IMG/VR virus record: IMGVR_UViG_3300036715_004341
Location: 1-60,257 of that record
Direction: 5' to 3' (one strand)
Length of the DNA: 60,257 nt
Origin: a virus
Lineage: Duplodnaviria; Caudoviricetes
The notes beneath the pieces were generated by a model that saw only the letters and a list, made by a program, of their open reading frames with translations, did no database searches and was not told the DNA's origin. The translations under genes and the position numbers were made by a program. Shown here piece after piece: positions 1 to 60,257 of this stretch. Position 1 is the first letter of the stretch; each line of letters begins with the position of its first letter.

Positions 1-25
1 CCTCCCCCTCCGAGGCGACGCCCCC

Positions 26-472
26 ATGCCCGACCACGATGTCCCCCTCCCCGTGGTCCTGCCCGACTCCTCCTGGGTCACCCGATCCTCCCCCGGCTCC
101 GTCGTCACCGTCGTCTCGACCAGCGACGACATGGTCACCTTCACGACCGAGCTGGGCGCCCCGAGGAACACGATGCCTCGGCAGGACTTCCAGCAACTCC
201 ATCTCCCCCGCCTGCCCCCCGACGGCCCCCCGGTGCGCGGTCGCCCCTTCCCCGCCCCCGGCGAGGAATGGACCCACCAGGGCTCCCTCTACCGCATCCT
301 GGAGGTCGTCGGGGTCACCCGCCGCGAGGTCCGCTTCCGCCTCATCTACCAGGACCGCTCCCTCCCGAACCCCCTGCCCGTCGAGATCCTCCCCCTCACC
401 CAGTTCCTGGCCGACGAACGCTGGGCCCTCCGCATCACCCGGAGCGTTTACGACCACCTGCTCGACGACTGA
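26..472 (+). CDS. hypothetical protein with C-terminal TAYDLL-like tag (SVYDHLLDD)
   Basis: 148-aa ORF with protein-like composition; ends RSVYDHLLDD*. Confidence 0.75.
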   Translation: MPDHDVPLPVVLPDSSWVTRSSPGSVVTVVSTSDDMVTFTTELGAPRNTMPRQDFQQLHLPRLPPDGPPVRGRPFPAPGEEWTHQGSLYRILEVVGVTRREVRFRLIYQDRSLPNPLPVEILPLTQFLADERWALRITRSVYDHLLDD

Positions 473-492
473 GCTAGAAGGACCCACCCCCC

Positions 493-666
493 ATGGACCT
501 CTTCCATCGCATCTTCTGGCCCCTGGTCGCCCTCGGCCAGTTCCTCGCCGCCGCCTACCTCTACCGCTACGGCGTCATGGCCACCGTCCTCTTCGGCCTC
601 CTCGGTATCGGCTGCCTGGTCTTCACCTGGCACGACGGGAAACCCCGGCCCGTCACCCCCCCGTGA
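493..666 (+). CDS. small membrane protein (57 aa)
   Basis: MDLFHRIFWPLVALGQFLAAAYLYRYGVMATVLFGLLGIGCLVFTWHDGKPRPVTPP*; two hydrophobic segments. Confidence 0.6.
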   Translation: MDLFHRIFWPLVALGQFLAAAYLYRYGVMATVLFGLLGIGCLVFTWHDGKPRPVTPP

Positions 667-905
667 GCGCCACGTAGCAGGCCCGGGGCCCGTCGTGGAT
701 CTGCTGCGTCACCAGGTTCACTCGGGCCCCGAGCCGACCCCGCTCCCCGCTCCCCGAAGTCCCGGAGGATGCCCGACAGCTCACCCCCCTTCCCGAGGAC
801 CCTCCCCCTCCCCCTCCCCCGCGCCCGGTCCAGCTCCTACGGCGTCCGAGCCGCCTTCATCTCCGACTCGGCCCGCTTCATCATCGCCTCGATCCGCCCG
901 TCCAT
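653..905 (-). pseudogene. interrupted ORF resembling the N-terminal coiled-coil arm of PheRS alpha subunit
   Basis: MDGRIEAMMKRAESEMKAARTP*ELDRAR...VLGKGGELSGILRDFG; in-frame TAG at 837-839 and a 1-nt shift near 725; resembles the LGKKGELTxLLKxLG motif. Confidence 0.4.
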
Positions 906-1131
906 CTCCGTCGGTGCTTCCCTCGCCCTCCCCTACCCCTCCGCCCTCGCCCCGTCCACCCGTGAAGGACGACACCAGGTCGAAGCGAGGACGGAACCGC
1001 GAGGGTGGAGAGAGACAGCGCTCCTCCCGGAGCTGCTCCCGGGTCTTTCGCCCCGAGGCCAGGTCGTCCTCGTCCCTCGCTCTCGACTCCCGCTTCTCCC
1101 GCGCCCGCTGCTCCGACAGGGTCTCGCTCAT
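781..1131 (-). CDS. hypothetical protein (true 3' end probably earlier)
   Basis: MSETLSEQRAREKRESRARDEDDLASGRKTREQLREE; ATG overlaps upstream TGA. Confidence 0.45.
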   Translation of the reverse strand: MSETLSEQRAREKRESRARDEDDLASGRKTREQLREERCLSPPSRFRPRFDLVSSFTGGRGEGGGVGEGEGSTDGDGRADRGDDEAGRVGDEGGSDAVGAGPGAGEGEGEGPREGG

Positions 1132-1650
1132 TCCTTCTCGTCTTCCTCGGCCGCCTTGATCGCCGCGACCCTCTTGCCGAGGAGCTTGTGGATCTTCTCC
1201 CAGTCCTCCCGGTGAACCATCGCCGTCTCCATGAAGATCGGGTAGCCATTGACCGACCGCGGGAGCGCCGCGCTCATCGGAGAGGAAAAGCCCCCCACCT
1301 GTTCAACCTCCTACGGAAGCCACCCGTCGAAGACCCCGAAGCCGCGCGGCAAAAAGACCAGGGTCAGCATCTTCGGGTCCCGCACCTGCGTCGAAGGGTA
1401 GAGGTCCCCCGTCAAGATCCCCTGGGCCACCTCCCGGATCTTCTCCTTCGAGATCCGGCCCACCTCCCGGTTCGGCGTCCCCTGCGCCGCCCTCCAGGCC
1501 CGCGTCACCTCCCACTGGGCCTCCCGTGCCTCCCGCTCCGCCTTCGGGTCGAGAGGCAAGTCCTCTCTCCTCCGGTCGCACTCACACGGGCTGTGCAGGC
1601 ACGCCCCACACGAGGGCCACTCATCCGTCTTCGTCTCCGCCGGGTTCGAT
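1128..1650 (-). CDS. hypothetical phage protein interrupted by in-frame TAG at 1311-1313
   Basis: Frame continues through the stop: ...FDGWLP*EVEQVGGFSSPMSAALPRSVNGYPIFMETAMVHREDWEKIHKLL...EKE*; start uncertain, GGTGTAG motif at 1662-1669. Confidence 0.55.
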
Positions 1651-2208
1651 AGGGTCCTCGCCTACACCGGCCGCCAACGGCTCAGGCTTCGGCCTCTTCC
1701 GCCCCGGCAGGAAGGTCAGGCCCAGGGCCGGGTCCAGCCCCTCGGCGCACCGGGTCCGCTGCACCAGGCTGAGGAGCAGGCCCACCTCCCACCTCATCCG
1801 CCGCGTGTCCACCGCCGGCTGGAGCGCCCGCCGCACCTTCCAGCTCGCCGTCGGCACCACGACCTTCACCTGCTGCCCCGTCCACTCCGCCAGCCCCCAC
1901 CCCTCCGGCACCTCCGAAGGCGGGACGAGCCCCCTCGGCGTCAAGTACCACCGCTCCTGCCCCATCGCGTACTCCGCCCCCTCCCCCCGGTGCGCCTTGT
2001 GACGGTCCGCCAGGAAGTCCGCCCGCGAGACCTTCACCTCGACCATCACCGACCAGCCGTCCGCCCGCCATCCGAGGGCGTCCGGGTGCTCGCTCGTCTT
2101 CCATGACCGCGGCTCGACCCCCACCACCACGCACCGGTGCCCCCTCCGCAGCCACTTCCCCCCGATCACACACAGCTCCCGGTGACTCACGCCCTGCTCG
2201 TCGCTCAT
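1621..2208 (-). CDS. PD-(D/E)xK nuclease-like protein (MmcB-like)
   Basis: PDALGW...VEVKVSRADFLADRHK...RWYLTPRGLV..SEVPEGWGL motif pattern. Confidence 0.7.
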   Translation of the reverse strand: MSDEQGVSHRELCVIGGKWLRRGHRCVVVGVEPRSWKTSEHPDALGWRADGWSVMVEVKVSRADFLADRHKAHRGEGAEYAMGQERWYLTPRGLVPPSEVPEGWGLAEWTGQQVKVVVPTASWKVRRALQPAVDTRRMRWEVGLLLSLVQRTRCAEGLDPALGLTFLPGRKRPKPEPLAAGVGEDPIEPGGDEDG

Positions 2209-2908
2209 ACCCCGCCCGAGTTATCGGCGTTTCACCGGAAAATGTCGCCGGGCGACCTTTTGTGCGCCCCCCTGACCCCCAGGGTTTCGCCCTTTTGGGC
2301 CCGGAAGTCCGCCGGGCCAGAAAATGCGAGCCCCACGCCCCTTCCCGGCCCTTCGATCAGGGGGGTGGGGGTGCCCTTTTCCCCGCATTTCGGCCCCCCT
2401 CACGATCAGTTTCCATGCGCCAACTGAATACGCCCCCTACCAGGGTCCCCCCTACCCGCAAAACATAGCCAAGCGGTTCTGGACTTTCTCGCGCAGGGCC
2501 CAGGGGGCCAGGGTCACCCCCGAGGGAGCGGTTCTCGGGTTTGCAGGCAGGGCGACAGGGAGGGGGCAAGGAGGCCCTGGGGTCCCCCCACGGAGACCAG
2601 GGCGCATCACCCCTCATCAGGCTCACCTTGACCCCGCCGAATCCTCGCACGGGCCCCCTCCTTCAGCCCGGGGGGCAGGAAAGAGGGGGCCACTTCCGCG
2701 CAACTCACACGGGCCCTACGCATGGCCAGGGTAGGGGTGAGTGTAGGGGGGCCGGGGCTCGATCCAGGCGCATGAGGGGCCCACGAGACCGGCGCGGGCT
2801 CCTGTCTGGCCTCCGTAGGGCCCAGCACCCCCGCATAGACAGATCACCTGGCCCCTGCGGGGCCAGTGGATGGGTCAGGTGCGGGGTGCCTCCCCTGCTC
2901 TGGGGGCC

Positions 2909-2953
<45 letters not shown>

Positions 2954-2979
2954 TGGGGGCGGGTGGGGTGCCAGGGGGC

Positions 2980-3141
2980 CTACTCGGGGTCAGGGGGGCC
3001 CCCTGGGGAGAGGGCGAGGAGGGCATGGCGGAGGAAGGTCCAGGCGAGGAGGACGGCGAGGGGGAGGGAGCCGTGGCCCCAGGCCCAGACGAGGGCCATG
3101 GCGAGGAGGTAGGCGGCGAGGATGCCCAGGAGGGGGGCCAT
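2980..3141 (-). CDS. small membrane protein
   Basis: MAPLLGILAAYLLAMALVWAWGHGSLPLAVLLAWTFLRHALLALSPGGPPDPE*. Confidence 0.55.
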   Translation of the reverse strand: MAPLLGILAAYLLAMALVWAWGHGSLPLAVLLAWTFLRHALLALSPGGPPDPE

Positions 3142-3142
3142 G

Positions 3143-4255
3143 TCAGTCTCCGAGGAGGAGGGCGTAGGCGGCGGGGGGCTGGTCGGGGATGTACTTGGGG
3201 GTGGGGGGCCTGGGCGCGGGGTCGGGGCGGAGGAGGCGCTGGTGGACGGAGGGGGCGGGGAGGGGTGCCCCGTCCTTGGCCTGCGGGTTCTCGTAGGTGT
3301 CGACGACGCCTTCCTCCTTGGCCATGAGGGTGAGGGGGGCGGTCTGGCAGACGGCAGCGAGGATGCCGGTGACGCGGTGTCGGAGGCGGGTTCCTCGTCG
3401 CCACTCGTGGGGGCCGTCTTGGGGGCGGGGCGTGGGGCGGAGTTCTCGGGGGTCAGGGCGACGAAGTAGGGGGAGGGTCCGACCTTGCTGTGTTCGGAGG
3501 GGGCAGGGGAGGGCGCGGGGCGGTCCAAGGCCATGAGTTCGGCGAGGCCGCCCTGGAGGGGGAGGGGTTCGGACTCACCGCGTTCGAGGTAGCGGGCCAT
3601 GTCGTAGACGGCGCCGGGGGAGAGATTCACGTCCCGGCCGACGCGCTGGCAGAGGGCCTGGCAGATGCGGAGGGCGTAGAGGCGGAGGGCGACCGTAGGG
3701 AGGTAGACCTTGTCCTCGGTTCGATTGGCCCGATGGAGCCGGTCGAGGTGGCGGAGGGCCTCGGCCATGAGGCGGCGGATGAAGAGGGGCAGGGACAGGG
3801 TGGTCTGACCGAGCCGCTGCACGAAGGAGTCGCCGAGGAGGGGCATCCGTTCGCGTATTCCCTGGGCCCGGTTGGCGTAGACCTCGGGGGGAAGGGCATA
3901 GAAGTCCAGGATGGCCGCGAGGGTGTGGGAGGCGGGCTCCCTGGCGCCGGAGAGGAGCTTGTCGGCGACGAGGACCTGGGGGCTGGGGGAGACGCCGAGC
4001 CTCCATGTCCTCGTGGGCGACGACGCGGGCGGCGAGCTGGAGGAGGGGGGAGTCGGGGACGGGCTGCCTGGGGGAAGGTCGCCAGAGGCCCTGGCGACGG
4101 AGGCACTGGGCTGCCGATCGGCAGAGGGTGTGGAGGGCTTCAGGGAAGGGCCTTGACCGGGAGCGGTAGCGGGCCCGGAAGAGGGTTTGGAGGGCGTCCC
4201 TGTCCCGATCGACGATGGGGTCGTGGAAGGTCTCGTAGGGGGCAACGTGGGGCAT
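3143..4255 (-). CDS. hypothetical protein, frameshifted; C-terminal tag AAYALLLGD
   Basis: ATG 4255 (MPHVAPYETF) 8 nt after GGTGTAG; protein-like sequence switches frames (HTLAAILDFYALPPEVY..., then MAKEEGVVDTY...PAAYALLLGD*). Confidence 0.5.
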
Positions 4256-4491
4256 GGCCTGGACTACACCGCGCCTTGCCCTCGGGCTCAGCCTCCGAGG
4301 TAGCCCGTGATCTGGACGCAGCATCCGACGGAGAAGGGGCCTTCGTCTTCGGACACGGAGTGGACGACCAGCCCTCCTGTGTGGGCCTGGACGCGGCTGG
4401 CGGTGCGCTGGAGGAGGGCGACCAGCTCGGCCTTCTTGGAGCCCGAGTGGGTCTCTTCCCATGTCCGGGCGTGGGCGGAGGCTTCGTCGCT

Positions 4492-4869
4492 TCACGGCCG
4501 GGTCAGGTGGGCGAGGCGGACGAGTTCGATGGCGCCTTCGAGTCCGGCGTCGAGGAGACGCTGGCAGAGGGCTTCCTCGTCATGGGCCAGGCGGTACGGG
4601 TCCGTGAGCCGGGTCCAGACCTCGATGAGCCTGGGGATCGGGTCGCCGGGGACGGGGGAGGGCCGTGAGGCTTCGGGGAGGAAGTGGGCGTGAAAGATGA
4701 AGTGGGCAGCCTCCGTAGGGTAGTAGAGCCGGAGGCTGTAGTCGGCGCTCTGGTAAAGACCGGAGGTGCCGTCCGAGAAGAGGGTGGGGCGGGTGTCGAC
4801 GGGGAGGCCGGCGGCCTGGCGGGCCTGGCGAGCGGCGAGGACGGCGGAGCAGGGGACGGGTTCGGTCAT
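4492..4869 (-). CDS. hypothetical protein
   Basis: 125-aa ORF; ATG 9 nt after CGGTGTAG. Confidence 0.65.
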   Translation of the reverse strand: MTEPVPCSAVLAARQARQAAGLPVDTRPTLFSDGTSGLYQSADYSLRLYYPTEAAHFIFHAHFLPEASRPSPVPGDPIPRLIEVWTRLTDPYRLAHDEEALCQRLLDAGLEGAIELVRLAHLTRP

Positions 4870-4900
4870 GGTCCTGGGCTACACCGGAGTTTGATCGGGC

Positions 4901-5600
4901 ATGAGGGAAGCTCTGATCAGCGTCCGGCTGTTCTCGTCGCGCGACGAGGTGGAACTCTCCCCGGATCTGCGGGTGGCCGTGGTGGGCGAGGAGAAGGAGA
5001 CCGAGCGGTCCACGGAGCCGCACGCGGTGCTCTCCCGGGATGCCTCGGACGTGGAGGTGTCGGTGGCCCTTGCGCTCCGTGGGGCCACGGGCATCCGTTT
5101 GACGACCCTCGGGGCCTGGCGGGAGGGGTGGGGGTGGGGACCTGGTCTGGGTCCAGAGGGAGGGCGCCGAGGAGGGCCAGGCGGTGTGGGAGCGGGTCCG
5201 GGTGCTGGGGGTGCCGGGGGAGTGGTATCGGGACGGGCGCCGTGGGGGCGCGAAGTGGATGGACAAGGAGGCGGGGGACGTGTGCGTCGAGAAGCTCCGG
5301 GCCCTGTCCTTGCGGAGGAGGGCCCTCGACGGCGACGTGCCGACCAAGGCGGTCATCCTCTCGCACTCCCGGCAGCACGAGGGGGATCCGCCCTTTCAGA
5401 ACCAGGTTTACCCCGAGCACAGGCTGCTGTGGCTCGGGTTGCGGTCGATGTCGGGCTCCTTTGCTGACCCGTGGCATCGGACGATCGACGCGGTCCTGGC
5501 GGGGGCGGTCTGCCTGCTGGCCCGTCCCCGGAGCGCGAGCCCTGGCCCGCGGGGCTCGGCTGGATCACGACCCGCATCGTGGACCCCTGAGCCGGTGTAG
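4901..5600 (+). CDS. hypothetical protein, probably one frameshifted gene
   Basis: MREALISVRLF... continues in the frame of ORF 5184..5600 after a G-rich run. Confidence 0.5.
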
Positions 5601-5609
5601 GGGGAGGGG

Positions 5610-5846
5610 ATGAGCAAGCCCCCTCCCCCTGACCCCCAGCCCTGGGTCCGCCTCCCCGGGGCGACCCCGAACGATGACCCGGAGAGCGACCGCGAGAGGG
5701 ACATCCACCTCGCCATGGCCGTCTACGGGCGGGAAGGGAAGAAGGGGCCCCGCCTGGTCATCGCCATCGAGCCCGGGCTCAAGGACCTCCGCCTGGCCAC
5801 CTTCCACGATCCCTTCACGGTCTGCGTCCAGGGGGCCCGGTGCTGA
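5610..5846 (+). CDS. hypothetical protein
   Basis: 78 aa; ATG 9 nt after CGGTGTAG. Confidence 0.6.
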   Translation: MSKPPPPDPQPWVRLPGATPNDDPESDRERDIHLAMAVYGREGKKGPRLVIAIEPGLKDLRLATFHDPFTVCVQGARC

Positions 5847-6085
5847 TCACGGACGCCCGCCGCACCGAAATCCAGGACCTCGCCCTGCGGATCGACGAGG
5901 CCCTGGCCCGGCAGGAACAGATCCAGACCCTCCGCCGCGACGCCGAAGAAGATCAGGTCAAGGCCGCCGAGGAAATGAAGGCGACCCGCGCCCGCATCCT
6001 CGTCGGCCCCTGCGACCATCCCCCCTTTGCCCGGAGCCGGGTCCTCACCGGCTTCTGCCACCTCTGCGACCAGGAAATCGAATGA
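5840..6085 (+). CDS. small coiled-coil/Cys-His protein
   Basis: Coiled-coil-like N half, then CDH...CHLC; overlaps both neighbours. Confidence 0.6.
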   Translation: MLITDARRTEIQDLALRIDEALARQEQIQTLRRDAEEDQVKAAEEMKATRARILVGPCDHPPFARSRVLTGFCHLCDQEIE

Positions 6086-6696
6086 ATAGCTGGACCCACC
6101 GTGACGTTCCGCCCTTCGGAACGAGCCTCAACCTTCACCCCAAGTCGCTCGCCGCGTACACCCTACTGATGCACCTGCTCGTCTTCGGCCGATCCTGGGG
6201 CAAGCCGCGCTACTGGGGAGCCGAGGGGGAGGTCACGCCCGGCGTCGTGTCACCCACGCCGGACCGGCGCTTCTCCGGGGAGACGGCCCCGGGCCTCCTC
6301 CGGCGCATCACGAGCTTTTCCGACGACAAGCGCAAGACCGGGCTCAAGGTGGCCATGACGGGCCACGTCCCGACCGAGACCATCCTCCCCTTCCAGAGGT
6401 GGGCCTACCCCGGCGACTTCCGCTTCCACGAGGCCAGCGTCTGGCTCCCCGGGACCGAGCAGCCCACCGACTTGCTGTGGATCACGGCCCAGATGAGGGA
6501 GGGTTCCCACGCCATCCGGCGCGACAAGGAACGCCCCCTCGCCTCAAACGCCAGGTGGGTCATGGCGCGACACGCTCCCGCTCATCCTCGAACACGGCCG
6601 TCGTGGACGTCCCCTGGCCGAGCTGGGCGGGGCCCTGCTCCAGCTCCGGCATCCCCTGGAGGTAGAGGGCCATCACCTGCCGCAAGGGTCCCATGA
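6082..6696 (+). CDS. hypothetical protein (3' end uncertain)
   Basis: MNSWTHRDVPPFG..., ATGA coupling with the upstream gene; overlaps the end of the convergent gene. Confidence 0.55.
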   Translation: MNSWTHRDVPPFGTSLNLHPKSLAAYTLLMHLLVFGRSWGKPRYWGAEGEVTPGVVSPTPDRRFSGETAPGLLRRITSFSDDKRKTGLKVAMTGHVPTETILPFQRWAYPGDFRFHEASVWLPGTEQPTDLLWITAQMREGSHAIRRDKERPLASNARWVMARHAPAHPRTRPSWTSPGRAGRGPAPAPASPGGRGPSPAARVP

Positions 6697-8509
6697 GGGC
6701 GTCGGTGACGACGTCGCCCACGCCGGTCATGGCCCGGACCCGCAGCTCCCGGGCCAGCCGCTCGACGCGGGGGTCGGTCAGGGGCATCGCCGACAGGCCC
6801 AGCGAGAGGATGCTGGCGAGCATTGCCCCCCCGATCTCGGTCTTCATGAAGTCGGCGACCTTGCCTCGGAGGGCGTCGTCGTCCGGCCCGAGGTGGCGGG
6901 AGACCAGGGCGGCTCCCGGTTCCTGAACCATCTTGACGAACTGGGAGGCGGCCGTGCGCCACGCGGCGTCGTGGGCGTCCCGGTTCAGGGTCGTGAGGGC
7001 CCTCTGCGTCGTCGTGGGGGCGGTCTGTCCGTCCGTGGTTCCGTTGGGTTTCTGCGTCGCGGTCTTCTGATCCTGGGCCATGTACTGCTCCTTGAATGCC
7101 TGGGTTTGACTCGTGCTGCCGGAGTCCCTCATGCTCGCGATCAGGTCAGCCGGGGGCATCTCCTGCGTGAGCGCCGTGGGCGGGGCGGGGGGGACAGGTT
7201 GCTCTACACCAACAGGTGCCGCGATCTTCTTCGGGCTCATGTCGGCCTTCTGCTGCGTCGGGCCCATCCGGTGGAAGGTCCGCAGGCTGGCGATCATGGA
7301 CCGGTGCTTGTCCTTGATGAGCCTGACCCAGTGCGGCCCCACCGCCGCCCGGAGCTTGTCCCACTCGTCCACCAAGCGCATGGCGGTGGCCTTCGCCGTC
7401 TCCTTGCCCGTCGCCTGCGTCTCGGGCAGGACCGCCACGTCCAGGAACTCCTGGGACCGTTCATAGAGGATCCGGAGGTCCTCCCTGGACTGCTGCTCGG
7501 CCGAGCGGGCCCAGGGGAGCTTCTTGGCCTCGTCCTTCGCCCGCGCGGGCTTCGGGGCCGGGGGCATGGCGGCGGGGATCACGCCCCCCTTGGCCATGAA
7601 GCGGCGGAGGGTGGTGAGGTGGGTCCGCTGGTTGTCGTTGAGGAGCGTGGGCCATTGCTGGTAGTCGACCTGGTCGACCGACACGCGCAGGTTGTCCCAC
7701 TTCTGCAAGAGCGTCAGGCCCGCGGCGGCGTCCCCTCCCGTCGTGAGGAGCCGCTCCGTGTCCGCCGTCAGCACGACGATCATCTTCCGGGCGATGTCCC
7801 AGTCGTGGGGCGGCGGCGCGGTCTCCGTGCCCTCCTCGGGCTCCGGGAAAGCCACGTCCATCTCCTTGTCGATCGCGCTCGGGACGGGGACCGCCTGGTC
7901 TTGCTTCGCCCACTCCTTCCACATGGCGTCGCTCTCTGGAGTCCCAACGGCCGTGGACGTGCCCGTGTTCCGGGTGTCCCACGCCCGGAAGGTCGCGATC
8001 AGGCGCCGCTGCTGGTCGGTGAGCTGGATCACGGGCACCTGGCCCATGAGCGCGCGGTGGTCCCGCGTCATGCTCTCCAGGATGTCCCGGATCTCGCGGA
8101 GGGCGTTTCGGGCCTCGGGGACCCGGGCGCTCAGGAGCACCGGGTTGCTCCGATCCGTCCATTCGGTCAGCTCCGCCTGGAAGAGCGCCTCCAGATAGGT
8201 GCGCAGGAAGGGCCGCAAGCTCTCCATGTCGCGGGGGGCGGGTTCCAGGTTCATCTCCCATTCCCGCCAGCGAGTGCGCAGGGTCCCGGTTCCGGCTCCG
8301 GCTTCCATCGCCTGCTTCATGCGGGCGAGGATGTCGTCGGCGCGCGTGGGGGAGGGTGGGGCCGGGGGGGCGGCATCCGGGGGGCCGTTCAGGGCGGCGT
8401 CGAGGGCCCGGGCGCGATCGACGTCGGTTGCCATGGCGACGTCCCTCGATGCGTTCGAGGCCATCGTCATGGTGGGGCGGGAGAGATTCATGGTTGCCGG
8501 GGCTTTCAT
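6560..8509 (-). CDS. large alpha-helical hypothetical protein (~650 aa)
   Basis: Long ORF with repeated helical blocks (W..L......L.D.QR..I.TLR.F occurs three times); start could be GTG 8581. Confidence 0.75.
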   Translation of the reverse strand: MKAPATMNLSRPTMTMASNASRDVAMATDVDRARALDAALNGPPDAAPPAPPSPTRADDILARMKQAMEAGAGTGTLRTRWREWEMNLEPAPRDMESLRPFLRTYLEALFQAELTEWTDRSNPVLLSARVPEARNALREIRDILESMTRDHRALMGQVPVIQLTDQQRRLIATFRAWDTRNTGTSTAVGTPESDAMWKEWAKQDQAVPVPSAIDKEMDVAFPEPEEGTETAPPPHDWDIARKMIVVLTADTERLLTTGGDAAAGLTLLQKWDNLRVSVDQVDYQQWPTLLNDNQRTHLTTLRRFMAKGGVIPAAMPPAPKPARAKDEAKKLPWARSAEQQSREDLRILYERSQEFLDVAVLPETQATGKETAKATAMRLVDEWDKLRAAVGPHWVRLIKDKHRSMIASLRTFHRMGPTQQKADMSPKKIAAPVGVEQPVPPAPPTALTQEMPPADLIASMRDSGSTSQTQAFKEQYMAQDQKTATQKPNGTTDGQTAPTTTQRALTTLNRDAHDAAWRTAASQFVKMVQEPGAALVSRHLGPDDDALRGKVADFMKTEIGGAMLASILSLGLSAMPLTDPRVERLARELRVRAMTGVGDVVTDALMGPLRQVMALYLQGMPELEQGPAQLGQGTSTTAVFEDERERVAP

Positions 8510-8577
8510 CTCGTTCGGGAGGTAGGGCAGGGGGCTTGGGCTGTTCAACAGTCCTCGGGGGCGTGGGTACAGGTGAT

Positions 8578-9144
8578 TCACGGGTCGTCTCTCGTCAACA
8601 GCTCGTAGGCGGTGGTCGCGGGGGACAGGGCCTGGCGTGATCGTGCCCTCATGGCCGTCCAGAAAGCCCGGACTTCGGCCGCTTCCTCCGTACTCAGCTC
8701 CCCTCGCAGGGTGAACTTGACCAGGCACTTGCCCGTGATCTCCCCGGGGTTGAGGTGCATCGTGACGCCGGGCACCGCCGGTTTCGGGAAGCGGGCGGCC
8801 ACGGCAAGGAACGGGGCCTTTGCTTCCAGACGCTTGGCCTCTTCCGTCGCCAGGCGTGGGGTCGTTTCCCACGCCTTGTGGACCGCGGTCTTCAGGAGCT
8901 TCGCGGACTGCCGGCGCCCCTCCCCCCATTTCGGGAGGGGGATCTCGTCAAGGTGCGCGGCCCTGGGGGCACTGCTCTGAAAGAAGCGCACTTTCCCGTT
9001 GTCGACCTTGACGTTGACCTCCCGGCCGCAGACCTCGACCGTGACGGTCCGGTACGGGGCGCCCTCGGGCATGGGTCCGGGGTCGGGGTAGCCGCCGGCC
9101 ACGGCGGCCTTGCGGAGTCGCCCCCACGTTGCTTCGTAGCTCAC
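8578..9144 (-). CDS. hypothetical protein with C-terminal tag TAYELLTRDDP
   Basis: GTG overlapping the upstream TGA; ends PATTAYELLTRDDP*. Confidence 0.7.
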   Translation of the reverse strand: MSYEATWGRLRKAAVAGGYPDPGPMPEGAPYRTVTVEVCGREVNVKVDNGKVRFFQSSAPRAAHLDEIPLPKWGEGRRQSAKLLKTAVHKAWETTPRLATEEAKRLEAKAPFLAVAARFPKPAVPGVTMHLNPGEITGKCLVKFTLRGELSTEEAAEVRAFWTAMRARSRQALSPATTAYELLTRDDP

Positions 9145-9590
9145 AGCTCGACCCCCAGGATGGCGGCTGCCTTCCGCACGTCCTCGTCGGTCAGGCCCAC
9201 CTGGGGATCGGGCTGAATGTGGGGGACGCGCTTCCGGTCCGGGTAGTTGACGCGGTCCCCGTCGATCGCCACGAACCCGAGGGCGGCCTGCTCGAGGTGC
9301 GCCTGGAGAAGCCAGCCGACCTCGTTGCACTTGTACGAGGACATCTTGCGCGGCGTCATGGCCAGGAAGGCCCCTGTCCACCCCTTCCTCTGGAGGAGGG
9401 CGGTCAGGGCTTCGAGGGGGAGCATGTGCCCGATCGCGTGGGATGAAGTCGACCTTGCCTGGGATGGGGTTGAGCTTCTGCACCAGCTCCGGCAGCACCA
9501 GCTCCTCGTGGGGGACCTCTGCATGACCTCCTCGCGGGAGGCTTCGGTGGTGAGGACGTTGTCCATGCTGAGAAACCCGATGGGGCGCAT
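9141..9590 (-). CDS. degenerate HAD-superfamily (HAD_SAK_2-like) protein
   Basis: IGFLSMDNVL (DxDGVL-like), TPR, NEVGWLL, FVAIDGD, DPQVGLTDEDVRKAAAIL. Confidence 0.55.
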   Translation of the reverse strand: MRPIGFLSMDNVLTTEASREEVMQRSPTRSWCCRSWCRSSTPSQARSTSSHAIGHMLPLEALTALLQRKGWTGAFLAMTPRKMSSYKCNEVGWLLQAHLEQAALGFVAIDGDRVNYPDRKRVPHIQPDPQVGLTDEDVRKAAAILGVEL

Positions 9591-9608
9591 GGTGTACCAC
9601 CTACCCCG

Positions 9609-10385
9609 ATGACCTTCGACGAGCACAGTCAGTGGTTCGCGGCCGGCCACGAGGGGTTCAAGCACGACCTCTCCGGGTACTCGACCTCCAGCCCCATCCG
9701 GCAGCACCCCTTCTACCGGGAGGTCGTGGCCCGGGGCGCGTGCATGACCCCCACGCTCGGCCTGATGGTGGCGGGGGGCGCGCACCCGTGGATGTCGGCC
9801 CTGCGCACCATCCTCGGCGCCGGACCCCTGTTTGTCCCGGAGGAGCGCGGCGTGATGCCCCTGGTCACGGCCGGGTGGTGGCGCTGGCTCCGGGCCGAGG
9901 GGCACCTGCGGGGCCTGAGGCTCGGGGCCTTCGACCTTGACGCCCCCTACACCGGCGCACCCGTCACGGACCTGCCCTCCCTCATCTACAACGGCCGGTG
10001 GTTCGTCGAGGATGACCACCAGGACATCCCCCCGGAGCACCCGGCCCTCTCCCTCCTCACCGCGGAGGCGCACCTGCGGGCCTACGTCCGGCGACAGGCG
10101 TGGGCTTACACGGGTTACGGCGGGGGGACGTGGTCCCTCGCGCTGCCCTTCGAGTACCGGCTCTCCTGCGTCACCGAAGCCATGGCCCGGGGTGGCTTCC
10201 GCCACACGCCTCCGGTGCTCTGGGAGGGCGTGGAATACGGACTCCCCGAGGGGGTAGGGATCATCGAGCGCACGGCCCCGTGGGGGAGTCTGTACCGGAG
10301 GCACCTGCTCTACCCCGAGCGGATCTGCATCTTCGTCCCGCCCGCCCGGACCGCCTACGATCACCTGAACGGGGGGGCCCCGTGA
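9609..10385 (+). CDS. hypothetical protein, paralog A; C-terminal tag TAYDHLNGGAP
   Basis: 258 aa; shares blocks with the next gene. Confidence 0.75.
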   Translation: MTFDEHSQWFAAGHEGFKHDLSGYSTSSPIRQHPFYREVVARGACMTPTLGLMVAGGAHPWMSALRTILGAGPLFVPEERGVMPLVTAGWWRWLRAEGHLRGLRLGAFDLDAPYTGAPVTDLPSLIYNGRWFVEDDHQDIPPEHPALSLLTAEAHLRAYVRRQAWAYTGYGGGTWSLALPFEYRLSCVTEAMARGGFRHTPPVLWEGVEYGLPEGVGIIERTAPWGSLYRRHLLYPERICIFVPPARTAYDHLNGGAP

Positions 10386-11101
10386 ACGACCCCCTCACCC
10401 TCTGGTCCTGGTTCAGCCACGGGCTCCGTATCTACACGGCGGCCACGGCGGGTCAGCAGTACGCCGCCGACCGGATCTACCACCCCTTCATCCAGGCGTG
10501 CCGGGACCGCCTCCCCGCCACCCTGCCCCTCATGACCCTCGCGCTCCTCGACGGGGACCCCGCCTGGGCCCTCGTGCTGGGCGACGTGACGGACCCCCCG
10601 CCGGACGTCCAGGCCCGGGGCGGGTACGCCCACCGCCAGGCGTGGTGGGACTGGGCCCGCCGGCTCGAGGGATGGATGGGGGGCCTCGCGCTGTCCGCCT
10701 TCGACCTCGTGGAGATCTTCCCCCCCAAGACCCTTCCGTACGCCGGCTTCCACGGCAATGGGTGGCGGACCGCCCCCGAGCGGGGGTCCACCGTCTCGAC
10801 CCCCTTTGCGCTCGTCGAGCAAGCCCTCCGCTCCTTCCTGCTCCGGGTCGCCGCCGAGAAGGGCACCCTCCGGCGCTCCTTCGAGAACGGTGAGGAGGCG
10901 GCGGAGGCAGCCCTGGGCCCCGTGGAACCCGGGCAGCGGGTCGTGCGGACCCTGGAGGGGTACTTCGTGCTCCCCGAGAGCTTCGGGGTGATCTGCGAGC
11001 GGGGCGTCGGGCACAGCTTCGACGTGCTGCTCCTCAACGACTTCCGGGCCATCGAGTACCGCTGGCTCACGGCCTACGATCTCATCTCCGAGGACCCGTG
11101 A
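10382..11101 (+). CDS. hypothetical protein, paralog B; C-terminal tag TAYDLISEDP
   Basis: GTGA coupling; WWDW..LEG..GLALSAFDL matches WWRWL.AEG..GLRLGAFDL upstream. Confidence 0.75.
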   Translation: MNDPLTLWSWFSHGLRIYTAATAGQQYAADRIYHPFIQACRDRLPATLPLMTLALLDGDPAWALVLGDVTDPPPDVQARGGYAHRQAWWDWARRLEGWMGGLALSAFDLVEIFPPKTLPYAGFHGNGWRTAPERGSTVSTPFALVEQALRSFLLRVAAEKGTLRRSFENGEEAAEAALGPVEPGQRVVRTLEGYFVLPESFGVICERGVGHSFDVLLLNDFRAIEYRWLTAYDLISEDP

Positions 11102-11532
11102 TCATCTACCGCTACCAGGAAGTGCTCATGTACCCTCCCGGGGCGACGGTCCCCTACGACTTCTCCCCGGCCACGGAGAGCTGGTCGCTCGTCTTCCTGG
11201 AGGTGCAACCCGCGGACAGCTTCACGGAGTGCTGGCGACGGCACGAGAACCCGTCGGAGGAGATCGTCTTCATGGAAGCCCAGGGGAACCTTGCCACGGC
11301 CCACAAGCGCTGGCACGAACTCCACCAACAGGTCCAGTACCTCTTCGGGCAACGGAGCGAGGTCCTGGTCTTCTTCACGCTCCTCGCCCTCAACGGGACC
11401 GAGATCTACCTCGGGGGCCTGGTCGCCTGGGGCCCCGTGACGCACTTCGGGGAGGAGACAGGGCCCGCGTGGTGGGGCACCCCCTTCACCCCTCCCGTCT
11501 ACCCCACCGCCTACGATTTCCTGCTCCGCTGA
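11098..11532 (+). CDS. hypothetical protein with C-terminal tag TAYDFLLR
   Basis: 144 aa, coupled to the upstream stop. Confidence 0.7.
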   Translation: MIIYRYQEVLMYPPGATVPYDFSPATESWSLVFLEVQPADSFTECWRRHENPSEEIVFMEAQGNLATAHKRWHELHQQVQYLFGQRSEVLVFFTLLALNGTEIYLGGLVAWGPVTHFGEETGPAWWGTPFTPPVYPTAYDFLLR

Positions 11533-11538
11533 GCCCGG

Positions 11539-11574
11539 GCGCAACAAGGTTGTTGCGCAACAGGTTTGTTGTGC
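11539..11574. terminator. inverted repeats between convergent genes
   Basis: gcgcaacaa-gg-ttgttgcgc followed by an overlapping imperfect second copy. Confidence 0.45.
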
Positions 11575-12336
11575 TCAGGCCCAGGGGATGGGCTCGTGGG
11601 GGACCCGGTAGGCGCGCTCGGCCCGTACCTGCTCGAACCGGTACGTCAGATCCGGTTCCACGATCAGGGCCGTCAGGTGCCCCCCGTGAACGCAGCCCGT
11701 GTCGACTCCGAAGCACAGGGCTCCCTGGGGGGTCTTGTGGACGTGGGGCACGCTCAGGGTGTGCGCCTCGTGCCCGTAAACGACGTGGTCCTGGCCGTTG
11801 TACCGCGTGACCCAGTGCGAGACCTTCTTGTGGGTCCCTCCGGCCACGTCGTAGTCGACAGGGACGTGCTTTCCGGCCTCGTCGACCCACCGCAGGCGCA
11901 TCAGCTCCCCGGGGTCGTGGGTCTCGGGCGTGTAGCCGGGCCGCAAGCCCCCGTGGACCGCGACGATGCCAGGCCAGCGCCGGTAGAGGGGCAGGGCCTC
12001 GATCCAGGCCCAGTCGTCCTCGGACATGCGCGTGAGAAGGTCCTCGCCCTCGAAAGGCATGGCCTTCATGGGGTTTGCGTACTTGGGGTCTGTGGCCCGC
12101 TTCTTCTCGTGCTTCCGGTAGCGCAGATACCAGTCCTCGTGGTTGCCGCGGATGGCCCTGGCCCCGATCTGCCGGGCGAACTTCACCGCCCCGGCCGCGT
12201 CCGGCCCCTTGTCGAAGAAGTCCCCCAGGCAGACGACCTCGTCCTCCGTGGCCGGCTTGACCTTGTCGATCAGGGCCTCGAACTCGGCCCGGCACCCGTG
12301 ACTATCCCCGATGAAGACCAAACGTCCGTTTCGCAT
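11575..12336 (-). CDS. calcineurin-like metallophosphoesterase (PrpE/ApaH/Ser-Thr phosphatase type)
   Basis: GDSHGC, GDFFDKG, RGNHE, VHGG, VYGH, VDTGCVHGGHLTA motifs. Confidence 0.9.
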   Translation of the reverse strand: MRNGRLVFIGDSHGCRAEFEALIDKVKPATEDEVVCLGDFFDKGPDAAGAVKFARQIGARAIRGNHEDWYLRYRKHEKKRATDPKYANPMKAMPFEGEDLLTRMSEDDWAWIEALPLYRRWPGIVAVHGGLRPGYTPETHDPGELMRLRWVDEAGKHVPVDYDVAGGTHKKVSHWVTRYNGQDHVVYGHEAHTLSVPHVHKTPQGALCFGVDTGCVHGGHLTALIVEPDLTYRFEQVRAERAYRVPHEPIPWA

Positions 12337-12566
12337 ACCCCCAGGACGGCAGGGGCGCGGGGCTCTGACAAGGCCCCGGCAGAATCAGAGGGTGATGCGG
12401 GCGAGGAGGGCCCCGAGCATGAGCCAGAGCGCGGCCCACTTCAGGCCCTCGGGGTAGGTCTCCCGGGCCTCGCTGGCGATGGCGCCCCCGACGATGCACC
12501 AGAGGAGGGGGAGGAGGAAGTAGGTCCAGGCCATGACCGCAGCGTGCGCCGTGACCCCGCCGAAGG

Positions 12567-13109
12567 TCAAGAAAAGGGCCAGAAGCCCTTGGGCACCTGG
12601 AACGCAAGGCCCTTGCGAACGAGCCTCCAGACCAGGGGGCCCAGGATCATGCCGAGGAAGCCGCGCAGAAAGAGGCCCTGGAACGAGAACCCCCCGGGGA
12701 GCGGGTTGAGGAAGATGCTGAGGCATTCCCCAACCCACCCCGTGGCCATGTGGTTCCACTCGTTGGGGGTTTCTCGGCGAACCCTCTCTGCAACGTGGTC
12801 AAGGGCACGGCGGGTGTCCTCCTGTGCCGGGGGGCTGCGGAAGTCCGTGTCATCTCTGGGGGGCGCTACCCTGGCCAGTCGCTGGTCGGGGACATGAAGC
12901 TCATGCCCCAGCTTCGCGAGCTTCTCGGCCACGGCGACCAGGTCCTCGTCCGCGGCGTCGTTGTAGAAGCTCGGGTCGAACCACACTTTCGGGCAAAAGG
13001 GCGCCCGGCAGGCGTGGCCCCAGTACCGGATCTTCTCGTCTCCGTGGGCGGGCCTGTCGGCAAAGACTTTGTGGGAGGTGCCCCAGAAGCCGGGGTGCTT
13101 GTGCATCAT
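12567..13109 (-). CDS. hypothetical protein with hydrophobic C-terminus (may continue to 12385 via frameshift)
   Basis: ATG 8 nt after CGGTGTAG; hydrophobic segments continue in the frame of ORF 12385..12759. Confidence 0.55.
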   Translation of the reverse strand: MMHKHPGFWGTSHKVFADRPAHGDEKIRYWGHACRAPFCPKVWFDPSFYNDAADEDLVAVAEKLAKLGHELHVPDQRLARVAPPRDDTDFRSPPAQEDTRRALDHVAERVRRETPNEWNHMATGWVGECLSIFLNPLPGGFSFQGLFLRGFLGMILGPLVWRLVRKGLAFQVPKGFWPFS

Positions 13110-13126
13110 GCCCCCGTCTACACCGC

Positions 13127-13471
13127 CTACTCCCCGGGGAAGTACCGCTCGATGGCGAGGGTCATGGCAATGCGCCCCACGGGGTTCATGGAGTGGACCT
13201 GGGGCTTCTCGGTCGGCCACTTCCCGTGCTCGGCCATCCACAGAACGAAGTCGTAGCCGTTCTTGACGTGCCGGCAGCCCCGGGCCTGGTCGTCGTTCTC
13301 GGCCCGCTTCACGCACGGCTCGCAGGCCCCGAGGTCGTGATCGAGGCTTGCCTCTTCCCACAAGGCACTTCGCTCGACGAGGGCGATGGCCTCCTCGACC
13401 GTCTTCACCCACGTCCACCCCTCCAGGCCCCGGTGCAGGGGGTTTCGCTCGTCGTCCAGCCACAGCTTCAT
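13127..13471 (-). CDS. cyclic-phosphate-processing receiver-domain protein
   Basis: MKLWLDDER.P, SLDHDLG, GYDFVLW, VHSMNPVG signature. Confidence 0.8.
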   Translation of the reverse strand: MKLWLDDERNPLHRGLEGWTWVKTVEEAIALVERSALWEEASLDHDLGACEPCVKRAENDDQARGCRHVKNGYDFVLWMAEHGKWPTEKPQVHSMNPVGRIAMTLAIERYFPGE

Positions 13472-14001
13472 GTTTCCAGTATCCTGTCGTAGAGGGTTGC
13501 AGACCAGGGTTCTTCGCGGAGGGCGTAGGTGCCTTCGGGGAGAGTGAAGACGAACCCGAAGTGGCCGAGGGACCCGAGGATGCGGTCCATCACCTCCCCG
13601 GGGATGGGCTTCGGCTCGTTCGTGCGCTCCTCCCACCCGTCGGCCAGGGCCTCCAGGGCGGCGGGGTACGGGGGGCCGTTCAGCCAGAGCAGCATGTGGA
13701 CGAGCGTGGTCGCATGGATGTCGTCCCAGAACTCCCGGCTGTCCTCGGCCGTCTTCTCGTAGTCCACGCACAGGATTTCCAGGCACAGTGTCCGCACGAA
13801 GTCCCCCTTCGTGGGCCCGTCGTCGGCCCCGGCCCGCCAGACCAGGTCGAGGAGGGGGCTGAGATCCGCCGCGTAGTCCCGGGCGATCCCGAGGACCCGC
13901 TTCTCGAACTCGCTCGCCCGGGTCGGCTCCTCGGGGGCCTAGGACAGGTAGACCGCCCAGAGGGCTTTGGCCTCCAGGTAGGTCAGGAGGGGGATGCTCA
14001 C
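13468..14001 (-). CDS. hypothetical protein, in-frame TAG at 13939-13941; C-terminal tag TLYDRILET
   Basis: GTG 14001 coupled to the upstream stop; frame is open on both sides of YLS*APEEP. Confidence 0.6.
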
Positions 14002-14273
14002 GTCCGGGCCTCGTACCGGCGCAGGACCCACGCCACGGCGGCGTCGAGCTGGTCGAAGTTCGCTTCGTCGGGGGCAGGGTGCTGCTTCGTCTGGGCCAGG
14101 CCCGCCCAGAACTGCCCGTCCACCTCGACGATGCCGAAGCCGTCCTGGTACACGTCAATGCCCGCAGCGTGCTCGACGGTCTTGCCGCCGACGATGTGGA
14201 GGTGCGGGGTGGCCGGCCCCATGCAGGGGAGGCCGGCCATGGTGATGCGCTGAAGGGCGGCGGCGAGGTCCAT
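13998..14273 (-). CDS. hypothetical protein
   Basis: 91 aa; ATG 9 nt after CGGTGTAG. Confidence 0.65.
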   Translation of the reverse strand: MDLAAALQRITMAGLPCMGPATPHLHIVGGKTVEHAAGIDVYQDGFGIVEVDGQFWAGLAQTKQHPAPDEANFDQLDAAVAWVLRRYEART

Positions 14274-14282
14274 GCCCCGGTC

Positions 14283-14672
14283 CTACACCGTGAGCAGATC
14301 GTAGATCGTGCGCCGATGGTGGGGGGCGGCCTCGCGGCTCGTGCCGTAGAGCTTCCGCCAGGGCTTCGGGACGGCCGCTTTACCCTCGAAGGGCTCCCCG
14401 ATGAGGAAGGGGAAGACCCGCAAGACATCCCGCCCGTCCTCCTCGAAGGGATACCAGCCGAGGTTGAGGACCATCGTCCCGGCCTGGGGCAAGGCCCGCA
14501 TCGCCTCGATGCGCCCTTCCCTCCACCCGGCCGTACCCATGAGGGAGTGGACCCGGTAGCCTTCCTTGAGGGGGGCGAGGACGCATTCCTTCTCGTCCGT
14601 CCACTTCACCATGTAGCCCGGCTCGGGCATGATGAACTCCCCTCGGGAGACGAGCCACCAGGCGTACCTCAT
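14283..14672 (-). CDS. hypothetical protein with C-terminal tag TIYDLLTV
   Basis: MRYAWWLVSRG...RRTIYDLLTV*. Confidence 0.7.
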   Translation of the reverse strand: MRYAWWLVSRGEFIMPEPGYMVKWTDEKECVLAPLKEGYRVHSLMGTAGWREGRIEAMRALPQAGTMVLNLGWYPFEEDGRDVLRVFPFLIGEPFEGKAAVPKPWRKLYGTSREAAPHHRRTIYDLLTV

Positions 14673-14682
14673 GCGCCCCACC

Positions 14683-15147
14683 TTACCCCAGGCGGAGCAG
14701 GTCGTAGGCCGTTCGCTCGCGAGACCCCACCTGGAGGCCCCCCTTGACCCAGGGCGGCGGGAAGGTCTGCTTGAGCTTCTCGGGCAGGTCCCCGGGGCAG
14801 ACCGTGGCCCCTTCCTCCCCGAAGGCCGCCCAGAAGCGCACCTTGCGGCCCGGCTCGATCCGGCTCCACCCCAGGTGCAAGGACCCCGATCCCGGGGGCC
14901 AGGGCACCTCGTCGAAGAGCCTCTTGACCCATTCGAGGACACGCTTGCGGGAGAGGGGCGTGATCACCATGACCGCCAGCCCCTTCTTGCAGCGTCGGAT
15001 CTTGTAGGTGTCCTTCCCCGTCGGGATGACCAGCCACACCATGCCCTCGCTGCGCAGGGTAATCGGTCCCCCCTCCCGCACCGCGTGGTCCATCTCCCCG
15101 TACCAGTAGATCTCCATGTCCCTCGCGGCCGAGCAGGAGATCTTCAC
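14683..15147 (-). CDS. hypothetical protein with C-terminal tag TAYDLLRLG
   Basis: GTG coupled to the upstream TGA. Confidence 0.7.
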   Translation of the reverse strand: MKISCSAARDMEIYWYGEMDHAVREGGPITLRSEGMVWLVIPTGKDTYKIRRCKKGLAVMVITPLSRKRVLEWVKRLFDEVPWPPGSGSLHLGWSRIEPGRKVRFWAAFGEEGATVCPGDLPEKLKQTFPPPWVKGGLQVGSRERTAYDLLRLG

Positions 15148-15401
15148 CCGATCTGGTCGTAGACCGTGGGCCCCATGCCGTCGCGCGGGCCGCTCGGCTG
15201 CCCGAGGAACTCGGCCCACTCCGGTCTCGCCCCCAGCCCTCGCTCGACCTCCCAGACGAGCTTCGCGTCTCCGTACACGGTCTGCCATCCGATGTTCCGG
15301 GTCGCTCGGAACTGCGTCCAGACGATGAGGGTCCGGTCCCGCTCCCGCCGTTCAAGGGCGGCCCGGATGCCCCGGAGGGCTTCCCTTGTCCCGAGGGCCA
15401 C
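15144..15401 (-). CDS. hypothetical protein with C-terminal tag TVYDQIG
   Basis: 85-aa ORF. Confidence 0.65.
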   Translation of the reverse strand: MALGTREALRGIRAALERRERDRTLIVWTQFRATRNIGWQTVYGDAKLVWEVERGLGARPEWAEFLGQPSGPRDGMGPTVYDQIG

Positions 15402-15467
15402 GTTGCTGAGGGCCAGCGGCGCCCTTCCAGGGGGCCTGGGAGGCCCGTTCCCGACGCGGACCCGTCC

Positions 15468-15938
<471 letters not shown>

Positions 15939-15955
15939 GTCCCCCGCGACACCGC

Positions 15956-16465
15956 TCAGCCAAGCAGGTCGTAGGCGGTCATCACCGGCAGAAGGGGGAA
16001 GGGCTCCCCGCCCTCCCAGGTCGCGTCGAGGAGGGTGCAGGCGACCCCCGCCCCGGGGTTACGGATCCGGCTCCCGATCCGCAGGTCCCCCGGCCAGACC
16101 AGCGCCCCGTCCTCGTCCCTGGTGGGCGTCCACGGGTAGGTTCCCAGGGCAAAGGCGGCCACCTTGGGGTCCCGGGTGTTGGTCGGGCCCTCGCAGTGCA
16201 GGGTGATGGCGAAGAAGGTGCTGGGAGTCCAGGGGAGGACCTCTCGTAGCTCGGGCAGCCGCAGGTTGGCGAGCCGTGACCACCGGTCGTCGTCCCGCAG
16301 GTAGCGGAGGTCGACCCCGGGCCCCTTCTCCTCGCAGACCGCGCAGGTGAAGAAGAGCCCGTCGATCGGGTCGGCGTGCAAGGTGATCGGGCTCTTGTGC
16401 AGCGGGACCCGGGCGTGCCGGAGGCAGTGAGCCCGCGCTTCGGCCAGCCACCGGGCGAACCTCAC
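15956..16465 (-). CDS. hypothetical Cys-containing protein with C-terminal tag TAYDLLG
   Basis: GTG coupled to the helicase stop; CAVC; ends VMTAYDLLG*. Confidence 0.7.
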   Translation of the reverse strand: MRFARWLAEARAHCLRHARVPLHKSPITLHADPIDGLFFTCAVCEEKGPGVDLRYLRDDDRWSRLANLRLPELREVLPWTPSTFFAITLHCEGPTNTRDPKVAAFALGTYPWTPTRDEDGALVWPGDLRIGSRIRNPGAGVACTLLDATWEGGEPFPLLPVMTAYDLLG

Positions 16466-19400
16466 GCCGCCAGCTCCGGCCGCTGCTTGATCCACTCGGC
16501 GAGGGCCCGGCCGACCGAGAGGCTGGCCATGGCATCGCCCTCCCCGACTCCCGCGGCGACCAGGGCCCCCTCGGCGTCGAGGCCGTCGGTCGCCCGGCTC
16601 ACCGCCACCTTGAGCAAGAGGAGCTTGTAGAGCGCCCCCTGCAAGGTGCTCCGGTAGACCGGGAGGTAGACCCTGGTGGGCCGCGTCTGCCCGATCCGAT
16701 CGATCCGGCCGATGACTTGCCGGTAGGTGATCGGGTTGCAGGCCGGGTTCTCCATCACGTAAATGCGGGAGAAATGGACAAGATTATTGAGCCCGGTCTG
16801 GATCGTGGTCGGGTTGCAGAGCAGGACCCGCCGGTTCTTCTTGACGATCTCCTTCTCGATCCACCCCTGGCGCTTGGCCGTGGGCACCTTGGCCGGATCC
16901 AAAATCGGGGCGTCCACCCCTGACTCGCGCTCGATCATCCACTTGTAGCGGGCGAGCAGGTTCGTGTGCCAGACGAGAAGGATCACGTTCTCCCCCGCGG
17001 CCAGGTCCCGCCGGAGCTGATCGAGCATCCACTGCTCCTTCGGGAGCAGATCGAGCGGGTCGGTCGCGTCCCCCGTGGACACGACGCCGCCCCCGATCTC
17101 GGCGGGGTAGCGGATCTCGTAGGTTCCTTCCTCCTGGTTGCCCACGCCGCCCGGGCAGCGGTCGAGGTAGGAGGGCAGCTCGGACAGGGCTCCGAAGAGC
17201 TTGCCCGACCGCTCGCTGAACTGGTCCTTCTGCATCTGCCCCACCAGATCCCGGAGGAGGCGGCTGTAGGCGGAGTGCTGGGCCGCTGTCGGCGTGATGT
17301 CCACGCGCTCCTCGACCATCGGGGGGATGTCCGCCCGGGCGTCCGTCTTGTGGATGACGCACGCCCTCTTGAGCAGGTAGCGGTAGATGAAGAGCGGCAG
17401 GACCCCGGGCGCGTAGCCGGTCATCCGGGTGGAGCGCTCCACCCGATCGGTGTGGGTCCCGAAGGCCACGACCTCGCCCTTCTCGTCCTTGTCCTGGACC
17501 AGCCTTTTGCGGTAGCCGTAGCGGTCCATGAAGGCCGTGACCTCATCACGATCGAACTCCTGCCGGAAGGCCCGATCGGTGGCCCAGGTGTTCGTGAAGA
17601 GCGACGAGGCGTAGCCGTTGCTGACCGTGCCGGTGAGCATGAGCATGGGCCAGCCGACCTCGGTCAAGAGGTGCGCCGCCCGCTCCTGGGCCGACCCCTC
17701 GCTCGCGTATTCCTGGATCTCGTCAAGGACCAGGGAATCGAAAGCCGTCCGGTAGCGCTTGGCGATGAAATCGGCGAGGGGCACCCGGCGGAAGGAATCA
17801 GGGCTCGACTGGTAGAGCGTCTCCCCGCACTCCTCGCCCCGCTCCCACTGGCCGAGCCCGCGGAAGAGCAGGAAGCCCTCGACCAGCATCTCCGCCGAGA
17901 GCGGGTCCTTGCCCCCCCACTGCCAGGCCCCGTCCTTCAGCGTCCACTTCGCGAGGAAGCCCGTGTCGTGCCCCCCACGGGCCTGGAGAGGCCGGCCGTT
18001 CGCCTTGTCGTCGAAGGCCCGCTCGACCATGAGCCAGGACGACGTCGCGTAGTATCCCGCGTCGGGCACGCTCCGCAGAAAGGCGACCAGGTCAGGGGCC
18101 CGGCTCGGGTCCAGGGACAGCATGAGGCTCACCGCGGCCTGCTTGAGCCAGTAGGCCCCCGCCACCCCCGCGCCCCAGAGCATTCGGGCCGCCCGCTCCC
18201 GGGTTTCCTCGTCCCGGAGCGAAAGCCCTAGGGCGACCGCGGCCTGTCCCATCTTCTCGAGCACGTCGTAGGCGCCCGGCACCATCTGGGCGATCTTGAT
18301 CAGGGCCTCGATGAGCAGGCCGCTCCGTTCCAGGCCCGCCCACTGAGCCGCCTGTGCCTCCTTGGTGGGCGCCTTCGTGTTCACCCGGCGACGGGCCGCG
18401 CCCCCCGCGTAGGAGAGCAGGGTGGGGGCGAGGAGGTAGGTCTGCCGGGCGATCTGCTGGGAGAGCTTCGCCACGTCGTCGAGGGCCAGGAGGGGCCGGT
18501 GCCCGCAGACCATGCGCTTTTTCGCCAGCTCCTCCGGCTCCTCCCCGAGCGCGGAATGGCAGGCAGGGCAGCGGCGGCTCACCCCCTCCATGGCGTGGCC
18601 GAGCTTGGCCGTCTCCCGTGACAGGATCGCGATCCGCCGCCCCGGCGTCCGGTCCGCGGCGTAGGCGATCACGTCCTCGACCGTGGTCAGGACCGAGCAC
18701 CGGGCATCCTTGACCGTCAGCGAGACCTGCTCCTTCCAGGAGTCGAGCAGGTGAGGGGGGCACAGGATGAGCGAGGACTTCGCCCCGATGGCTTCCAGGG
18801 TCCCGAGGGCAATGATCGATTTGCCCGATCCAATCTCCCCCAGGATGAAGGCCGATCGGTGGTGCCGGCGAGCGAGAGGGAGCGAGGGACCCCCGAGCAG
18901 GGTCACCGCGGCCCGTACAACGTGCTCCTGGGCCTTGAAGAGCGGCCGGCCGAGCGTGGGCAGAGGGAAGTGCTGGGTCACGTCCGCCGGGTCGTAGGAG
19001 ACGGGGCACTGCTTGAGGAGGACCCGCATCAGGGCCTCGCCGTAGTGCGCGATCAGGTCCCCGGTCGACATCTGGGCCACGGTGCGGGTCATCGTGGGCG
19101 AGGGGCTACTCGACAGCGTGTGGTAGGTCTTTGCCTGGAGGTCGAGCACCGTCACGACCAGCTTGGGGGCCTGGATCTGGACCTCGGCGGTCACCTCCCC
19201 CTTCTTGTTCGTCTTCTCCTCGACCTTGCGCCATTCCTTGTCGAAACAGCCCTTGATCAGCAGCTTCGGCAGGTGCGACTCCGGATCGTCCGGGCCGATG
19301 ACCGCCCCGTTGAAGATGCCCGCCGCGATCCCCGTCGCGATGTGCTGAGCCTTCGGGGGCATGGCCAGGGGATACCGCCGGTCGAGCAGATCCCGCACCT

Positions 19401-20214
19401 GTTCGGTGGGCACCACGCCCTCGATGAGCGTCGTCCGGCCCGCCTTGTCACTCACCCCCCACGGCCGGAAGGCCGCGGTCAAGGTCGAGAGGTCAACGCG
19501 GTCCATGATCACCGTCTCGAAGCCCGCCCCGCTCCGGGGCAGGACCGTGATCACCGGGGCCTCGGTTGTCCCCAGCTCGGGCATGTCCCCGCCCGCGGCC
19601 CACGCTTCCACCTGGGCCCGAACGTCCGGGTTCAGGTGCCCGGTCATGGTTCGCTCGGCGACCAGGACCACCTGCTTGAACGTCGCGAAGTGCTCCCCGG
19701 GGAACCGGAAGCACTGGAGGCCCGTGTACTTCGTCGCCAGGGTCTCCGCGGATGCCTTGAGGGCGTAGAAGGGCACCACGAACACGAGCACGCCCCCCGG
19801 GGCCAACGCCTCCGTGAACCGGCGGAGGAAGCGCTCTTCCAGCCGCCCGCAGACCGGGTCGAGGTCATAGGGGGGGTTCAGGTAGAGCAGCGTTGCCCCT
19901 GCGTTCCGAACGCTCCTCGTGAGCCTCGCCCGGAAGGCATCCCCGTGAAGGGCCATCCGGCAGGAGACGTAGCCCCCCTTGGCCTGCGCCGTCGTCTGGA
20001 GGTCCTTGAATCGCGTGGCCTCCATCTCGATCGACACGACCGTCCGCCGGTTGAGCGCTTCGGCGAGCGTGAAGATGGCCTCGCCCTTGCCAGCGCAGGG
20101 GTCGAGGAAGCAATGGCCCCCGTCCGGGCAGGCCAGGAGGCCCGCGATGAGGGGGAGGAGCGCTTCCGGAGTTTTGTAGTACCCCCCGACGCTGATGCTG
20201 GCGAGCCTAGCCAT
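16462..20214 (-). CDS. methyltransferase-like (DUF6094-type) domain fused to SNF2-like SF2 helicase
   Basis: GYYKTP, LDPCAGKG, LYLNPPY; Walker A GEIGSGKS, LVLDEIQE, LTGT, QTGLN, QVIGRIDRIGQ. Confidence 0.88.
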   Translation of the reverse strand: MARLASISVGGYYKTPEALLPLIAGLLACPDGGHCFLDPCAGKGEAIFTLAEALNRRTVVSIEMEATRFKDLQTTAQAKGGYVSCRMALHGDAFRARLTRSVRNAGATLLYLNPPYDLDPVCGRLEERFLRRFTEALAPGGVLVFVVPFYALKASAETLATKYTGLQCFRFPGEHFATFKQVVLVAERTMTGHLNPDVRAQVEAWAAGGDMPELGTTEAPVITVLPRSGAGFETVIMDRVDLSTLTAAFRPWGVSDKAGRTTLIEGVVPTEQVRDLLDRRYPLAMPPKAQHIATGIAAGIFNGAVIGPDDPESHLPKLLIKGCFDKEWRKVEEKTNKKGEVTAEVQIQAPKLVVTVLDLQAKTYHTLSSSPSPTMTRTVAQMSTGDLIAHYGEALMRVLLKQCPVSYDPADVTQHFPLPTLGRPLFKAQEHVVRAAVTLLGGPSLPLARRHHRSAFILGEIGSGKSIIALGTLEAIGAKSSLILCPPHLLDSWKEQVSLTVKDARCSVLTTVEDVIAYAADRTPGRRIAILSRETAKLGHAMEGVSRRCPACHSALGEEPEELAKKRMVCGHRPLLALDDVAKLSQQIARQTYLLAPTLLSYAGGAARRRVNTKAPTKEAQAAQWAGLERSGLLIEALIKIAQMVPGAYDVLEKMGQAAVALGLSLRDEETRERAARMLWGAGVAGAYWLKQAAVSLMLSLDPSRAPDLVAFLRSVPDAGYYATSSWLMVERAFDDKANGRPLQARGGHDTGFLAKWTLKDGAWQWGGKDPLSAEMLVEGFLLFRGLGQWERGEECGETLYQSSPDSFRRVPLADFIAKRYRTAFDSLVLDEIQEYASEGSAQERAAHLLTEVGWPMLMLTGTVSNGYASSLFTNTWATDRAFRQEFDRDEVTAFMDRYGYRKRLVQDKDEKGEVVAFGTHTDRVERSTRMTGYAPGVLPLFIYRYLLKRACVIHKTDARADIPPMVEERVDITPTAAQHSAYSRLLRDLVGQMQKDQFSERSGKLFGALSELPSYLDRCPGGVGNQEEGTYEIRYPAEIGGGVVSTGDATDPLDLLPKEQWMLDQLRRDLAAGENVILLVWHTNLLARYKWMIERESGVDAPILDPAKVPTAKRQGWIEKEIVKKNRRVLLCNPTTIQTGLNNLVHFSRIYVMENPACNPITYRQVIGRIDRIGQTRPTRVYLPVYRSTLQGALYKLLLLKVAVSRATDGLDAEGALVAAGVGEGDAMASLSVGRALAEWIKQRPELAA

Positions 20215-20952
20215 AAAACAGCCTTCTTTCCGCGGGCTTTCGCCGCTCGTTCTTCCGGGGTGAGGTTGGCCCAGAACGCCTTGACCGCCTCCGCTTTCTT
20301 CCGCTTCGTCTCGTCCGACTGTACCTTGCCCATGTTGGCTTCCCGTAGCTTCTGCTTCGTCTCTTCTGTCCTCGGGCGGCCCATGGCCGCTTCGGACATC
20401 TTCTTGCGCGTCTCGTCCGACTTCGACTTGCCCTTCTGGTTCGAGGCGAACGCCTGTCGTACCTCGGCGGGCCTATTCAACACCGCCTGCCGCCACTTCT
20501 CTCGCAACTCCTCGCTCGGGTTCTGGTGGGCCTCGGAGAGCTTCCGCCGGTGTTCGGGTGTGAGCTTCCGGCCGGTCAGTGCGCGGGAGATGTTGACAGA
20601 GGTCTCGGGGCTGCGTTTCTTGCCCTTCCGGCTGATGCCGTTTGCTTGTTCCCACTCGAACCTCTGCCGCTGACTCTTAGCCATCTTCGCCCTTGTCTCG
20701 GGGGTTGGAGGGGGTTGGGCGGGCCGGTTCCTCATGCGAACCCGCATCTTCTCCCGAGCTTCTTCAGGCGGCACGTAGCCCAACGTTCCTTCGCCGCCGT
20801 CCGTGGCGTTGACCAGTCGGGCGTCAGCCTCTCGGTAGTGCCTGATCCATCGCTGCTTACCGGATATCCCCTGTCTTCGGGTCAGACAGTGTGTAGATGA
20901 CCCAGGGACGGGTCGCGGGGTCAGGCTGTACGCGAGTACGTGAGGGGGCCAT
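20211..20952 (-). pseudogene. degenerate GIY-YIG homing endonuclease with NUMOD3-like repeats
   Basis: WVIYTLSDPKTGDIR then stop/frameshift; QRWIRHY...LVNATDGGEG; repeats SPETSVNIS, TPEHRRKLSEA, SDETRKKMSEA, TEETKQKLREA. Confidence 0.7.
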
Positions 20953-21440
20953 GGGAAGCTCTCTGTGGGGGGTAAGCGGAGGGGGGAGGGGAGGTCTTTG
21001 CCGTGGACCAGGCGGTACAGGGCCGGAGTGGTCACGCTGGCGTTGGCGCCCGGCCACCATACACCGCTGAACACCCGGGCAAAGTGGGCGAAGTCGGGGC
21101 CGTCGAGGCGGATCAGGCTCCCCAGGTCCGCCTCGCCCGAGGTGCCATCGGAGAAGGTGATACGGAGCGTGCGGCCGGGGAGGGCTTCGACCGTGCGGAG
21201 GCTGATCCGCACGAGCCCCTTGCTGTACAGGGTCTCCCCGGGTTCCAGCTCGTAGTTGATCGCCGGGAGCCAGAAGCTCGGGTGGTAGACCCCCTTGCCT
21301 GCCCCGCAGTCGAGGCAGGTCTGGTGCCGCGCTTCCCCGCCCTCCCCGTCGGAGGAGCCGATGTCCCCCTTCCCATTGACCAGGAGCGTCTGGGGGGTCG
21401 TCCACTTGTGGGCGCAGGGCCCGGGTTCGGTGCTCGTCAT
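20953..21440 (-). CDS. Zn-ribbon plus DUF2442-like domain protein (end approximate)
   Basis: CAH...CLDC, then VEALPGRTLRITFSDGTSGEADL...VWWPG...PALY. Confidence 0.55.
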
Positions 21441-21447
21441 GGGGGTA

Positions 21448-22281
21448 CTACGCGCCGGCCTGGTCGGAATCAAAACCGACGAGCGCGAAATACGACGTGA
21501 TGATCTCGGCCAGGAGGGCCGCGAAGTCCTCATGGCTGGCCGAGAAGGCCACGGCGGGCATGAAGCCCAGGGTGTCGAGGCCCTCGGTCGTGAGCCGGAA
21601 GCGCGCGTGAACGCCCCACGGGGTGTTGTGATAGCCCGAGGTGTCCCCGTCGAGGCTCGCCAGGCCCCGGGCGAGGCAGGTGTAGAGGAGCATCGCATAG
21701 AAGCGGGTATCGGCCGGCCAGGGGGCACGGCTCCGCCGGTCGAGGTAGGCCGCGAAGTACGGGGCGAGGTCCAGGACCGCCTCCGCGTGCTTGGGCAGGG
21801 GGGCTTTCAGCCAGGCCGCCATGTGAGCCAGGGCGCCCTCCCTGTCCCATACCTGGCGGGTCACCTCGTCCCGCCCGAGGGCCAGGATGAACTTGATCCC
21901 GTCCGGTTCGACCATCCCCGGGTCGAGGGTGAAGAGGTCGTGAAGGTAGAGCGTGGTGGCCACGCCGTCCGGAAACCGCTGCGTCAGCCCCGAGAACTTC
22001 GACGACTTCAGGAACTCCATGCGGTCTTTGCGCGACCGGGAGTAGGTGTTCTGAGGGACGAAGACCGCCTTCTTCCCCATGCGCAGATTGGCCACGAGGG
22101 GGCGGCTTTCTGCCTCGGATGCGACGACGACCGCCCAGACAGGCCGCTGGTTGTCCGTCGTGGCCTCCCCGCCGTACCACATGCCGTCGGCGGTGATGTG
22201 CGCGGCCAGGTAGCCGCTGAAGCTCCGACCCTTGCCGTTGCCCTTGCCCTCCACTTCGGGGGCGATGATGAACTCACGCAT
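21448..22281 (-). CDS. conserved hypothetical protein upstream of the MTase-helicase
   Basis: MREFIIAPEVEG..., ATG 10 nt after GGTGTAC. Confidence 0.7.
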   Translation of the reverse strand: MREFIIAPEVEGKGNGKGRSFSGYLAAHITADGMWYGGEATTDNQRPVWAVVVASEAESRPLVANLRMGKKAVFVPQNTYSRSRKDRMEFLKSSKFSGLTQRFPDGVATTLYLHDLFTLDPGMVEPDGIKFILALGRDEVTRQVWDREGALAHMAAWLKAPLPKHAEAVLDLAPYFAAYLDRRSRAPWPADTRFYAMLLYTCLARGLASLDGDTSGYHNTPWGVHARFRLTTEGLDTLGFMPAVAFSASHEDFAALLAEIITSYFALVGFDSDQAGA

Positions 22282-22289
22282 GGCTCCTC

Positions 22290-22750
22290 TGGTACACCCC
22301 GCAGGGGGCGGGGGAGCCCGTTGTACGTCGTGTCGTCGTTCCCGTACAGCTTGAGGGAGAAGGGAAGGGCCTCCGTCACGTAGGTCTGCGGACCCCCGGT
22401 CTCCGCCAGGTACCTCGTCCCCCACGCGGTGAGCAACTCGTACTTCGTGCCCTGCCCTGCCCTGCCCTCCGACGCACCCCCTGACGGGGCATCACCCGGC
22501 GCAGGGTCTTCCTCCAGTCGAGGAGCTTGAAGGCCGCCGCGCCGCCCGGGAAGGGCCCGGCCCAGAGGTCTGCGGTCTCGGGGGTGAAGAGGAGCACTCC
22601 TCCCCGGAGAAAGCGCCCCTGGTACACGCTCTGACCCCCTTCCTCGGGGCTGGCCATGTCGATGAGGTAGGCCCGGGTCGTGTCGCGGGTGAACTCCGCG
22701 TCAAAGCGGGCGAGGTACGCCGAGAGGGTGGTCCTGAGGGGCAAGGACAC
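22290..22750 (-). CDS. hypothetical protein, frameshifted near 22450 (end approximate)
   Basis: VSLPLRTTLSAYLARF... continues as YELLTAWGTRYLAETGG in another frame after a (GGGCA)n run. Confidence 0.45.
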
Positions 22751-22911
22751 CGCGGGCCCCTCCCCGGGTCAGCTCTCCGGGTCAGCCGGTCCTTCCTCGT
22801 CCTTCGTCTCCTCGGCTGGCGGGGGTGGGGCCTTCGCAGGCGCCGGGGGCCAGACAACGGGGACGGGGAACGTCAGGGGCTCGGCGACGATGAGCTGCTC
22901 CAGGGTCTCGT

Positions 22912-23856
22912 TCATACCTTTGCGGGCGGCAAAAGGGCCCTATCGAGCGTGACCAGCTCGTCCAGCTCCTGGATGTACCGCTTCATGTCCGCGGGTACGG
23001 GGGACCAGAGGCTCGTCACGCCCCCCGCCATCGCCGCCCTCGTGTCCGTGTCCCCGCCTGTCCGGATGCTCAGCTCGACCACCTGGCGGTAGTCCTCCCC
23101 GAGAAGGATCGCCGCCACGGCTGTCCCCACGGCCTCGACCACGCCGTCTTCCAGGCCGGCCGAGAGGGCGATGAGGGCGTTGAGCTTGCCCGGCTTGCCC
23201 CCCGTCAGAAGCTCCTCGCTCTCCCCGAGGGCCGCGGCCATGTTCAGGGCCGCTCCGAGGGTCGACTCCCGGGGAAGCTGCTTGCCGAGGATGCGGACGA
23301 GACCCGGGCTCACCCGGGGGACGGCGGTCTTCCGCGCCTGGGAGGAGGCGAGGACGTAGGCGGCCATCGCCGCGATCACGTAGGACCCGTCGACCGCTTC
23401 GGCCCGGACGTGGGTGAGCAGGGCGTCCGCCTCGCAGACCTCCTTGAGCTTCATCGTGTCCCGCCAGTACCAGAGGCCCAGGGGGAGGGCCCGCATGGCG
23501 GTCCCGCTGCCCTTGGCCCCGTGGATGCCGCACTCCTCGAAGGAAGCCCCGGCGTCCAGGTTCTCCATCGCCGCCCGGACGGCGTTGCCCATCCCTCGCG
23601 CCTCGCCGCTCTGGTACCAGGTGAGGTACTGGGCCGCCGCCAGCTCCTGCCGGTAGCCGCCCCCCGCAACCAGGGCCCGGGCCAGGCAGAGGGCCATCTG
23701 CGTGTCGTCGCTGTACTGACCCGGCCCGCAGCCGTGGAAGGGGCTCCCGGTCGTCGGGGGACCGCCGTCCCACCGCTGGAGCTTGTCCGCGTCGGGCGGC
23801 ATCAGCTCGAAGGGCACGCCCCAGGCGTCCGCCACTGCCTTGCCGACGAGGGTCAC
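22912..23856 (-). CDS. ADP-ribosylglycohydrolase (DraG/ARH family)
   Basis: G.AVADAWGVPFE, GQYSDDTQMALCLA, GSGTAMRALP, LLTH, GGDTDTRAAMAGG. Confidence 0.9.
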   Translation of the reverse strand: MTLVGKAVADAWGVPFELMPPDADKLQRWDGGPPTTGSPFHGCGPGQYSDDTQMALCLARALVAGGGYRQELAAAQYLTWYQSGEARGMGNAVRAAMENLDAGASFEECGIHGAKGSGTAMRALPLGLWYWRDTMKLKEVCEADALLTHVRAEAVDGSYVIAAMAAYVLASSQARKTAVPRVSPGLVRILGKQLPRESTLGAALNMAAALGESEELLTGGKPGKLNALIALSAGLEDGVVEAVGTAVAAILLGEDYRQVVELSIRTGGDTDTRAAMAGGVTSLWSPVPADMKRYIQELDELVTLDRALLPPAKV

Positions 23857-24197
23857 AGGGCCCTCATTTCGGTGAGGTGCTCCGTCCAGAGGGGGTCGAT
23901 GTCCCCCTCCAGGGGCACGAAGGCCGCGTGGGCACGGCGGGCGGCATCCACGTAGGTGGCCCGTGCCGCCTCGACGACCTGGGAGACCGACTGGGTATCC
24001 AGGATCTGGACCTTGGACTCCGACCCCCCGAGGGTCTTGTCCAGCTTCGTGATGGTCACGAGCCACTTGGTCTCCTCGACCCACATGGCGAGGAAGGTGA
24101 TCTCGTAGGGGACGATCCGGTCCTTGTGCTTCATGCGCCCGATGAGGCGCTTCTGCTCATAGATCGCGACGATGGTAGCGGGAATCTTGTCGAACAT
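23853..24197 (-). CDS. hypothetical protein
   Basis: 114 aa; ATG 9 nt after CGGTGTAG. Confidence 0.7.
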   Translation of the reverse strand: MFDKIPATIVAIYEQKRLIGRMKHKDRIVPYEITFLAMWVEETKWLVTITKLDKTLGGSESKVQILDTQSVSQVVEAARATYVDAARRAHAAFVPLEGDIDPLWTEHLTEMRAL

Positions 24198-24206
24198 GCC
24201 CTCCTC

Positions 24207-24662
24207 CTACACCGCGATCCAGTAGAGCCCCGCGATGGTCCCCGAGGTCGGGGAAAAGGTGATGCTGGCGGGTCCCTGGCGGAAGGCCGTGGTGATCGGG
24301 CATCCCGTGCCCTCCGGGTAGCGGTAGGTGATGCCCTGGGGGTTCGCGCTCGACGTCACCCCCGCGTCGTGGCGGCAGCGGGCACAGCGAATGACGGTCC
24401 GGGCGACCCCATGGCGGATGCTGTAGCGCCCCCTCTTGAAGCAGTCCTGCTTCTCGCACGCCCAGACCTCTGTGCAGTCCATCTGGTCGCAGACGTGCTC
24501 GTGCCCCGCCTGGCCCCCTTCCTCGAGGAGGCGCTCGTAGACGGTGGGGATGCTCGGGGAGAGCCACGACCCGAAGTCGAGCTTCTCGGCCGGCCTGGGG
24601 TCGTAGCCCCGCGTCTCCCGTTGCAGCAGGGCCCAGTCCTCCTCCAGCTCCCCGGGCGTCAT
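24207..24662 (-). CDS. Cys-rich hypothetical protein with internal TVYERLL motif
   Basis: HVC...C...C...C, CARC; ends in GTG TAG. Confidence 0.6.
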   Translation of the reverse strand: MTPGELEEDWALLQRETRGYDPRPAEKLDFGSWLSPSIPTVYERLLEEGGQAGHEHVCDQMDCTEVWACEKQDCFKRGRYSIRHGVARTVIRCARCRHDAGVTSSANPQGITYRYPEGTGCPITTAFRQGPASITFSPTSGTIAGLYWIAV

Positions 24663-24886
24663 GGCGCGCACTCCTCGAACCGGAGGGGGAGCTGCTCTTC
24701 GGACACGGTGAACACGAGGGGCTCGGGCATGGGCTTTTCACAATCGGGGCAGGGGGCATGGGCGCCCGTGTCGGCCTGGTCGCTGAGGTCTGGCTCGATC
24801 GTGCAGTGCCACGCGCAGTCCCACATCCCGTAGCAGAGGGGGCAGGCATGGAGAGGCAGGCCGAGGAGGACCTCGTAAGCGCTCAT
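24659..24886 (-). CDS. small Zn-finger protein
   Basis: CPLC..CAWHC...CPDC; begins MSAYEVLLG. Confidence 0.55.
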   Translation of the reverse strand: MSAYEVLLGLPLHACPLCYGMWDCAWHCTIEPDLSDQADTGAHAPCPDCEKPMPEPLVFTVSEEQLPLRFEECAP

Positions 24887-25046
24887 CGCTCAGGGTCTCG
24901 CGGAGCTTCTTCCGGGCGATGATCCAGGCACGTGGGACGACCCACGAGACCGAGCGGTTCAGCCGCTTGGCCTCCTCGTAGATCTCGACCCCCATCGTGG
25001 CGGGAAAGTAGACGCTCGGGCGCTCCTTGGGGGTACGGTCTCGCAT
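24883..25046 (-). CDS. TIGR04563-like (MXAN_4361/4362) small ribbon-helix-helix-type protein (end approximate)
   Basis: PSVYFPATMGVEIYEEAKRLNRSVSWVVPRAWIIARKKL matches the recalled family pattern QSLYFP..ML.EI..EA.R.DRSLSWVVQ.AWKIAR. Confidence 0.7.
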
Positions 25047-25084
25047 GGGGCTTTTTACACCACGATTTGCGCTAGGAAGGGTCC

Positions 25085-25910
25085 ATGAAGCTCGCCTGGG
25101 TCACCGATCCCCACATCGACCCTACGACCGAAGCCAACCTGCGCCGGGCCATGAGGGCCGGGGGCCAGGTGGACGCCGCCGTCTGCACCGGGGACCTGTC
25201 CTCGGCCCCCCGCCTCCGGGAGCACCTCCACCAGCTCCGGGAAGCCCTCCGCTGCCCTGTGTACTTCGTCCTCGGGAACCACGACTACTACGGGGGGGGG
25301 CTTTGCCTCCGTCCGGGAGAGCCTCCGGCGCCCCCAGGCTCGCCTCACCTGGCTGCGGACGTCCCCCCCTGTCGAGCTGGCCCCGGGCGTCGTCCTCACG
25401 GGGCACGACGGCTGGTATGACGGCCGCGCCGGCCAGCCCGACCAGACCCCCGTCATCCTCAATGACTTTCTTCATGTCTCGGACGTCCGCACGCCGATCT
25501 ACCAGACCGGCTTCGGGCACTCCTTCGCCGACCGGCCCGGGCTCCTCGCCATCCTGCGCCGGATCAGCGATGTCTGGGCCGCGGAAGCCGAAGCCCAGCT
25601 CCGGGCGGCCATGGCGTCTCGGCCGAAGAAGATCATCTTTGCGACCCATGTCCCGCCCTTCCCCGGGTCCTGCTGGCACGAGGGTCAGGTGTCGAACGGG
25701 GACTGGCAGCCCTGGTTCGTCAACACCGCCCTCGGCGACGTCCTCGACCGCGTGTCAGCGGAAGAAGGGGGCCTCGGTATCGAGTTCGAGGTCCTCTGCG
25801 GCCACACCCACTCCCCTGGCGTATTTCAGCGCTCCCCGAACCTCGTCGTCCGCACCGGGGGGAGCCGCTACGGGAGCCCCAGCCTGGCGGGCATCTTCGA
25901 CCTCGGATGA
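25085..25910 (+). CDS. metallophosphoesterase (Icc/CpdA-like), frameshifted in G-run at ~25292-25300
   Basis: TDPH, TGDL, LGNHDYY; downstream frame GHDGWYD, THVPPF, LCGHTH. Confidence 0.85.
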
Positions 25911-26446
25911 GGGGGCGGGGAGGGTCTCGATCTCCCGTGTGAGGTCGGCCAGGCTCTTGGTCAGCCCCTCCGTGGCCTTGCGCCAATCGATCAGGGCCTC
26001 TTCCGTCTTCCGTAGCTTCTCTTCCAGTCTCCTTCTCCAGGCCCCGCGCGAAGGAAGTCCACACCAGACGGAGGAGAAGGTCGCCCATGTCCCGGTCGTC
26101 GTCGAGGATGACGAAGGGCCTCCCCTCGGCCCCATGGTTGACCAGCCACCGCTTGATCTCGGCCCCCCGGTGGGGCCCGTCGTCGCCCGTGGCCGAGATG
26201 ACCGTGCCCGTGAAGCCGTGACCCCGGAGGAGGGCGGTCATCTGCTCCGGCGAGCGGTCGAACCGCCAGACCGAGGAGAGAACCCAGTCGGGCTCGTGCT
26301 CCTGGGGGATGACATCCAGGACCTTCACGGCCTCGGGGTCGAGCGCCCCTGGCCCGGTCATGTCCGTGACCCCCATGTTGAGCGCCGCCAGCAGGAAGGC
26401 GCGGCTGTTCAGCACGCCGTCCACGTCGAGGAAGATGAGCTTCCAT
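25900..26446 (-). CDS. HAD_SAK_2-like phosphatase (1-nt shift after ATG; end approximate)
   Basis: KLIFLDVDGVLN, LDPEAV, VLSSVWR, RGAEIKRWL, FVILDDDRDM. Confidence 0.8.
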
Positions 26447-26795
26447 GGAGGTCATGGCCTGGTGCAAGCGGTCCGACTGCAAGCAGCTCACGGAGACCCC
26501 GGAGGGGGGCAACATCTGGCAGGACGCAAAGAAGGGGGACCTTGTCGTCATCTGGGAGGGCCCTCGGGACGATGTCCGGGCCTTCGTGCGCGACATCGTG
26601 CGGTACAAGATCACCGTTGGCCCTCCGTACGCTGCGATGGTCACAATGCTCACGGCCTTGCGCGGGGAGTTCAAGGTCGGGGGCTTCCTCACGACGGACC
26701 CGAAGTACGGCCGGGAGCTGCCGGCCGCGCCTCCCGCATGGTTCCCCTCGGGCCACGGCTTTCCGATTACCGTGTACGACCACCTCTTGGTGTAG
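26445..26795 (+). CDS. hypothetical protein with C-terminal tag TVYDHLLV
   Basis: 116 aa. Confidence 0.7.
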   Translation: MEVMAWCKRSDCKQLTETPEGGNIWQDAKKGDLVVIWEGPRDDVRAFVRDIVRYKITVGPPYAAMVTMLTALRGEFKVGGFLTTDPKYGRELPAAPPAWFPSGHGFPITVYDHLLV

Positions 26796-26808
26796 GGTGA
26801 GGGCAGCC

Positions 26809-27879
26809 ATGAAGATCGAACACAACCATCTCGTCGTCGACCTCTCCGCTGTCCACCCGAAGGCAAAGGCGAAGCTCGCCTTCCAGCGAACCCTCCGCCT
26901 GCCGGACGACGGCAAGACCTATCCCCTGCCCCCTGGTCTCGGGAACTTCCCCCTCGCCACCGTGGACGAGTTCAAGGCCCGCGTGCCGCCCGAGTGGCTG
27001 GCGCGCGGGGGCATCTTCTTCCCCATGTACCAGGCCGAGGCCATGTGGGTCATGTTCAACGGGGAGTACGATGACGAGCGCAACGCCACGTACCCGATGG
27101 CGATCCGGATCGCCACCGGGATGCGCTCCGCCGTCACCGGCGAGGCGTGGACGACGGGCCTCCAGGCCAAGGACTACGTCACCATCCCCGAGCAGCCCTG
27201 GCTCGATGGCTTCTGCGTGAAGAAGGGCGAGATCCGCCAGTTCGTCGCCGCCCCGCTCGGCCAGGGCTTCACCGTCGAGGCCCAGCTCACGGGCAAGGAG
27301 GAGTTCGGGGGCCTCCAGATTGATGTCTACGCGATGAAGCGCGAGGTCTACGAGAAGAAGTTTCCGATCATCCCCGAGGACCGGCGCTATCACCGCGGGG
27401 GCGGGTATCTCGAAGGCTACTCGATGTCGGTCGCGGCCGCCTCCTCCCCCATGCGGTCTGCCGAGGCCGCGAGCATGGGCCTCGGGGCCGGCGGCAAGAT
27501 GAAGCAGGAGATCCACGTGGACCCCCACGGCCTCGACGCCTGGGACACGACGACGAAGGAGCGCGTCTTCGTCCACCTCTGCAACTCCCTCGCCTACCAG
27601 GTGACGACGGGCAAGGCGTCGCCGAACCCGCCCCCCACGGCGGCCGAGTACACGCGCCGTGGCCTGCCCTGGTTCGACCACTACCGCGACGACCTCGCCC
27701 ACCTCGACGGCACCCCCCTGCTCGCGAACCTGAAGACCCTGACCGAGCTGGGCTTCCAGAAGGGGATGCAGCTCCTGCCGGCCGAGGAGGCCCCGGCCAT
27801 CGCCCCCGGCCAGGTGACCCACCTGTCCCCGAAGCCGAAGGCCCCCGAGCCCGGCACCGTCCGCGACGGCAAGTGGTGA
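26809..27879 (+). CDS. conserved hypothetical protein (FQRTLRLPDDGKTYPLPPGLGNFPL family)
   Basis: 356 aa; PMYQAEAMW, QPWLDGF, IRQFVA.PLG.GFTVEAQLTG.E..GGLQ, MGLGAGGKMKQEI, GLPWFDHY; function unknown to me. Confidence 0.8.
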   Translation: MKIEHNHLVVDLSAVHPKAKAKLAFQRTLRLPDDGKTYPLPPGLGNFPLATVDEFKARVPPEWLARGGIFFPMYQAEAMWVMFNGEYDDERNATYPMAIRIATGMRSAVTGEAWTTGLQAKDYVTIPEQPWLDGFCVKKGEIRQFVAAPLGQGFTVEAQLTGKEEFGGLQIDVYAMKREVYEKKFPIIPEDRRYHRGGGYLEGYSMSVAAASSPMRSAEAASMGLGAGGKMKQEIHVDPHGLDAWDTTTKERVFVHLCNSLAYQVTTGKASPNPPPTAAEYTRRGLPWFDHYRDDLAHLDGTPLLANLKTLTELGFQKGMQLLPAEEAPAIAPGQVTHLSPKPKAPEPGTVRDGKW

Positions 27880-27919
27880 CCTGAAGCTCGCAGGAGGGGC
27901 GGTGTAGAAAGGGGGCACC

Positions 27920-28366
27920 ATGCCCCTTTTCGTGCGTTCTACGACCCTCCCTGACCTCGCGCGCCCCGTCTTCGACATCTCGAACCTCGGGCCGGGCCTG
28001 TGCGTCTGGAGGGACCGCCAGTGGCCCAGGTTCGAGTACCGGTCGGCCCTGGAGGTCCCCATGATGACCCACGACCCCTCGGACGTGGATGACGTCGTCA
28101 CCATGATGTGGGAAGCGACGGCGGGCCTGGCGGACGTCCAGTCGCCCGACCTGAACCTGATGGTCGTCGTCTTCCAGGTGCTCAGCACGAACGACATCGC
28201 CCTCGGGGGCTTTCTGACGTGGGCCCAGGAGCCGGAGACTGTGGGGGACCCCTTGCCCGAGTGGCTGCGGACGGGTTTGCGTTCCCGGCCCCGGGCGCGG
28301 TCGGCCCCTCTGGTGCCCATCACCGCGGGTAACACGACGGCCTACGACCTGCTCCTCGGGGGTTGA
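27920..28366 (+). CDS. hypothetical protein with C-terminal tag TAYDLLLGG
   Basis: ATG 12 nt after CGGTGTAG. Confidence 0.75.
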   Translation: MPLFVRSTTLPDLARPVFDISNLGPGLCVWRDRQWPRFEYRSALEVPMMTHDPSDVDDVVTMMWEATAGLADVQSPDLNLMVVVFQVLSTNDIALGGFLTWAQEPETVGDPLPEWLRTGLRSRPRARSAPLVPITAGNTTAYDLLLGG

Positions 28367-28462
28367 CGACGCCTTTTCCCTCGGGTAATCTGGGGTCTAA
28401 CCGTCGAGAGGGATGATCTCCGGCCCACCTATCACGGCCCCCTGCGGGCCGAGGAGCATCCC

Positions 28463-28783
28463 GTGGAAAACATCCGTGTCCGGCGCATCGGCGATCAGGT
28501 CTTTGTGGAGCCCGACAGCAAGCGCTGGCAGCTCGTCAACGACGCCAAGGGCTACCCCCACCTGTACCTGCAAGTGCTGGTGGAGGATGACGACGGCCAG
28601 ATGGTCAAGGGCTACTTCTGCCTCGACCACATGCTCGACGTGACGATCAAGGAACTCATGGAGGAGGGCAACTTCGGGGGGAAGCTCTCCCCCGAGGAGG
28701 AGCAGGAGGCCCTGGCGGAGTTCCTGGCGGACCCGAACCGTCCGCCCTGCCCCCACTACGACTCGTCCAAGATGCGGTCGTAG
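28463..28783 (+). CDS. hypothetical protein
   Basis: 106-aa ORF with protein-like composition. Confidence 0.65.
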   Translation: MENIRVRRIGDQVFVEPDSKRWQLVNDAKGYPHLYLQVLVEDDDGQMVKGYFCLDHMLDVTIKELMEEGNFGGKLSPEEEQEALAEFLADPNRPPCPHYDSSKMRS

Positions 28784-28971
28784 GCCGTCGGCTCAGGCTC
28801 GGGGTTGACCGGCTCGGGAGCGGGGGGCAGGTGGGGGATGACGATCGGCTTCGGGTACGCCGCCCGGGGGTCGAGGGAGGACCGGGGAGGGGCGGGGCGC
28901 GTGGGGCCCAGGGAGGCGGCTTCGAGCCGCTTCAGTGAGGAGACCATGTCGAGAAAGGCGCTGTTGCTCAT
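28756..28971 (-). CDS. small Pro-rich protein with C-terminal tag TAYDRILDES
   Basis: MSNSAFLDMVSS...PEPEPTAYDRILDES*; frame is open back to 29469. Confidence 0.55.
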   Translation of the reverse strand: MSNSAFLDMVSSLKRLEAASLGPTRPAPPRSSLDPRAAYPKPIVIPHLPPAPEPVNPEPEPTAYDRILDES

Positions 28972-29149
28972 GCGCCCTACCCTGACAGGTTCTTGGCGGG
29001 GTTTCGATTCCCTGTCAGAGTGGCCCCCCATGGACCTCTGCTCTGCCTGTGGGGAAAACCCCGCCACTACCTCCGACGGCACGCTCCCCCTCTGCGCCCG
29101 GTGCGCCGCCCTGGCCAAGAAGAACAAGCGGGGGGTGAAGCGTCCCGAC

Positions 29150-29585
29150 CCCCCGCCGGCCGACTCGAGCTTCTCGCCCTTGGGGCCGTAGCCGAGGGGC
29201 CGCTTCTCCTCGATGGTCAGCTTCGCCAGGGCCCGCGGCGCGGGCGTCAGATCCGGGCGAACGTCCGTGATGGCGTCGAGGGGGATCACGAACCGGGGCA
29301 CGAGGCGGGACCCGATCGTGCCGTCGAGATCAGGGGTGTCGATGCAGAGGACGTTCATCTTCCGCAAGTCCGCGGGGCCCCCCATGACGCCCTTGCCATC
29401 CCGCAGGCAATCCGCTTCCCCTTTGGTGAATGCGTAGCCGAGAATGAAGGAGGAGCCTTTGCCCCCCATGCTGTCGGTGTTGCCATAGAAGGCCAGGCTT
29501 CCCTCACCGTGACGTTGTGCTGCCTGTCGGGGACGAGGGCATGGAGGAGCGCCGTGGTGGTGCGGATCATGGGGGACAGGGTCAT
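29150..29585 (-). CDS. hypothetical protein, frameshifted (end approximate)
   Basis: MTLSPMIRTT... then MGGKGSSFILGYAF...RFVIPLDAITDVRP. Confidence 0.4.
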
Positions 29586-29611
29586 GGGGGGGGGGGTCTC
29601 CTGACCCTGTC

Positions 29612-29908
29612 CTACACCGGTTTTAAGTACTCCGCGGGGAGCAGGGCGGTCGTCGCGGAGCGGTCGGCCTCGGTGAGCAGCCAGAGGGTGTGGTTCTCGT
29701 CCCACTTGTAGCTGGACAGGAGGCGGTCCCGGGTCCTCAGCCCGTCGTCGTTGGCCTTTCGGTCCTCGGCCGAGAGGTCCCCCCAGTCGCCCGAGCGGTG
29801 CCGGCGGAGGCAGTCGAGGACGAACTCGACGGGGATCTGGTTGAGCACCCCGGGGGTCATCACGAACTGGCCGATGGGGAAGAGGGAGGAGGGGGTCGAG
29901 GTGGTCAT
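29612..29908 (-). CDS. conserved small plasmid/phage protein (RH..GDWGDL...D...N family)
   Basis: FPIGQFVMTPGV, RRHRSGDWGDLSAEDRKAND, RLLSSY, LWLLTEADRSATTALLPAEY. Confidence 0.8.
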   Translation of the reverse strand: MTTSTPSSLFPIGQFVMTPGVLNQIPVEFVLDCLRRHRSGDWGDLSAEDRKANDDGLRTRDRLLSSYKWDENHTLWLLTEADRSATTALLPAEYLKPV

Positions 29909-30077
29909 GGAGCTACTACGCAGCGGGGTGACGGGAATCAAAAGCTCGTGTACCTTTTTCCGTATGCCCGTCACCTTGACCGCCCACCGGCCGTTCGGTC
30001 TGCACGGTTTGGCCCGCCAACTCGTCCACCTCGCCCCCGTGGTGCCCCTTATCCTGACCCCGCATGAGGTCTACCCC

Positions 30078-30992
30078 ATGCCCGAGCCCCAGGACCAAGG
30101 CATCTGGCGGAGGCCCGCGATGGCACGGACGGCAGTGGACTGGGACCCGCCCGCCCCGAGCCCCGCCCTCCTCGGGACCGCCCGTGCCCGGCAAGCCGTC
30201 CTGGACGTGGGGGCCGCGGCCCGACGTACTCTTCCGCAAATCATGGCCGACGAGGGTGCCAGGGTCTTCGCGGCCCTGGACCGTATCGCCGCCGAGGGCT
30301 GGGATGTCCCGGAGCCGCCTCCCGTGTACCGCCGGCCCGTCCCCGGCCGGCCCTTCCTGGTCGCCCAAGCCGACCAGGCGGATACCCCCCCACTCCGTGG
30401 CCAGACGGGGGGCATGGTCTACTTCGACGACGCCGTCGACTGGGGCGCCGGTGACCCTACCATGCCCTCGTTTGGGGAGACGCCCGAAGACCCCCGTGCT
30501 CGCGTTCAGATGCCCCCGGCCATCGCCCGGGAGAGTGCCCCCGCCGTCTCCATGGGCGCCATGTACGCCGTCTCCGAGCCCGAGAACGTGGGCCGGAGGC
30601 CAGTGCGGGCGGAGCTGACGGGCCTACCGGCGGACGAGTCCGGGAGGCGACCCCTTCGCTTCACGGTCCGCGAGCGCCCCGGGATCGCCGCTTACAACCT
30701 CCGGGCCGTCTCGCGGCTCGAACAGCCCCCCAGGGAGGAAGACCAAGGCATCCGGGCCTGGCGGGTCGGGATCCCCGAGTTCGCTATCGTGGCGAACCCG
30801 CAGTTCCCCCTCAACGACCTCCGTGCGCGGCGCTTTGACCTACTCGATCGGGGCGGGATGGGGTCGGGGACGGTCGAGCTTCGCGGCCTGGACAGCGACT
30901 GGATCGCGCTCTTGTCGGCCCAGAAGGCGGCTCGCCAGGTCATTGACTCGGCGGTCACCGCCCTCCTCGCGAGGAGGCAGCAGGCGGTGTAG
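30078..30992 (+). CDS. hypothetical protein containing apparent major-capsid-protein-like fragments in scrambled order
   Basis: QIMADEGARVFAALDRIA; GAMYAVSEPENVGRRPVRAELT..PAD......F.V.E.PGIAAYNLRAVSRL; PEFAIVANPQFPLNDLRARRFDLLDR (similarity recalled, not searched). Confidence 0.55.
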   Translation: MPEPQDQGIWRRPAMARTAVDWDPPAPSPALLGTARARQAVLDVGAAARRTLPQIMADEGARVFAALDRIAAEGWDVPEPPPVYRRPVPGRPFLVAQADQADTPPLRGQTGGMVYFDDAVDWGAGDPTMPSFGETPEDPRARVQMPPAIARESAPAVSMGAMYAVSEPENVGRRPVRAELTGLPADESGRRPLRFTVRERPGIAAYNLRAVSRLEQPPREEDQGIRAWRVGIPEFAIVANPQFPLNDLRARRFDLLDRGGMGSGTVELRGLDSDWIALLSAQKAARQVIDSAVTALLARRQQAV

Positions 30993-31000
30993 CGCAGGGG

Positions 31001-31546
31001 ATGTACCTGAACCTCACCACCCAGATCCCTCTCTTCGTCCCCACCCTCTGCTCCCACAGCCTCGTCATCCGCACGGCGGCTCGGTTGACCCAGGGCGAGC
31101 CCCTCCTGGGCATGGGTCATCTGCGGGGTGGGGAAGACCTCCGGCTCCTCCCCCCCTCGGCGTCGAAGAAGACCTCGGACAGCATGGTCTACGAGACCTT
31201 CCTGCCCCTCTCGGGCATCCGCCGGGGAGGGTGCCTCGTGTGCTTCGGGTCCGGGTGTCGGCAGTGCCCCCCGGAGATCCGCATGGCCAGGCCCTGGAGG
31301 GTTCACACCCTGGTCCGCAAGGCCGCGGAGCTGCTCGTGCCGGTGCAGATGGAAGTCAGGGTGCAGCGGCCCGGCGGAGACGGCGTGTACCTCGCCACGG
31401 TGGTGGACGTGGGGCAGGAGGTCGACATCGCCGCCACCCTGTTCCGTCTCGACACCTTGAGCCCGCTGGCATCGGATGTGCTTCCCCTGCATCAGAGCAA
31501 GGAACCCTGCCGCCCCGATGTCTACGCCCACCTCCTCAACGACTGA
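31001..31546 (+). CDS. hypothetical protein with CxxC pair and C-terminal tag DVYAHLLND
   Basis: CLVCFGSGCRQC; ATG 8 nt after CGGTGTAG. Confidence 0.7.
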   Translation: MYLNLTTQIPLFVPTLCSHSLVIRTAARLTQGEPLLGMGHLRGGEDLRLLPPSASKKTSDSMVYETFLPLSGIRRGGCLVCFGSGCRQCPPEIRMARPWRVHTLVRKAAELLVPVQMEVRVQRPGGDGVYLATVVDVGQEVDIAATLFRLDTLSPLASDVLPLHQSKEPCRPDVYAHLLND

Positions 31547-31838
31547 GCCCCGCCTCTGCTCTTCCTGCCGGGAACCCATCCACCCGGAGCTGGTTCCCTT
31601 GAACATCGCTCACGCGGAGGCGCGGCAGGTTCACCGGGGGGCGCTCGGGGCCGTGGTGGTTGGGGTGGGCGTCACGGCCGCCTGGTTCCTTCTTGTCTCA
31701 CCCGAGGCGCCCGCGGCCCTGGTGGCCTGCCTCGGGTCCCTCGTCCTTCACGGGCTCGCGCGGGGCCTGCTCTTCCGCCGGAGTCAGCAGAAGCTCAACG
31801 AGGCCCGGCGCCGGTACGGCCTGGGGGATTTCCGCTAA
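31518..31838 (+). CDS. small membrane protein
   Basis: CSSC plus two hydrophobic helices. Confidence 0.55.
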   Translation: MSTPTSSTTEPRLCSSCREPIHPELVPLNIAHAEARQVHRGALGAVVVGVGVTAAWFLLVSPEAPAALVACLGSLVLHGLARGLLFRRSQQKLNEARRRYGLGDFR

Positions 31839-32414
31839 GGTCACGCCCGTGAAGACGTAGTCGCGCCCGACCAGCTCGGCGAGGCGGACCCGCAGGGCGG
31901 GGTTGGCGATGGGGGGCACGCCCGCCGCGGGGTCGAGGGGGAACTCCACCCCGACCCGGCGGGTAACGTCGATCTTGAGCACGTTGTTGCCGTCGGGGCG
32001 CGGCGGGAAGACCATGGTCGCCTTGACCTTGCGGGCGGCCATGAGGTAGCGGAGACCCCGTACATCCTCCGTCTCGCTCGGCCATCCCTCCTCCGAGATG
32101 GCCTCGGGGTCGGCGTCGAAGGGATAGAGGCGCCCGTCCCACCCGAGGTGGGTGAGCAGGGAGACAATCTTCGGGGCATTGGCCTCGGTCCAGGGCAGGG
32201 TCCAGGCGAGGCTCCCCACCATCTTGTCCTCGATGGCCCGCAGAAGGAACCCGACGAGGATCACCGACCCCCTCTGGGTCCACCCGAGGGCGGGCAGGAC
32301 CCGGTAGGTGCCCTGCCCCACGTCGGCGCCGCTCGTCATCGCCAGGCACAGGTCCACGGGAGAAACCGAGGCGCGGTAGCTCTTCTCCGCCGCCAGCATC
32401 GCTTTTGTCAGCAT
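31698..32414 (-). CDS. hypothetical protein (3' end uncertain)
   Basis: 238-aa ORF, protein-like over the first ~190 aa. Confidence 0.6.
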   Translation of the reverse strand: MLTKAMLAAEKSYRASVSPVDLCLAMTSGADVGQGTYRVLPALGWTQRGSVILVGFLLRAIEDKMVGSLAWTLPWTEANAPKIVSLLTHLGWDGRLYPFDADPEAISEEGWPSETEDVRGLRYLMAARKVKATMVFPPRPDGNNVLKIDVTRRVGVEFPLDPAAGVPPIANPALRVRLAELVGRDYVFTGVTLAEIPQAVPAPGLVELLLTPAEEQAPREPVKDEGPEAGHQGRGRLG

Positions 32415-32688
32415 GGCCCCCCAGCGCCTCCAGCGGACGGCCCTCTACCCCCCTATGTACGCCACCTGCCGCGAGTCCTACGTGATGCAGGTGGTCGTGC
32501 TCCTGGAGGCCCAGGGCCACCCGCGGGACGTGGCCATCCTCCCCCGCGACCTCTGCAAAGACGCCACCGGGGGCGCCTACGTGGGCCTCGACGAAGCCCT
32601 GACGGACGACTTCGCCGCCGACGTGGCCCGGGTCGTCCGAGGGCTGCCCCCTCTCCCTAGCTCCGTGGGCGGTTCGGCCGGGGGATGA
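32413..32688 (+). CDS. hypothetical protein
   Basis: ALYPPMYATCRESYVMQVVVLLE. Confidence 0.55.
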   Translation: MAPQRLQRTALYPPMYATCRESYVMQVVVLLEAQGHPRDVAILPRDLCKDATGGAYVGLDEALTDDFAADVARVVRGLPPLPSSVGGSAGG

Positions 32689-32980
32689 TGGGCTTCGAGG
32701 CCAGGATGGCGTCGAGGGCGGAGGCGGCGCTCCCCTGGGCCTTGTCCTTTACCTCGATCTTCTTCGAGGGGGGCCGCTCCTTGTCGAGTTTGTGTTCGAA
32801 CCAGGCGCCTTCCACCCACCCCCGCTGGGCCTTGGACAGCTCGATCTGGCGGCCCGTCGCCAGGGCGTCGTACATGGCCTGGAAGGTCTTGCGGGTCCAG
32901 GCCGTGAGCTTGCCGGGTTCGAGGCTGAGGAGGGCGCGGAGCATCTGGAGACCGGTCGGTTTCATGGCCCCCTTAGACAC
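32657..32980 (-). CDS. hypothetical protein
   Basis: LTAWTRKTFQAMYD.L......LSKAQRGWV. Confidence 0.65.
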   Translation of the reverse strand: MSKGAMKPTGLQMLRALLSLEPGKLTAWTRKTFQAMYDALATGRQIELSKAQRGWVEGAWFEHKLDKERPPSKKIEVKDKAQGSAASALDAILASKPIIPRPNRPRS

Positions 32981-33070
32981 CGATGAGGTCCTAAACGGTC
33001 GGGGGCAGAAGGGGCCTCCAGTCCTTCAAGAAATGCTTGCAATCCATGGGGGTGAGGCAGTCCCGTTCCG

Positions 33071-33328
33071 TCATGGGGGAGATTCGGGCATCACCAGGAC
33101 CACGACGCGCGCGATGCCGGCCAGCCCGATGCCCACGACCAGGGCGGCCGTCGGGCTACCCGCGACGAACGTGAACGTGAGGGCCGAGACCGCGGTTCGT
33201 TCCGCGGTCCACCTGCCCTTGCCGTACGTGAGGAAGAGGGCGTCGAGGGGGAGGGGCCCCTCGTCCCGGTCGTCGACCCAGGTCCCTCCGTCGTTCCTGG
33301 ACATGAGCTGGTAGGTCGGCGGGGTCAT
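33071..33328 (-). CDS. hypothetical protein
   Basis: MTPPTYQLMSR..., ATGA coupling. Confidence 0.5.
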   Translation of the reverse strand: MTPPTYQLMSRNDGGTWVDDRDEGPLPLDALFLTYGKGRWTAERTAVSALTFTFVAGSPTAALVVGIGLAGIARVVVLVMPESPP

Positions 33329-33576
33329 GGGGTCTCCAGGATGATCGTGTACGCGCTCGGCTCGACGTGACGGGCCTTGTGCGAGAAGGTCCACTCCTCG
33401 GCCCATTCCTGGCGCGTCAGGGTGAGGTTGTCGAGGCTCCGGCGGATCAGGTGAACCCGGGCCCCCTCGACGGCCACGACCCGCCCCCGCCGGGTGACCT
33501 CCCGGGAGACCCTGAAGATGTCCTCGGGGTCATCCCGGTGCCGGTCGATTTACTCGGGGGAGTAGCGGACCCTCAC
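33325..33576 (-). CDS. hypothetical protein with in-frame TAA at 33550-33552; C-terminal tag SAYTIILETP
   Basis: VRVRYSPE*IDRHRDDPEDIFRVSREV...HVEPSAYTIILETP*; not in the ORF track. Confidence 0.55.
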
Positions 33577-33718
33577 AGGGCCTCGCGGCACGCCTTCTTC
33601 CACGCCTGCCGAACCGCCGCCTTCTCGGCTGCGTTGCACCCCCGGCGGCTGCCCCGTCCGTGACGGATGACGACCCGCTTTGCCCACGGGCACTGCCCCT
33701 GCGCCTTCGTTCCGTTCT

Positions 33719-34015
33719 TCATGATGCCTTCTCCTGTGCAAACTGGGCCTTGGCCGCATCGACCAGGGCGCGCTTCTGGAGTCCCTTGCGGGCGAAGTGC
33801 TCCGCCATCTCGACCTCCCCCGCCGCCCGGTACTCCCGGTAGACGCGCCGTAGCACGGCCAAGTGGCGCTCCCCCCGAGCGATGTCCACCTCCAGCGTCG
33901 CCTTGCCCCGGCAGAGGTAGCAGACCCCCCTGTCGGGGACCCAGGCGATGCTCCCACCCTTCCCCGCGCAGCGAGGGCAATCCATCGTCACCACCGGGCC
34001 GTTCTTGCGTTCCAT
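33719..34015 (-). CDS. Zn-finger protein
   Basis: CPRCAGKG...GVCYLCRG. Confidence 0.7.
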   Translation of the reverse strand: MERKNGPVVTMDCPRCAGKGGSIAWVPDRGVCYLCRGKATLEVDIARGERHLAVLRRVYREYRAAGEVEMAEHFARKGLQKRALVDAAKAQFAQEKAS

Positions 34016-34065
34016 GGGGCTACGACGCAGGGCCCCCCTCCGGAATCAAAACCGGCCCGTCGATT

Positions 34066-34362
34066 TCACCCTTCCCGCCAGGGCAAGGCCGCCCACTCCC
34101 CTTCCGTCTCCGGAATCTGGTTCCGCACCTCGTTCGGAAGGCTGACCTTGGACGGCACGTCCGTGAGGACCCGGCACTGCGGGCACCGGAAGGTGCTGTA
34201 GACGTAGCGCCCCCCGCCGTGGTCGTCGTTGTGCGTCTTGAAGAGGTCGGTGGCCTCGACCCGCAGGAGAGCCCCGCAGCCCCCCATGTTGTTGCCGCTG
34301 CCTGTGCAGGTCGCCTCGAACGCCCAGCCCGTCTGTCCGTTGCCCGGTTTCAGTACCTTCCT
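34066..34362 (-). CDS. Zn-binding phage protein (start codon apparently damaged)
   Basis: KVLKPGNGQTGWAFEATCTGSGNNMGGCGALL...FRCPQC; GGTGTAC motif just upstream. Confidence 0.6.
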   Translation of the reverse strand, partial: RKVLKPGNGQTGWAFEATCTGSGNNMGGCGALLRVEATDLFKTHNDDHGGGRYVYSTFRCPQCRVLTDVPSKVSLPNEVRNQIPETEGEWAALPWREG

Positions 34363-34670
34363 TGCTCGTCCGTACACCGATCGTCCGGGTTGAAGGGCCG
34401 CGCGAAGGTCGCGGACCACTGCTCTTCGTCCGCCCGGTTGGCGTCCATGGCCTTCTGGGTCGTCGGCCGCACCCACGTCCCACGCTTCACGCGCGTCACG
34501 CTCCCGCTGTAGCTGACGCCATAGACGAACACCTCGACGTCCAGCTTGAGGAACTTGGACGCGTTGTCGCTGACCCGAAGATAGGCGGTGCTGCCGGTGC
34601 GCTTCGTGAAGAAGCCCCCCTGCGGGATGGTCTCGACGGGGATCATTCCGGGGTTCTGCGGTTTGTCCAT
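34350..34670 (-). CDS. hypothetical protein
   Basis: ATG 10 nt after CGGTGTAG. Confidence 0.65.
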   Translation of the reverse strand: MDKPQNPGMIPVETIPQGGFFTKRTGSTAYLRVSDNASKFLKLDVEVFVYGVSYSGSVTRVKRGTWVRPTTQKAMDANRADEEQWSATFARPFNPDDRCTDEQGRY

Positions 34671-34680
34671 GGCCCCGCGT

Positions 34681-34718
34681 CTACACCGGGAGTGGTCGCC
34701 CCTCTCCCTTTGGTGTAG
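34681..34718. promoter_or_regulatory. back-to-back GGTGTAG motifs between divergent genes
   Basis: ctacaccg (34681-34688) lies 10 nt before ATG 34670 (-); tggtgtag (34711-34718) lies 9 nt before GTG 34728 (+). Confidence 0.65.
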
Positions 34719-34727
34719 ACGTCCCCG

Positions 34728-35417
34728 GTGGACGATAGCCCCGAAGACTTCCTCCGTGCCCTCACCGGGGGCGAAGCCCCTGCCCCGGCCATCAATGACG
34801 GCCGACCCCTCGTCTACTCGGCTTGCGTGGGCTCGAACGCCGACCAGTTCCCCGGCATCCTGGACCTGTACGTCCCCGAAGGAGCCCGGGTAGCCGACGT
34901 CACCTACGGCCGTGGGGTCTTCTGGCGCAACGTCCCAGCAGGACGGATCACCCTCCTCGCGACGGACCTCCAGACCGGGACGGACTTCCGCAGCCTCCCC
35001 TACGAAGATGGCAGCATCGACGCCCTGGTCCTCGACCCCCCCTACATGCACACGCCTGGGGGGACGGCCCACCGGGGCCACCAGAGCTACGAGGCCGCGT
35101 ACCAGAACAATGCCACCACGGCCCCCGAGGGGACGAAGTACCACGAGGCCGTCCTCGCCCTGTATCTCCAGGGGATCGCGGAGGCTCACCGGGTCCTCCG
35201 TACGAAGGGGGTCCTCATCCTCAAGGGCCAGGACGAGGTCTGCGCCGGCAAGCAGCGCCTCACCCACGTCGAGCTGATTTCCGGGACTTCCGATCGCTTC
35301 GTCGTCGAGGACTACTTCATCACCGTGAGCGTCAACCGCCCGGGGGTGTCCCGGATGGTTCGTCAGCTACACGCGCGCAAAAACCATAGCTGGTGGCTCG
35401 TGCTCCGACGAAGGTGA
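34728..35417 (+). CDS. DNA amino-methyltransferase (N6A/N4C)
   Basis: ADVTYGRGVFW (motif I), DFRSLPY.DGSID.LVLDPPY (motif IV), EAHRVLRTKGVLILKGQD. Confidence 0.85.
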   Translation: MDDSPEDFLRALTGGEAPAPAINDGRPLVYSACVGSNADQFPGILDLYVPEGARVADVTYGRGVFWRNVPAGRITLLATDLQTGTDFRSLPYEDGSIDALVLDPPYMHTPGGTAHRGHQSYEAAYQNNATTAPEGTKYHEAVLALYLQGIAEAHRVLRTKGVLILKGQDEVCAGKQRLTHVELISGTSDRFVVEDYFITVSVNRPGVSRMVRQLHARKNHSWWLVLRRR

Positions 35418-35805
35418 CCTGGGACATCAGCCGGCTCACGATCGCCGACGAGATGCGGTCCCCGATGATGCCCGCGATCGAGAGCGTGAGCGTGTCCCCG
35501 GGGGACAGGCAGGTGAGTGCCAGGACATGCAAGTAGAAGGGCTTGTAGCCGCAGCGATCGATGTAGACCATCGAACCCGATGATCGTGATGTTCTCTTTC
35601 ACGGCAAAGATCATCTCGTTTGGGCGGTCCAGGTGATGCAGGTAGCGGTAGGGGAGTAGCTCCCGAGGGGTGGGGGGGGGGGTCGAGGACGCGGAGGAAG
35701 GAGACGTAGGCGGAGCCGATGGGGGCGACGGCCGGCCGCGTCTCGGGGGTCACCGTCTGGCCCAGGGCTTCCCAGGCTTCCGTGAGGTCGTCCATGGCGC
35801 TCCTG

Positions 35806-35829
35806 GTACACCGTGGGGAGGCGGTGTAC
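35806..35829. promoter_or_regulatory. inverted pair of GGTGTAC motifs between divergent genes
   Basis: gtacaccg-tggggagg-cggtgtac; the minus copy lies 10 nt before ATG 35795. Confidence 0.55.
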
Positions 35830-35899
35830 GGGAGGGGGCGGTCAGGACACGCCGCCCCGATTTCCGGGGACGTCCATCACCCTGACCCCCTGGTAGCCC

Positions 35900-37053
35900 A
35901 TGACCGATTCCACGCAGATGCTCCTCGCCGCGTTCCAGCACAAGGCTCAGGCCGAGGCCCGGGCCATGACCGTGACCATCGAGCACGCCTTTGATCTCGC
36001 CACGGACTTCATCCAGGGCCAGGCCGAGCACAAGGCCCTCGCTGCGGTCCTCACGGCGCTCGGCCAGCCGATTCCTGAGCCCCCTCCCGAGGTCGCAGCC
36101 AAGGTCGCGGAGCTTCGCACTTCCCTCTACCTCTTGCTCGACCTCCTGCCCCCCGAGACCACGTCGAGTCTGCCCCCGGCCCCGGTCCCTGCGCCTTGCC
36201 CCCTCCCGGCCCCCACGGTCCTCCCGCCCCCGCCCCCGGCTACGGAACCCGTGGTCGAGTCCGAGCCCGCGGCTCCGGCTCCCGTGAGCGGCCCGGTGCT
36301 CGCCCAGGCGCCCTCCGGGCCCTTCGAGGGGTTCGCCGAGCGCTTCCAGCGGGCGGTCCGGGAGATTTCCGAGCTGGACACGACGATTGCCCACATGCAC
36401 GACACCCGCCGCGCGCCCTGGGCCCAGGCCATCCTGGCCGACCTCCGGCAGATCCTCGTCGAGTTGCCCCCGGGTGACCCCCTCCGGGAGCAGTGCCACA
36501 CGATGGTCCGCAGGGTCGGGGGGATCGTGAAGACCAACGGGTGCACCTTCTCGCTCCGGGGTCTCGCCCATGCCCACGACGACAACTGGATCACCCTCGG
36601 GGCCACCTGCCGGCGCCGGGTCCAGGTCTTCGACACGGACTCGGAGGTCACGCCCGGCCAGCGGGAAGATGTCGAGGACGCGGCCCCCCGCGCCGTCCCC
36701 CTCTTGCCGAAGCTCCGGCAGTGCTCCGGAAAGATCCTGCTCGTCGGCAACGTCCCCATCGAGGACAAGGTCGCGTTGCTGGTCAAGCGGTACGGGGTCG
36801 ATGCCGAGTGGGCGGCCCTCACGTCCGCCAATGGCAAATGCGAGTCGGTGGCTCGCCGGATCGCCGGAGGCGGTATCCGGGCCGTGCTCATCTGCGAGGG
36901 CTTCCTCGATCATGGGGTCACGACGATCCTGACCCGGGAGTGCAGCGTCAACGGCGTCCCCTGGCGCTACATCGGCCGCGGGGGCATCGGGCGCATGGGT
37001 CGGGCCCTCGAAGAGATCGAGGAGCACCTGGCGGCCTTACCGGCGCGGTGTAG
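35900..37053 (+). CDS. protein with C-terminal DUF2325-like domain (end approximate)
   Basis: KILLVG...AVLICEGFLDH......ECSVNGVPWRYIGRGGIGRM.RAL. Confidence 0.65.
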
Positions 37054-37076
37054 CGTGGGGGCAGGAGCCCACCCCC

Positions 37077-38348
37077 ATGCGCTACGCCCTCCTGTCCGCC
37101 GCCCTGCTCTTCACGTCCGCTGTCGCCCTCCCCGCCCGGGGAGAGCCCCTCTTCCACACGGACGTGGACGACCAGGCCAACCTCTTCGACCAGGGCGCGG
37201 TCGCCCGTCTCCAGCAGACCCACCCCTACCGGCTGCGGATCATGACGGAGAGGGACCCCCAGGGGGGCCCCGGGCTTCTCGAAAAGGCCAAGGACGCCGT
37301 CGACAGCCGGCAGACCGTGGTCATCGCGATCGACCCCGACCACCGCAAGACCTACGTCCGGTTCGGGTCCGACGTCGGGGCTAAGGAGAAGGACTACGAC
37401 GCCATCGCCGCCAGCGGGAACTCGGCCTTCCGGGAGAAGCGCTGGGCCGACGGCGTCAACGACATCGTGGCCCGCTCCGAGGCGAGCATGAATGCGGTCA
37501 CCGCTCGCTCGACCCAGGCCCCCATCCTGGAAGTCCACGAGACCCCGACCCTCGCCTACATCGGGATGGGCCTGACCTCCCTGACGATCGCCGTCATGGG
37601 CCTCTTCTTCTGGTGGAACCGCCGCCGGGAGCGCGCCTTCCGTGACATGCTGCGGCAGGCTGGGGAGGAGGCCGACCGGAAGCGCGAGGAGGCCAACGAC
37701 CTCATGAGGCGCAACATCGAGGAGCAGGAGTGGCACGACAAGATGGCCGCTCGGGTCAAGCAGGACGAGGCCCGGCAGGCCGCGGTCGAGAAGGCCCAGG
37801 CCCGGAGGGTCGAGGACATGGTCGTCGTTGCGGCCCCGCCTTACCCCACGGACAAGGAGCTGGAGGAGCTTGCCGCCGTCGAGGAGAGCAAGCCCGCGTG
37901 GGACCGGTGGGGCGGCAAGAGGGAGATCGAGTGGCGAGGCCGCACGCCCTCGGGGGGCCGCGTCGCCCCCTCCCGCTACGTGGAGCCGTCGCGTCCCCAG
38001 ACCAACGTGGCGGTCGCCGTCGTCCCGTCGCCCTACGCGCCGATGTACGACCCCACGCCCAGTTCGCCCGCCTACACGCCGCCCCCGCCGCCCCCCTACC
38101 AGCCCCCGCCCCCCTCGTACGGAAGGTCGCGGCGCTCGTCTTCGGGGTCGTCCTCGTCCTGGGGCGGCTCGTCGTCCTCCTCGGACTCGGGCAGCGCCTT
38201 CGGCTCGTCCTCCTCGGGGTCGTCCTCGTGGGGCGGGTCCTCGTCGTCCTCTTCGGACTCCGGGGGCAGCTCCTCCTGGCCGGACTCGGGCGGGGGGTCG
38301 AGCAGCTCGGGCTCCTCCGATTCTGGCGGGGGCGGCTCGGACTGGTGA
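37077..38348 (+). CDS. secreted/membrane TPM-domain protein with Ser/Gly-rich tail
   Basis: Signal peptide, VDDQANLFD, VVIAIDPDHRK, AFREKRWADGV, TM helix, tail ending SGGGGSDW. Confidence 0.75.
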   Translation: MRYALLSAALLFTSAVALPARGEPLFHTDVDDQANLFDQGAVARLQQTHPYRLRIMTERDPQGGPGLLEKAKDAVDSRQTVVIAIDPDHRKTYVRFGSDVGAKEKDYDAIAASGNSAFREKRWADGVNDIVARSEASMNAVTARSTQAPILEVHETPTLAYIGMGLTSLTIAVMGLFFWWNRRRERAFRDMLRQAGEEADRKREEANDLMRRNIEEQEWHDKMAARVKQDEARQAAVEKAQARRVEDMVVVAAPPYPTDKELEELAAVEESKPAWDRWGGKREIEWRGRTPSGGRVAPSRYVEPSRPQTNVAVAVVPSPYAPMYDPTPSSPAYTPPPPPPYQPPPPSYGRSRRSSSGSSSSWGGSSSSSDSGSAFGSSSSGSSSWGGSSSSSSDSGGSSSWPDSGGGSSSSGSSDSGGGGSDW

Positions 38349-38365
38349 TGGTGTAGGGAATCGCC

Positions 38366-38710
38366 ATGCCCACCCCCGAACCCGACCCCGCGTCCTCGCG
38401 GTCCTCTACCTGATGCTCCTCATGCTGGGCGGGCTCGTCCTCGCCTGCGGGGTGTTCCTCGTCCGGCTCGTGCTGGGCAAGGAGGAGATCAAGACCGCGA
38501 AGGGACCTCGGCCCCCTCAGCGGTCCACCTCGGCCGAGACCACGGCCTACTACACGCCCCCGGCCCCGACGAACGGGGGGTCCAGCGACTCGCCCGCGGC
38601 GACGAGGGACTCGTCCACCGGGGGCTCCTCGTCCTACGACGCTGGGTCCTCGGGCGGGTCCTCTTCCTTCGACAGCTCCAGCGGGGGCGGATCGGCGAGC
38701 TTCGGATGTC
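38366..38710 (+). CDS. small membrane protein with Ser/Gly-rich tail (frameshifted)
   Basis: VLAVLYLMLLMLGGLVLACGVFLV...SSFDSSSGGGSASF; ATG 9 nt after TGGTGTAG. Confidence 0.5.
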
Positions 38711-39160
38711 AACCGAAAGGCTTGTGTGGGGGAGCTTCCCTGCCGCCCGCCTCGACGATCGCCTCGTGACCGCTCTCGTCAACGCCGGGCACACGGTCAA
38801 GGCCGCGGCGGGGGACGTTACCATCGGAGTCGGGGGCGTCGACTTCCTCGTGGCGCTCTCGGTGACGACCGGCTGGAAGACCCCCAACCCGGAGGGCAAG
38901 GGTAACGTCCGCCGTAGGATCGGCGAGATCCAGGGGTTCCTGCGAACGAACCGGGTCAGCTACGTCTCCCTCGTTGTCGCGGAGTTTACGACGGGAGCCA
39001 GCACCTGGAACGTGGGTCAGTGCTTCTCTCCGCCGGCTCCCGCCCCCGCCCCCACGCCCGCCCCGGCCCCTGTGCCTACGCCGTTCCCCACCCCTACCCC
39101 CGCCCCTGACCCTGTGCCGGAGAGAACCGCGCACGAACTCATCTCGGAGGAACCCGATGC
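38706..39160 (+). CDS. paralog 1 of tandem triplet; (PA/PT)n linker plus TAHELISEEP tag (end approximate)
   Basis: LVTALVNAGHTVKA, SYVSLVV. Confidence 0.6.
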
Positions 39161-39580
39161 CCCGCTTTGGCGTCCTCGCCACGCTCCCTTCCGAGGCCGA
39201 CGGGCCTCTCGTACTCGCCGCCCTGGTCAACGCCTGCTTCACCGTGGGCACGGATGGCCGTGCCCTCTACACCCGGGGCCAGGGCGCGAGCCCCGTGGTC
39301 CTCATGGCCCTCGTGTGCTTGCGGAGCGCCCTACCCACGAAGGTCCTCAACGAGACCCTTCGCCGGATCACGCAGAGCGTCACGGTCCTCTCCCTCGCCA
39401 TCCGGGACCCGGAAGGGACCTGGGCCCTCGGGGGTCCCTCCTACGGGGTGCCCAAGGACCCCATGGGCGAGCCGCCGCGGGATACACAGCGGGAGACGGG
39501 ACGGAGTGCCCGGGCCCGTGAGAAAGAGAAGGAGGAGCCCCCCCAGGTGGGCGGCGTCTACGACCAGGTGGGGAAGCTGA
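39157..39580 (+). CDS. paralog 2 of tandem triplet; GVYDQVGKL tag (end approximate)
   Basis: VLAALVNACFTV, TVLSLAI. Confidence 0.6.
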
Positions 39581-39953
39581 CGCGAGCAACAGCAACAACG
39601 TCATCGTCACGGTCACGCTCCTTTCGGACGAGGCGGTCAGCACCCTCATCCGCCTGCTGGTCGAGTCGGCCTACACGGTCAAGGCGGGCTTCGGGTACAA
39701 CACCATCCTCGCGGGCCCGGTCGGGGACTGGTGCGGCCGGGTGGTCTGCCTCCGGGTGGAGAAGGAGGGCAGCCGGGGCATGGCCGACGAGTTCAAGGCG
39801 GACTTCGTGAAGGCAACCGAGCGGATCAACTACCTCTCGGCCGTCATCATCGGCTACAACGCGAGCGTCGCCGTCCTGTGCCCTCACCTGGTCGACGGAA
39901 AGGAGAAGGCCCCGGGGTCCGTCTACGACGCCGTGAACGACGAAGAGAAGTAG
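39580..39953 (+). CDS. paralog 3 of tandem triplet; SVYDAVNDEEK tag (start damaged)
   Basis: LIRLLVESAYTVKAG, NYLSAVI. Confidence 0.6.
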
Positions 39954-39991
39954 CCGGGGGGCGGTTACCTACTTCTCTCCCGGACAGGGGT

Positions 39992-40264
39992 ATGCGCTGC
40001 CTGCGGTGCGGAGGTCCCACAGATGCTCAGGACTGGACCCTGCTCCTCCATGGTTGCCCGGGCTGCGCTCCCTCCTTCTTGCCGCCGGCGCCCTTCATGA
40101 CGCAGATGGGCGAGGGGAGGATGAGGCGAGCCGGCCGCTGGGCCATCTTCCCGCACGAGTGGTTTTATCGCCATGACCCCCGCTACAACCCCCAGCTCCG
40201 TCGGGGCTGGAGGAAGTTCGGTGCGGTTCCCAGCCCCCCCACCGCGCTACCCCTCTGGTGGTAG
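39992..40264 (+). CDS. small Zn-ribbon protein
   Basis: MRCLRCG...GCPGC. Confidence 0.55.
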   Translation: MRCLRCGGPTDAQDWTLLLHGCPGCAPSFLPPAPFMTQMGEGRMRRAGRWAIFPHEWFYRHDPRYNPQLRRGWRKFGAVPSPPTALPLWW

Positions 40265-40283
40265 CCAGGAAAGGAGTCGTGCC

Positions 40284-40604
40284 ATGCCCGATGGAGCCCC
40301 CTACGTGTTCGAGGCCACCCGCGCAACCTGGGTCATCACCGCCGCCGATGAGGGCGTCCTGCAAGGGATGTCCCGTCGCTTCCGCGATGATCCCCACGTC
40401 GACAAGGTCGAGCGCCTCCACCGCGGCCCTGACCTCTTCCTCCGGGTGACCTTCAAGAACGGCTACGGGGCGCCCCTCCGCCCCGAGCTGGGCGTGCTCC
40501 GGCACGCGGGCGGGGAACTCGTCGTCGAGCCCAGCCAGGCAGGGCGCAAGGGCAGGAAGGGTGGTATCCCCCGGACGGCCTACGACCTCATCGGGATGGA
40601 CTGA
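40284..40604 (+). CDS. hypothetical protein with C-terminal tag TAYDLIGMD
   Basis: AGGAG upstream of ATG. Confidence 0.7.
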   Translation: MPDGAPYVFEATRATWVITAADEGVLQGMSRRFRDDPHVDKVERLHRGPDLFLRVTFKNGYGAPLRPELGVLRHAGGELVVEPSQAGRKGRKGGIPRTAYDLIGMD

Positions 40605-40626
40605 CAAGGACGCGCCGAGGACCCCC

Positions 40627-40911
40627 ATGCCCTCTCCCCGCCTTTTCATCCGCCACCTCCCCTTCACCACCGCCGCCGATCGCGCACGGGTCATGCACAT
40701 CTACGCCCTGGCCGAGCTGGACCCGAGCGTGGACGAGGTCCGCATGGCAGAGAGCGCCCAAACCCTCCTGGCGACGTTCGAGGTCCGGCCGCATCAGGGC
40801 GCTGTCTGGCCGGCGCACCCCGACCTGGTGGCCCTCGTCGCCCCCTTGACAAACCCGGACGCCTGGCCTGCCGAACCCGAGGGGCCCACGGTCTACGAAA
40901 TGCTCCTCTGA
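40627..40911 (+). CDS. hypothetical protein with C-terminal tag TVYEMLL
   Basis: MPSPRLFIRHLPF...EPEGPTVYEMLL*. Confidence 0.7.
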   Translation: MPSPRLFIRHLPFTTAADRARVMHIYALAELDPSVDEVRMAESAQTLLATFEVRPHQGAVWPAHPDLVALVAPLTNPDAWPAEPEGPTVYEMLL

Positions 40912-40935
40912 CCCTCCCGGGCCATCCGGACTCTC

Positions 40936-40972
40936 GGCGCTGCGCAGACTCCCCCTGTGCAGCGCCTTTTTT
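40936..40972 (+). terminator. intrinsic terminator
   Basis: ggcgctgcgcag / ctgtgcagcgcc stem followed by TTTTTT. Confidence 0.85.
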
Positions 40973-41047
40973 GTTTCCCGCGCGCCCGGTGTAGAGAGAG
41001 GGGGTCGAGGCGACAATGGCGCCCGGCACCACGAAAGGTTGCAGAGC

Positions 41048-41959
41048 ATGGACACGCAGTCGCAGAACACGCAAGAGACCCAGGGTGAGACCGTTACGCA
41101 GGGGGAGACCCGCCAGGGAGAGCCGGCCCAGGGGCGGCTCGTGGGGGGTGAAACCCTCGTGACCCGCATCTTCCGGGAGCTGTCGATCCGACACCTCGCG
41201 GAGTCGGGCCGGCTGGAGAAGATGCGGGAGGAGTTCGTCGCGCTCGTCGAGGGTCACCCCTCCGTCCGGCGTACCGATCGGGCCTACGCCGTCCGGTACG
41301 CCGACGACATGACCACGGCGCTCCTGTCGCTCGGGATCAGCTCGACCGTCCCGGCCCCCGTGGCCCCGGTCCCCGTGCCCACCACGCCCGTGGCCCCCGT
41401 GGCCGCGGTCACCGCGGAGAGCGACGAGATCAACCTCGACGACCTCCTGTCGGGGTACATGGTGGCCGAAGGCCATGAGACGGACGACTTCCTCAGCACG
41501 ATCACCTCCGGGCCGCAGAACCCGCTCGACGGGATCGTCGCCCCGGGGGGGCCCCTTCACGCGGCGCTCGAGGAGTTCCGCACGTCGGCCAAGAAGGAGC
41601 ACCCCTTCCTCCGGGTGTTCCCCTTCGGGGGGGCGCGGTACGTCGCCCTCGGGACCATCATGGGCGTCATCCCCGACGGCGCCCACGCCGGCAAGCAGAT
41701 GTCCGCCCACATGACGGTGGTCCCCCACCGCCGCTTCCGGGACGTGCCCGAGGACATCGCCCCGACGCTCGGGGGGCGGCAGATCAGCGTCTCCCCGCCC
41801 GCGCAGGACTCCCTCCGCAAGTTCGTGTTCCTGATCCGCCACAAGCCGGGCCTCAAGATCCGCTGGTGGCTCCGTGTCGGGGACCGTGACGAGCCGAAGG
41901 GCGTCCGGTTCGTCGAGCTGACCGACGACGCGAAGGGCTGGCGGCCGAGCGGGCGCTGA
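41048..41959 (+). CDS. hypothetical protein
   Basis: ~300-aa ORF; N-terminal TQGE repeats. Confidence 0.7.
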   Translation: MDTQSQNTQETQGETVTQGETRQGEPAQGRLVGGETLVTRIFRELSIRHLAESGRLEKMREEFVALVEGHPSVRRTDRAYAVRYADDMTTALLSLGISSTVPAPVAPVPVPTTPVAPVAAVTAESDEINLDDLLSGYMVAEGHETDDFLSTITSGPQNPLDGIVAPGGPLHAALEEFRTSAKKEHPFLRVFPFGGARYVALGTIMGVIPDGAHAGKQMSAHMTVVPHRRFRDVPEDIAPTLGGRQISVSPPAQDSLRKFVFLIRHKPGLKIRWWLRVGDRDEPKGVRFVELTDDAKGWRPSGR

Positions 41960-41986
41960 ACTCCCGGCCTCACCCCCCGGGTCGCA

Positions 41987-42036
41987 CAAGAGGCCCGTGT
42001 CCTTGACCCCTGACGGGCCGGGACACGGGCCTCTTG
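41987..42036. terminator. 16-bp perfect inverted repeat between convergent genes
   Basis: caagaggcccgtgtcc ... ggacacgggcctcttg. Confidence 0.65.
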
Positions 42037-42052
42037 CCTTTGGTTCGCGCCC

Positions 42053-42349
42053 TCAGCGGGGCGTGAGCTTGGTGCAGAGAATGGCGCCCAGGTCGAAGTC
42101 GAGGAAGGGCTCCTTCGGGCTCATCGCCCGGGCCGTCGGGTCCATCGTCCGCTGGTAGGCCGTGTAGGAGGCCGCGAGGGCCTCTCGCTCCTCGGGGGAG
42201 AAGATCCGCTTGCCCTTCGCGTCCCGGCATTCCTTGAGGTCGTAGTCGTTGCAGATCTTCGACCCAAGTTCGATCTCGTAGCCGTGGAGCATGACGAGGA
42301 GGAGCTTGTGCTCGGCCGGGGACAGCGTGCGGGTGCCCTCCTCGCTCAC
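42053..42349 (-). CDS. hypothetical protein
   Basis: GTG coupled start; ELGSKICNDYDL. Confidence 0.6.
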   Translation of the reverse strand: MSEEGTRTLSPAEHKLLLVMLHGYEIELGSKICNDYDLKECRDAKGKRIFSPEEREALAASYTAYQRTMDPTARAMSPKEPFLDFDLGAILCTKLTPR

Positions 42350-42552
42350 GCCCGAGCGCTCCACTTCTTCGGACGGGCCTCGTCGAAGTCCGCGAGGGCC
42401 AGCTCGGCCTCGGCCCGGCTGGGGCGGTCCTTGATCCGCAGGTGGAGCGCCAGCCCCTCGGCCCGCCACTTGGACATCGCCGCCTCCGGAGTCAGACCCG
42501 GGAACGACTTGGACCACTCCTGGAAGCTCATCGCGAACGAAAACGGGTTCAT
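42346..42552 (-). CDS. hypothetical protein
   Basis: 68 aa; GAGGAG upstream. Confidence 0.6.
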   Translation of the reverse strand: MNPFSFAMSFQEWSKSFPGLTPEAAMSKWRAEGLALHLRIKDRPSRAEAELALADFDEARPKKWSARA

Positions 42553-42721
42553 GTTCTGATCTCCTCTACAGCCTCACGCGGGCCGGGTACACAACGCATT
42601 GATCCAGAAGGGCACCCCCTTGTGGTCGGTCAGGGTCATCGTCCGGGGGACGAGGCCCACAAACTCACGTTTTGGTCCCGGGTCTTGCCCGCGAAGTCCC
42701 TCCCGTGCTCGTCCCAGGTGC

Positions 42722-42961
42722 TCACCCCTTCACCTTCATGGACGCCAGGATGTCCTGGGCCGTCATGGCCATGTCATCGAAGGGGATCGGTTCCCCCTTC
42801 CCGAGCGGGGGCAGGTCACACGTCAACCGCGTCTTGTTGACGAGGTCCAGGACTTCCTGCTGGACCTCGTCCACGGCGCTGATTTTCACATTCCCCGTCA
42901 CCCTGTTCAGGCGGGCCTGGCGGATCACGATCTCCAGAATCATCTTGGTCGCGGTTCTCAT
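42722..42961 (-). CDS. hypothetical protein
   Basis: 79 aa, downstream of the endolysin. Confidence 0.6.
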   Translation of the reverse strand: MRTATKMILEIVIRQARLNRVTGNVKISAVDEVQQEVLDLVNKTRLTCDLPPLGKGEPIPFDDMAMTAQDILASMKVKG

Positions 42962-42970
42962 GCCCCCGGA

Positions 42971-43726
42971 TTACAACAGCTCCCGTACCTCGAAGTGCAT
43001 CCCGTCGGGCCGGCCGGGGAAGTTCCCGCCCCAGAAGAAACCATGCTCATGGGCGAGGGGCACGAGGTCCCGACAGGACCCCTTCGCCCCGCTCGCCGCC
43101 GGGATCTTGCCGAGCCCGTTCCACCCGGCATTGATGTCGAAGGCGGTGCCCCAGGCGTGGTTGCTCAGGTTGGTACGGCTCCCCCGGACGAAGCGAGGCG
43201 CCCAGCTCCCCGCCCACGAGAGCACGAGGGGGAGCAGGCCCGCCTCCTCCCACGCGGCCCACAGGGCCTGGAGCTGAGGGGCCGCCTTCCGGTGGAAGGG
43301 GACCTTGTGGCTCCCCGGGGCCCCAAGGACGCCCGCAAGCTGCGGCAGGTCCACCGTCACGATGTTCTGCGAAGGCCAGCCGTCGGTGATCGTGATGGCC
43401 TCCGTAACGGTGGCCGTCGGCGACGGGCGGTAGGCGAAGGTCCCGAAGAGCTGCGCCCGGTCCGCCGCGGACAGGGGCCCCGGGTGGTCGTCGGCAGGCG
43501 GCCCCGGGATCGCCATGCCTCGGGAAACCGCTTCGGCGATCGTCTTGGGACCTGCGATTCCGTCGGCCCCGAGGCCGGCGTACCGCTGGAAATCCACGGT
43601 CGCCTGGCGGGTCTCGGCGTCGAACACGCCCGTCACTTCCCCGTGGTAGAGGCCCTCCCCGAGCAGGAAGGTTTGCCACGTCCGAACCTCGGGCCCCGTG
43701 CTTCCGGTTTGCATCGTCATCGTCAT
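42971..43726 (-). CDS. endolysin-like: peptidoglycan-binding domain plus M15 family peptidase
   Basis: GSTGPEVRTWQ..L...TGVFDAETRQATVDFQ...GL.ADGIAGPKT; R....SRTNLSNHAWGTAFDIN; WGGNF...DGMHFE. Confidence 0.9.
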   Translation of the reverse strand: MTMTMQTGSTGPEVRTWQTFLLGEGLYHGEVTGVFDAETRQATVDFQRYAGLGADGIAGPKTIAEAVSRGMAIPGPPADDHPGPLSAADRAQLFGTFAYRPSPTATVTEAITITDGWPSQNIVTVDLPQLAGVLGAPGSHKVPFHRKAAPQLQALWAAWEEAGLLPLVLSWAGSWAPRFVRGSRTNLSNHAWGTAFDINAGWNGLGKIPAASGAKGSCRDLVPLAHEHGFFWGGNFPGRPDGMHFEVRELL

Positions 43727-43769
43727 TCCTTCCTTGACAGTACCACGGGCGGTGTAGCTCTTAGGCGCA

Positions 43770-44480
43770 ATGGACACCATCGACGCCGCAAACGACGAGA
43801 CAAGCTATCTCTCCAAGGTCTACGGGCTGCTCACCCTGGGCCTGGGGATCACCATGACCACCGCGTACCTCGCGGTCACCCGGGGGGCGACCGTTCCGGT
43901 CGAAACGAAGCACGGGCCCATGCTCGTGACGCCGGCCGTGTCCCTCGCCGTCGAGCACCCGCTCCTGCTGTCCCTGATCTTTCTGGCCCTGGCCGTGGTC
44001 GCGGCCGTGGTCCGCAAGGTCAAGGGCATCGGCTTCCTCGTCTTCGCGGTCTTCACCGTGGTGTCGGGGCTGCTGATCGGGCCGGCCATCGCCTACGCCG
44101 AGTTCAAGGCGTCGCAGGGGCTGGGCCTCTCCCCGCACCCGGTCCGGGACGCGGGGCTCCTCATCACGGCCGCCTTCGTCGGCCTCTCGGCCTACACGCT
44201 GATGAGCAAGCGGGACTTCTCGTACATGGGAGGCTTCCTCTTCTCGGGGCTCATCGTCCTCATCGGGGCAGGCATCCTCAACCTCTTCCTCGGATCTTCG
44301 GTCCTCGGCGTGGCGGCGGCGGGGGTCGGGGTCATCCTCTTCCTCGGCTACATCCTCCACGACACGTCGAACATCCTCCGGGGCAACCGGGATGACGCGG
44401 TCGGCGACGCCCTGAACCTCTACCTGGACGTCCTCAACATCTTCCTCGACATCTTGCGCCTCTTCGGCAGCAAGGACTGA
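43770..44480 (+). CDS. yccA: Bax inhibitor-1/YccA family membrane protein
   Basis: Seven hydrophobic helices; YLSKVYGLL, KRDFSYMGGFLF.GLI, GYILHDTSNI, ALNLYLDVLNIFL.ILRLFG. Confidence 0.88.
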   Translation: MDTIDAANDETSYLSKVYGLLTLGLGITMTTAYLAVTRGATVPVETKHGPMLVTPAVSLAVEHPLLLSLIFLALAVVAAVVRKVKGIGFLVFAVFTVVSGLLIGPAIAYAEFKASQGLGLSPHPVRDAGLLITAAFVGLSAYTLMSKRDFSYMGGFLFSGLIVLIGAGILNLFLGSSVLGVAAAGVGVILFLGYILHDTSNILRGNRDDAVGDALNLYLDVLNIFLDILRLFGSKD

Positions 44481-44512
44481 GGGAGACCCCCGGGTTGCCC
44501 CGAGGGGGGATG

Positions 44513-44929
44513 CTACCCGAGGATGATGTCGTAGGCGCTCTTCGGGGCGCCTGGTTCCGTTTCCTCCTCGACGCGGACGCTGAGGGGGCGCCAGGGGGAC
44601 TGGGGGCGGAGGGTGCGCCAGTCGGGGAAGGTGACCCGCTCGTAGTCGAGCCCCTCGGTCGGCCAGTAGACGTAGTCGGCGCGGGCGATGTCTCCGGGGT
44701 CGAGGTCCTGGGCCGCGTGGAACAAGACCCAGGCGATCTTGCCGACCTTGACGAAGCAGGGGTTGTTGACGCCCGGCTTCGTGGTCCCGCCCTTGTCCCC
44801 CACGGCCCGGACATACCGGGCCGCCATCTTCTCGGCCCTCTTCTTGTCGGCCGCCAGGAAGATCACGCACTTCCCCTCGACCACGACGTCGCGGAGTAGC
44901 TCTTCGAGGAGTCCGGGTCCGGCTCGCAT
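44513..44929 (-). CDS. hypothetical protein with C-terminal tag SAYDIILG
   Basis: 138 aa. Confidence 0.7.
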   Translation of the reverse strand: MRAGPGLLEELLRDVVVEGKCVIFLAADKKRAEKMAARYVRAVGDKGGTTKPGVNNPCFVKVGKIAWVLFHAAQDLDPGDIARADYVYWPTEGLDYERVTFPDWRTLRPQSPWRPLSVRVEEETEPGAPKSAYDIILG

Positions 44930-44934
44930 GAGAC

Positions 44935-45357
44935 TCAGGCCCGCTTGTCCCCGTGGCGGATCGGGCGTGTCGCGTTATAGAGCATCTTGGTCCGCACGGC
45001 GTGGGCGACGTCTACCCCGAACTCGTGGGCCGTGTCGAAGGCGCGGATGATGATGTCGGCGATCTCCTCCTCGGCGCAGGTGAGGGGCGCGAGACCCTTC
45101 GACGCCATCTTGTCGGCCTTGTCGCAGGGGTGGTTCAGGGTCCCCGCCCGGGCCGCCTCCCACATCTCGCTCACCTCCCCGTGCTCGTTGGCCGTGTAGA
45201 CGGCCATACGGATGTGGGCACACTCCTCCGAGGCCCATAGCTCGGGGCTGATCCCGGGGGGCGGCTCCTTGAAGCCCTTGCGCGCCGCATTCTTGGCGAT
45301 CTCGTCGCGTAGATCGTTCAGGATGCTGAGGTCGGCGGTTTTGATATCGATCTCCAT
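44935..45357 (-). CDS. MazG-like nucleotide pyrophosphohydrolase
   Basis: HGEVSEMWEA, EEEIADIIIRAFD, KMLYNATRPIRHG. Confidence 0.85.
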   Translation of the reverse strand: MEIDIKTADLSILNDLRDEIAKNAARKGFKEPPPGISPELWASEECAHIRMAVYTANEHGEVSEMWEAARAGTLNHPCDKADKMASKGLAPLTCAEEEIADIIIRAFDTAHEFGVDVAHAVRTKMLYNATRPIRHGDKRA

Positions 45358-45382
45358 AATCCCCCACTTACACCAAGAGACC

Positions 45383-45736
45383 ATGAGTCACACCCCCTGT
45401 GCCCTCTGCGGCGGCGATCACAATTTCCCCTTCGACAAGGACGTCATTGCCTTCTTCATGGAAATCGCCGAGGAGAAGGACCGGGCCGCCCGGATGGCCA
45501 AGGTACAGAACCTCGGGGAGATCTTCGAGGCCATGATCGACGCCGATGACGCTGGCTGGCCCGAGGATGTCCACCGGATTATCGAGCAGCTTGCCGAAGC
45601 TCGCCTCGCCGTCCACCAGCTCGAGAGCCAGCTCGGGCGCACGGCCATGCGGGCCCTGGCCGATTGCATCGAGGACCACGCCGAGCAGTTCCCCACCCCG
45701 AAGGACAAGAAGCCCAAGGCCCCCGCGGTCAACTGA
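45383..45736 (+). CDS. hypothetical protein
   Basis: MSHTPCALCGGDH... Confidence 0.65.
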   Translation: MSHTPCALCGGDHNFPFDKDVIAFFMEIAEEKDRAARMAKVQNLGEIFEAMIDADDAGWPEDVHRIIEQLAEARLAVHQLESQLGRTAMRALADCIEDHAEQFPTPKDKKPKAPAVN

Positions 45737-46418
45737 ACGGGTCGTCGTCCGAGGACCCCTGGCTCGCGTTCAGGTGGTCGTAGGCGGTCTTGGCGGACAG
45801 GGGGGTGGGGGTCGGCCGGGGGGACGGGCAGACGCGGGCTGGGGGCCCGTCTCCGTGCGGATCGTGGTCCGGGCCAGCTCTCGGATCTCGGCCGTGGTGC
45901 GAACCACCTCGTAGTCGTTGCAGAGGGTACGGGGGGCGAAGGGCACCCGCACCGGTGGACGGCCCACCCGGAAGCGGGCGCGGTCACCGCCCACGGGCCC
46001 GCGGGGCATGTCGACGTCCCCCATGTCGAACTCCACCGCGAAGCCGCGCGGGGCCCTGGCCCCCTCGCCGTCCAGGTCGAAGTCGAAGGAGGCCCTGTCC
46101 GCCTGCTGGGGACGTCCCCGGTCGATGCCTGGGGTGGAGGTCGGGCGGAGGGCCCCGGACCGCAGGGCCCTCCGCCCGCATCTCCTGGGCGCCGGCCGGC
46201 GAGAGGAAGAGGCCCGGTTCGAGGTCCGGTGTCCCCTTGCGGGCCTGGGGGACCTGGGAGGCTGTGCGGATGCTGCCCGAGGCTACCTTGGTCGGCAGGG
46301 CAGGGCTCTCGGCCATGAGGCGGTAGTAGGGCCCGTCAGGGCACGCGCACCCCCCTTGGCCCGCTTCGCGGTAGATGACCTTGTGGCACGAGCCACAGGT
46401 GGCCAGGGGGGTCGCCAT
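45729..46418 (-). CDS. hypothetical protein, two frameshifts; TAYDHLN tag near the C-terminus
   Basis: MATPLATCGSC...CAC; FDFDLDG...FDMGDVD; final frame LSAKTAYDHLNASQGSSDDDPFS*. Confidence 0.5.
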
Positions 46419-46479
46419 ACCTCGTACTTTAGAGGGAAGATGCTCGGGGGCAACGGCACGTCCTGGTGTAAGAGGCCCC

Positions 46480-46812
46480 ATGCCCTTGCCCCGTCGTCGT
46501 GGTGGTCGGTATCGCAACGTCCACGAGGAGCCCCTCCCCCCCTGTGCAAGCGACAAATGGCGGGAGTGGTCTGCCCCCCTGCTCGGCTTCCTATCCGTCC
46601 CCCGGACCTGGGCCGAGATCAATGCCTGGAAGCAGACCAGCGGGCACGATGCCTCGATGCTCCGCAACTGCCTCGCCTGGCTGGAGACCATGAAGCTCGT
46701 CCAGGACATGACCGAGGAGGGCGAGGTCCGCTGGGTCGGGCGGGAGGCCCTGGCGGATCACCTGCTCGCCCGGATGGGGGCCACCCTGGCCGCCTCCCCC
46801 CCGGCGCCCTAG
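46480..46812 (+). CDS. hypothetical protein (possible winged helix)
   Basis: FLSVPRTWAEI...MLRNCLAWLE...LV; ATG 8 nt after GGTGTAA. Confidence 0.6.
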   Translation: MPLPRRRGGRYRNVHEEPLPPCASDKWREWSAPLLGFLSVPRTWAEINAWKQTSGHDASMLRNCLAWLETMKLVQDMTEEGEVRWVGREALADHLLARMGATLAASPPAP

Positions 46813-47840
46813 CGCTTGTACCCGGCCTCGCGCATGAGGGCCTCGTACTTGGACCCGAAGTCGAACATCTGATTCCAGAGGTCGAGCTTCCTCGCCAACC
46901 ACTTGTTCAGGGCCATGCCGAACTCGTGGTAGAGCCGTTCGAGCTTGTCGGCGATCCGCGTGAGGGAGTCGGAGTGCTGGGGGTCGTGGTCCTCGTGCTT
47001 GTCCGCGTCTTCGAGGACGTACTTCTTCGAGTCCATGAGCATCTTCGAGAAGGCCGAGGACTTGCTGAGCTTGTCGTAGACCTTGTTCCGCTGACCCAGG
47101 ACATCGTCCAGCTCGTCGCGCAGCTTGAGCATGGTCCGGGGGAGGCCGCAGTAGTCGTCGGCGATGTCCTCGGCGGCGGCGATCCACACGTCCCCGGCCT
47201 TCTCGATCCGCTTGATCGCCGGTTCCAGGAGCCCTTCGGTGCGGACGTGGCTGATCTCCGCCTCGGACTCGAAGGCCAGCGACTCCCGACGGATGGCCGA
47301 GTCCATGGCGGCGCAGGCCATGCTCCACTTGCCGATGGCCGCCTCGGACAAGCTGTTGCCCATCAGCCCGCGGAGGAAGTTCTGGCGCTCGTAGTCGACG
47401 GTCTGCGCCGCGTTGCTGAAGATCTGGTAGCTGCGGATGTCGACGTACTCCCCGGCGAGGTACTTCTTCCAGGTCGCGGCCTGCTTGCGCAGCTTCTTGA
47501 CCGCCAGCTCCCACATCATCTTCGTGGACGTCTTGCCGCAGGCCCCGCTCTTCCCGTCGTTCGTGTTCCAGAGGAGAGCGATCATCATCTCACCCGTGTC
47601 GTTGCTCGGGGGGAGGAAGGCTTGCCGCAGCATCTCCTTCCGGTCCGGGGGCAGGGCCGGGTCGTTCATGAGGGGCTTGATCTTCTTCGTGATGAACGCG
47701 ACGAGGTCGTTGTCCGGCTTGGCCAAGAGGGCCCTGTCGGTCTTGAGCGCCTTGTCGAGCGGGTCGGCCCCCTTGTCGTAGGTGAGGTCGTCCGCCCGCT
47801 TCCGCCAGCGGGCGACCAGGGCGTCGGTGATCCGGCTCAC
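46809..47840 (-). CDS. alpha-helical hypothetical protein
   Basis: GTG coupled start VSRITDALVARWRKRA; 343 aa. Confidence 0.75.
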   Translation of the reverse strand: MSRITDALVARWRKRADDLTYDKGADPLDKALKTDRALLAKPDNDLVAFITKKIKPLMNDPALPPDRKEMLRQAFLPPSNDTGEMMIALLWNTNDGKSGACGKTSTKMMWELAVKKLRKQAATWKKYLAGEYVDIRSYQIFSNAAQTVDYERQNFLRGLMGNSLSEAAIGKWSMACAAMDSAIRRESLAFESEAEISHVRTEGLLEPAIKRIEKAGDVWIAAAEDIADDYCGLPRTMLKLRDELDDVLGQRNKVYDKLSKSSAFSKMLMDSKKYVLEDADKHEDHDPQHSDSLTRIADKLERLYHEFGMALNKWLARKLDLWNQMFDFGSKYEALMREAGYKR

Positions 47841-49636
47841 TTCGACCCCCGGGGGATCGACCCGAGGACGGCCCGGATGGCGCCGAGGTCCCGCGCCGTC
47901 TTCCCGTCCCCGAACACCCGCTTCTCGAAGAGGACGCTCTGGTGGACGGGCAGCTTGTCCATGCAATAAAAGGCGAACATTTCGGCGAAGTTCTCCGCCG
48001 GGCTCGTCTTGGCGTAGTTGGTGACGAAACCCTTGTAGTTGGGGTCGGTCTCGGCCATGTTTTTGCGGGTCACGCCCTTCAAGGCGTAGAAGGTGTCGAA
48101 GCTCGTCGTGACCGATCCGGACCGGCCCCCCTCGGGCTTGAGGCGGACGACCTGATGGTACGGGTCGGCGCTCACGACCTCGAACACCTTGCCCTGGCTC
48201 TTGACGGTGTCCCCGGGGGCGGGGGTGGGCATCTTGCGCTCGGTCTTGTCCTGGTGGGCGATGGCCTGGTAGAGCGTGTCCGCCACCCCCCTCGGGAGCT
48301 GCTTGTTCTCCCACCGGTGCCCGAGTTCGTGGATCACCGTGTGGACCGTGTCCCACTCGGGCTTGCCGTTCGCCCGGATGTACAGGCCGTCGTCCTTCGT
48401 CTGGTAGAAGGCGAGGACATTCGATCGCATCAGGGTGTTGGTGATCTGGATGGGCCCGTAGCAGCAGGCCCCGAGGCCCGCGCGCTGGATGAGCTGGGTC
48501 GACTTCTGGACGATCTCCTCCATGTTGGCCATGACGTCGGGCTTGAAGCCCCCCGTGTTGACCAGCGTGAAGGGGCCGACCTTGATCTTCGTCCCGGCCC
48601 CGGTCCCCTCGTCCCCCGCCTCCCCGTGGGCCTTGCCGGCAGCCAGGGCCTTGACCGCCACGTCGAGCTGCGTCCCGATGGCCGTCGCCTGCCGGTCGTA
48701 CCAGGTGAGGTAGTCGAAGGTGGAGTTGCGCGTCGTCATCCGGGGCCGGCTGGGGCGCTTCGCCCAGACCCGCGCCGCTGCCTCGACCTTCTTGCGCAGG
48801 GCATCGGGGAGCGTCAGGGCCCCCAGTATCCCGAGAAAGAGGCGGTCCCCGGGCAACTGGAGCCCGATGTACTGGGGCCACTTCTCGTAGACGACCTTCG
48901 ACTGGCCATCCTGGGCCAGCCCGAGTTCCGCGGGCGTCGCCGATCCGGGTTCCTTGACCCTCTTCGTGGCCGCCTTGAGGGCCGCTTGCAGCATGTCCTG
49001 TTCCTTGAGGAATGCCTGCGCCCGGTCGTTGAACAGCTTGAAGTCAGCCGGCGGGTCGGCCGCCGCCTGGACCCGGCGCGCGAGCCGCTCGGACATCGTC
49101 GTCTTGAATGGGAAGGTCATGCTCACCCTGTCTTCTCCTTGGTCTCCGCCCCACACCACGATGTCCGTCACCTCCCACCGTACCCCCGGGTCGACGTTCT
49201 TGTTGGCGGCGCCGTCGTAATGGACGGCGGGGTCACCAGAGTAGGCCAGGGTGACGTGGGGCCGGTAGACGGGGAACTTCTCGTCGTAGGCCACCCCGTG
49301 CTCCTTCAAGGTGGCGCACACCCGCTCCCGGAGGCGGTGCAGGTCATCGCTCTCGACCTTCCCGATCACCGGCACCGTGCCCTTCTCCGGGTGCGGGGCG
49401 AAGGTCCCCACCTCCCGCACCGCCGCCTCGAAGGGCTCGGTCTCCCCGGCGACGTCGAGGAGGGCGCTCATGCACCCCTCCAGGGTCTCCGCCGGGACAT
49501 CGTCCCCGAGGTAGACCATCGTGACGTGATACCAGGCGGGGTCCTCGGGCTCGCCGAACTTCCCGACCTCGACCCGCTCCACCAACTGTTGTGCTGCCTG
49601 GCGAGGCACGCGAAGTCCGACGAAGGCCATTGCCAT
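47837..49636 (-). CDS. 2H phosphoesterase fused to zincin-like metallopeptidase
   Basis: YHVTMVY and PHVTLAY (two HxT motifs); IHELGH...YAKTSPAENFAEMF. Confidence 0.8.
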   Translation of the reverse strand: MAMAFVGLRVPRQAAQQLVERVEVGKFGEPEDPAWYHVTMVYLGDDVPAETLEGCMSALLDVAGETEPFEAAVREVGTFAPHPEKGTVPVIGKVESDDLHRLRERVCATLKEHGVAYDEKFPVYRPHVTLAYSGDPAVHYDGAANKNVDPGVRWEVTDIVVWGGDQGEDRVSMTFPFKTTMSERLARRVQAAADPPADFKLFNDRAQAFLKEQDMLQAALKAATKRVKEPGSATPAELGLAQDGQSKVVYEKWPQYIGLQLPGDRLFLGILGALTLPDALRKKVEAAARVWAKRPSRPRMTTRNSTFDYLTWYDRQATAIGTQLDVAVKALAAGKAHGEAGDEGTGAGTKIKVGPFTLVNTGGFKPDVMANMEEIVQKSTQLIQRAGLGACCYGPIQITNTLMRSNVLAFYQTKDDGLYIRANGKPEWDTVHTVIHELGHRWENKQLPRGVADTLYQAIAHQDKTERKMPTPAPGDTVKSQGKVFEVVSADPYHQVVRLKPEGGRSGSVTTSFDTFYALKGVTRKNMAETDPNYKGFVTNYAKTSPAENFAEMFAFYCMDKLPVHQSVLFEKRVFGDGKTARDLGAIRAVLGSIPRGSK

Positions 49637-49662
49637 AGCGCACTTTTAGGAAGATCCTTGGT

Positions 49663-50424
49663 ATGGCTCCCTCCCTCCCCCCGCAGGCGGGCCCCGCCCG
49701 CGAGTCCTCCATCCTGGATCTCATCGCCCAGGGCGGCGCCCAGATCACCTGGGCTGACCTGCCCTCCTCGGCCGGCGGGCACACCGCGATCTTCCGCGTG
49801 TTCGCCGACGCCCTCATGATCGACGGGCTCCGGGTCAACCTCTCGGCCGCGGGTGAGCAGAAGGCGGCCGACCTCCTCGGCTGTTCCCTCCTCACGCCCA
49901 AGCTCGCCGATCTCATCTGGCAGCACCGGGCGGTCACCCTGGCCCCCCACCCCTTCCCGATCGACACCACGACGGCTCTCATGGTCCGGCACTCCCAGGT
50001 CCTCGATGCCGACCTCGCCCGGCAGGGGAACCCCCTCGGCCTCATCAGCACCGTGGGCAAACACTGGGTCATCGCCAACGGCATCCCCCAGGGCCGCGCC
50101 ATGAACTACGGCTGGCACGTAGCCCCCGGGGGCTACGCCGGTCCGACCGAGGTCGTCGCCTCGCTCTACAAGGACAAGAACGGCCAGTACGGGCGGCTCA
50201 TCCAGGGCTGCGGCACCCGGCACGACTCGTCCCACGCCGACTACAGCCAGACCGTCGTCCTGGTCAGCCAGGACTGCGTGGTCGACGGGCAGCCGGCGAA
50301 GCTCTCGGACGTCCTCCAGAGCCCCGAACTGGCCGCCCTCGCGTCGCACCAGGGGCCCCTCACGATCCTCCGCCAGCCCGGGGTCCCGGAGACGCCCGTG
50401 GTCCCCGTCTACACCCTCCTGTGA
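49663..50424 (+). CDS. conserved hypothetical protein; C-terminal PVYTLL
   Basis: LLTPKLADLIW, GKHWV, NYGWH, IQGCGTRHD..HADYSQ. Confidence 0.7.
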   Translation: MAPSLPPQAGPARESSILDLIAQGGAQITWADLPSSAGGHTAIFRVFADALMIDGLRVNLSAAGEQKAADLLGCSLLTPKLADLIWQHRAVTLAPHPFPIDTTTALMVRHSQVLDADLARQGNPLGLISTVGKHWVIANGIPQGRAMNYGWHVAPGGYAGPTEVVASLYKDKNGQYGRLIQGCGTRHDSSHADYSQTVVLVSQDCVVDGQPAKLSDVLQSPELAALASHQGPLTILRQPGVPETPVVPVYTLL

Positions 50425-50448
50425 GGCACTTATCGTGGCCCGGGGGGT

Positions 50449-50682
50449 ATGCAACTCGGGACCCTCCTCGACGCCGTCCGGGCGATCAGCCCCCATGCCC
50501 AGGTGCATTTTCTCCCGGTGCCGTACCGGGATGACATCTGGGTCCTGCGCGTCATCGTGGGGAGCGTAGTCATCGTCGAGACAGCCGCCGGCCCCCTCGA
50601 TGAGATTGGCCAGGCCGCCGGGCAGAAGCTCCGGTCGATGAGCCGCCGGATGCTGGCCGTGGTCAAGGAGCAGGAGGACTGA
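50449..50682 (+). CDS. hypothetical protein
   Basis: 77 aa. Confidence 0.65.
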   Translation: MQLGTLLDAVRAISPHAQVHFLPVPYRDDIWVLRVIVGSVVIVETAAGPLDEIGQAAGQKLRSMSRRMLAVVKEQED

Positions 50683-50703
50683 TCCTGGTGTAGAAGGGGC
50701 CCC

Positions 50704-51348
50704 ATGGGCCGCATCCTCGCCTGGGTTGACGGGGCCGCCGGGCACATCCTCCCCTTCACCGCTCGCCTGCTTCACGGTATCGAAGGGCTCTCTCGGGGGC
50801 AGGCCCTGACGCTCACGGTCCTCCTCCCCGTCCCCCTCGCCCTTCTGCTCCTCTGGTGGCGGGACTGGGCCCTCCAGAAGCAAGTGCTCTGGGTCCTCGA
50901 CCAGAAGCTCTCGTATCAGGTGGGGCAGGAGTACCGGGAGATGGAGCGGCGCAACATGGTCGCGGTCGGGGAGGTGGAAGCCCGCCTCCTCGGCTTGCAG
51001 GAGCGCGTGCAGACCCTGTCGGAACAGACGGAGCGGGACATGCAGGCGTCGTTTCTGGCTGTCCGGGACGACATCCTTCTGGGCCGTTTCCCGGTGCAGA
51101 TCCTTGTGCGGTCGAATGACGACAGGGAGGCCCTCGCCGCGCTCCTGTCGTCGTCCGTTACCCAGGTGCTCCGCGAGACCTATGCGAGGTACAGGGTGGC
51201 CGAGCCGGAGAGGGCTGGCCGTATCCCGGTCGCCAACGCCTACGCGCTCGTCCTCGACGACGAACCCACCATCGAACCCGAACCCGAACAGGAAGAACCA
51301 TGCCCCCCGAAGACCCGCAAACGCAGCACGAAGCGCAAGACGACCTGA
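50704..51348 (+). CDS. membrane-anchored coiled-coil protein with NAYALVLDD motif
   Basis: TM segment LTVLLPVPLALLLLWW; ATG 10 nt after TGGTGTAG. Confidence 0.65.
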   Translation: MGRILAWVDGAAGHILPFTARLLHGIEGLSRGQALTLTVLLPVPLALLLLWWRDWALQKQVLWVLDQKLSYQVGQEYREMERRNMVAVGEVEARLLGLQERVQTLSEQTERDMQASFLAVRDDILLGRFPVQILVRSNDDREALAALLSSSVTQVLRETYARYRVAEPERAGRIPVANAYALVLDDEPTIEPEPEQEEPCPPKTRKRSTKRKTT

Positions 51349-51821
51349 CCGACTCCTGGCTGGCCCTCGGGCAGCGTGTCGAGGGAGACGTGCCCACCGC
51401 GGCCCGGACCCTCCTCGACCAGATCGGGCCGAACACCCTGGCCTTCGGGGCCAAGGGGGTCCTCTTCTTCACGATCTCCCCCGAGGGCAGGATCGCAGTC
51501 AACCCCGAGGTGCCCCTCGACCAGATGGCCGAGGACTTCCTCACCCACCTGGCGTGCAAGCGGGCCAACATGACGCAGCGGCGGGTCCACCTCGGGCAGA
51601 TCGAGCAGCAGCTCATCCTGCTCGGGCAGGCCGACTACCGGCACGAGGCCGCCCAGAGGGCCGCCGGGCGCGAGGAACCCCCGCCCGATGCCCAGCACCA
51701 GGTGGAGATGACAAGGGCGGTCCTGGAGATGCAGGTCCACCGGCTCATCGAGACCGGCCGCGAGATGGCCACCCGCCCCGAGCCCCAGCCGCTCGCCCCC
51801 GGTGTAGACCCGGGACGATGA
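51300..51821 (+). CDS. hypothetical protein
   Basis: 173-aa ORF. Confidence 0.6.
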   Translation: MPPEDPQTQHEAQDDLTDSWLALGQRVEGDVPTAARTLLDQIGPNTLAFGAKGVLFFTISPEGRIAVNPEVPLDQMAEDFLTHLACKRANMTQRRVHLGQIEQQLILLGQADYRHEAAQRAAGREEPPPDAQHQVEMTRAVLEMQVHRLIETGREMATRPEPQPLAPGVDPGR

Positions 51822-52450
51822 TTCACGCGACCACCCCCCGCACCGTCACCCTCCTCCGCGGCCTCCCGGGCTCGGGCAAGTCCCACGTCGCCCGCCTGAT
51901 CCAGAAGGAGGACCGGAAGAAGGGCCTCCCCGGGACCATCGTGTCGGCCGATCACTACTTCGAGCGCACGGGCACCTACCCGTTCGACCGGGCGAAGATC
52001 GGCGTGGCCCACGCGACCTGCTTCAAGTCCTTCCTCGACGCCGTGGCTGGGCGCGCGGCCGGTGGGCCCGTCATCGTCGATAACACGAACACGCACCCCC
52101 TGGAGATCTCCCCGTCCATGCTGGGCGCCGCGGCCCACGACGAGGAGGTGCGGATCCTCGAGATGGCCTGCCCGATCGAGGAGGCGGTCCGGCGCAACAT
52201 TCACGGCTGCTCGGAGGACTCGATCCGGTACATGGCCGCCACCATGGTGAAGGACTCGTGCTCGCTCACCCCGGACCTGGTCGCGTCCATGAAGCCCACA
52301 GCCCGCGTCCTCCACTCCCTGCCCCGGGTGAACGAGATCCCCGAAGCGATCGATTCAGACCCCCGGGCCGCGTACTTTCGCCAGGTGCGCAACGGGGTCC
52401 CCGTCCGCATGGCCTGCCTCGACTACGTGCTCGCCGCCGACCTCGCCTAG
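51818..52450 (+). CDS. P-loop polynucleotide-kinase-like (AAA_33) protein fused to an aspartate carbamoyltransferase C-terminal fragment
   Basis: LLRGLPGSGKS, VSADHYF, VIVDNTN, RNIHG; then VLHSLPRVNEI...DSDPRAAYFRQVRNGVPVRMACL. Confidence 0.8.
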   Translation: MIHATTPRTVTLLRGLPGSGKSHVARLIQKEDRKKGLPGTIVSADHYFERTGTYPFDRAKIGVAHATCFKSFLDAVAGRAAGGPVIVDNTNTHPLEISPSMLGAAAHDEEVRILEMACPIEEAVRRNIHGCSEDSIRYMAATMVKDSCSLTPDLVASMKPTARVLHSLPRVNEIPEAIDSDPRAAYFRQVRNGVPVRMACLDYVLAADLA

Positions 52451-52974
52451 ATCGAGGTCTCGACGGTCAGGAAGGGCACGCCCCGGGGGGTGAGCACGGG
52501 GGCCTGGACGACCGTCGCGACGAAGAAGCCGTTGGGGGCCCGCGGGTCCCCGCTGAGGGTCCACTCGTCCTCCTTCGTGAACCGGCCCCGCAGGCTGAAG
52601 AGGAGGCGCTCCCCGGGGTTGTAGCTGATGGGGACCAGGGGACCGCCGCCCGTGCGGCTGGCGTAGGTGAACTGCTCGAAGGTGCGGGTGGTGATGAGCC
52701 AGCCCCCGGCTCCGATGATGCCGTAGCCGTACTCGATCTGCTGGCCCGTCATCGACGTGTACTGGTCGCTCGTCTCGTTCGAGCCCCAGATGAGGAAGCC
52801 GCCGTAGAGGCCCGTCGAGTAGGTCACGACGAAGTTGTTGGTGGGACTGGCCGCCCACATGACTCCTTGGCCCCCCTGCCAGCCCCCGGCCTTCATGGCA
52901 TCGTCGAGGAGCACGGGGTAGGCGTCCCCGATGAAGAGGATGTTCACGTCCCTGTCTCGCGCGAGGTCAGCCAT
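52447..52974 (-). CDS. conserved hypothetical protein, possibly virion structural
   Basis: 175 aa, beta-rich, Gly/aromatic composition. Confidence 0.65.
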   Translation of the reverse strand: MADLARDRDVNILFIGDAYPVLLDDAMKAGGWQGGQGVMWAASPTNNFVVTYSTGLYGGFLIWGSNETSDQYTSMTGQQIEYGYGIIGAGGWLITTRTFEQFTYASRTGGGPLVPISYNPGERLLFSLRGRFTKEDEWTLSGDPRAPNGFFVATVVQAPVLTPRGVPFLTVETSI

Positions 52975-53085
52975 CGTTCCCCTCAGCAGACAAGGGTTTT
53001 AGCCGTGCCCCAGGTCGGTGTCGTCGTAAGGCCCGTCGGCATCCTCGTGGGGTTCATCCTCGGGGGCCTCCAGAGCGGAGACCGG

Positions 53086-53604
53086 CTACGGCACCTTGTC
53101 CGCCGGAGGGTCAGGCAGGATGTCGAAGGTCTCGTTGAGGTCGACCTCCATGCGCTGACCGCCGAGGCGCTTCGGGAAGAGGCTCACCCGCAAGGTGCCG
53201 CTCGGCATCTTGGCGATCTCGTAGATCTCGCCCTCCTGCCGCCGCTTGAGTTCGAGGGCGAGGATGAGGTGAACCCCCGAGCCCGTCTTGCCCACCGCCG
53301 TGGTCACCATGTCCCGAAGCATCACGGCCGGCAGGGCCTTGACGAAGCCCGTGATGTCCTCGGACCGGAGGCCCGGGGCTTCGAGTACGAACTTGAGGAG
53401 CCCGATCAGAGGGGTGCCCCGGAGCGTACGGAGGAGGCTCGACACGAAGTGCGCCTCGTAGAACGCCGAAGGGGCCACGCCCCCCAGAGCTTCGGCCGCA
53501 GCACGGGAGGCAGCCTTGACGTGGTCCTCCAGGGTACGGCTCGCCGGGTCCTTCTCTGGCGCCGGGGCGAGGTCGCCCCAGATCTCGTTCATGTCGTCGC
53601 TCAT
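53086..53604 (-). CDS. hypothetical protein
   Basis: 172 aa, ATGA coupling. Confidence 0.7.
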   Translation of the reverse strand: MSDDMNEIWGDLAPAPEKDPASRTLEDHVKAASRAAAEALGGVAPSAFYEAHFVSSLLRTLRGTPLIGLLKFVLEAPGLRSEDITGFVKALPAVMLRDMVTTAVGKTGSGVHLILALELKRRQEGEIYEIAKMPSGTLRVSLFPKRLGGQRMEVDLNETFDILPDPPADKVP

Positions 53605-54032
53605 TCGGCGCTCCGAAGGCCCGCGAGGAGCCAGCGAGGGATCGGGTCGGTGGCCAGGTAGCCCACGGCCGTCCAGGGGCGCCCGTCATCCCCGCGGGGC
53701 GGCCGGTACGACATGCCTACATGGTCGAGGATCTTCTTGAGATTGGTGGCCGTGTTCGGGTCGCGCGCCTGGAGGTCCCGGAGGAAGGTCTTGATCCCCG
53801 CCTGGACCTTCTTCTCCGAGCTGCCGGGGTAGAAGATCACGACCGTGTGCGGGCCCGAGCCGCCCGCGAACACCTGCCAGATGGCGAGAAAGAGGGTGAC
53901 GGGGAGCCAGGAGTCGAGGTCGCGGCTGGCGACCCCCCGCGTTTCCGGGAAGCCGCTGATGACCTCCCGCTCGACCAGGGTGGGCTCTCGCCCGTGAACC
54001 ATACGGAATAGGGTCTCCTGGGATTCGTTCAT
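53601..54032 (-). CDS. hypothetical protein
   Basis: ATG 8 nt after TGGTGTAG. Confidence 0.7.
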   Translation of the reverse strand: MNESQETLFRMVHGREPTLVEREVISGFPETRGVASRDLDSWLPVTLFLAIWQVFAGGSGPHTVVIFYPGSSEKKVQAGIKTFLRDLQARDPNTATNLKKILDHVGMSYRPPRGDDGRPWTAVGYLATDPIPRWLLAGLRSAE

Positions 54033-54067
54033 GGCCCACCCTACACCATTTATCCCCTTGCGCTGGT

Positions 54068-54394
54068 ATGACCGACACCGAACGCATGGACCTCCGCAGC
54101 CGCGCCCTCTTCTGCCAGACCCGGGGGTACGACCTCGCCCGCCTCTCTGCGTACATCGACGACCTGGGCGGCGGGGAGGCCCCCCCGGGCATCACGACCG
54201 GAAGCATTCTCCACCTCATCGCTCTGATTGACGGCTACCAGCCCCCCATGGCCCCCGCGGAGGAGACGCCCAAGAAGGGCGGGAAGAAGGCGCACAAGGC
54301 CAGGGAGGAGCCCAAGGAGGAGGCCCCCCCGGCCACCCTCCCCGAGCCTCCCGTCGAGGTTCCGGCGGAGACCCCCGCCGATCAGGCTCCGTGA
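54068..54394 (+). CDS. hypothetical protein
   Basis: 108 aa. Confidence 0.6.
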   Translation: MTDTERMDLRSRALFCQTRGYDLARLSAYIDDLGGGEAPPGITTGSILHLIALIDGYQPPMAPAEETPKKGGKKAHKAREEPKEEAPPATLPEPPVEVPAETPADQAP

Positions 54395-55479
54395 GCCGCG
54401 GCCCAGAACGACTGGAGCTTGGCCCGGGTTGCCGGGCCGATCTGACCGTCTGCCGTGAGGCCCACCTTGCCCTGGAAGTCCTTGAGGGCCGCCAGCGTCT
54501 TCGGGCCCATCTTCCCGTCGGCGCCCCCGGGGCCGAGGTCGTAGCCCTGGGCGAGTAGCTCGGTCTGAACGTCGGCGAGGGACAGGAAGGACGGGATGCC
54601 CGGGAGGGCCGAGGGGGGCACGACCGAGGGGAGGTCGGGGAGTGTGATCTCGTAGAGCGCCTCCAGCACGGGACGGATCTTGCGGTAGCGATCCGTATAG
54701 ATCCCGATGTTCGGCCCCAGGGTGAGCTGGTGGAGGATGCGGATCGCCCACTCCTCCGACCATGGCTCGATGTCCCCCATGGCGTCGAGGGCGAGGCGGA
54801 GCTGCTCCCCCGCCACGGCCGGCAGGTTGGCGGCGAAGCTCAGGTAGCCCGCCCGGAGAGCCCCGGCCCACCCGCTGTTGTCCGCGGGCGTCCCCGGGCC
54901 CCAGAGGGCCGCCCTGGCGTTCGGCATGGCGAAGCCCCGAAGCCGGGGCACCGTGAAGGACGCCTGGGCTTCCTGAGCCGCGGGTTGCTCGAACACGGAG
55001 GCTATCGCGGCGACCCAGGTACGGGCGTAGAGACGCCGGGGATCTTCTGGAGGACCCCAGCTCCCCCGCAGACCATCGCAGCGCAGGAACAGGGTCTGCT
55101 GTTTGGCGACAGTGTCGACCTCATCGTTGCCCGGCAAGTAAAACCGCCAGCGACCCCGACCGTTGCGCTTGAACTCCATCCCGGGTTCCATGGCAGCGGC
55201 CAGAGGGTCCAGCAGCGACGGGTCGCGCTCGGCGACCTTGCCCAGCAAGTCCGAGACGCTAAATTGGCCGCATTCCCCCCACTGCACAGCCCCCACCGAA
55301 AGGATCATGCGGTCATACGCATTGACCGCATCCCACTTCCCCCCTTCCGTCGCGGTCACGACGAGCAAGACCTTCTCGTCCTCGGTCGGGTTTGCAGGGG
55401 CAAGTACAGCACACGTACCGGGTGTCCACGGGCCCTCCCAGGACTTGTACTGGCCCCACCTCGTCTCGCTTACCTTCAT
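54382..55479 (-). CDS. putative peptidoglycan hydrolase with C-terminal PG-binding domain
   Basis: TATEGGKWDAVNAYD..ILSVGAVQW (lysozyme-like); VQTELLAQGYDLG..GADGKMGPKTLAALKDFQ...GLTADGQIGPAT. Confidence 0.75.
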   Translation of the reverse strand: MKVSETRWGQYKSWEGPWTPGTCAVLAPANPTEDEKVLLVVTATEGGKWDAVNAYDRMILSVGAVQWGECGQFSVSDLLGKVAERDPSLLDPLAAAMEPGMEFKRNGRGRWRFYLPGNDEVDTVAKQQTLFLRCDGLRGSWGPPEDPRRLYARTWVAAIASVFEQPAAQEAQASFTVPRLRGFAMPNARAALWGPGTPADNSGWAGALRAGYLSFAANLPAVAGEQLRLALDAMGDIEPWSEEWAIRILHQLTLGPNIGIYTDRYRKIRPVLEALYEITLPDLPSVVPPSALPGIPSFLSLADVQTELLAQGYDLGPGGADGKMGPKTLAALKDFQGKVGLTADGQIGPATRAKLQSFWAAAHGA

Positions 55480-55578
55480 AGGTGCCCCACTGTCTTGCTT
55501 CTCGTTACACACGGGCTAACATCGACCCCTGCGCCCACTCGACCTGGCCGGTCAGACCTTCGGTCACCTACAGGCACT

Positions 55579-55887
55579 TTATAGACAGGGTCGTACGTCA
55601 GGAGGCGCGGCCCTCTGGCGGTTTCGCTGTTCCTGCGGAACGGATGTCATCAGGCAAGCGCGCAAGGTCGGGGAGACCTCGCCCCTTACCACGCCCGTCA
55701 CCCACTCCTTGACCCAGACCCGCGCCTCACAGCCCTTCCTCGGGCACCGGAGCATCCGGCAGGGCATGGAGCCGAGCACGTCGCTCGGCGGGCAGTCCTC
55801 CGGCCCGTATTTGAGCCGGTCGTTGTACCCCGGGCAAATCACCCTACGGACCTTGACCGGACCCTTGCTGACCCCCTTGATCGTCAT
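55579..55887 (-). CDS. small Cys-rich protein
   Basis: MTIKGVSKGP...ICPG...LRCPRKGC. Confidence 0.5.
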   Translation of the reverse strand: MTIKGVSKGPVKVRRVICPGYNDRLKYGPEDCPPSDVLGSMPCRMLRCPRKGCEARVWVKEWVTGVVRGEVSPTLRACLMTSVPQEQRNRQRAAPPDVRPCL

Positions 55888-56057
55888 GGGTTTCTGCCGT
55901 CGAGGAGCCGGGCGAGGAGGGCGGAGTGCGAGGGGTCGATCCGAAAGCCCGTGGGGAACATCCTGCTCATGGAACGCCCGTGGGCCTCCCGGATCTCCAG
56001 CCACGTCTCGAGGGTCGTGAAGCTCCGCCACCGCTCCTCGAAGGTCTCGCGGCTCAT
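55884..56057 (-). CDS. small hypothetical protein
   Basis: MSRETFEERWRSF...DGRNP*, coupled on both sides. Confidence 0.5.
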   Translation of the reverse strand: MSRETFEERWRSFTTLETWLEIREAHGRSMSRMFPTGFRIDPSHSALLARLLDGRNP

Positions 56058-56848
56058 CCCCGGAGCCTCTCGATGAGGGCTTCGGCTCGCTCCCGGAGCA
56101 CGTCGAGGCTCTCGTCGTTACGGAGGACGGCGTCGAACTCGTGGTCGAAGATCCCCCCCATCTCCTTCTCGCTCTGGTGCTGCCCGGCCGCCCCCCCGAG
56201 CCCCGCCTTGGGCCGGACAAGCCGGATCACCTTGCCCCCCCGGGCTTGGATCTGCTGCACCTCGTCGCGGAAGCGGACGTCGTGGATGAACACCCCCTGC
56301 GCGGGCGCGGGCCCGGTCAGGTTCCACGAGACCGTCTGCTCCAGACCGATCGTGGCCGTGTAGGTCCAGCCCGGCGACTCGGTCAGCAGGCGCGAGGCCC
56401 GGAGGCATGTCTCGACCCAGGTGGCCTCGTAGCAGCCCCGACCCCACTCCGTCCCCAGCGTCTGGAGGGCGAAGCGCGGCGTCAGGTAGCAGGGGGTGAT
56501 GTCCTCCTCGCTCTCGCGCCAGACGTCGTCCTCGTTCTGGTAGAGGCGGGCGACCTGGCCGCAGCAGGCGCACGTCGACTCGTCGCCCCGGACGAAGTCC
56601 CCGGGGCGGAGGTCGGAGGTGTGCTGCGGCCTGACCCAGGTGTGGGCCCGGGGGTAGCGTAGGTCGGGCTTGCTGCGCTCCTCGGACGGCCCCCAGAGCT
56701 GCTCGACCGTGAAGTCGTAGACGCTGCGGCAGAGGCGCTTGAGGGGGTCCCCGAGGGCGATGGGGACGAAGACGGGGAACATGCTGGCCACGGTGCTCTT
56801 GCCGCTGCCCGCAGGCCCCGAGATACCGAGAATGAGAGGCTTGCTCAT
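56054..56848 (-). CDS. deoxynucleoside monophosphate kinase
   Basis: ILGISGPAGSGKST, ALGDPLK, TPRFALQTLGTEWGR, HDVRFRDE, HQSE. Confidence 0.9.
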   Translation of the reverse strand: MSKPLILGISGPAGSGKSTVASMFPVFVPIALGDPLKRLCRSVYDFTVEQLWGPSEERSKPDLRYPRAHTWVRPQHTSDLRPGDFVRGDESTCACCGQVARLYQNEDDVWRESEEDITPCYLTPRFALQTLGTEWGRGCYEATWVETCLRASRLLTESPGWTYTATIGLEQTVSWNLTGPAPAQGVFIHDVRFRDEVQQIQARGGKVIRLVRPKAGLGGAAGQHQSEKEMGGIFDHEFDAVLRNDESLDVLRERAEALIERLRG

Positions 56849-56865
56849 TCCCGCCAGATACCCCG

Positions 56866-57347
56866 TCAGCCCGCGTCGAGGTAGAGGAAGATCTCCAGCG
56901 ACCCGTACTCCGTGAGGCCCATGGCCGTCGCCAGGCACAGGACCTGGGCCCCCTTGTCAGCCAGCGCGCCCAGGGTCCCGGCGGAGACCCCGGGCTTCCG
57001 CATGGTGTAACTGCCTATGCCCGCGATGTTGACCCCGAGGACCCACTCCCCCGGTTTATCTCTCGAACAAGCCCGGACGGGTATCCGAGGAGGGGCGGTA
57101 ATCCCGCAGATCTTCCCAGGCGTCATCGGGGGTCATGTCTTCCTTCCTGCTGTACGCCGCGAACGCCGGACGGACCACCAGGGACGTCCCTCCTTTCACC
57201 TTGGTTCCGCACTGCGCGCAGAAGGGTGTGCTCTGAGGTCCGTGATTCGGGCACTCGGGCGGGTGGGGCACGGTCTCCCAGAGGGCAGACTGCTGGAAGG
57301 TGATGCCGAGGACGAGGACGAGGGCGAGGGTGGCGCTGTAGCGGATG
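56866..57347 (-). CDS. hypothetical protein, frameshifted, start damaged
   Basis: RYSATLALVLVLG...FCAQCG...; C-terminal part in the frame of ORF 56866..57126. Confidence 0.45.
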
Positions 57348-57372
57348 CTCCTGCCCTCCCGTACACCGGGGG

Positions 57373-57732
57373 TCAGCCGCCCCGTCCGCCCTTGAAGAAG
57401 CGGACGAGGACCGCGACCAGGCCGTCGGCCAGGGCCGCGGTGAACTCGTCCTGCTCCCGGGTGATGACGTCCACCGTGTCCGAGCCGTACCAGACATCGA
57501 CCTGGCGCTCCCGCTTCTGCTGGTGTTCCCACTCGTAGATGTGGGCCCGGTTCGCGGGCAGCCCCTCCTGTCCCCGGAGGGCGGGGCTGAGGGTCCCGGG
57601 CAGGGTGCAGACGAGGCGGTTGTCCGACCACTCCACCTGGGCCGCTTCCCCGAAGAAGCAGCGCGTGAGCTTCTCGATGGCCTCCCGGGGCGGCGCCTTG
57701 TCCTTCCAGTAGACGATGCGGTCAGAGGCCAT
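57373..57732 (-). CDS. hypothetical protein
   Basis: 119 aa. Confidence 0.7.
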   Translation of the reverse strand: MASDRIVYWKDKAPPREAIEKLTRCFFGEAAQVEWSDNRLVCTLPGTLSPALRGQEGLPANRAHIYEWEHQQKRERQVDVWYGSDTVDVITREQDEFTAALADGLVAVLVRFFKGGRGG

Positions 57733-57733
57733 G

Positions 57734-58849
57734 TTACAGGGCTTCCTTGGCCTGCACGGCCCGCCGCCCGGCCTGGAGGGTCGCCCGGACAGCCTCCCAC
57801 CGCGGGGGCTCGATCACCTGGTAGCGGCTCTCGCCCGGCACCTCCCCCGCTTCCACCAGCTCGAACACGGTCGGCTGCCGGGCCATGATCGCCGAGAGGT
57901 AGGGACCGGGGTTCTGGCCGTACCGGGCGATCGAGAACCCCCACTCCCCGAGGCGCCCCTTCAGCTCGATGGCGTTGAGGACGCTCTCCTCCATCACGGC
58001 CGCCATGACGGACAGGAGCGGGGGGGTGTGCTTCGCGGGGGCCGTGGCGGGCTTCGGCGGGGCCTTCTTCGCTTCCGTACGAGCGGGGGCAGGGTCGGGC
58101 CGGTGGGCGCTCAGCTTGACGAAGGTGGCGGGCTCCCCCTCGATCTCGATCCGCCGGAACAGCTTGGGGTTCGACCGCAGGACCCCGTTGACGTGGGTCG
58201 GCGCGTAGGAGGAGGGGAGCCAGTTCCTCTCCCGGAGCGCGTCGAAGAGGGCCCTCACCTTCATCGGGTCCGGGCCCATGACCTGGTAGATGGCCCGGGC
58301 CATGGTCGGCCTGGACTCGATGCGCCTCTCCAGGGCCGCGGTGAGGGTCGCAGGGGCCTTCTCGGGCTCCTTCGACCGGGCGATGCGGAGGTGGCACCGC
58401 GACCCCCACGCCTGGCCCTCCGTACGGACGCGATACCGCGTGCCCTCCTTGCAAAAGGTCGTCGTCTCCCGCGCCAGGGTCCCGAGGAGGTAGGTCTCCT
58501 CGTCCTCCCCGTCCCTCGGCGGAAGCAGGACCCCCGGCAGGGCCAGGATCGCCTGGGGGGTGAAGGTCCCGGTGCCCATGGCGTCCACCAGGGCCAGCTT
58601 GTACGTGTCGATCGGGCTCCCCCCGGGGAGGGTCAGGGTCTTACCCTTCTCGCGCTTGGGCGGGGCCTCCGGAGCCGCGGGCGTGGGCGTCGGGACCGGT
58701 CCGGTGCTCATGGACGTCAGGAGCACGGCCAGGTTGGCGATCCCGGCCGCGTCGAGCCCGGGGAAGTAGGTCTGGAGCGTCTGGATGTTGGCGAGGAGCT
58801 GCCGGGCTGCGGTGAGCACGGCCTGGGGGTCGACGTGGGGATTGAACAT
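57734..58849 (-). CDS. protein with three winged-helix-like repeats
   Basis: Repeated AL..AM/VM...(T/K/N)...(I/L)...L.....YL...L.....F blocks; ATG 8 nt after CGGTGTAG. Confidence 0.65.
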   Translation of the reverse strand: MFNPHVDPQAVLTAARQLLANIQTLQTYFPGLDAAGIANLAVLLTSMSTGPVPTPTPAAPEAPPKREKGKTLTLPGGSPIDTYKLALVDAMGTGTFTPQAILALPGVLLPPRDGEDEETYLLGTLARETTTFCKEGTRYRVRTEGQAWGSRCHLRIARSKEPEKAPATLTAALERRIESRPTMARAIYQVMGPDPMKVRALFDALRERNWLPSSYAPTHVNGVLRSNPKLFRRIEIEGEPATFVKLSAHRPDPAPARTEAKKAPPKPATAPAKHTPPLLSVMAAVMEESVLNAIELKGRLGEWGFSIARYGQNPGPYLSAIMARQPTVFELVEAGEVPGESRYQVIEPPRWEAVRATLQAGRRAVQAKEAL

Positions 58850-58865
58850 GCCCCCCGCTACACCG

Positions 58866-59302
58866 TCAGCTCGCCTGCTCCTTGGCCGTCGCCTGACCCG
58901 GCAGGGTCACGTACCGCTCCGGGTGGATGACCCGGTAGCGACCGCGGCCCCCCTCCACCCGCTCGAAGACATCCTTGGTACTCGCCAGCGTGTGGTTCAC
59001 GTTATCGATCGGACTGACCCAGTGACCCACCCGAAGTACGCCTTGAGAGACGCGCGTAGCGTGGCCCGGGTCTCCTCGGATACGACTCTTGGGTGCGCGG
59101 CGTGCTGTGCCAGAGCGGCTTTCCGTAGCTTCTGGAAGGGCCACACCCGGGCCGTGAGGGTGCAACCCAGGGCCACGGCCCGCAGGTAGACGGTCTCGCC
59201 CCTACGGAGCCCCGCGAGGGCGTCCCGGACGGCCTGCCGGGCCTTGTGCCGCTTGCGCTGGGCCTTGGCCTCCCCGGGCTTCTTCTTGGGTTCCCGGGAC
59301 AT
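58866..59302 (-). CDS. hypothetical protein, frameshifted
   Basis: MSREPKKKPGE...; tail VNHTLASTKDVFERVEGGRGRYRV in a second frame. Confidence 0.5.
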
Positions 59303-60090
59303 CAGGTGTCCCCGTTTTCGCTCGCCTGAATCTTGGCCAGCTCCGTGCGGAGCAGCTCGACGGTCGAGGAGGCACCTGTCGAGGTCCCCGCGGCCCGACC
59401 GACCTCCCGGCTGGCGTTCTCGACGGCCCCGCAGAAGATCCAGGCAAAGTCGTCGACCTCGGCGTGACCCAGCTCCTTCGCGGCGTCCTTCACCGGGCCG
59501 TAGGACCGCCGGTGGATCGGGGTCGGCCCCGAGCGGTCCAGCTCCGCCAGATGCCTCGGGCTCGGGTAGCCCGCGTGGTCCCAAAACCCGTAGAAGGGCC
59601 ACTGCTTGTCGTGCTCCTGCATCTGCATGAGCTGGAAGGACTTGGCCAGGACGCTGGCCGCGGCGACGTGGGGGATCGTCGCGTCCGCCTTGACGATGGA
59701 CGTGATCCCCGTCTCGGCCGGGAAGACCAGGTTACCGTCCGCCACGTTCCAGAGCACGTCCCCGAGGGGCGCCTGAGCCCGGAGCCGGCTGTGGACCACC
59801 TGGTGCCCTTCCTTGAGGCAGGCCCCGACCCCCTTCTGGTCGATCTGCACGGGCGTGTACTCCACCATGCTGAAGGCCACGTTGCCCCGCAGGTAGCCCG
59901 CGAGGTTGTGGAGGCGCCGGTTGCCGGTCTTCTTGTCGGTGAGCTGCTTGCTGTCGTTCAGCATGGGGGGCCCCGACCAGTGCGGCAGGGCCATGACAGC
60001 GACGATGATCAGGTTGCCGGCCAGCGCGCCGTAGCCGGCTTCGTCGGAACCGATGAGGAGGGAATAGCCCGGGGGCGGAGTGTAGTGCAT
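59302..60090 (-). CDS. rnhB: ribonuclease HII
   Basis: GSDEAGYGALAG, LNDSKQLT, ADGN, IVKADA...VAAASVLAK, GYPS..H, GPTPIHRRSY.PV. Confidence 0.92.
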   Translation of the reverse strand: MHYTPPPGYSLLIGSDEAGYGALAGNLIIVAVMALPHWSGPPMLNDSKQLTDKKTGNRRLHNLAGYLRGNVAFSMVEYTPVQIDQKGVGACLKEGHQVVHSRLRAQAPLGDVLWNVADGNLVFPAETGITSIVKADATIPHVAAASVLAKSFQLMQMQEHDKQWPFYGFWDHAGYPSPRHLAELDRSGPTPIHRRSYGPVKDAAKELGHAEVDDFAWIFCGAVENASREVGRAAGTSTGASSTVELLRTELAKIQASENGDT

Positions 60091-60257
60091 GGGGAATGGC
60101 TCGTGAGGGTTGCCCCCGGGCATACACCGCTCACGACGCGCCGCAGAAACCCGAGGAGGGCCTCGTAGTCGCGGGCCAGGATACCGTCGGGGAGCGAGAG
60201 GGTCAGCGTCATTTTCATGGACCCCACTCTCGCCCCTCCCACCCCCCCGGGCCAACT

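Follow-up and report, generated by a model that had tools for sequence, protein, structure and literature searches.

A short C-terminal peptide shared by otherwise unrelated proteins of a huge phage points to an undescribed sorting or docking signal

The 60,257-nucleotide stretch of viral DNA analysed here (the window), which represents about 31% of a huge phage genome, raises the question of why some twenty of its proteins should finish in variations on the peptide TAYDLL. A sequence-only reading had reported such a tag on about 28 proteins and had interpreted it as a linear motif that routes accessory proteins to one partner. No published description of the tag was found in the literature.

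A position-weight scan covering the window in six frames returned 28 matches of at least 9 bits, 21 of which place the seven-residue motif between -1 and 4 residues from the stop codon, and all 21 of these terminal copies lie in reading frames with a positive coding score (Table 1). The scan reproduced exactly each of the 21 terminal stop coordinates of the sequence-only reading, distributed, as it had stated, over both strands (11 on the plus strand and 10 on the minus strand). The seven copies that the reading had listed as near-terminal or internal were recovered too, four of them by the scan and the others at 39126, 39553 and 51235, though the number of carriers is better given as 19 strong and two weak terminal copies (AAYALLLGD and PVYTLL), plus a few that are internal. 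Across the six frames the strict pattern [TS][AVIL]Y[DE].[LI] occurs 20 times, 16 of them within 11 codons of a stop. Among the 92 proteins called by our own, crude gene caller, rather than by a standard program, 16 carry the strict pattern in their last 15 residues (overall, about a fifth of the fragment's proteins are tagged), against a mean of 0.01 and a maximum of 1 in 1000 within-protein shuffles of the same interval, and none of the 674 ORF ends that were off-frame or uncalled has it. A looser pattern gave 21 matches in the last 15 residues where 0.43 were expected; one match to it, VYTPLR in gene 15468-15938, is judged to be due to chance. A single match falls in the first 15 residues of the called proteins. 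The C-terminal enrichment thus held against shuffled and off-frame controls alike, and the C-terminal motif is real.

Table 1. Copies of the peptide tag in the window. Peptides marked C-terminal run to the stop codon, which is included in the coordinates.
Peptide	Position in protein	Coordinates	Strand	Gene and remarks	Basis
SVYDHLLDD	C-terminal	443..472	+	5'-open ORF	20.9 bits
AAYALLLGD	C-terminal, weak	3143..3172	-	coding frame switches in stretch	9.5 bits
TAYELLTRDDP	C-terminal	8578..8613	-	8578-9144	pattern and scan
TAYDHLNGGAP	C-terminal	10350..10385	+	9609-10385	pattern and scan
TAYDLISEDP	C-terminal	11069..11101	+	10382-11101, weak paralogue of 9609-10385	pattern and scan
TAYDFLLR	C-terminal	11506..11532	+	11098-11532	pattern and scan
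TLYDRILET	C-terminal	13468..13497	-	13468-13797	pattern and scan
TIYDLLTV	C-terminal	14283..14309	-	14283-14681	pattern and scan
TAYDLLRLG	C-terminal	14683..14712	-	14683-15147	pattern and scan
TVYDQIG	C-terminal	15144..15167	-	15144-15401	pattern and scan
TAYDLIM	internal, after poly-Thr linker	15642..15662	-	15468-15938	scan and G002 orthologue
TAYDLLG	C-terminal	15956..15979	-	15956-16465, immediately downstream of methyltransferase-helicase gene	pattern and scan
TVYERLL	internal, 105 in-frame residues after	24525..24545	-		scan
M-SAYEVLL	N-terminal	24863..24883	-	24659-24886	scan
TVYDHLLV	C-terminal	26769..26795	+	26445-26795	pattern and scan
TAYDLLLGG	C-terminal	28337..28366	+	27920-28366	pattern and scan
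TAYDRILDES	C-terminal	28756..28788	-	28756-29469	pattern and scan
DVYAHLLND	C-terminal, variant	31517..31546	+	31001-31546	14.3 bits
SAYTIILETP	C-terminal, variant	33325..33357	-	33325-33477	17.2 bits
SVYDAVNDEEK	C-terminal, variant	39918..39953	+	39741-39953	14.0 bits
TAYDLIGMD	C-terminal	40575..40604	+	40284-40604	pattern and scan
TVYEMLL	C-terminal	40888..40911	+	40627-40911	pattern and scan
SAYDIILG	C-terminal	44513..44539	-	44513-44929	pattern and scan
TAYDHLN	12 residues upstream of stop	45768..45788	-	frame-switching stretch	scan
PVYTLL	C-terminal, doubtful, wrong spacing	50404..50424	+	49663-50424	9.1 bits

The carriers had been described as otherwise unrelated and as excluding the recognisable enzymes, and both descriptions stand. 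With the tails trimmed, a single weak pair is related (9609-10385 and 10382-11101). None of 20 tagged proteins was matched in Pfam or PHROGs, whereas 10 of the 40 untagged proteins that were scanned matched Pfam above cut-off (Fisher p = 0.011); 20 tagged proteins of the relatives described below likewise gave no match above the Pfam cut-off. The carriers are soluble, a transmembrane-like segment being present in 0 of 20 and in 13 of the 72 other proteins. Proline makes up 17.9% of the 12 residues upstream of the tag (7.6% in the proteome), and 25 of the 37 residues that trail it are D, E, G or P.

Variants of the tag are found in two huge-phage relatives (G001 and G002), of 363 kb and 435 kb, and in a wider protein family. 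The two relatives carry [ST]-R-[FY]-[DE]-x-[LIV] on 10 and 24 ORF ends. All six matches to [TS]RY[DE].[LI] in the six frames of G001 are ORF ends, and among its called proteins the tail enrichment is modest (6 against 0.32), with 19 matches in protein bodies against a shuffle mean of 7.4; in G002 the tag stands in the tail of 22 of 595 called proteins against 0.40 after shuffling. The G002 orthologue of gene 15468-15938 ends in TLFDRVLREEP where the window protein has its internal TAYDLIM, so that in this pair the position of the tag is kept and its sequence changed, while the homologues of the doubtful PVYTLL gene in both relatives are without a tag. One small protein family has [ST]-A-W-[DE]-x-L versions, and among the best 150 of 450 homologues of the small domain seen in the orthologous pair, x[WYF][DE]x[LIVM] closes 16, compared with about 3.2 predicted by the body rate and 5.3 by shuffled tails (maximum 13). 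The preferred residues thus change between phages: A/V-Y..LL in the window, R-F/Y-D/E-R/K-L/I/V in the two relatives and A/L-W in others. LR745208 has 83% identity in the capsid protein and shows no enrichment (13 tail matches against 11.5 expected).

We regard it as probable that the tag is some form of docking or targeting signal common to its carriers. It would be a linear peptide of about six to seven residues that terminates a flexible linker rich in proline, 0-4 residues from the C-terminus of about 20 soluble orphan proteins. The Ser/Thr and the acidic residue three positions on may form a helix N-capping box, and the aromatic residue, which is invariant (Tyr in the window; Phe, Tyr or Trp in the relatives), together with aliphatic residues at +3 and +4 may form one hydrophobic face, which would plug into the groove of a single common receptor. 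Because the tag residues differ between phages, we infer that the receptor co-evolves with the tag and is phage-encoded, rather than being a highly conserved host hub; this more specific reading is plausible, if a little short of probable. The aromatic-x-x-aliphatic core with acidic or Ser/Thr neighbours matches, by inspection, the eukaryotic LIR/AIM motif [WFY]-x-x-[LIV], some examples of which are C-terminal and whose receptors are the eukaryotic Atg8 family, a likeness that may reflect generic peptide-groove chemistry.

The first-choice candidates for such a receptor, found in the relatives only, are Bcs1/YjoB-like AAA+ ATPases whose genes adjoin tagged genes; the best PDB matches of the AAA model are Bcs1 and YjoB. 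Of the five Bcs1-like AAA genes in the two relatives, three lie directly beside a strictly tagged gene, against 71 of 980 for all genes (Fisher p = 0.003). This comparison was made post hoc on five genes, and its test is overgenerous since accessory regions are where tagged genes and AAA genes alike cluster; the neighbours of the remaining two AAA genes are tag-like. By tblastn, LR745208 is without Bcs1-like AAA proteins and without ClpX, and the co-occurrence of tag and AAA genes, an argument drawn from three genomes, suits ClpX no less well, and likewise a third AAA type. No AAA (PF00004) gene was found in the window, with its roughly 31% of the genome. According to a proposal of Iyer et al. 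2021 (PMC7824862), the BCS1 orthologues of jumbo phages would translocate proteins, already folded, into the head. That the receptor is a Bcs1-like ATPase is nevertheless a doubtful proposition at present.

Known systems offer partial parallels. In the PTS1/Pex5 system a C-terminal tag is carried by many unrelated, already folded proteins, and together with Bcs1-type handling it resembles what may hold for the phage in joining such a tag to a machine that moves folded clients; a terminal tripeptide, however, is not what the phage tag is, the phage has no known membrane or compartment, and the tag and the Bcs1-like ATPases are connected only through gene neighbourhood, in the relatives. The C-terminal cargo-loading peptide of encapsulins and the T4 capsid-targeting sequence bring unrelated cargo, through a flexible linker, to an HK97-fold shell. 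These too are short linker-attached peptides on unrelated proteins, that of the encapsulins likewise C-terminal, but the consensus differs, and the T4 signal is N-terminal and cleaved. The upstream neighbours of the relatives' capsid protein have no tag at their ends.

A degradation signal or unfoldase tether, by which early accessory proteins would be delivered to a phage ClpX(P) or a host protease for timed proteolysis, is an unlikely alternative but one with several points in its favour. Both relatives encode a ClpX with a zinc-ribbon N-domain (G002 103121-104575; G001 215783-218077, interrupted by an intein), which is our second-choice candidate receptor, and G002 has a ClpP-family protease, although this gene could be the prohead protease. 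G002 is complete and terminally repeated, and many of its tagged genes lie near its ends (0-65 kb and 431-435 kb), often the sites of early genes in other phages, from which an early timing may be supposed. The carriers, with a terminal peptide set on a domain by a flexible linker, would also be SspB-like: in the adaptor SspB a flexible linker joins a globular domain to a C-terminal ClpX-binding peptide, and, like SspB and the C-terminal degrons, the phage tag may be a terminal peptide on a linker that docks on an AAA+ machine. The sequences, however, are dissimilar, and the window has no ClpX gene. The 0-4 residues that follow the tag (up to 8 in the relatives) are variable and mostly acidic, Gly or Pro, and are thus ill-suited to recognition of a free carboxylate on a non-polar, defined C-terminus. 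Moreover, the ClpX genes do not adjoin tagged genes, and a search for Lon protease found none.

It is quite improbable that the tag instead imitates a linear motif of the host and docks the phage proteins on a single conserved hub there (such as a sliding clamp, RNA polymerase or the N-domain of a chaperone or protease) in the style of T4 gp43 and gp55 on gp45. The carriers resemble host-takeover orphan proteins, and the T4 tails (gp43 ends in ASLDFLFG and gp55 in SLDFLYEAND) are Ser/Thr-first hexapeptides of acidic and hydrophobic residues, 1-4 residues from the C-terminus, on unrelated proteins of one phage. The order is nevertheless S-L-D-F-L-F/Y in T4 and S/T-x-Y/F-D/E-x-L here, with the acidic residue before the aromatic one in T4 and after it in the tag, so the resemblance to clamp motifs noted in the sequence-only reading is architectural only; what survives of that interpretation is a linear motif selected as a peptide, on unrelated carriers among which no recognisable enzyme stands, and the check in relatives that it had proposed came out positive. 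The bacterial clamp motif consensus has Gln and a terminal Phe, both absent from the tag. Searches with PF00712, PF02768 and PF09116 detected no clamp gene, whether of the beta or the gp45 type, in the window or even in the complete G002. In T4 the tails belong to three or four proteins of replication or transcription, whereas here there are about 20 orphans, none of them a replication or transcription protein. Systematic variation from phage to phage (Y/F/W; A/V or R; x or R/K) is less expected with a conserved host pocket, but could instead track differences between host orthologues.

Selection had been held to act on the peptide, and the codons bear this out. Within the tag Thr is ACC 6 times and ACG 8 times, Asp is GAC 11 and GAT 4 times and Ser is AGC 3 times and TCC once; for Thr, Asp, Val and Leu the pairwise synonymous identity does not exceed expectation, the codons mostly track genome usage, and Ala alone (GCC 10, GCG 1) is more uniform than that usage predicts. 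The relatives' tags draw Ser from both AGY and TCN and Arg from both CGN and AGR. That the conserved entity is a nucleic acid (a terminator, promoter, recombination boundary or RNA-protein site), or a recently duplicated 3' cassette, as the location at gene ends and the uniform Ala codon might suggest, is already contradicted and exceedingly improbable, given the free codon 5, the variable spacing to the stop, the lack of conservation beyond it, the empty off-frame ORF ends, the unrelated Ser and Arg codon families and the maintenance of one peptide across three genomes of 70%, 65% and 53% G+C.

The tag is therefore C-terminal, selected as a peptide, carried by unrelated proteins and conserved in kin, and it points to a protein-sorting or docking signal of a kind not previously described.

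The peptide of six to seven residues, 'TAYDLL'-like in form, that closes a set of otherwise unrelated proteins of the window (the carriers) is a real and strongly non-random feature, is selected as a peptide and is conserved, with co-varying residues, in a huge-phage clade. Over the six reading frames of the window the strict pattern [TS][AVIL]Y[DE].[LI] occurs 20 times, and 16 of these matches lie no more than 11 codons from a stop. A weight-matrix scan returned 28 matches of at least 9 bits, and in 21 of them a stop codon comes after -1 to 4 further residues; the 21 stop coordinates proposed in the sequence-only reading were recovered exactly, all in frames with a positive coding score, and its seven internal or near-terminal copies are likewise all present. 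Genes were called with our own codon-bias caller, which placed 92 on the two strands and covered approximately 80% of the sequence, and the expectation for their tails was taken from 1000 within-protein shuffles of these 92 proteins. The C-terminal enrichment that had been proposed holds against both types of control: the strict pattern is found in the last 15 residues of 16 of the 92 proteins, where 0.01 would be expected, and in the first 15 residues of one, while it ends none of 674 off-frame or uncalled ORFs. With a looser pattern there are 21 tail matches against 0.43 expected, one of which we discount as chance.

Two members of the set are weak. AAYALLLGD scores 9.5 bits and lies in a stretch of switching coding frame; PVYTLL is wrongly spaced, and the tag is missing from its homologues in two relatives. 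The best coding frame switches, with no clean gene call, at 2900-4300 (-), 45400-46500 (-) and 38770-39740 (+), and since these stretches contain tag-like peptides (AAYALLLGD, TAYDHLN, TAHELISEEP and GVYDQV), assembly indels or genuine frameshifts may conceal further tagged genes.

The proposal that selection acts on the peptide, and not on a repeated DNA sequence, is borne out by synonymous sites that lie near genome usage. Within the tags of the window Thr is encoded by ACC (6) or ACG (8), Asp by GAC (11) or GAT (4), and Ser by AGC as well as TCC. Codon five is unconstrained, the tag lies at varying distances from the stop, and no relationship is seen in the DNA that follows it. For Thr, Asp, Val and Leu the pairwise synonymous identity is no higher than predicted from the codon usage of the genome, and Ala alone is more uniform than expected (GCC 10, GCG 1). 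The tags of related phages use both codon families for Ser and for Arg. A DNA-level repeat or boundary element is rejected on these grounds.

An all-against-all BLASTP comparison of the 92 proteins, with tails trimmed, left the carriers with a single weak pair, 9609-10385 with 10382-11101 (29% identity, E = 2e-4), and hidden paralogy is rejected as the source of the shared ends. None of 20 carriers belongs to a Pfam family and none to a PHROG family; 10 of the 40 untagged window proteins scanned rise above the Pfam cut-off, compared with none of the 20 tagged (Fisher p = 0.011). Transmembrane-like segments are absent from all 20 carriers and present in 13 of the 72 remaining proteins. The 12 residues upstream of the tag are rich in proline (17.9%, against 7.6%), and 25 of the 37 residues that trail it are D, E, G or P. 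The [ST]-x-x-[DE] arrangement would form a helix N-capping box, and one face of the short helix so formed would present the Tyr of the tag along with the aliphatic +3 and +4 residues. The protein encoded at 15468-15938 (-) consists of a conserved domain of 82 residues, a run of about 11 Thr and an internal TAYDLIM followed by a further 57 residues, a run-on that may reflect the loss of a stop codon or the fusion of two genes.

The window is the complete record of a virus contig of 60,257 bases and 70% G+C, in which neither terminal repeats nor tRNA genes were detected, and it is estimated to be 31% complete. Huge phages are known mainly through metagenomes and the majority of their genes are without an assigned function; the recognisable products of the window are collected in the table. 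The fusion of methyltransferase and helicase resembles DarB, the packaged anti-restriction protein of phage P1. The order of a 277-aa gene, the methyltransferase-helicase and small tagged genes is kept near a terminus of the complete relative G002, where the fusion gene lies at 10207-14001. For four products (46809-47840, 26809-27879, 52447-52974 and 44935-45357) sequence searches of the ESM Atlas and the PDB were uninformative, apart from a MazG-like hint for the last.

Recognisable products encoded in the window
Product	Position	Strand	Remark
DUF6094 methyltransferase fused to helicase	16462-20214	-	1250 aa
ADP-ribosylglycohydrolase	22912-23856		
2H/LigT phosphoesterase	47837-49582		weak Acb1-like match
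Calcineurin-like phosphoesterase			
cREC_REC domain protein			
Two lysis-type proteins			peptidoglycan-binding
Bax1-I / YccA-family membrane protein	43770-44480	+	Pfam E = 3e-44; adjoins M15 peptidase lysis gene
AAA_33 kinase			
dNMP kinase			
MazG-like pyrophosphatase			
RNase HII			

Relatives were sought with several queries. The 1250-aa methyltransferase-helicase gave no match in IMG/VR, two metagenome contigs with approximately 41% identity to it (L108 and L109) carry no tag, and the tagged protein 10382-11101 retrieved itself alone. When IMG/VR was scanned for the most frequent DNA spelling of the tag, 106 loci were found with one match each, three of them followed by a stop, and no locus had two or more tail-type matches. 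The LigT-peptidase protein, used as a query, led to two IMG/VR records: G001 (363,484 bp, 53% G+C, 76% complete) and G002 (435,218 bp, 65% G+C, complete, with direct terminal repeats), which have 12 and 23 proteins, respectively, in common with the window at E < 1e-4. The capsid protein of G002 matches PDB 6wkk, 'Gp27 major capsid protein' (E = 1e-59), the entry of Bacillus phage G, and the window is therefore part of a huge phage of the phage G type.

Both relatives bear variant forms of the tag. In G001 the pattern [TS]RY[DE].[LI] has six matches in six frames, all six at ORF ends, and when Phe is allowed, [TS][RAVIL][YF][DE].[LIV] followed by at most 8 residues ends 10 ORFs in G001 and 24 in G002, with forms such as SRFDRI*, TRFERV* and SRFDRLGEDL* (the asterisk marking the stop). 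Of the proteins called, 22 of 595 in G002 (0.40 in shuffles) and 6 of 385 in G001 (0.32 in shuffles) have a match in the tail; in G001 matches in the protein bodies likewise exceed the shuffle mean. Twenty tagged proteins of the relatives yielded no Pfam match above cut-off. The tag is kept at the same point in one orthologous pair: TAYDLIM of 15468-15938 corresponds to the end TLFDRVLREEP* in G002. A profile of the small domain of this protein found 450 homologues in 1.84 billion representative proteins, and 16 of the best 150 of these 450 end in x[WYF][DE]x[LIVM]; the body rate would predict approximately 3.2 and shuffled tails 5.3, with no more than 13 in any of 1000 shuffles. The 16 typically read P-T-A-W-[DE]-[RH]-L and close with an acidic stretch, and Trp is the commonest aromatic residue. 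A further record of 485 kb, LR745208, encodes the same capsid protein (83% identical) and shows no enrichment of the tag, either in the whole record (13 against 11.5 expected) or in a 43-kb portion of it.

The structural genes of these phages offer some observations of their own. The capsid proteins of G001 (96778-97650) and G002 (215185-216063) are 94% identical despite a gap of 12 points in G+C, and most of the other shared proteins compared are about 40-70% identical. Partial paralogues of the major capsid protein occur at G002 43233-43589, G001 284201-284407 and window 29841-30992; the first lies in the tagged ORF 42960-43859, shares 46% identity with residues 12-139 of the capsid protein and itself ends in the tag SRFDRVLEMAA*, and the last has only 33% identity to the relatives' capsid protein. 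A 175-aa protein of no known family (window 52447-52974, -) is approximately 60% identical across the three phages and forms three tandem paralogues in the structural modules of G001 (83.8-85.8 kb) and G002 (226.8-228.4 kb), every copy of which terminates in ...Q(T/V)S(I/M).

The tag matches none of the signals with which it could be compared. The likeness to T4 clamp-binding tails that had been suggested is limited to architecture: the ends of gp43 (...ASLDFLFG*) and gp55 (...SLDFLYEAND*), read from AF158101, have the same build, but in T4 the acidic residue precedes the aromatic one, the order in the tag is the reverse and S-L-D-F-L-[FY] is not matched. The sliding-clamp families PF00712, PF02768 and PF09116 gave no match in any of the three genomes (the window, G001 and G002, the last of them complete), though a very divergent clamp could escape such a search, and none of the 20 carriers, unlike the T4 proteins, was recognised by Pfam or PHROGs as a polymerase or transcription factor. 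The capsid-targeting sequence of T4 is N-terminal and removed by the prohead protease, whereas the tag is C-terminal. Sortase, PEP-CTERM and similar C-terminal sorting signals place a transmembrane helix and a basic tail after the motif, in contrast to a tag that lies at most 4 residues from the end of proteins without such helices. The type VII secretion signal, YxxxD/E, has its acidic residue at +4, whereas in the tag the residue next after the Tyr is the acidic one and Leu/Ile is at +4. In placement the tag, which lies 0-4 residues from the end and follows a Pro-rich linker, resembles the cargo-loading peptide of encapsulins, likewise C-terminal and set behind a flexible linker; the encapsulin peptide has a Gly/Ser/Leu-rich consensus and a shell gene nearby, the consensus of the tag is aromatic and acidic, and no encapsulin family was found amongst the 60 window proteins scanned with Pfam. 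Searches of the literature by peptide strings and by concept found no description of such a tag.

We consider it most likely, though tentatively, that the tag docks or targets its carriers to a receptor encoded by the phage itself. PDZ_2 and Lon_C domains, sought as receptor families, are absent, and PF00004 AAA matches number seven in each of G001 and G002 and none in the window. These include a ClpX in each relative and, overall, five proteins of approximately 400 residues; two AAA+ genes of G001 (215783-218077 and 286238-289537, one of them ClpX) appear by eye to be interrupted by an intein at the Walker A site. A model of one of the 400-residue proteins (pLDDT 81) is matched best by Bcs1 and by YjoB of B. 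subtilis, over about 390-410 columns. Three of the five Bcs1-like genes have a strictly tagged immediate neighbour, compared with 71 of 980 genes (Fisher p = 0.003, for a post hoc comparison of few genes), the neighbours of the remaining two end in DRFSRVG... and TRFDLEPPI, and one of the five lies within a single-strand run of the order tag-tag-tag-AAA-tag. Neither these ATPases nor ClpX were found in LR745208, the record without tag enrichment. Gene neighbourhood and predicted fold make a Bcs1-like AAA+ ATPase the leading candidate for the receptor. Two other ideas were set aside. Scaffold mimicry is rejected, as in G001 and G002 the genes that immediately precede the capsid gene lack a terminal tag. 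The 356-aa product of 26809-27879 (+), considered as a possible receptor, lies between two tagged genes and has a G002 homologue beside another, but was not found in G001 and has no link to the tag. More than 6351 database homologues match it at about 50% identity, many of them encoded on contigs between 150 and 660 kb long; it falls in no Pfam family, and its confident, beta-rich AlphaFold model (pLDDT 87) found no match in the PDB with Foldseek.

That the tag is instead a degron or tether linked to ClpX is a reading to which we give a minor share of belief. For an SspB-type tether the receptor would be a ClpX with a zinc-binding N-domain; ClpX is encoded in both tagged relatives and not in the window, at 31% completeness. 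An ssrA-like degron requires a defined non-polar C-terminus, which does not fit a tag whose trailing residues number 0 to 4 and are mostly D, E, G or P. Mimicry of a partner of some host hub is more doubtful again: the bacterial beta-clamp-binding consensus, QL[SD]LF, has Gln at position 1 and Leu-Phe at 4-5, and by inspection none of the 21 tags has the Gln or a terminal Phe.

A more specific form of the docking reading, which we regard as a speculative proposal of similarly low probability, is that the tag is a cargo address, by which folded accessory proteins would be loaded by a Bcs1-like AAA+ ATPase into the prohead, or into another compartment built by the phage, and delivered with the DNA as a kit for host takeover and counter-defence. 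Iyer et al. (2021, PMC7824862) proposed that the BCS1 orthologues of jumbo phages translocate proteins, already folded, to the phage head, and a term search of the main text of that report returned no occurrence of a C-terminal motif.

The tag is carried by a fifth of the window proteins and by tens of proteins in the relatives, and so gathers orphans into one functional class. It also provides a direct handle for experiment, through peptide pull-downs, a Tyr-to-Ala control and transplantation onto a reporter. Were it a cargo address, the proteins injected by a whole clade of huge phages would be specified by one simple hexapeptide that can be transplanted; should it serve for loading or import, no other proteome-wide sorting peptide would have been described in a phage before it, and foreign proteins could readily be packed into capsids with its help. 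Were it a degron or a hub-docking motif, it would show how such phages time or concentrate their accessory proteins. Either way, a search of metagenomes for the tag would allow the prediction of unknown proteins that belong to the system.
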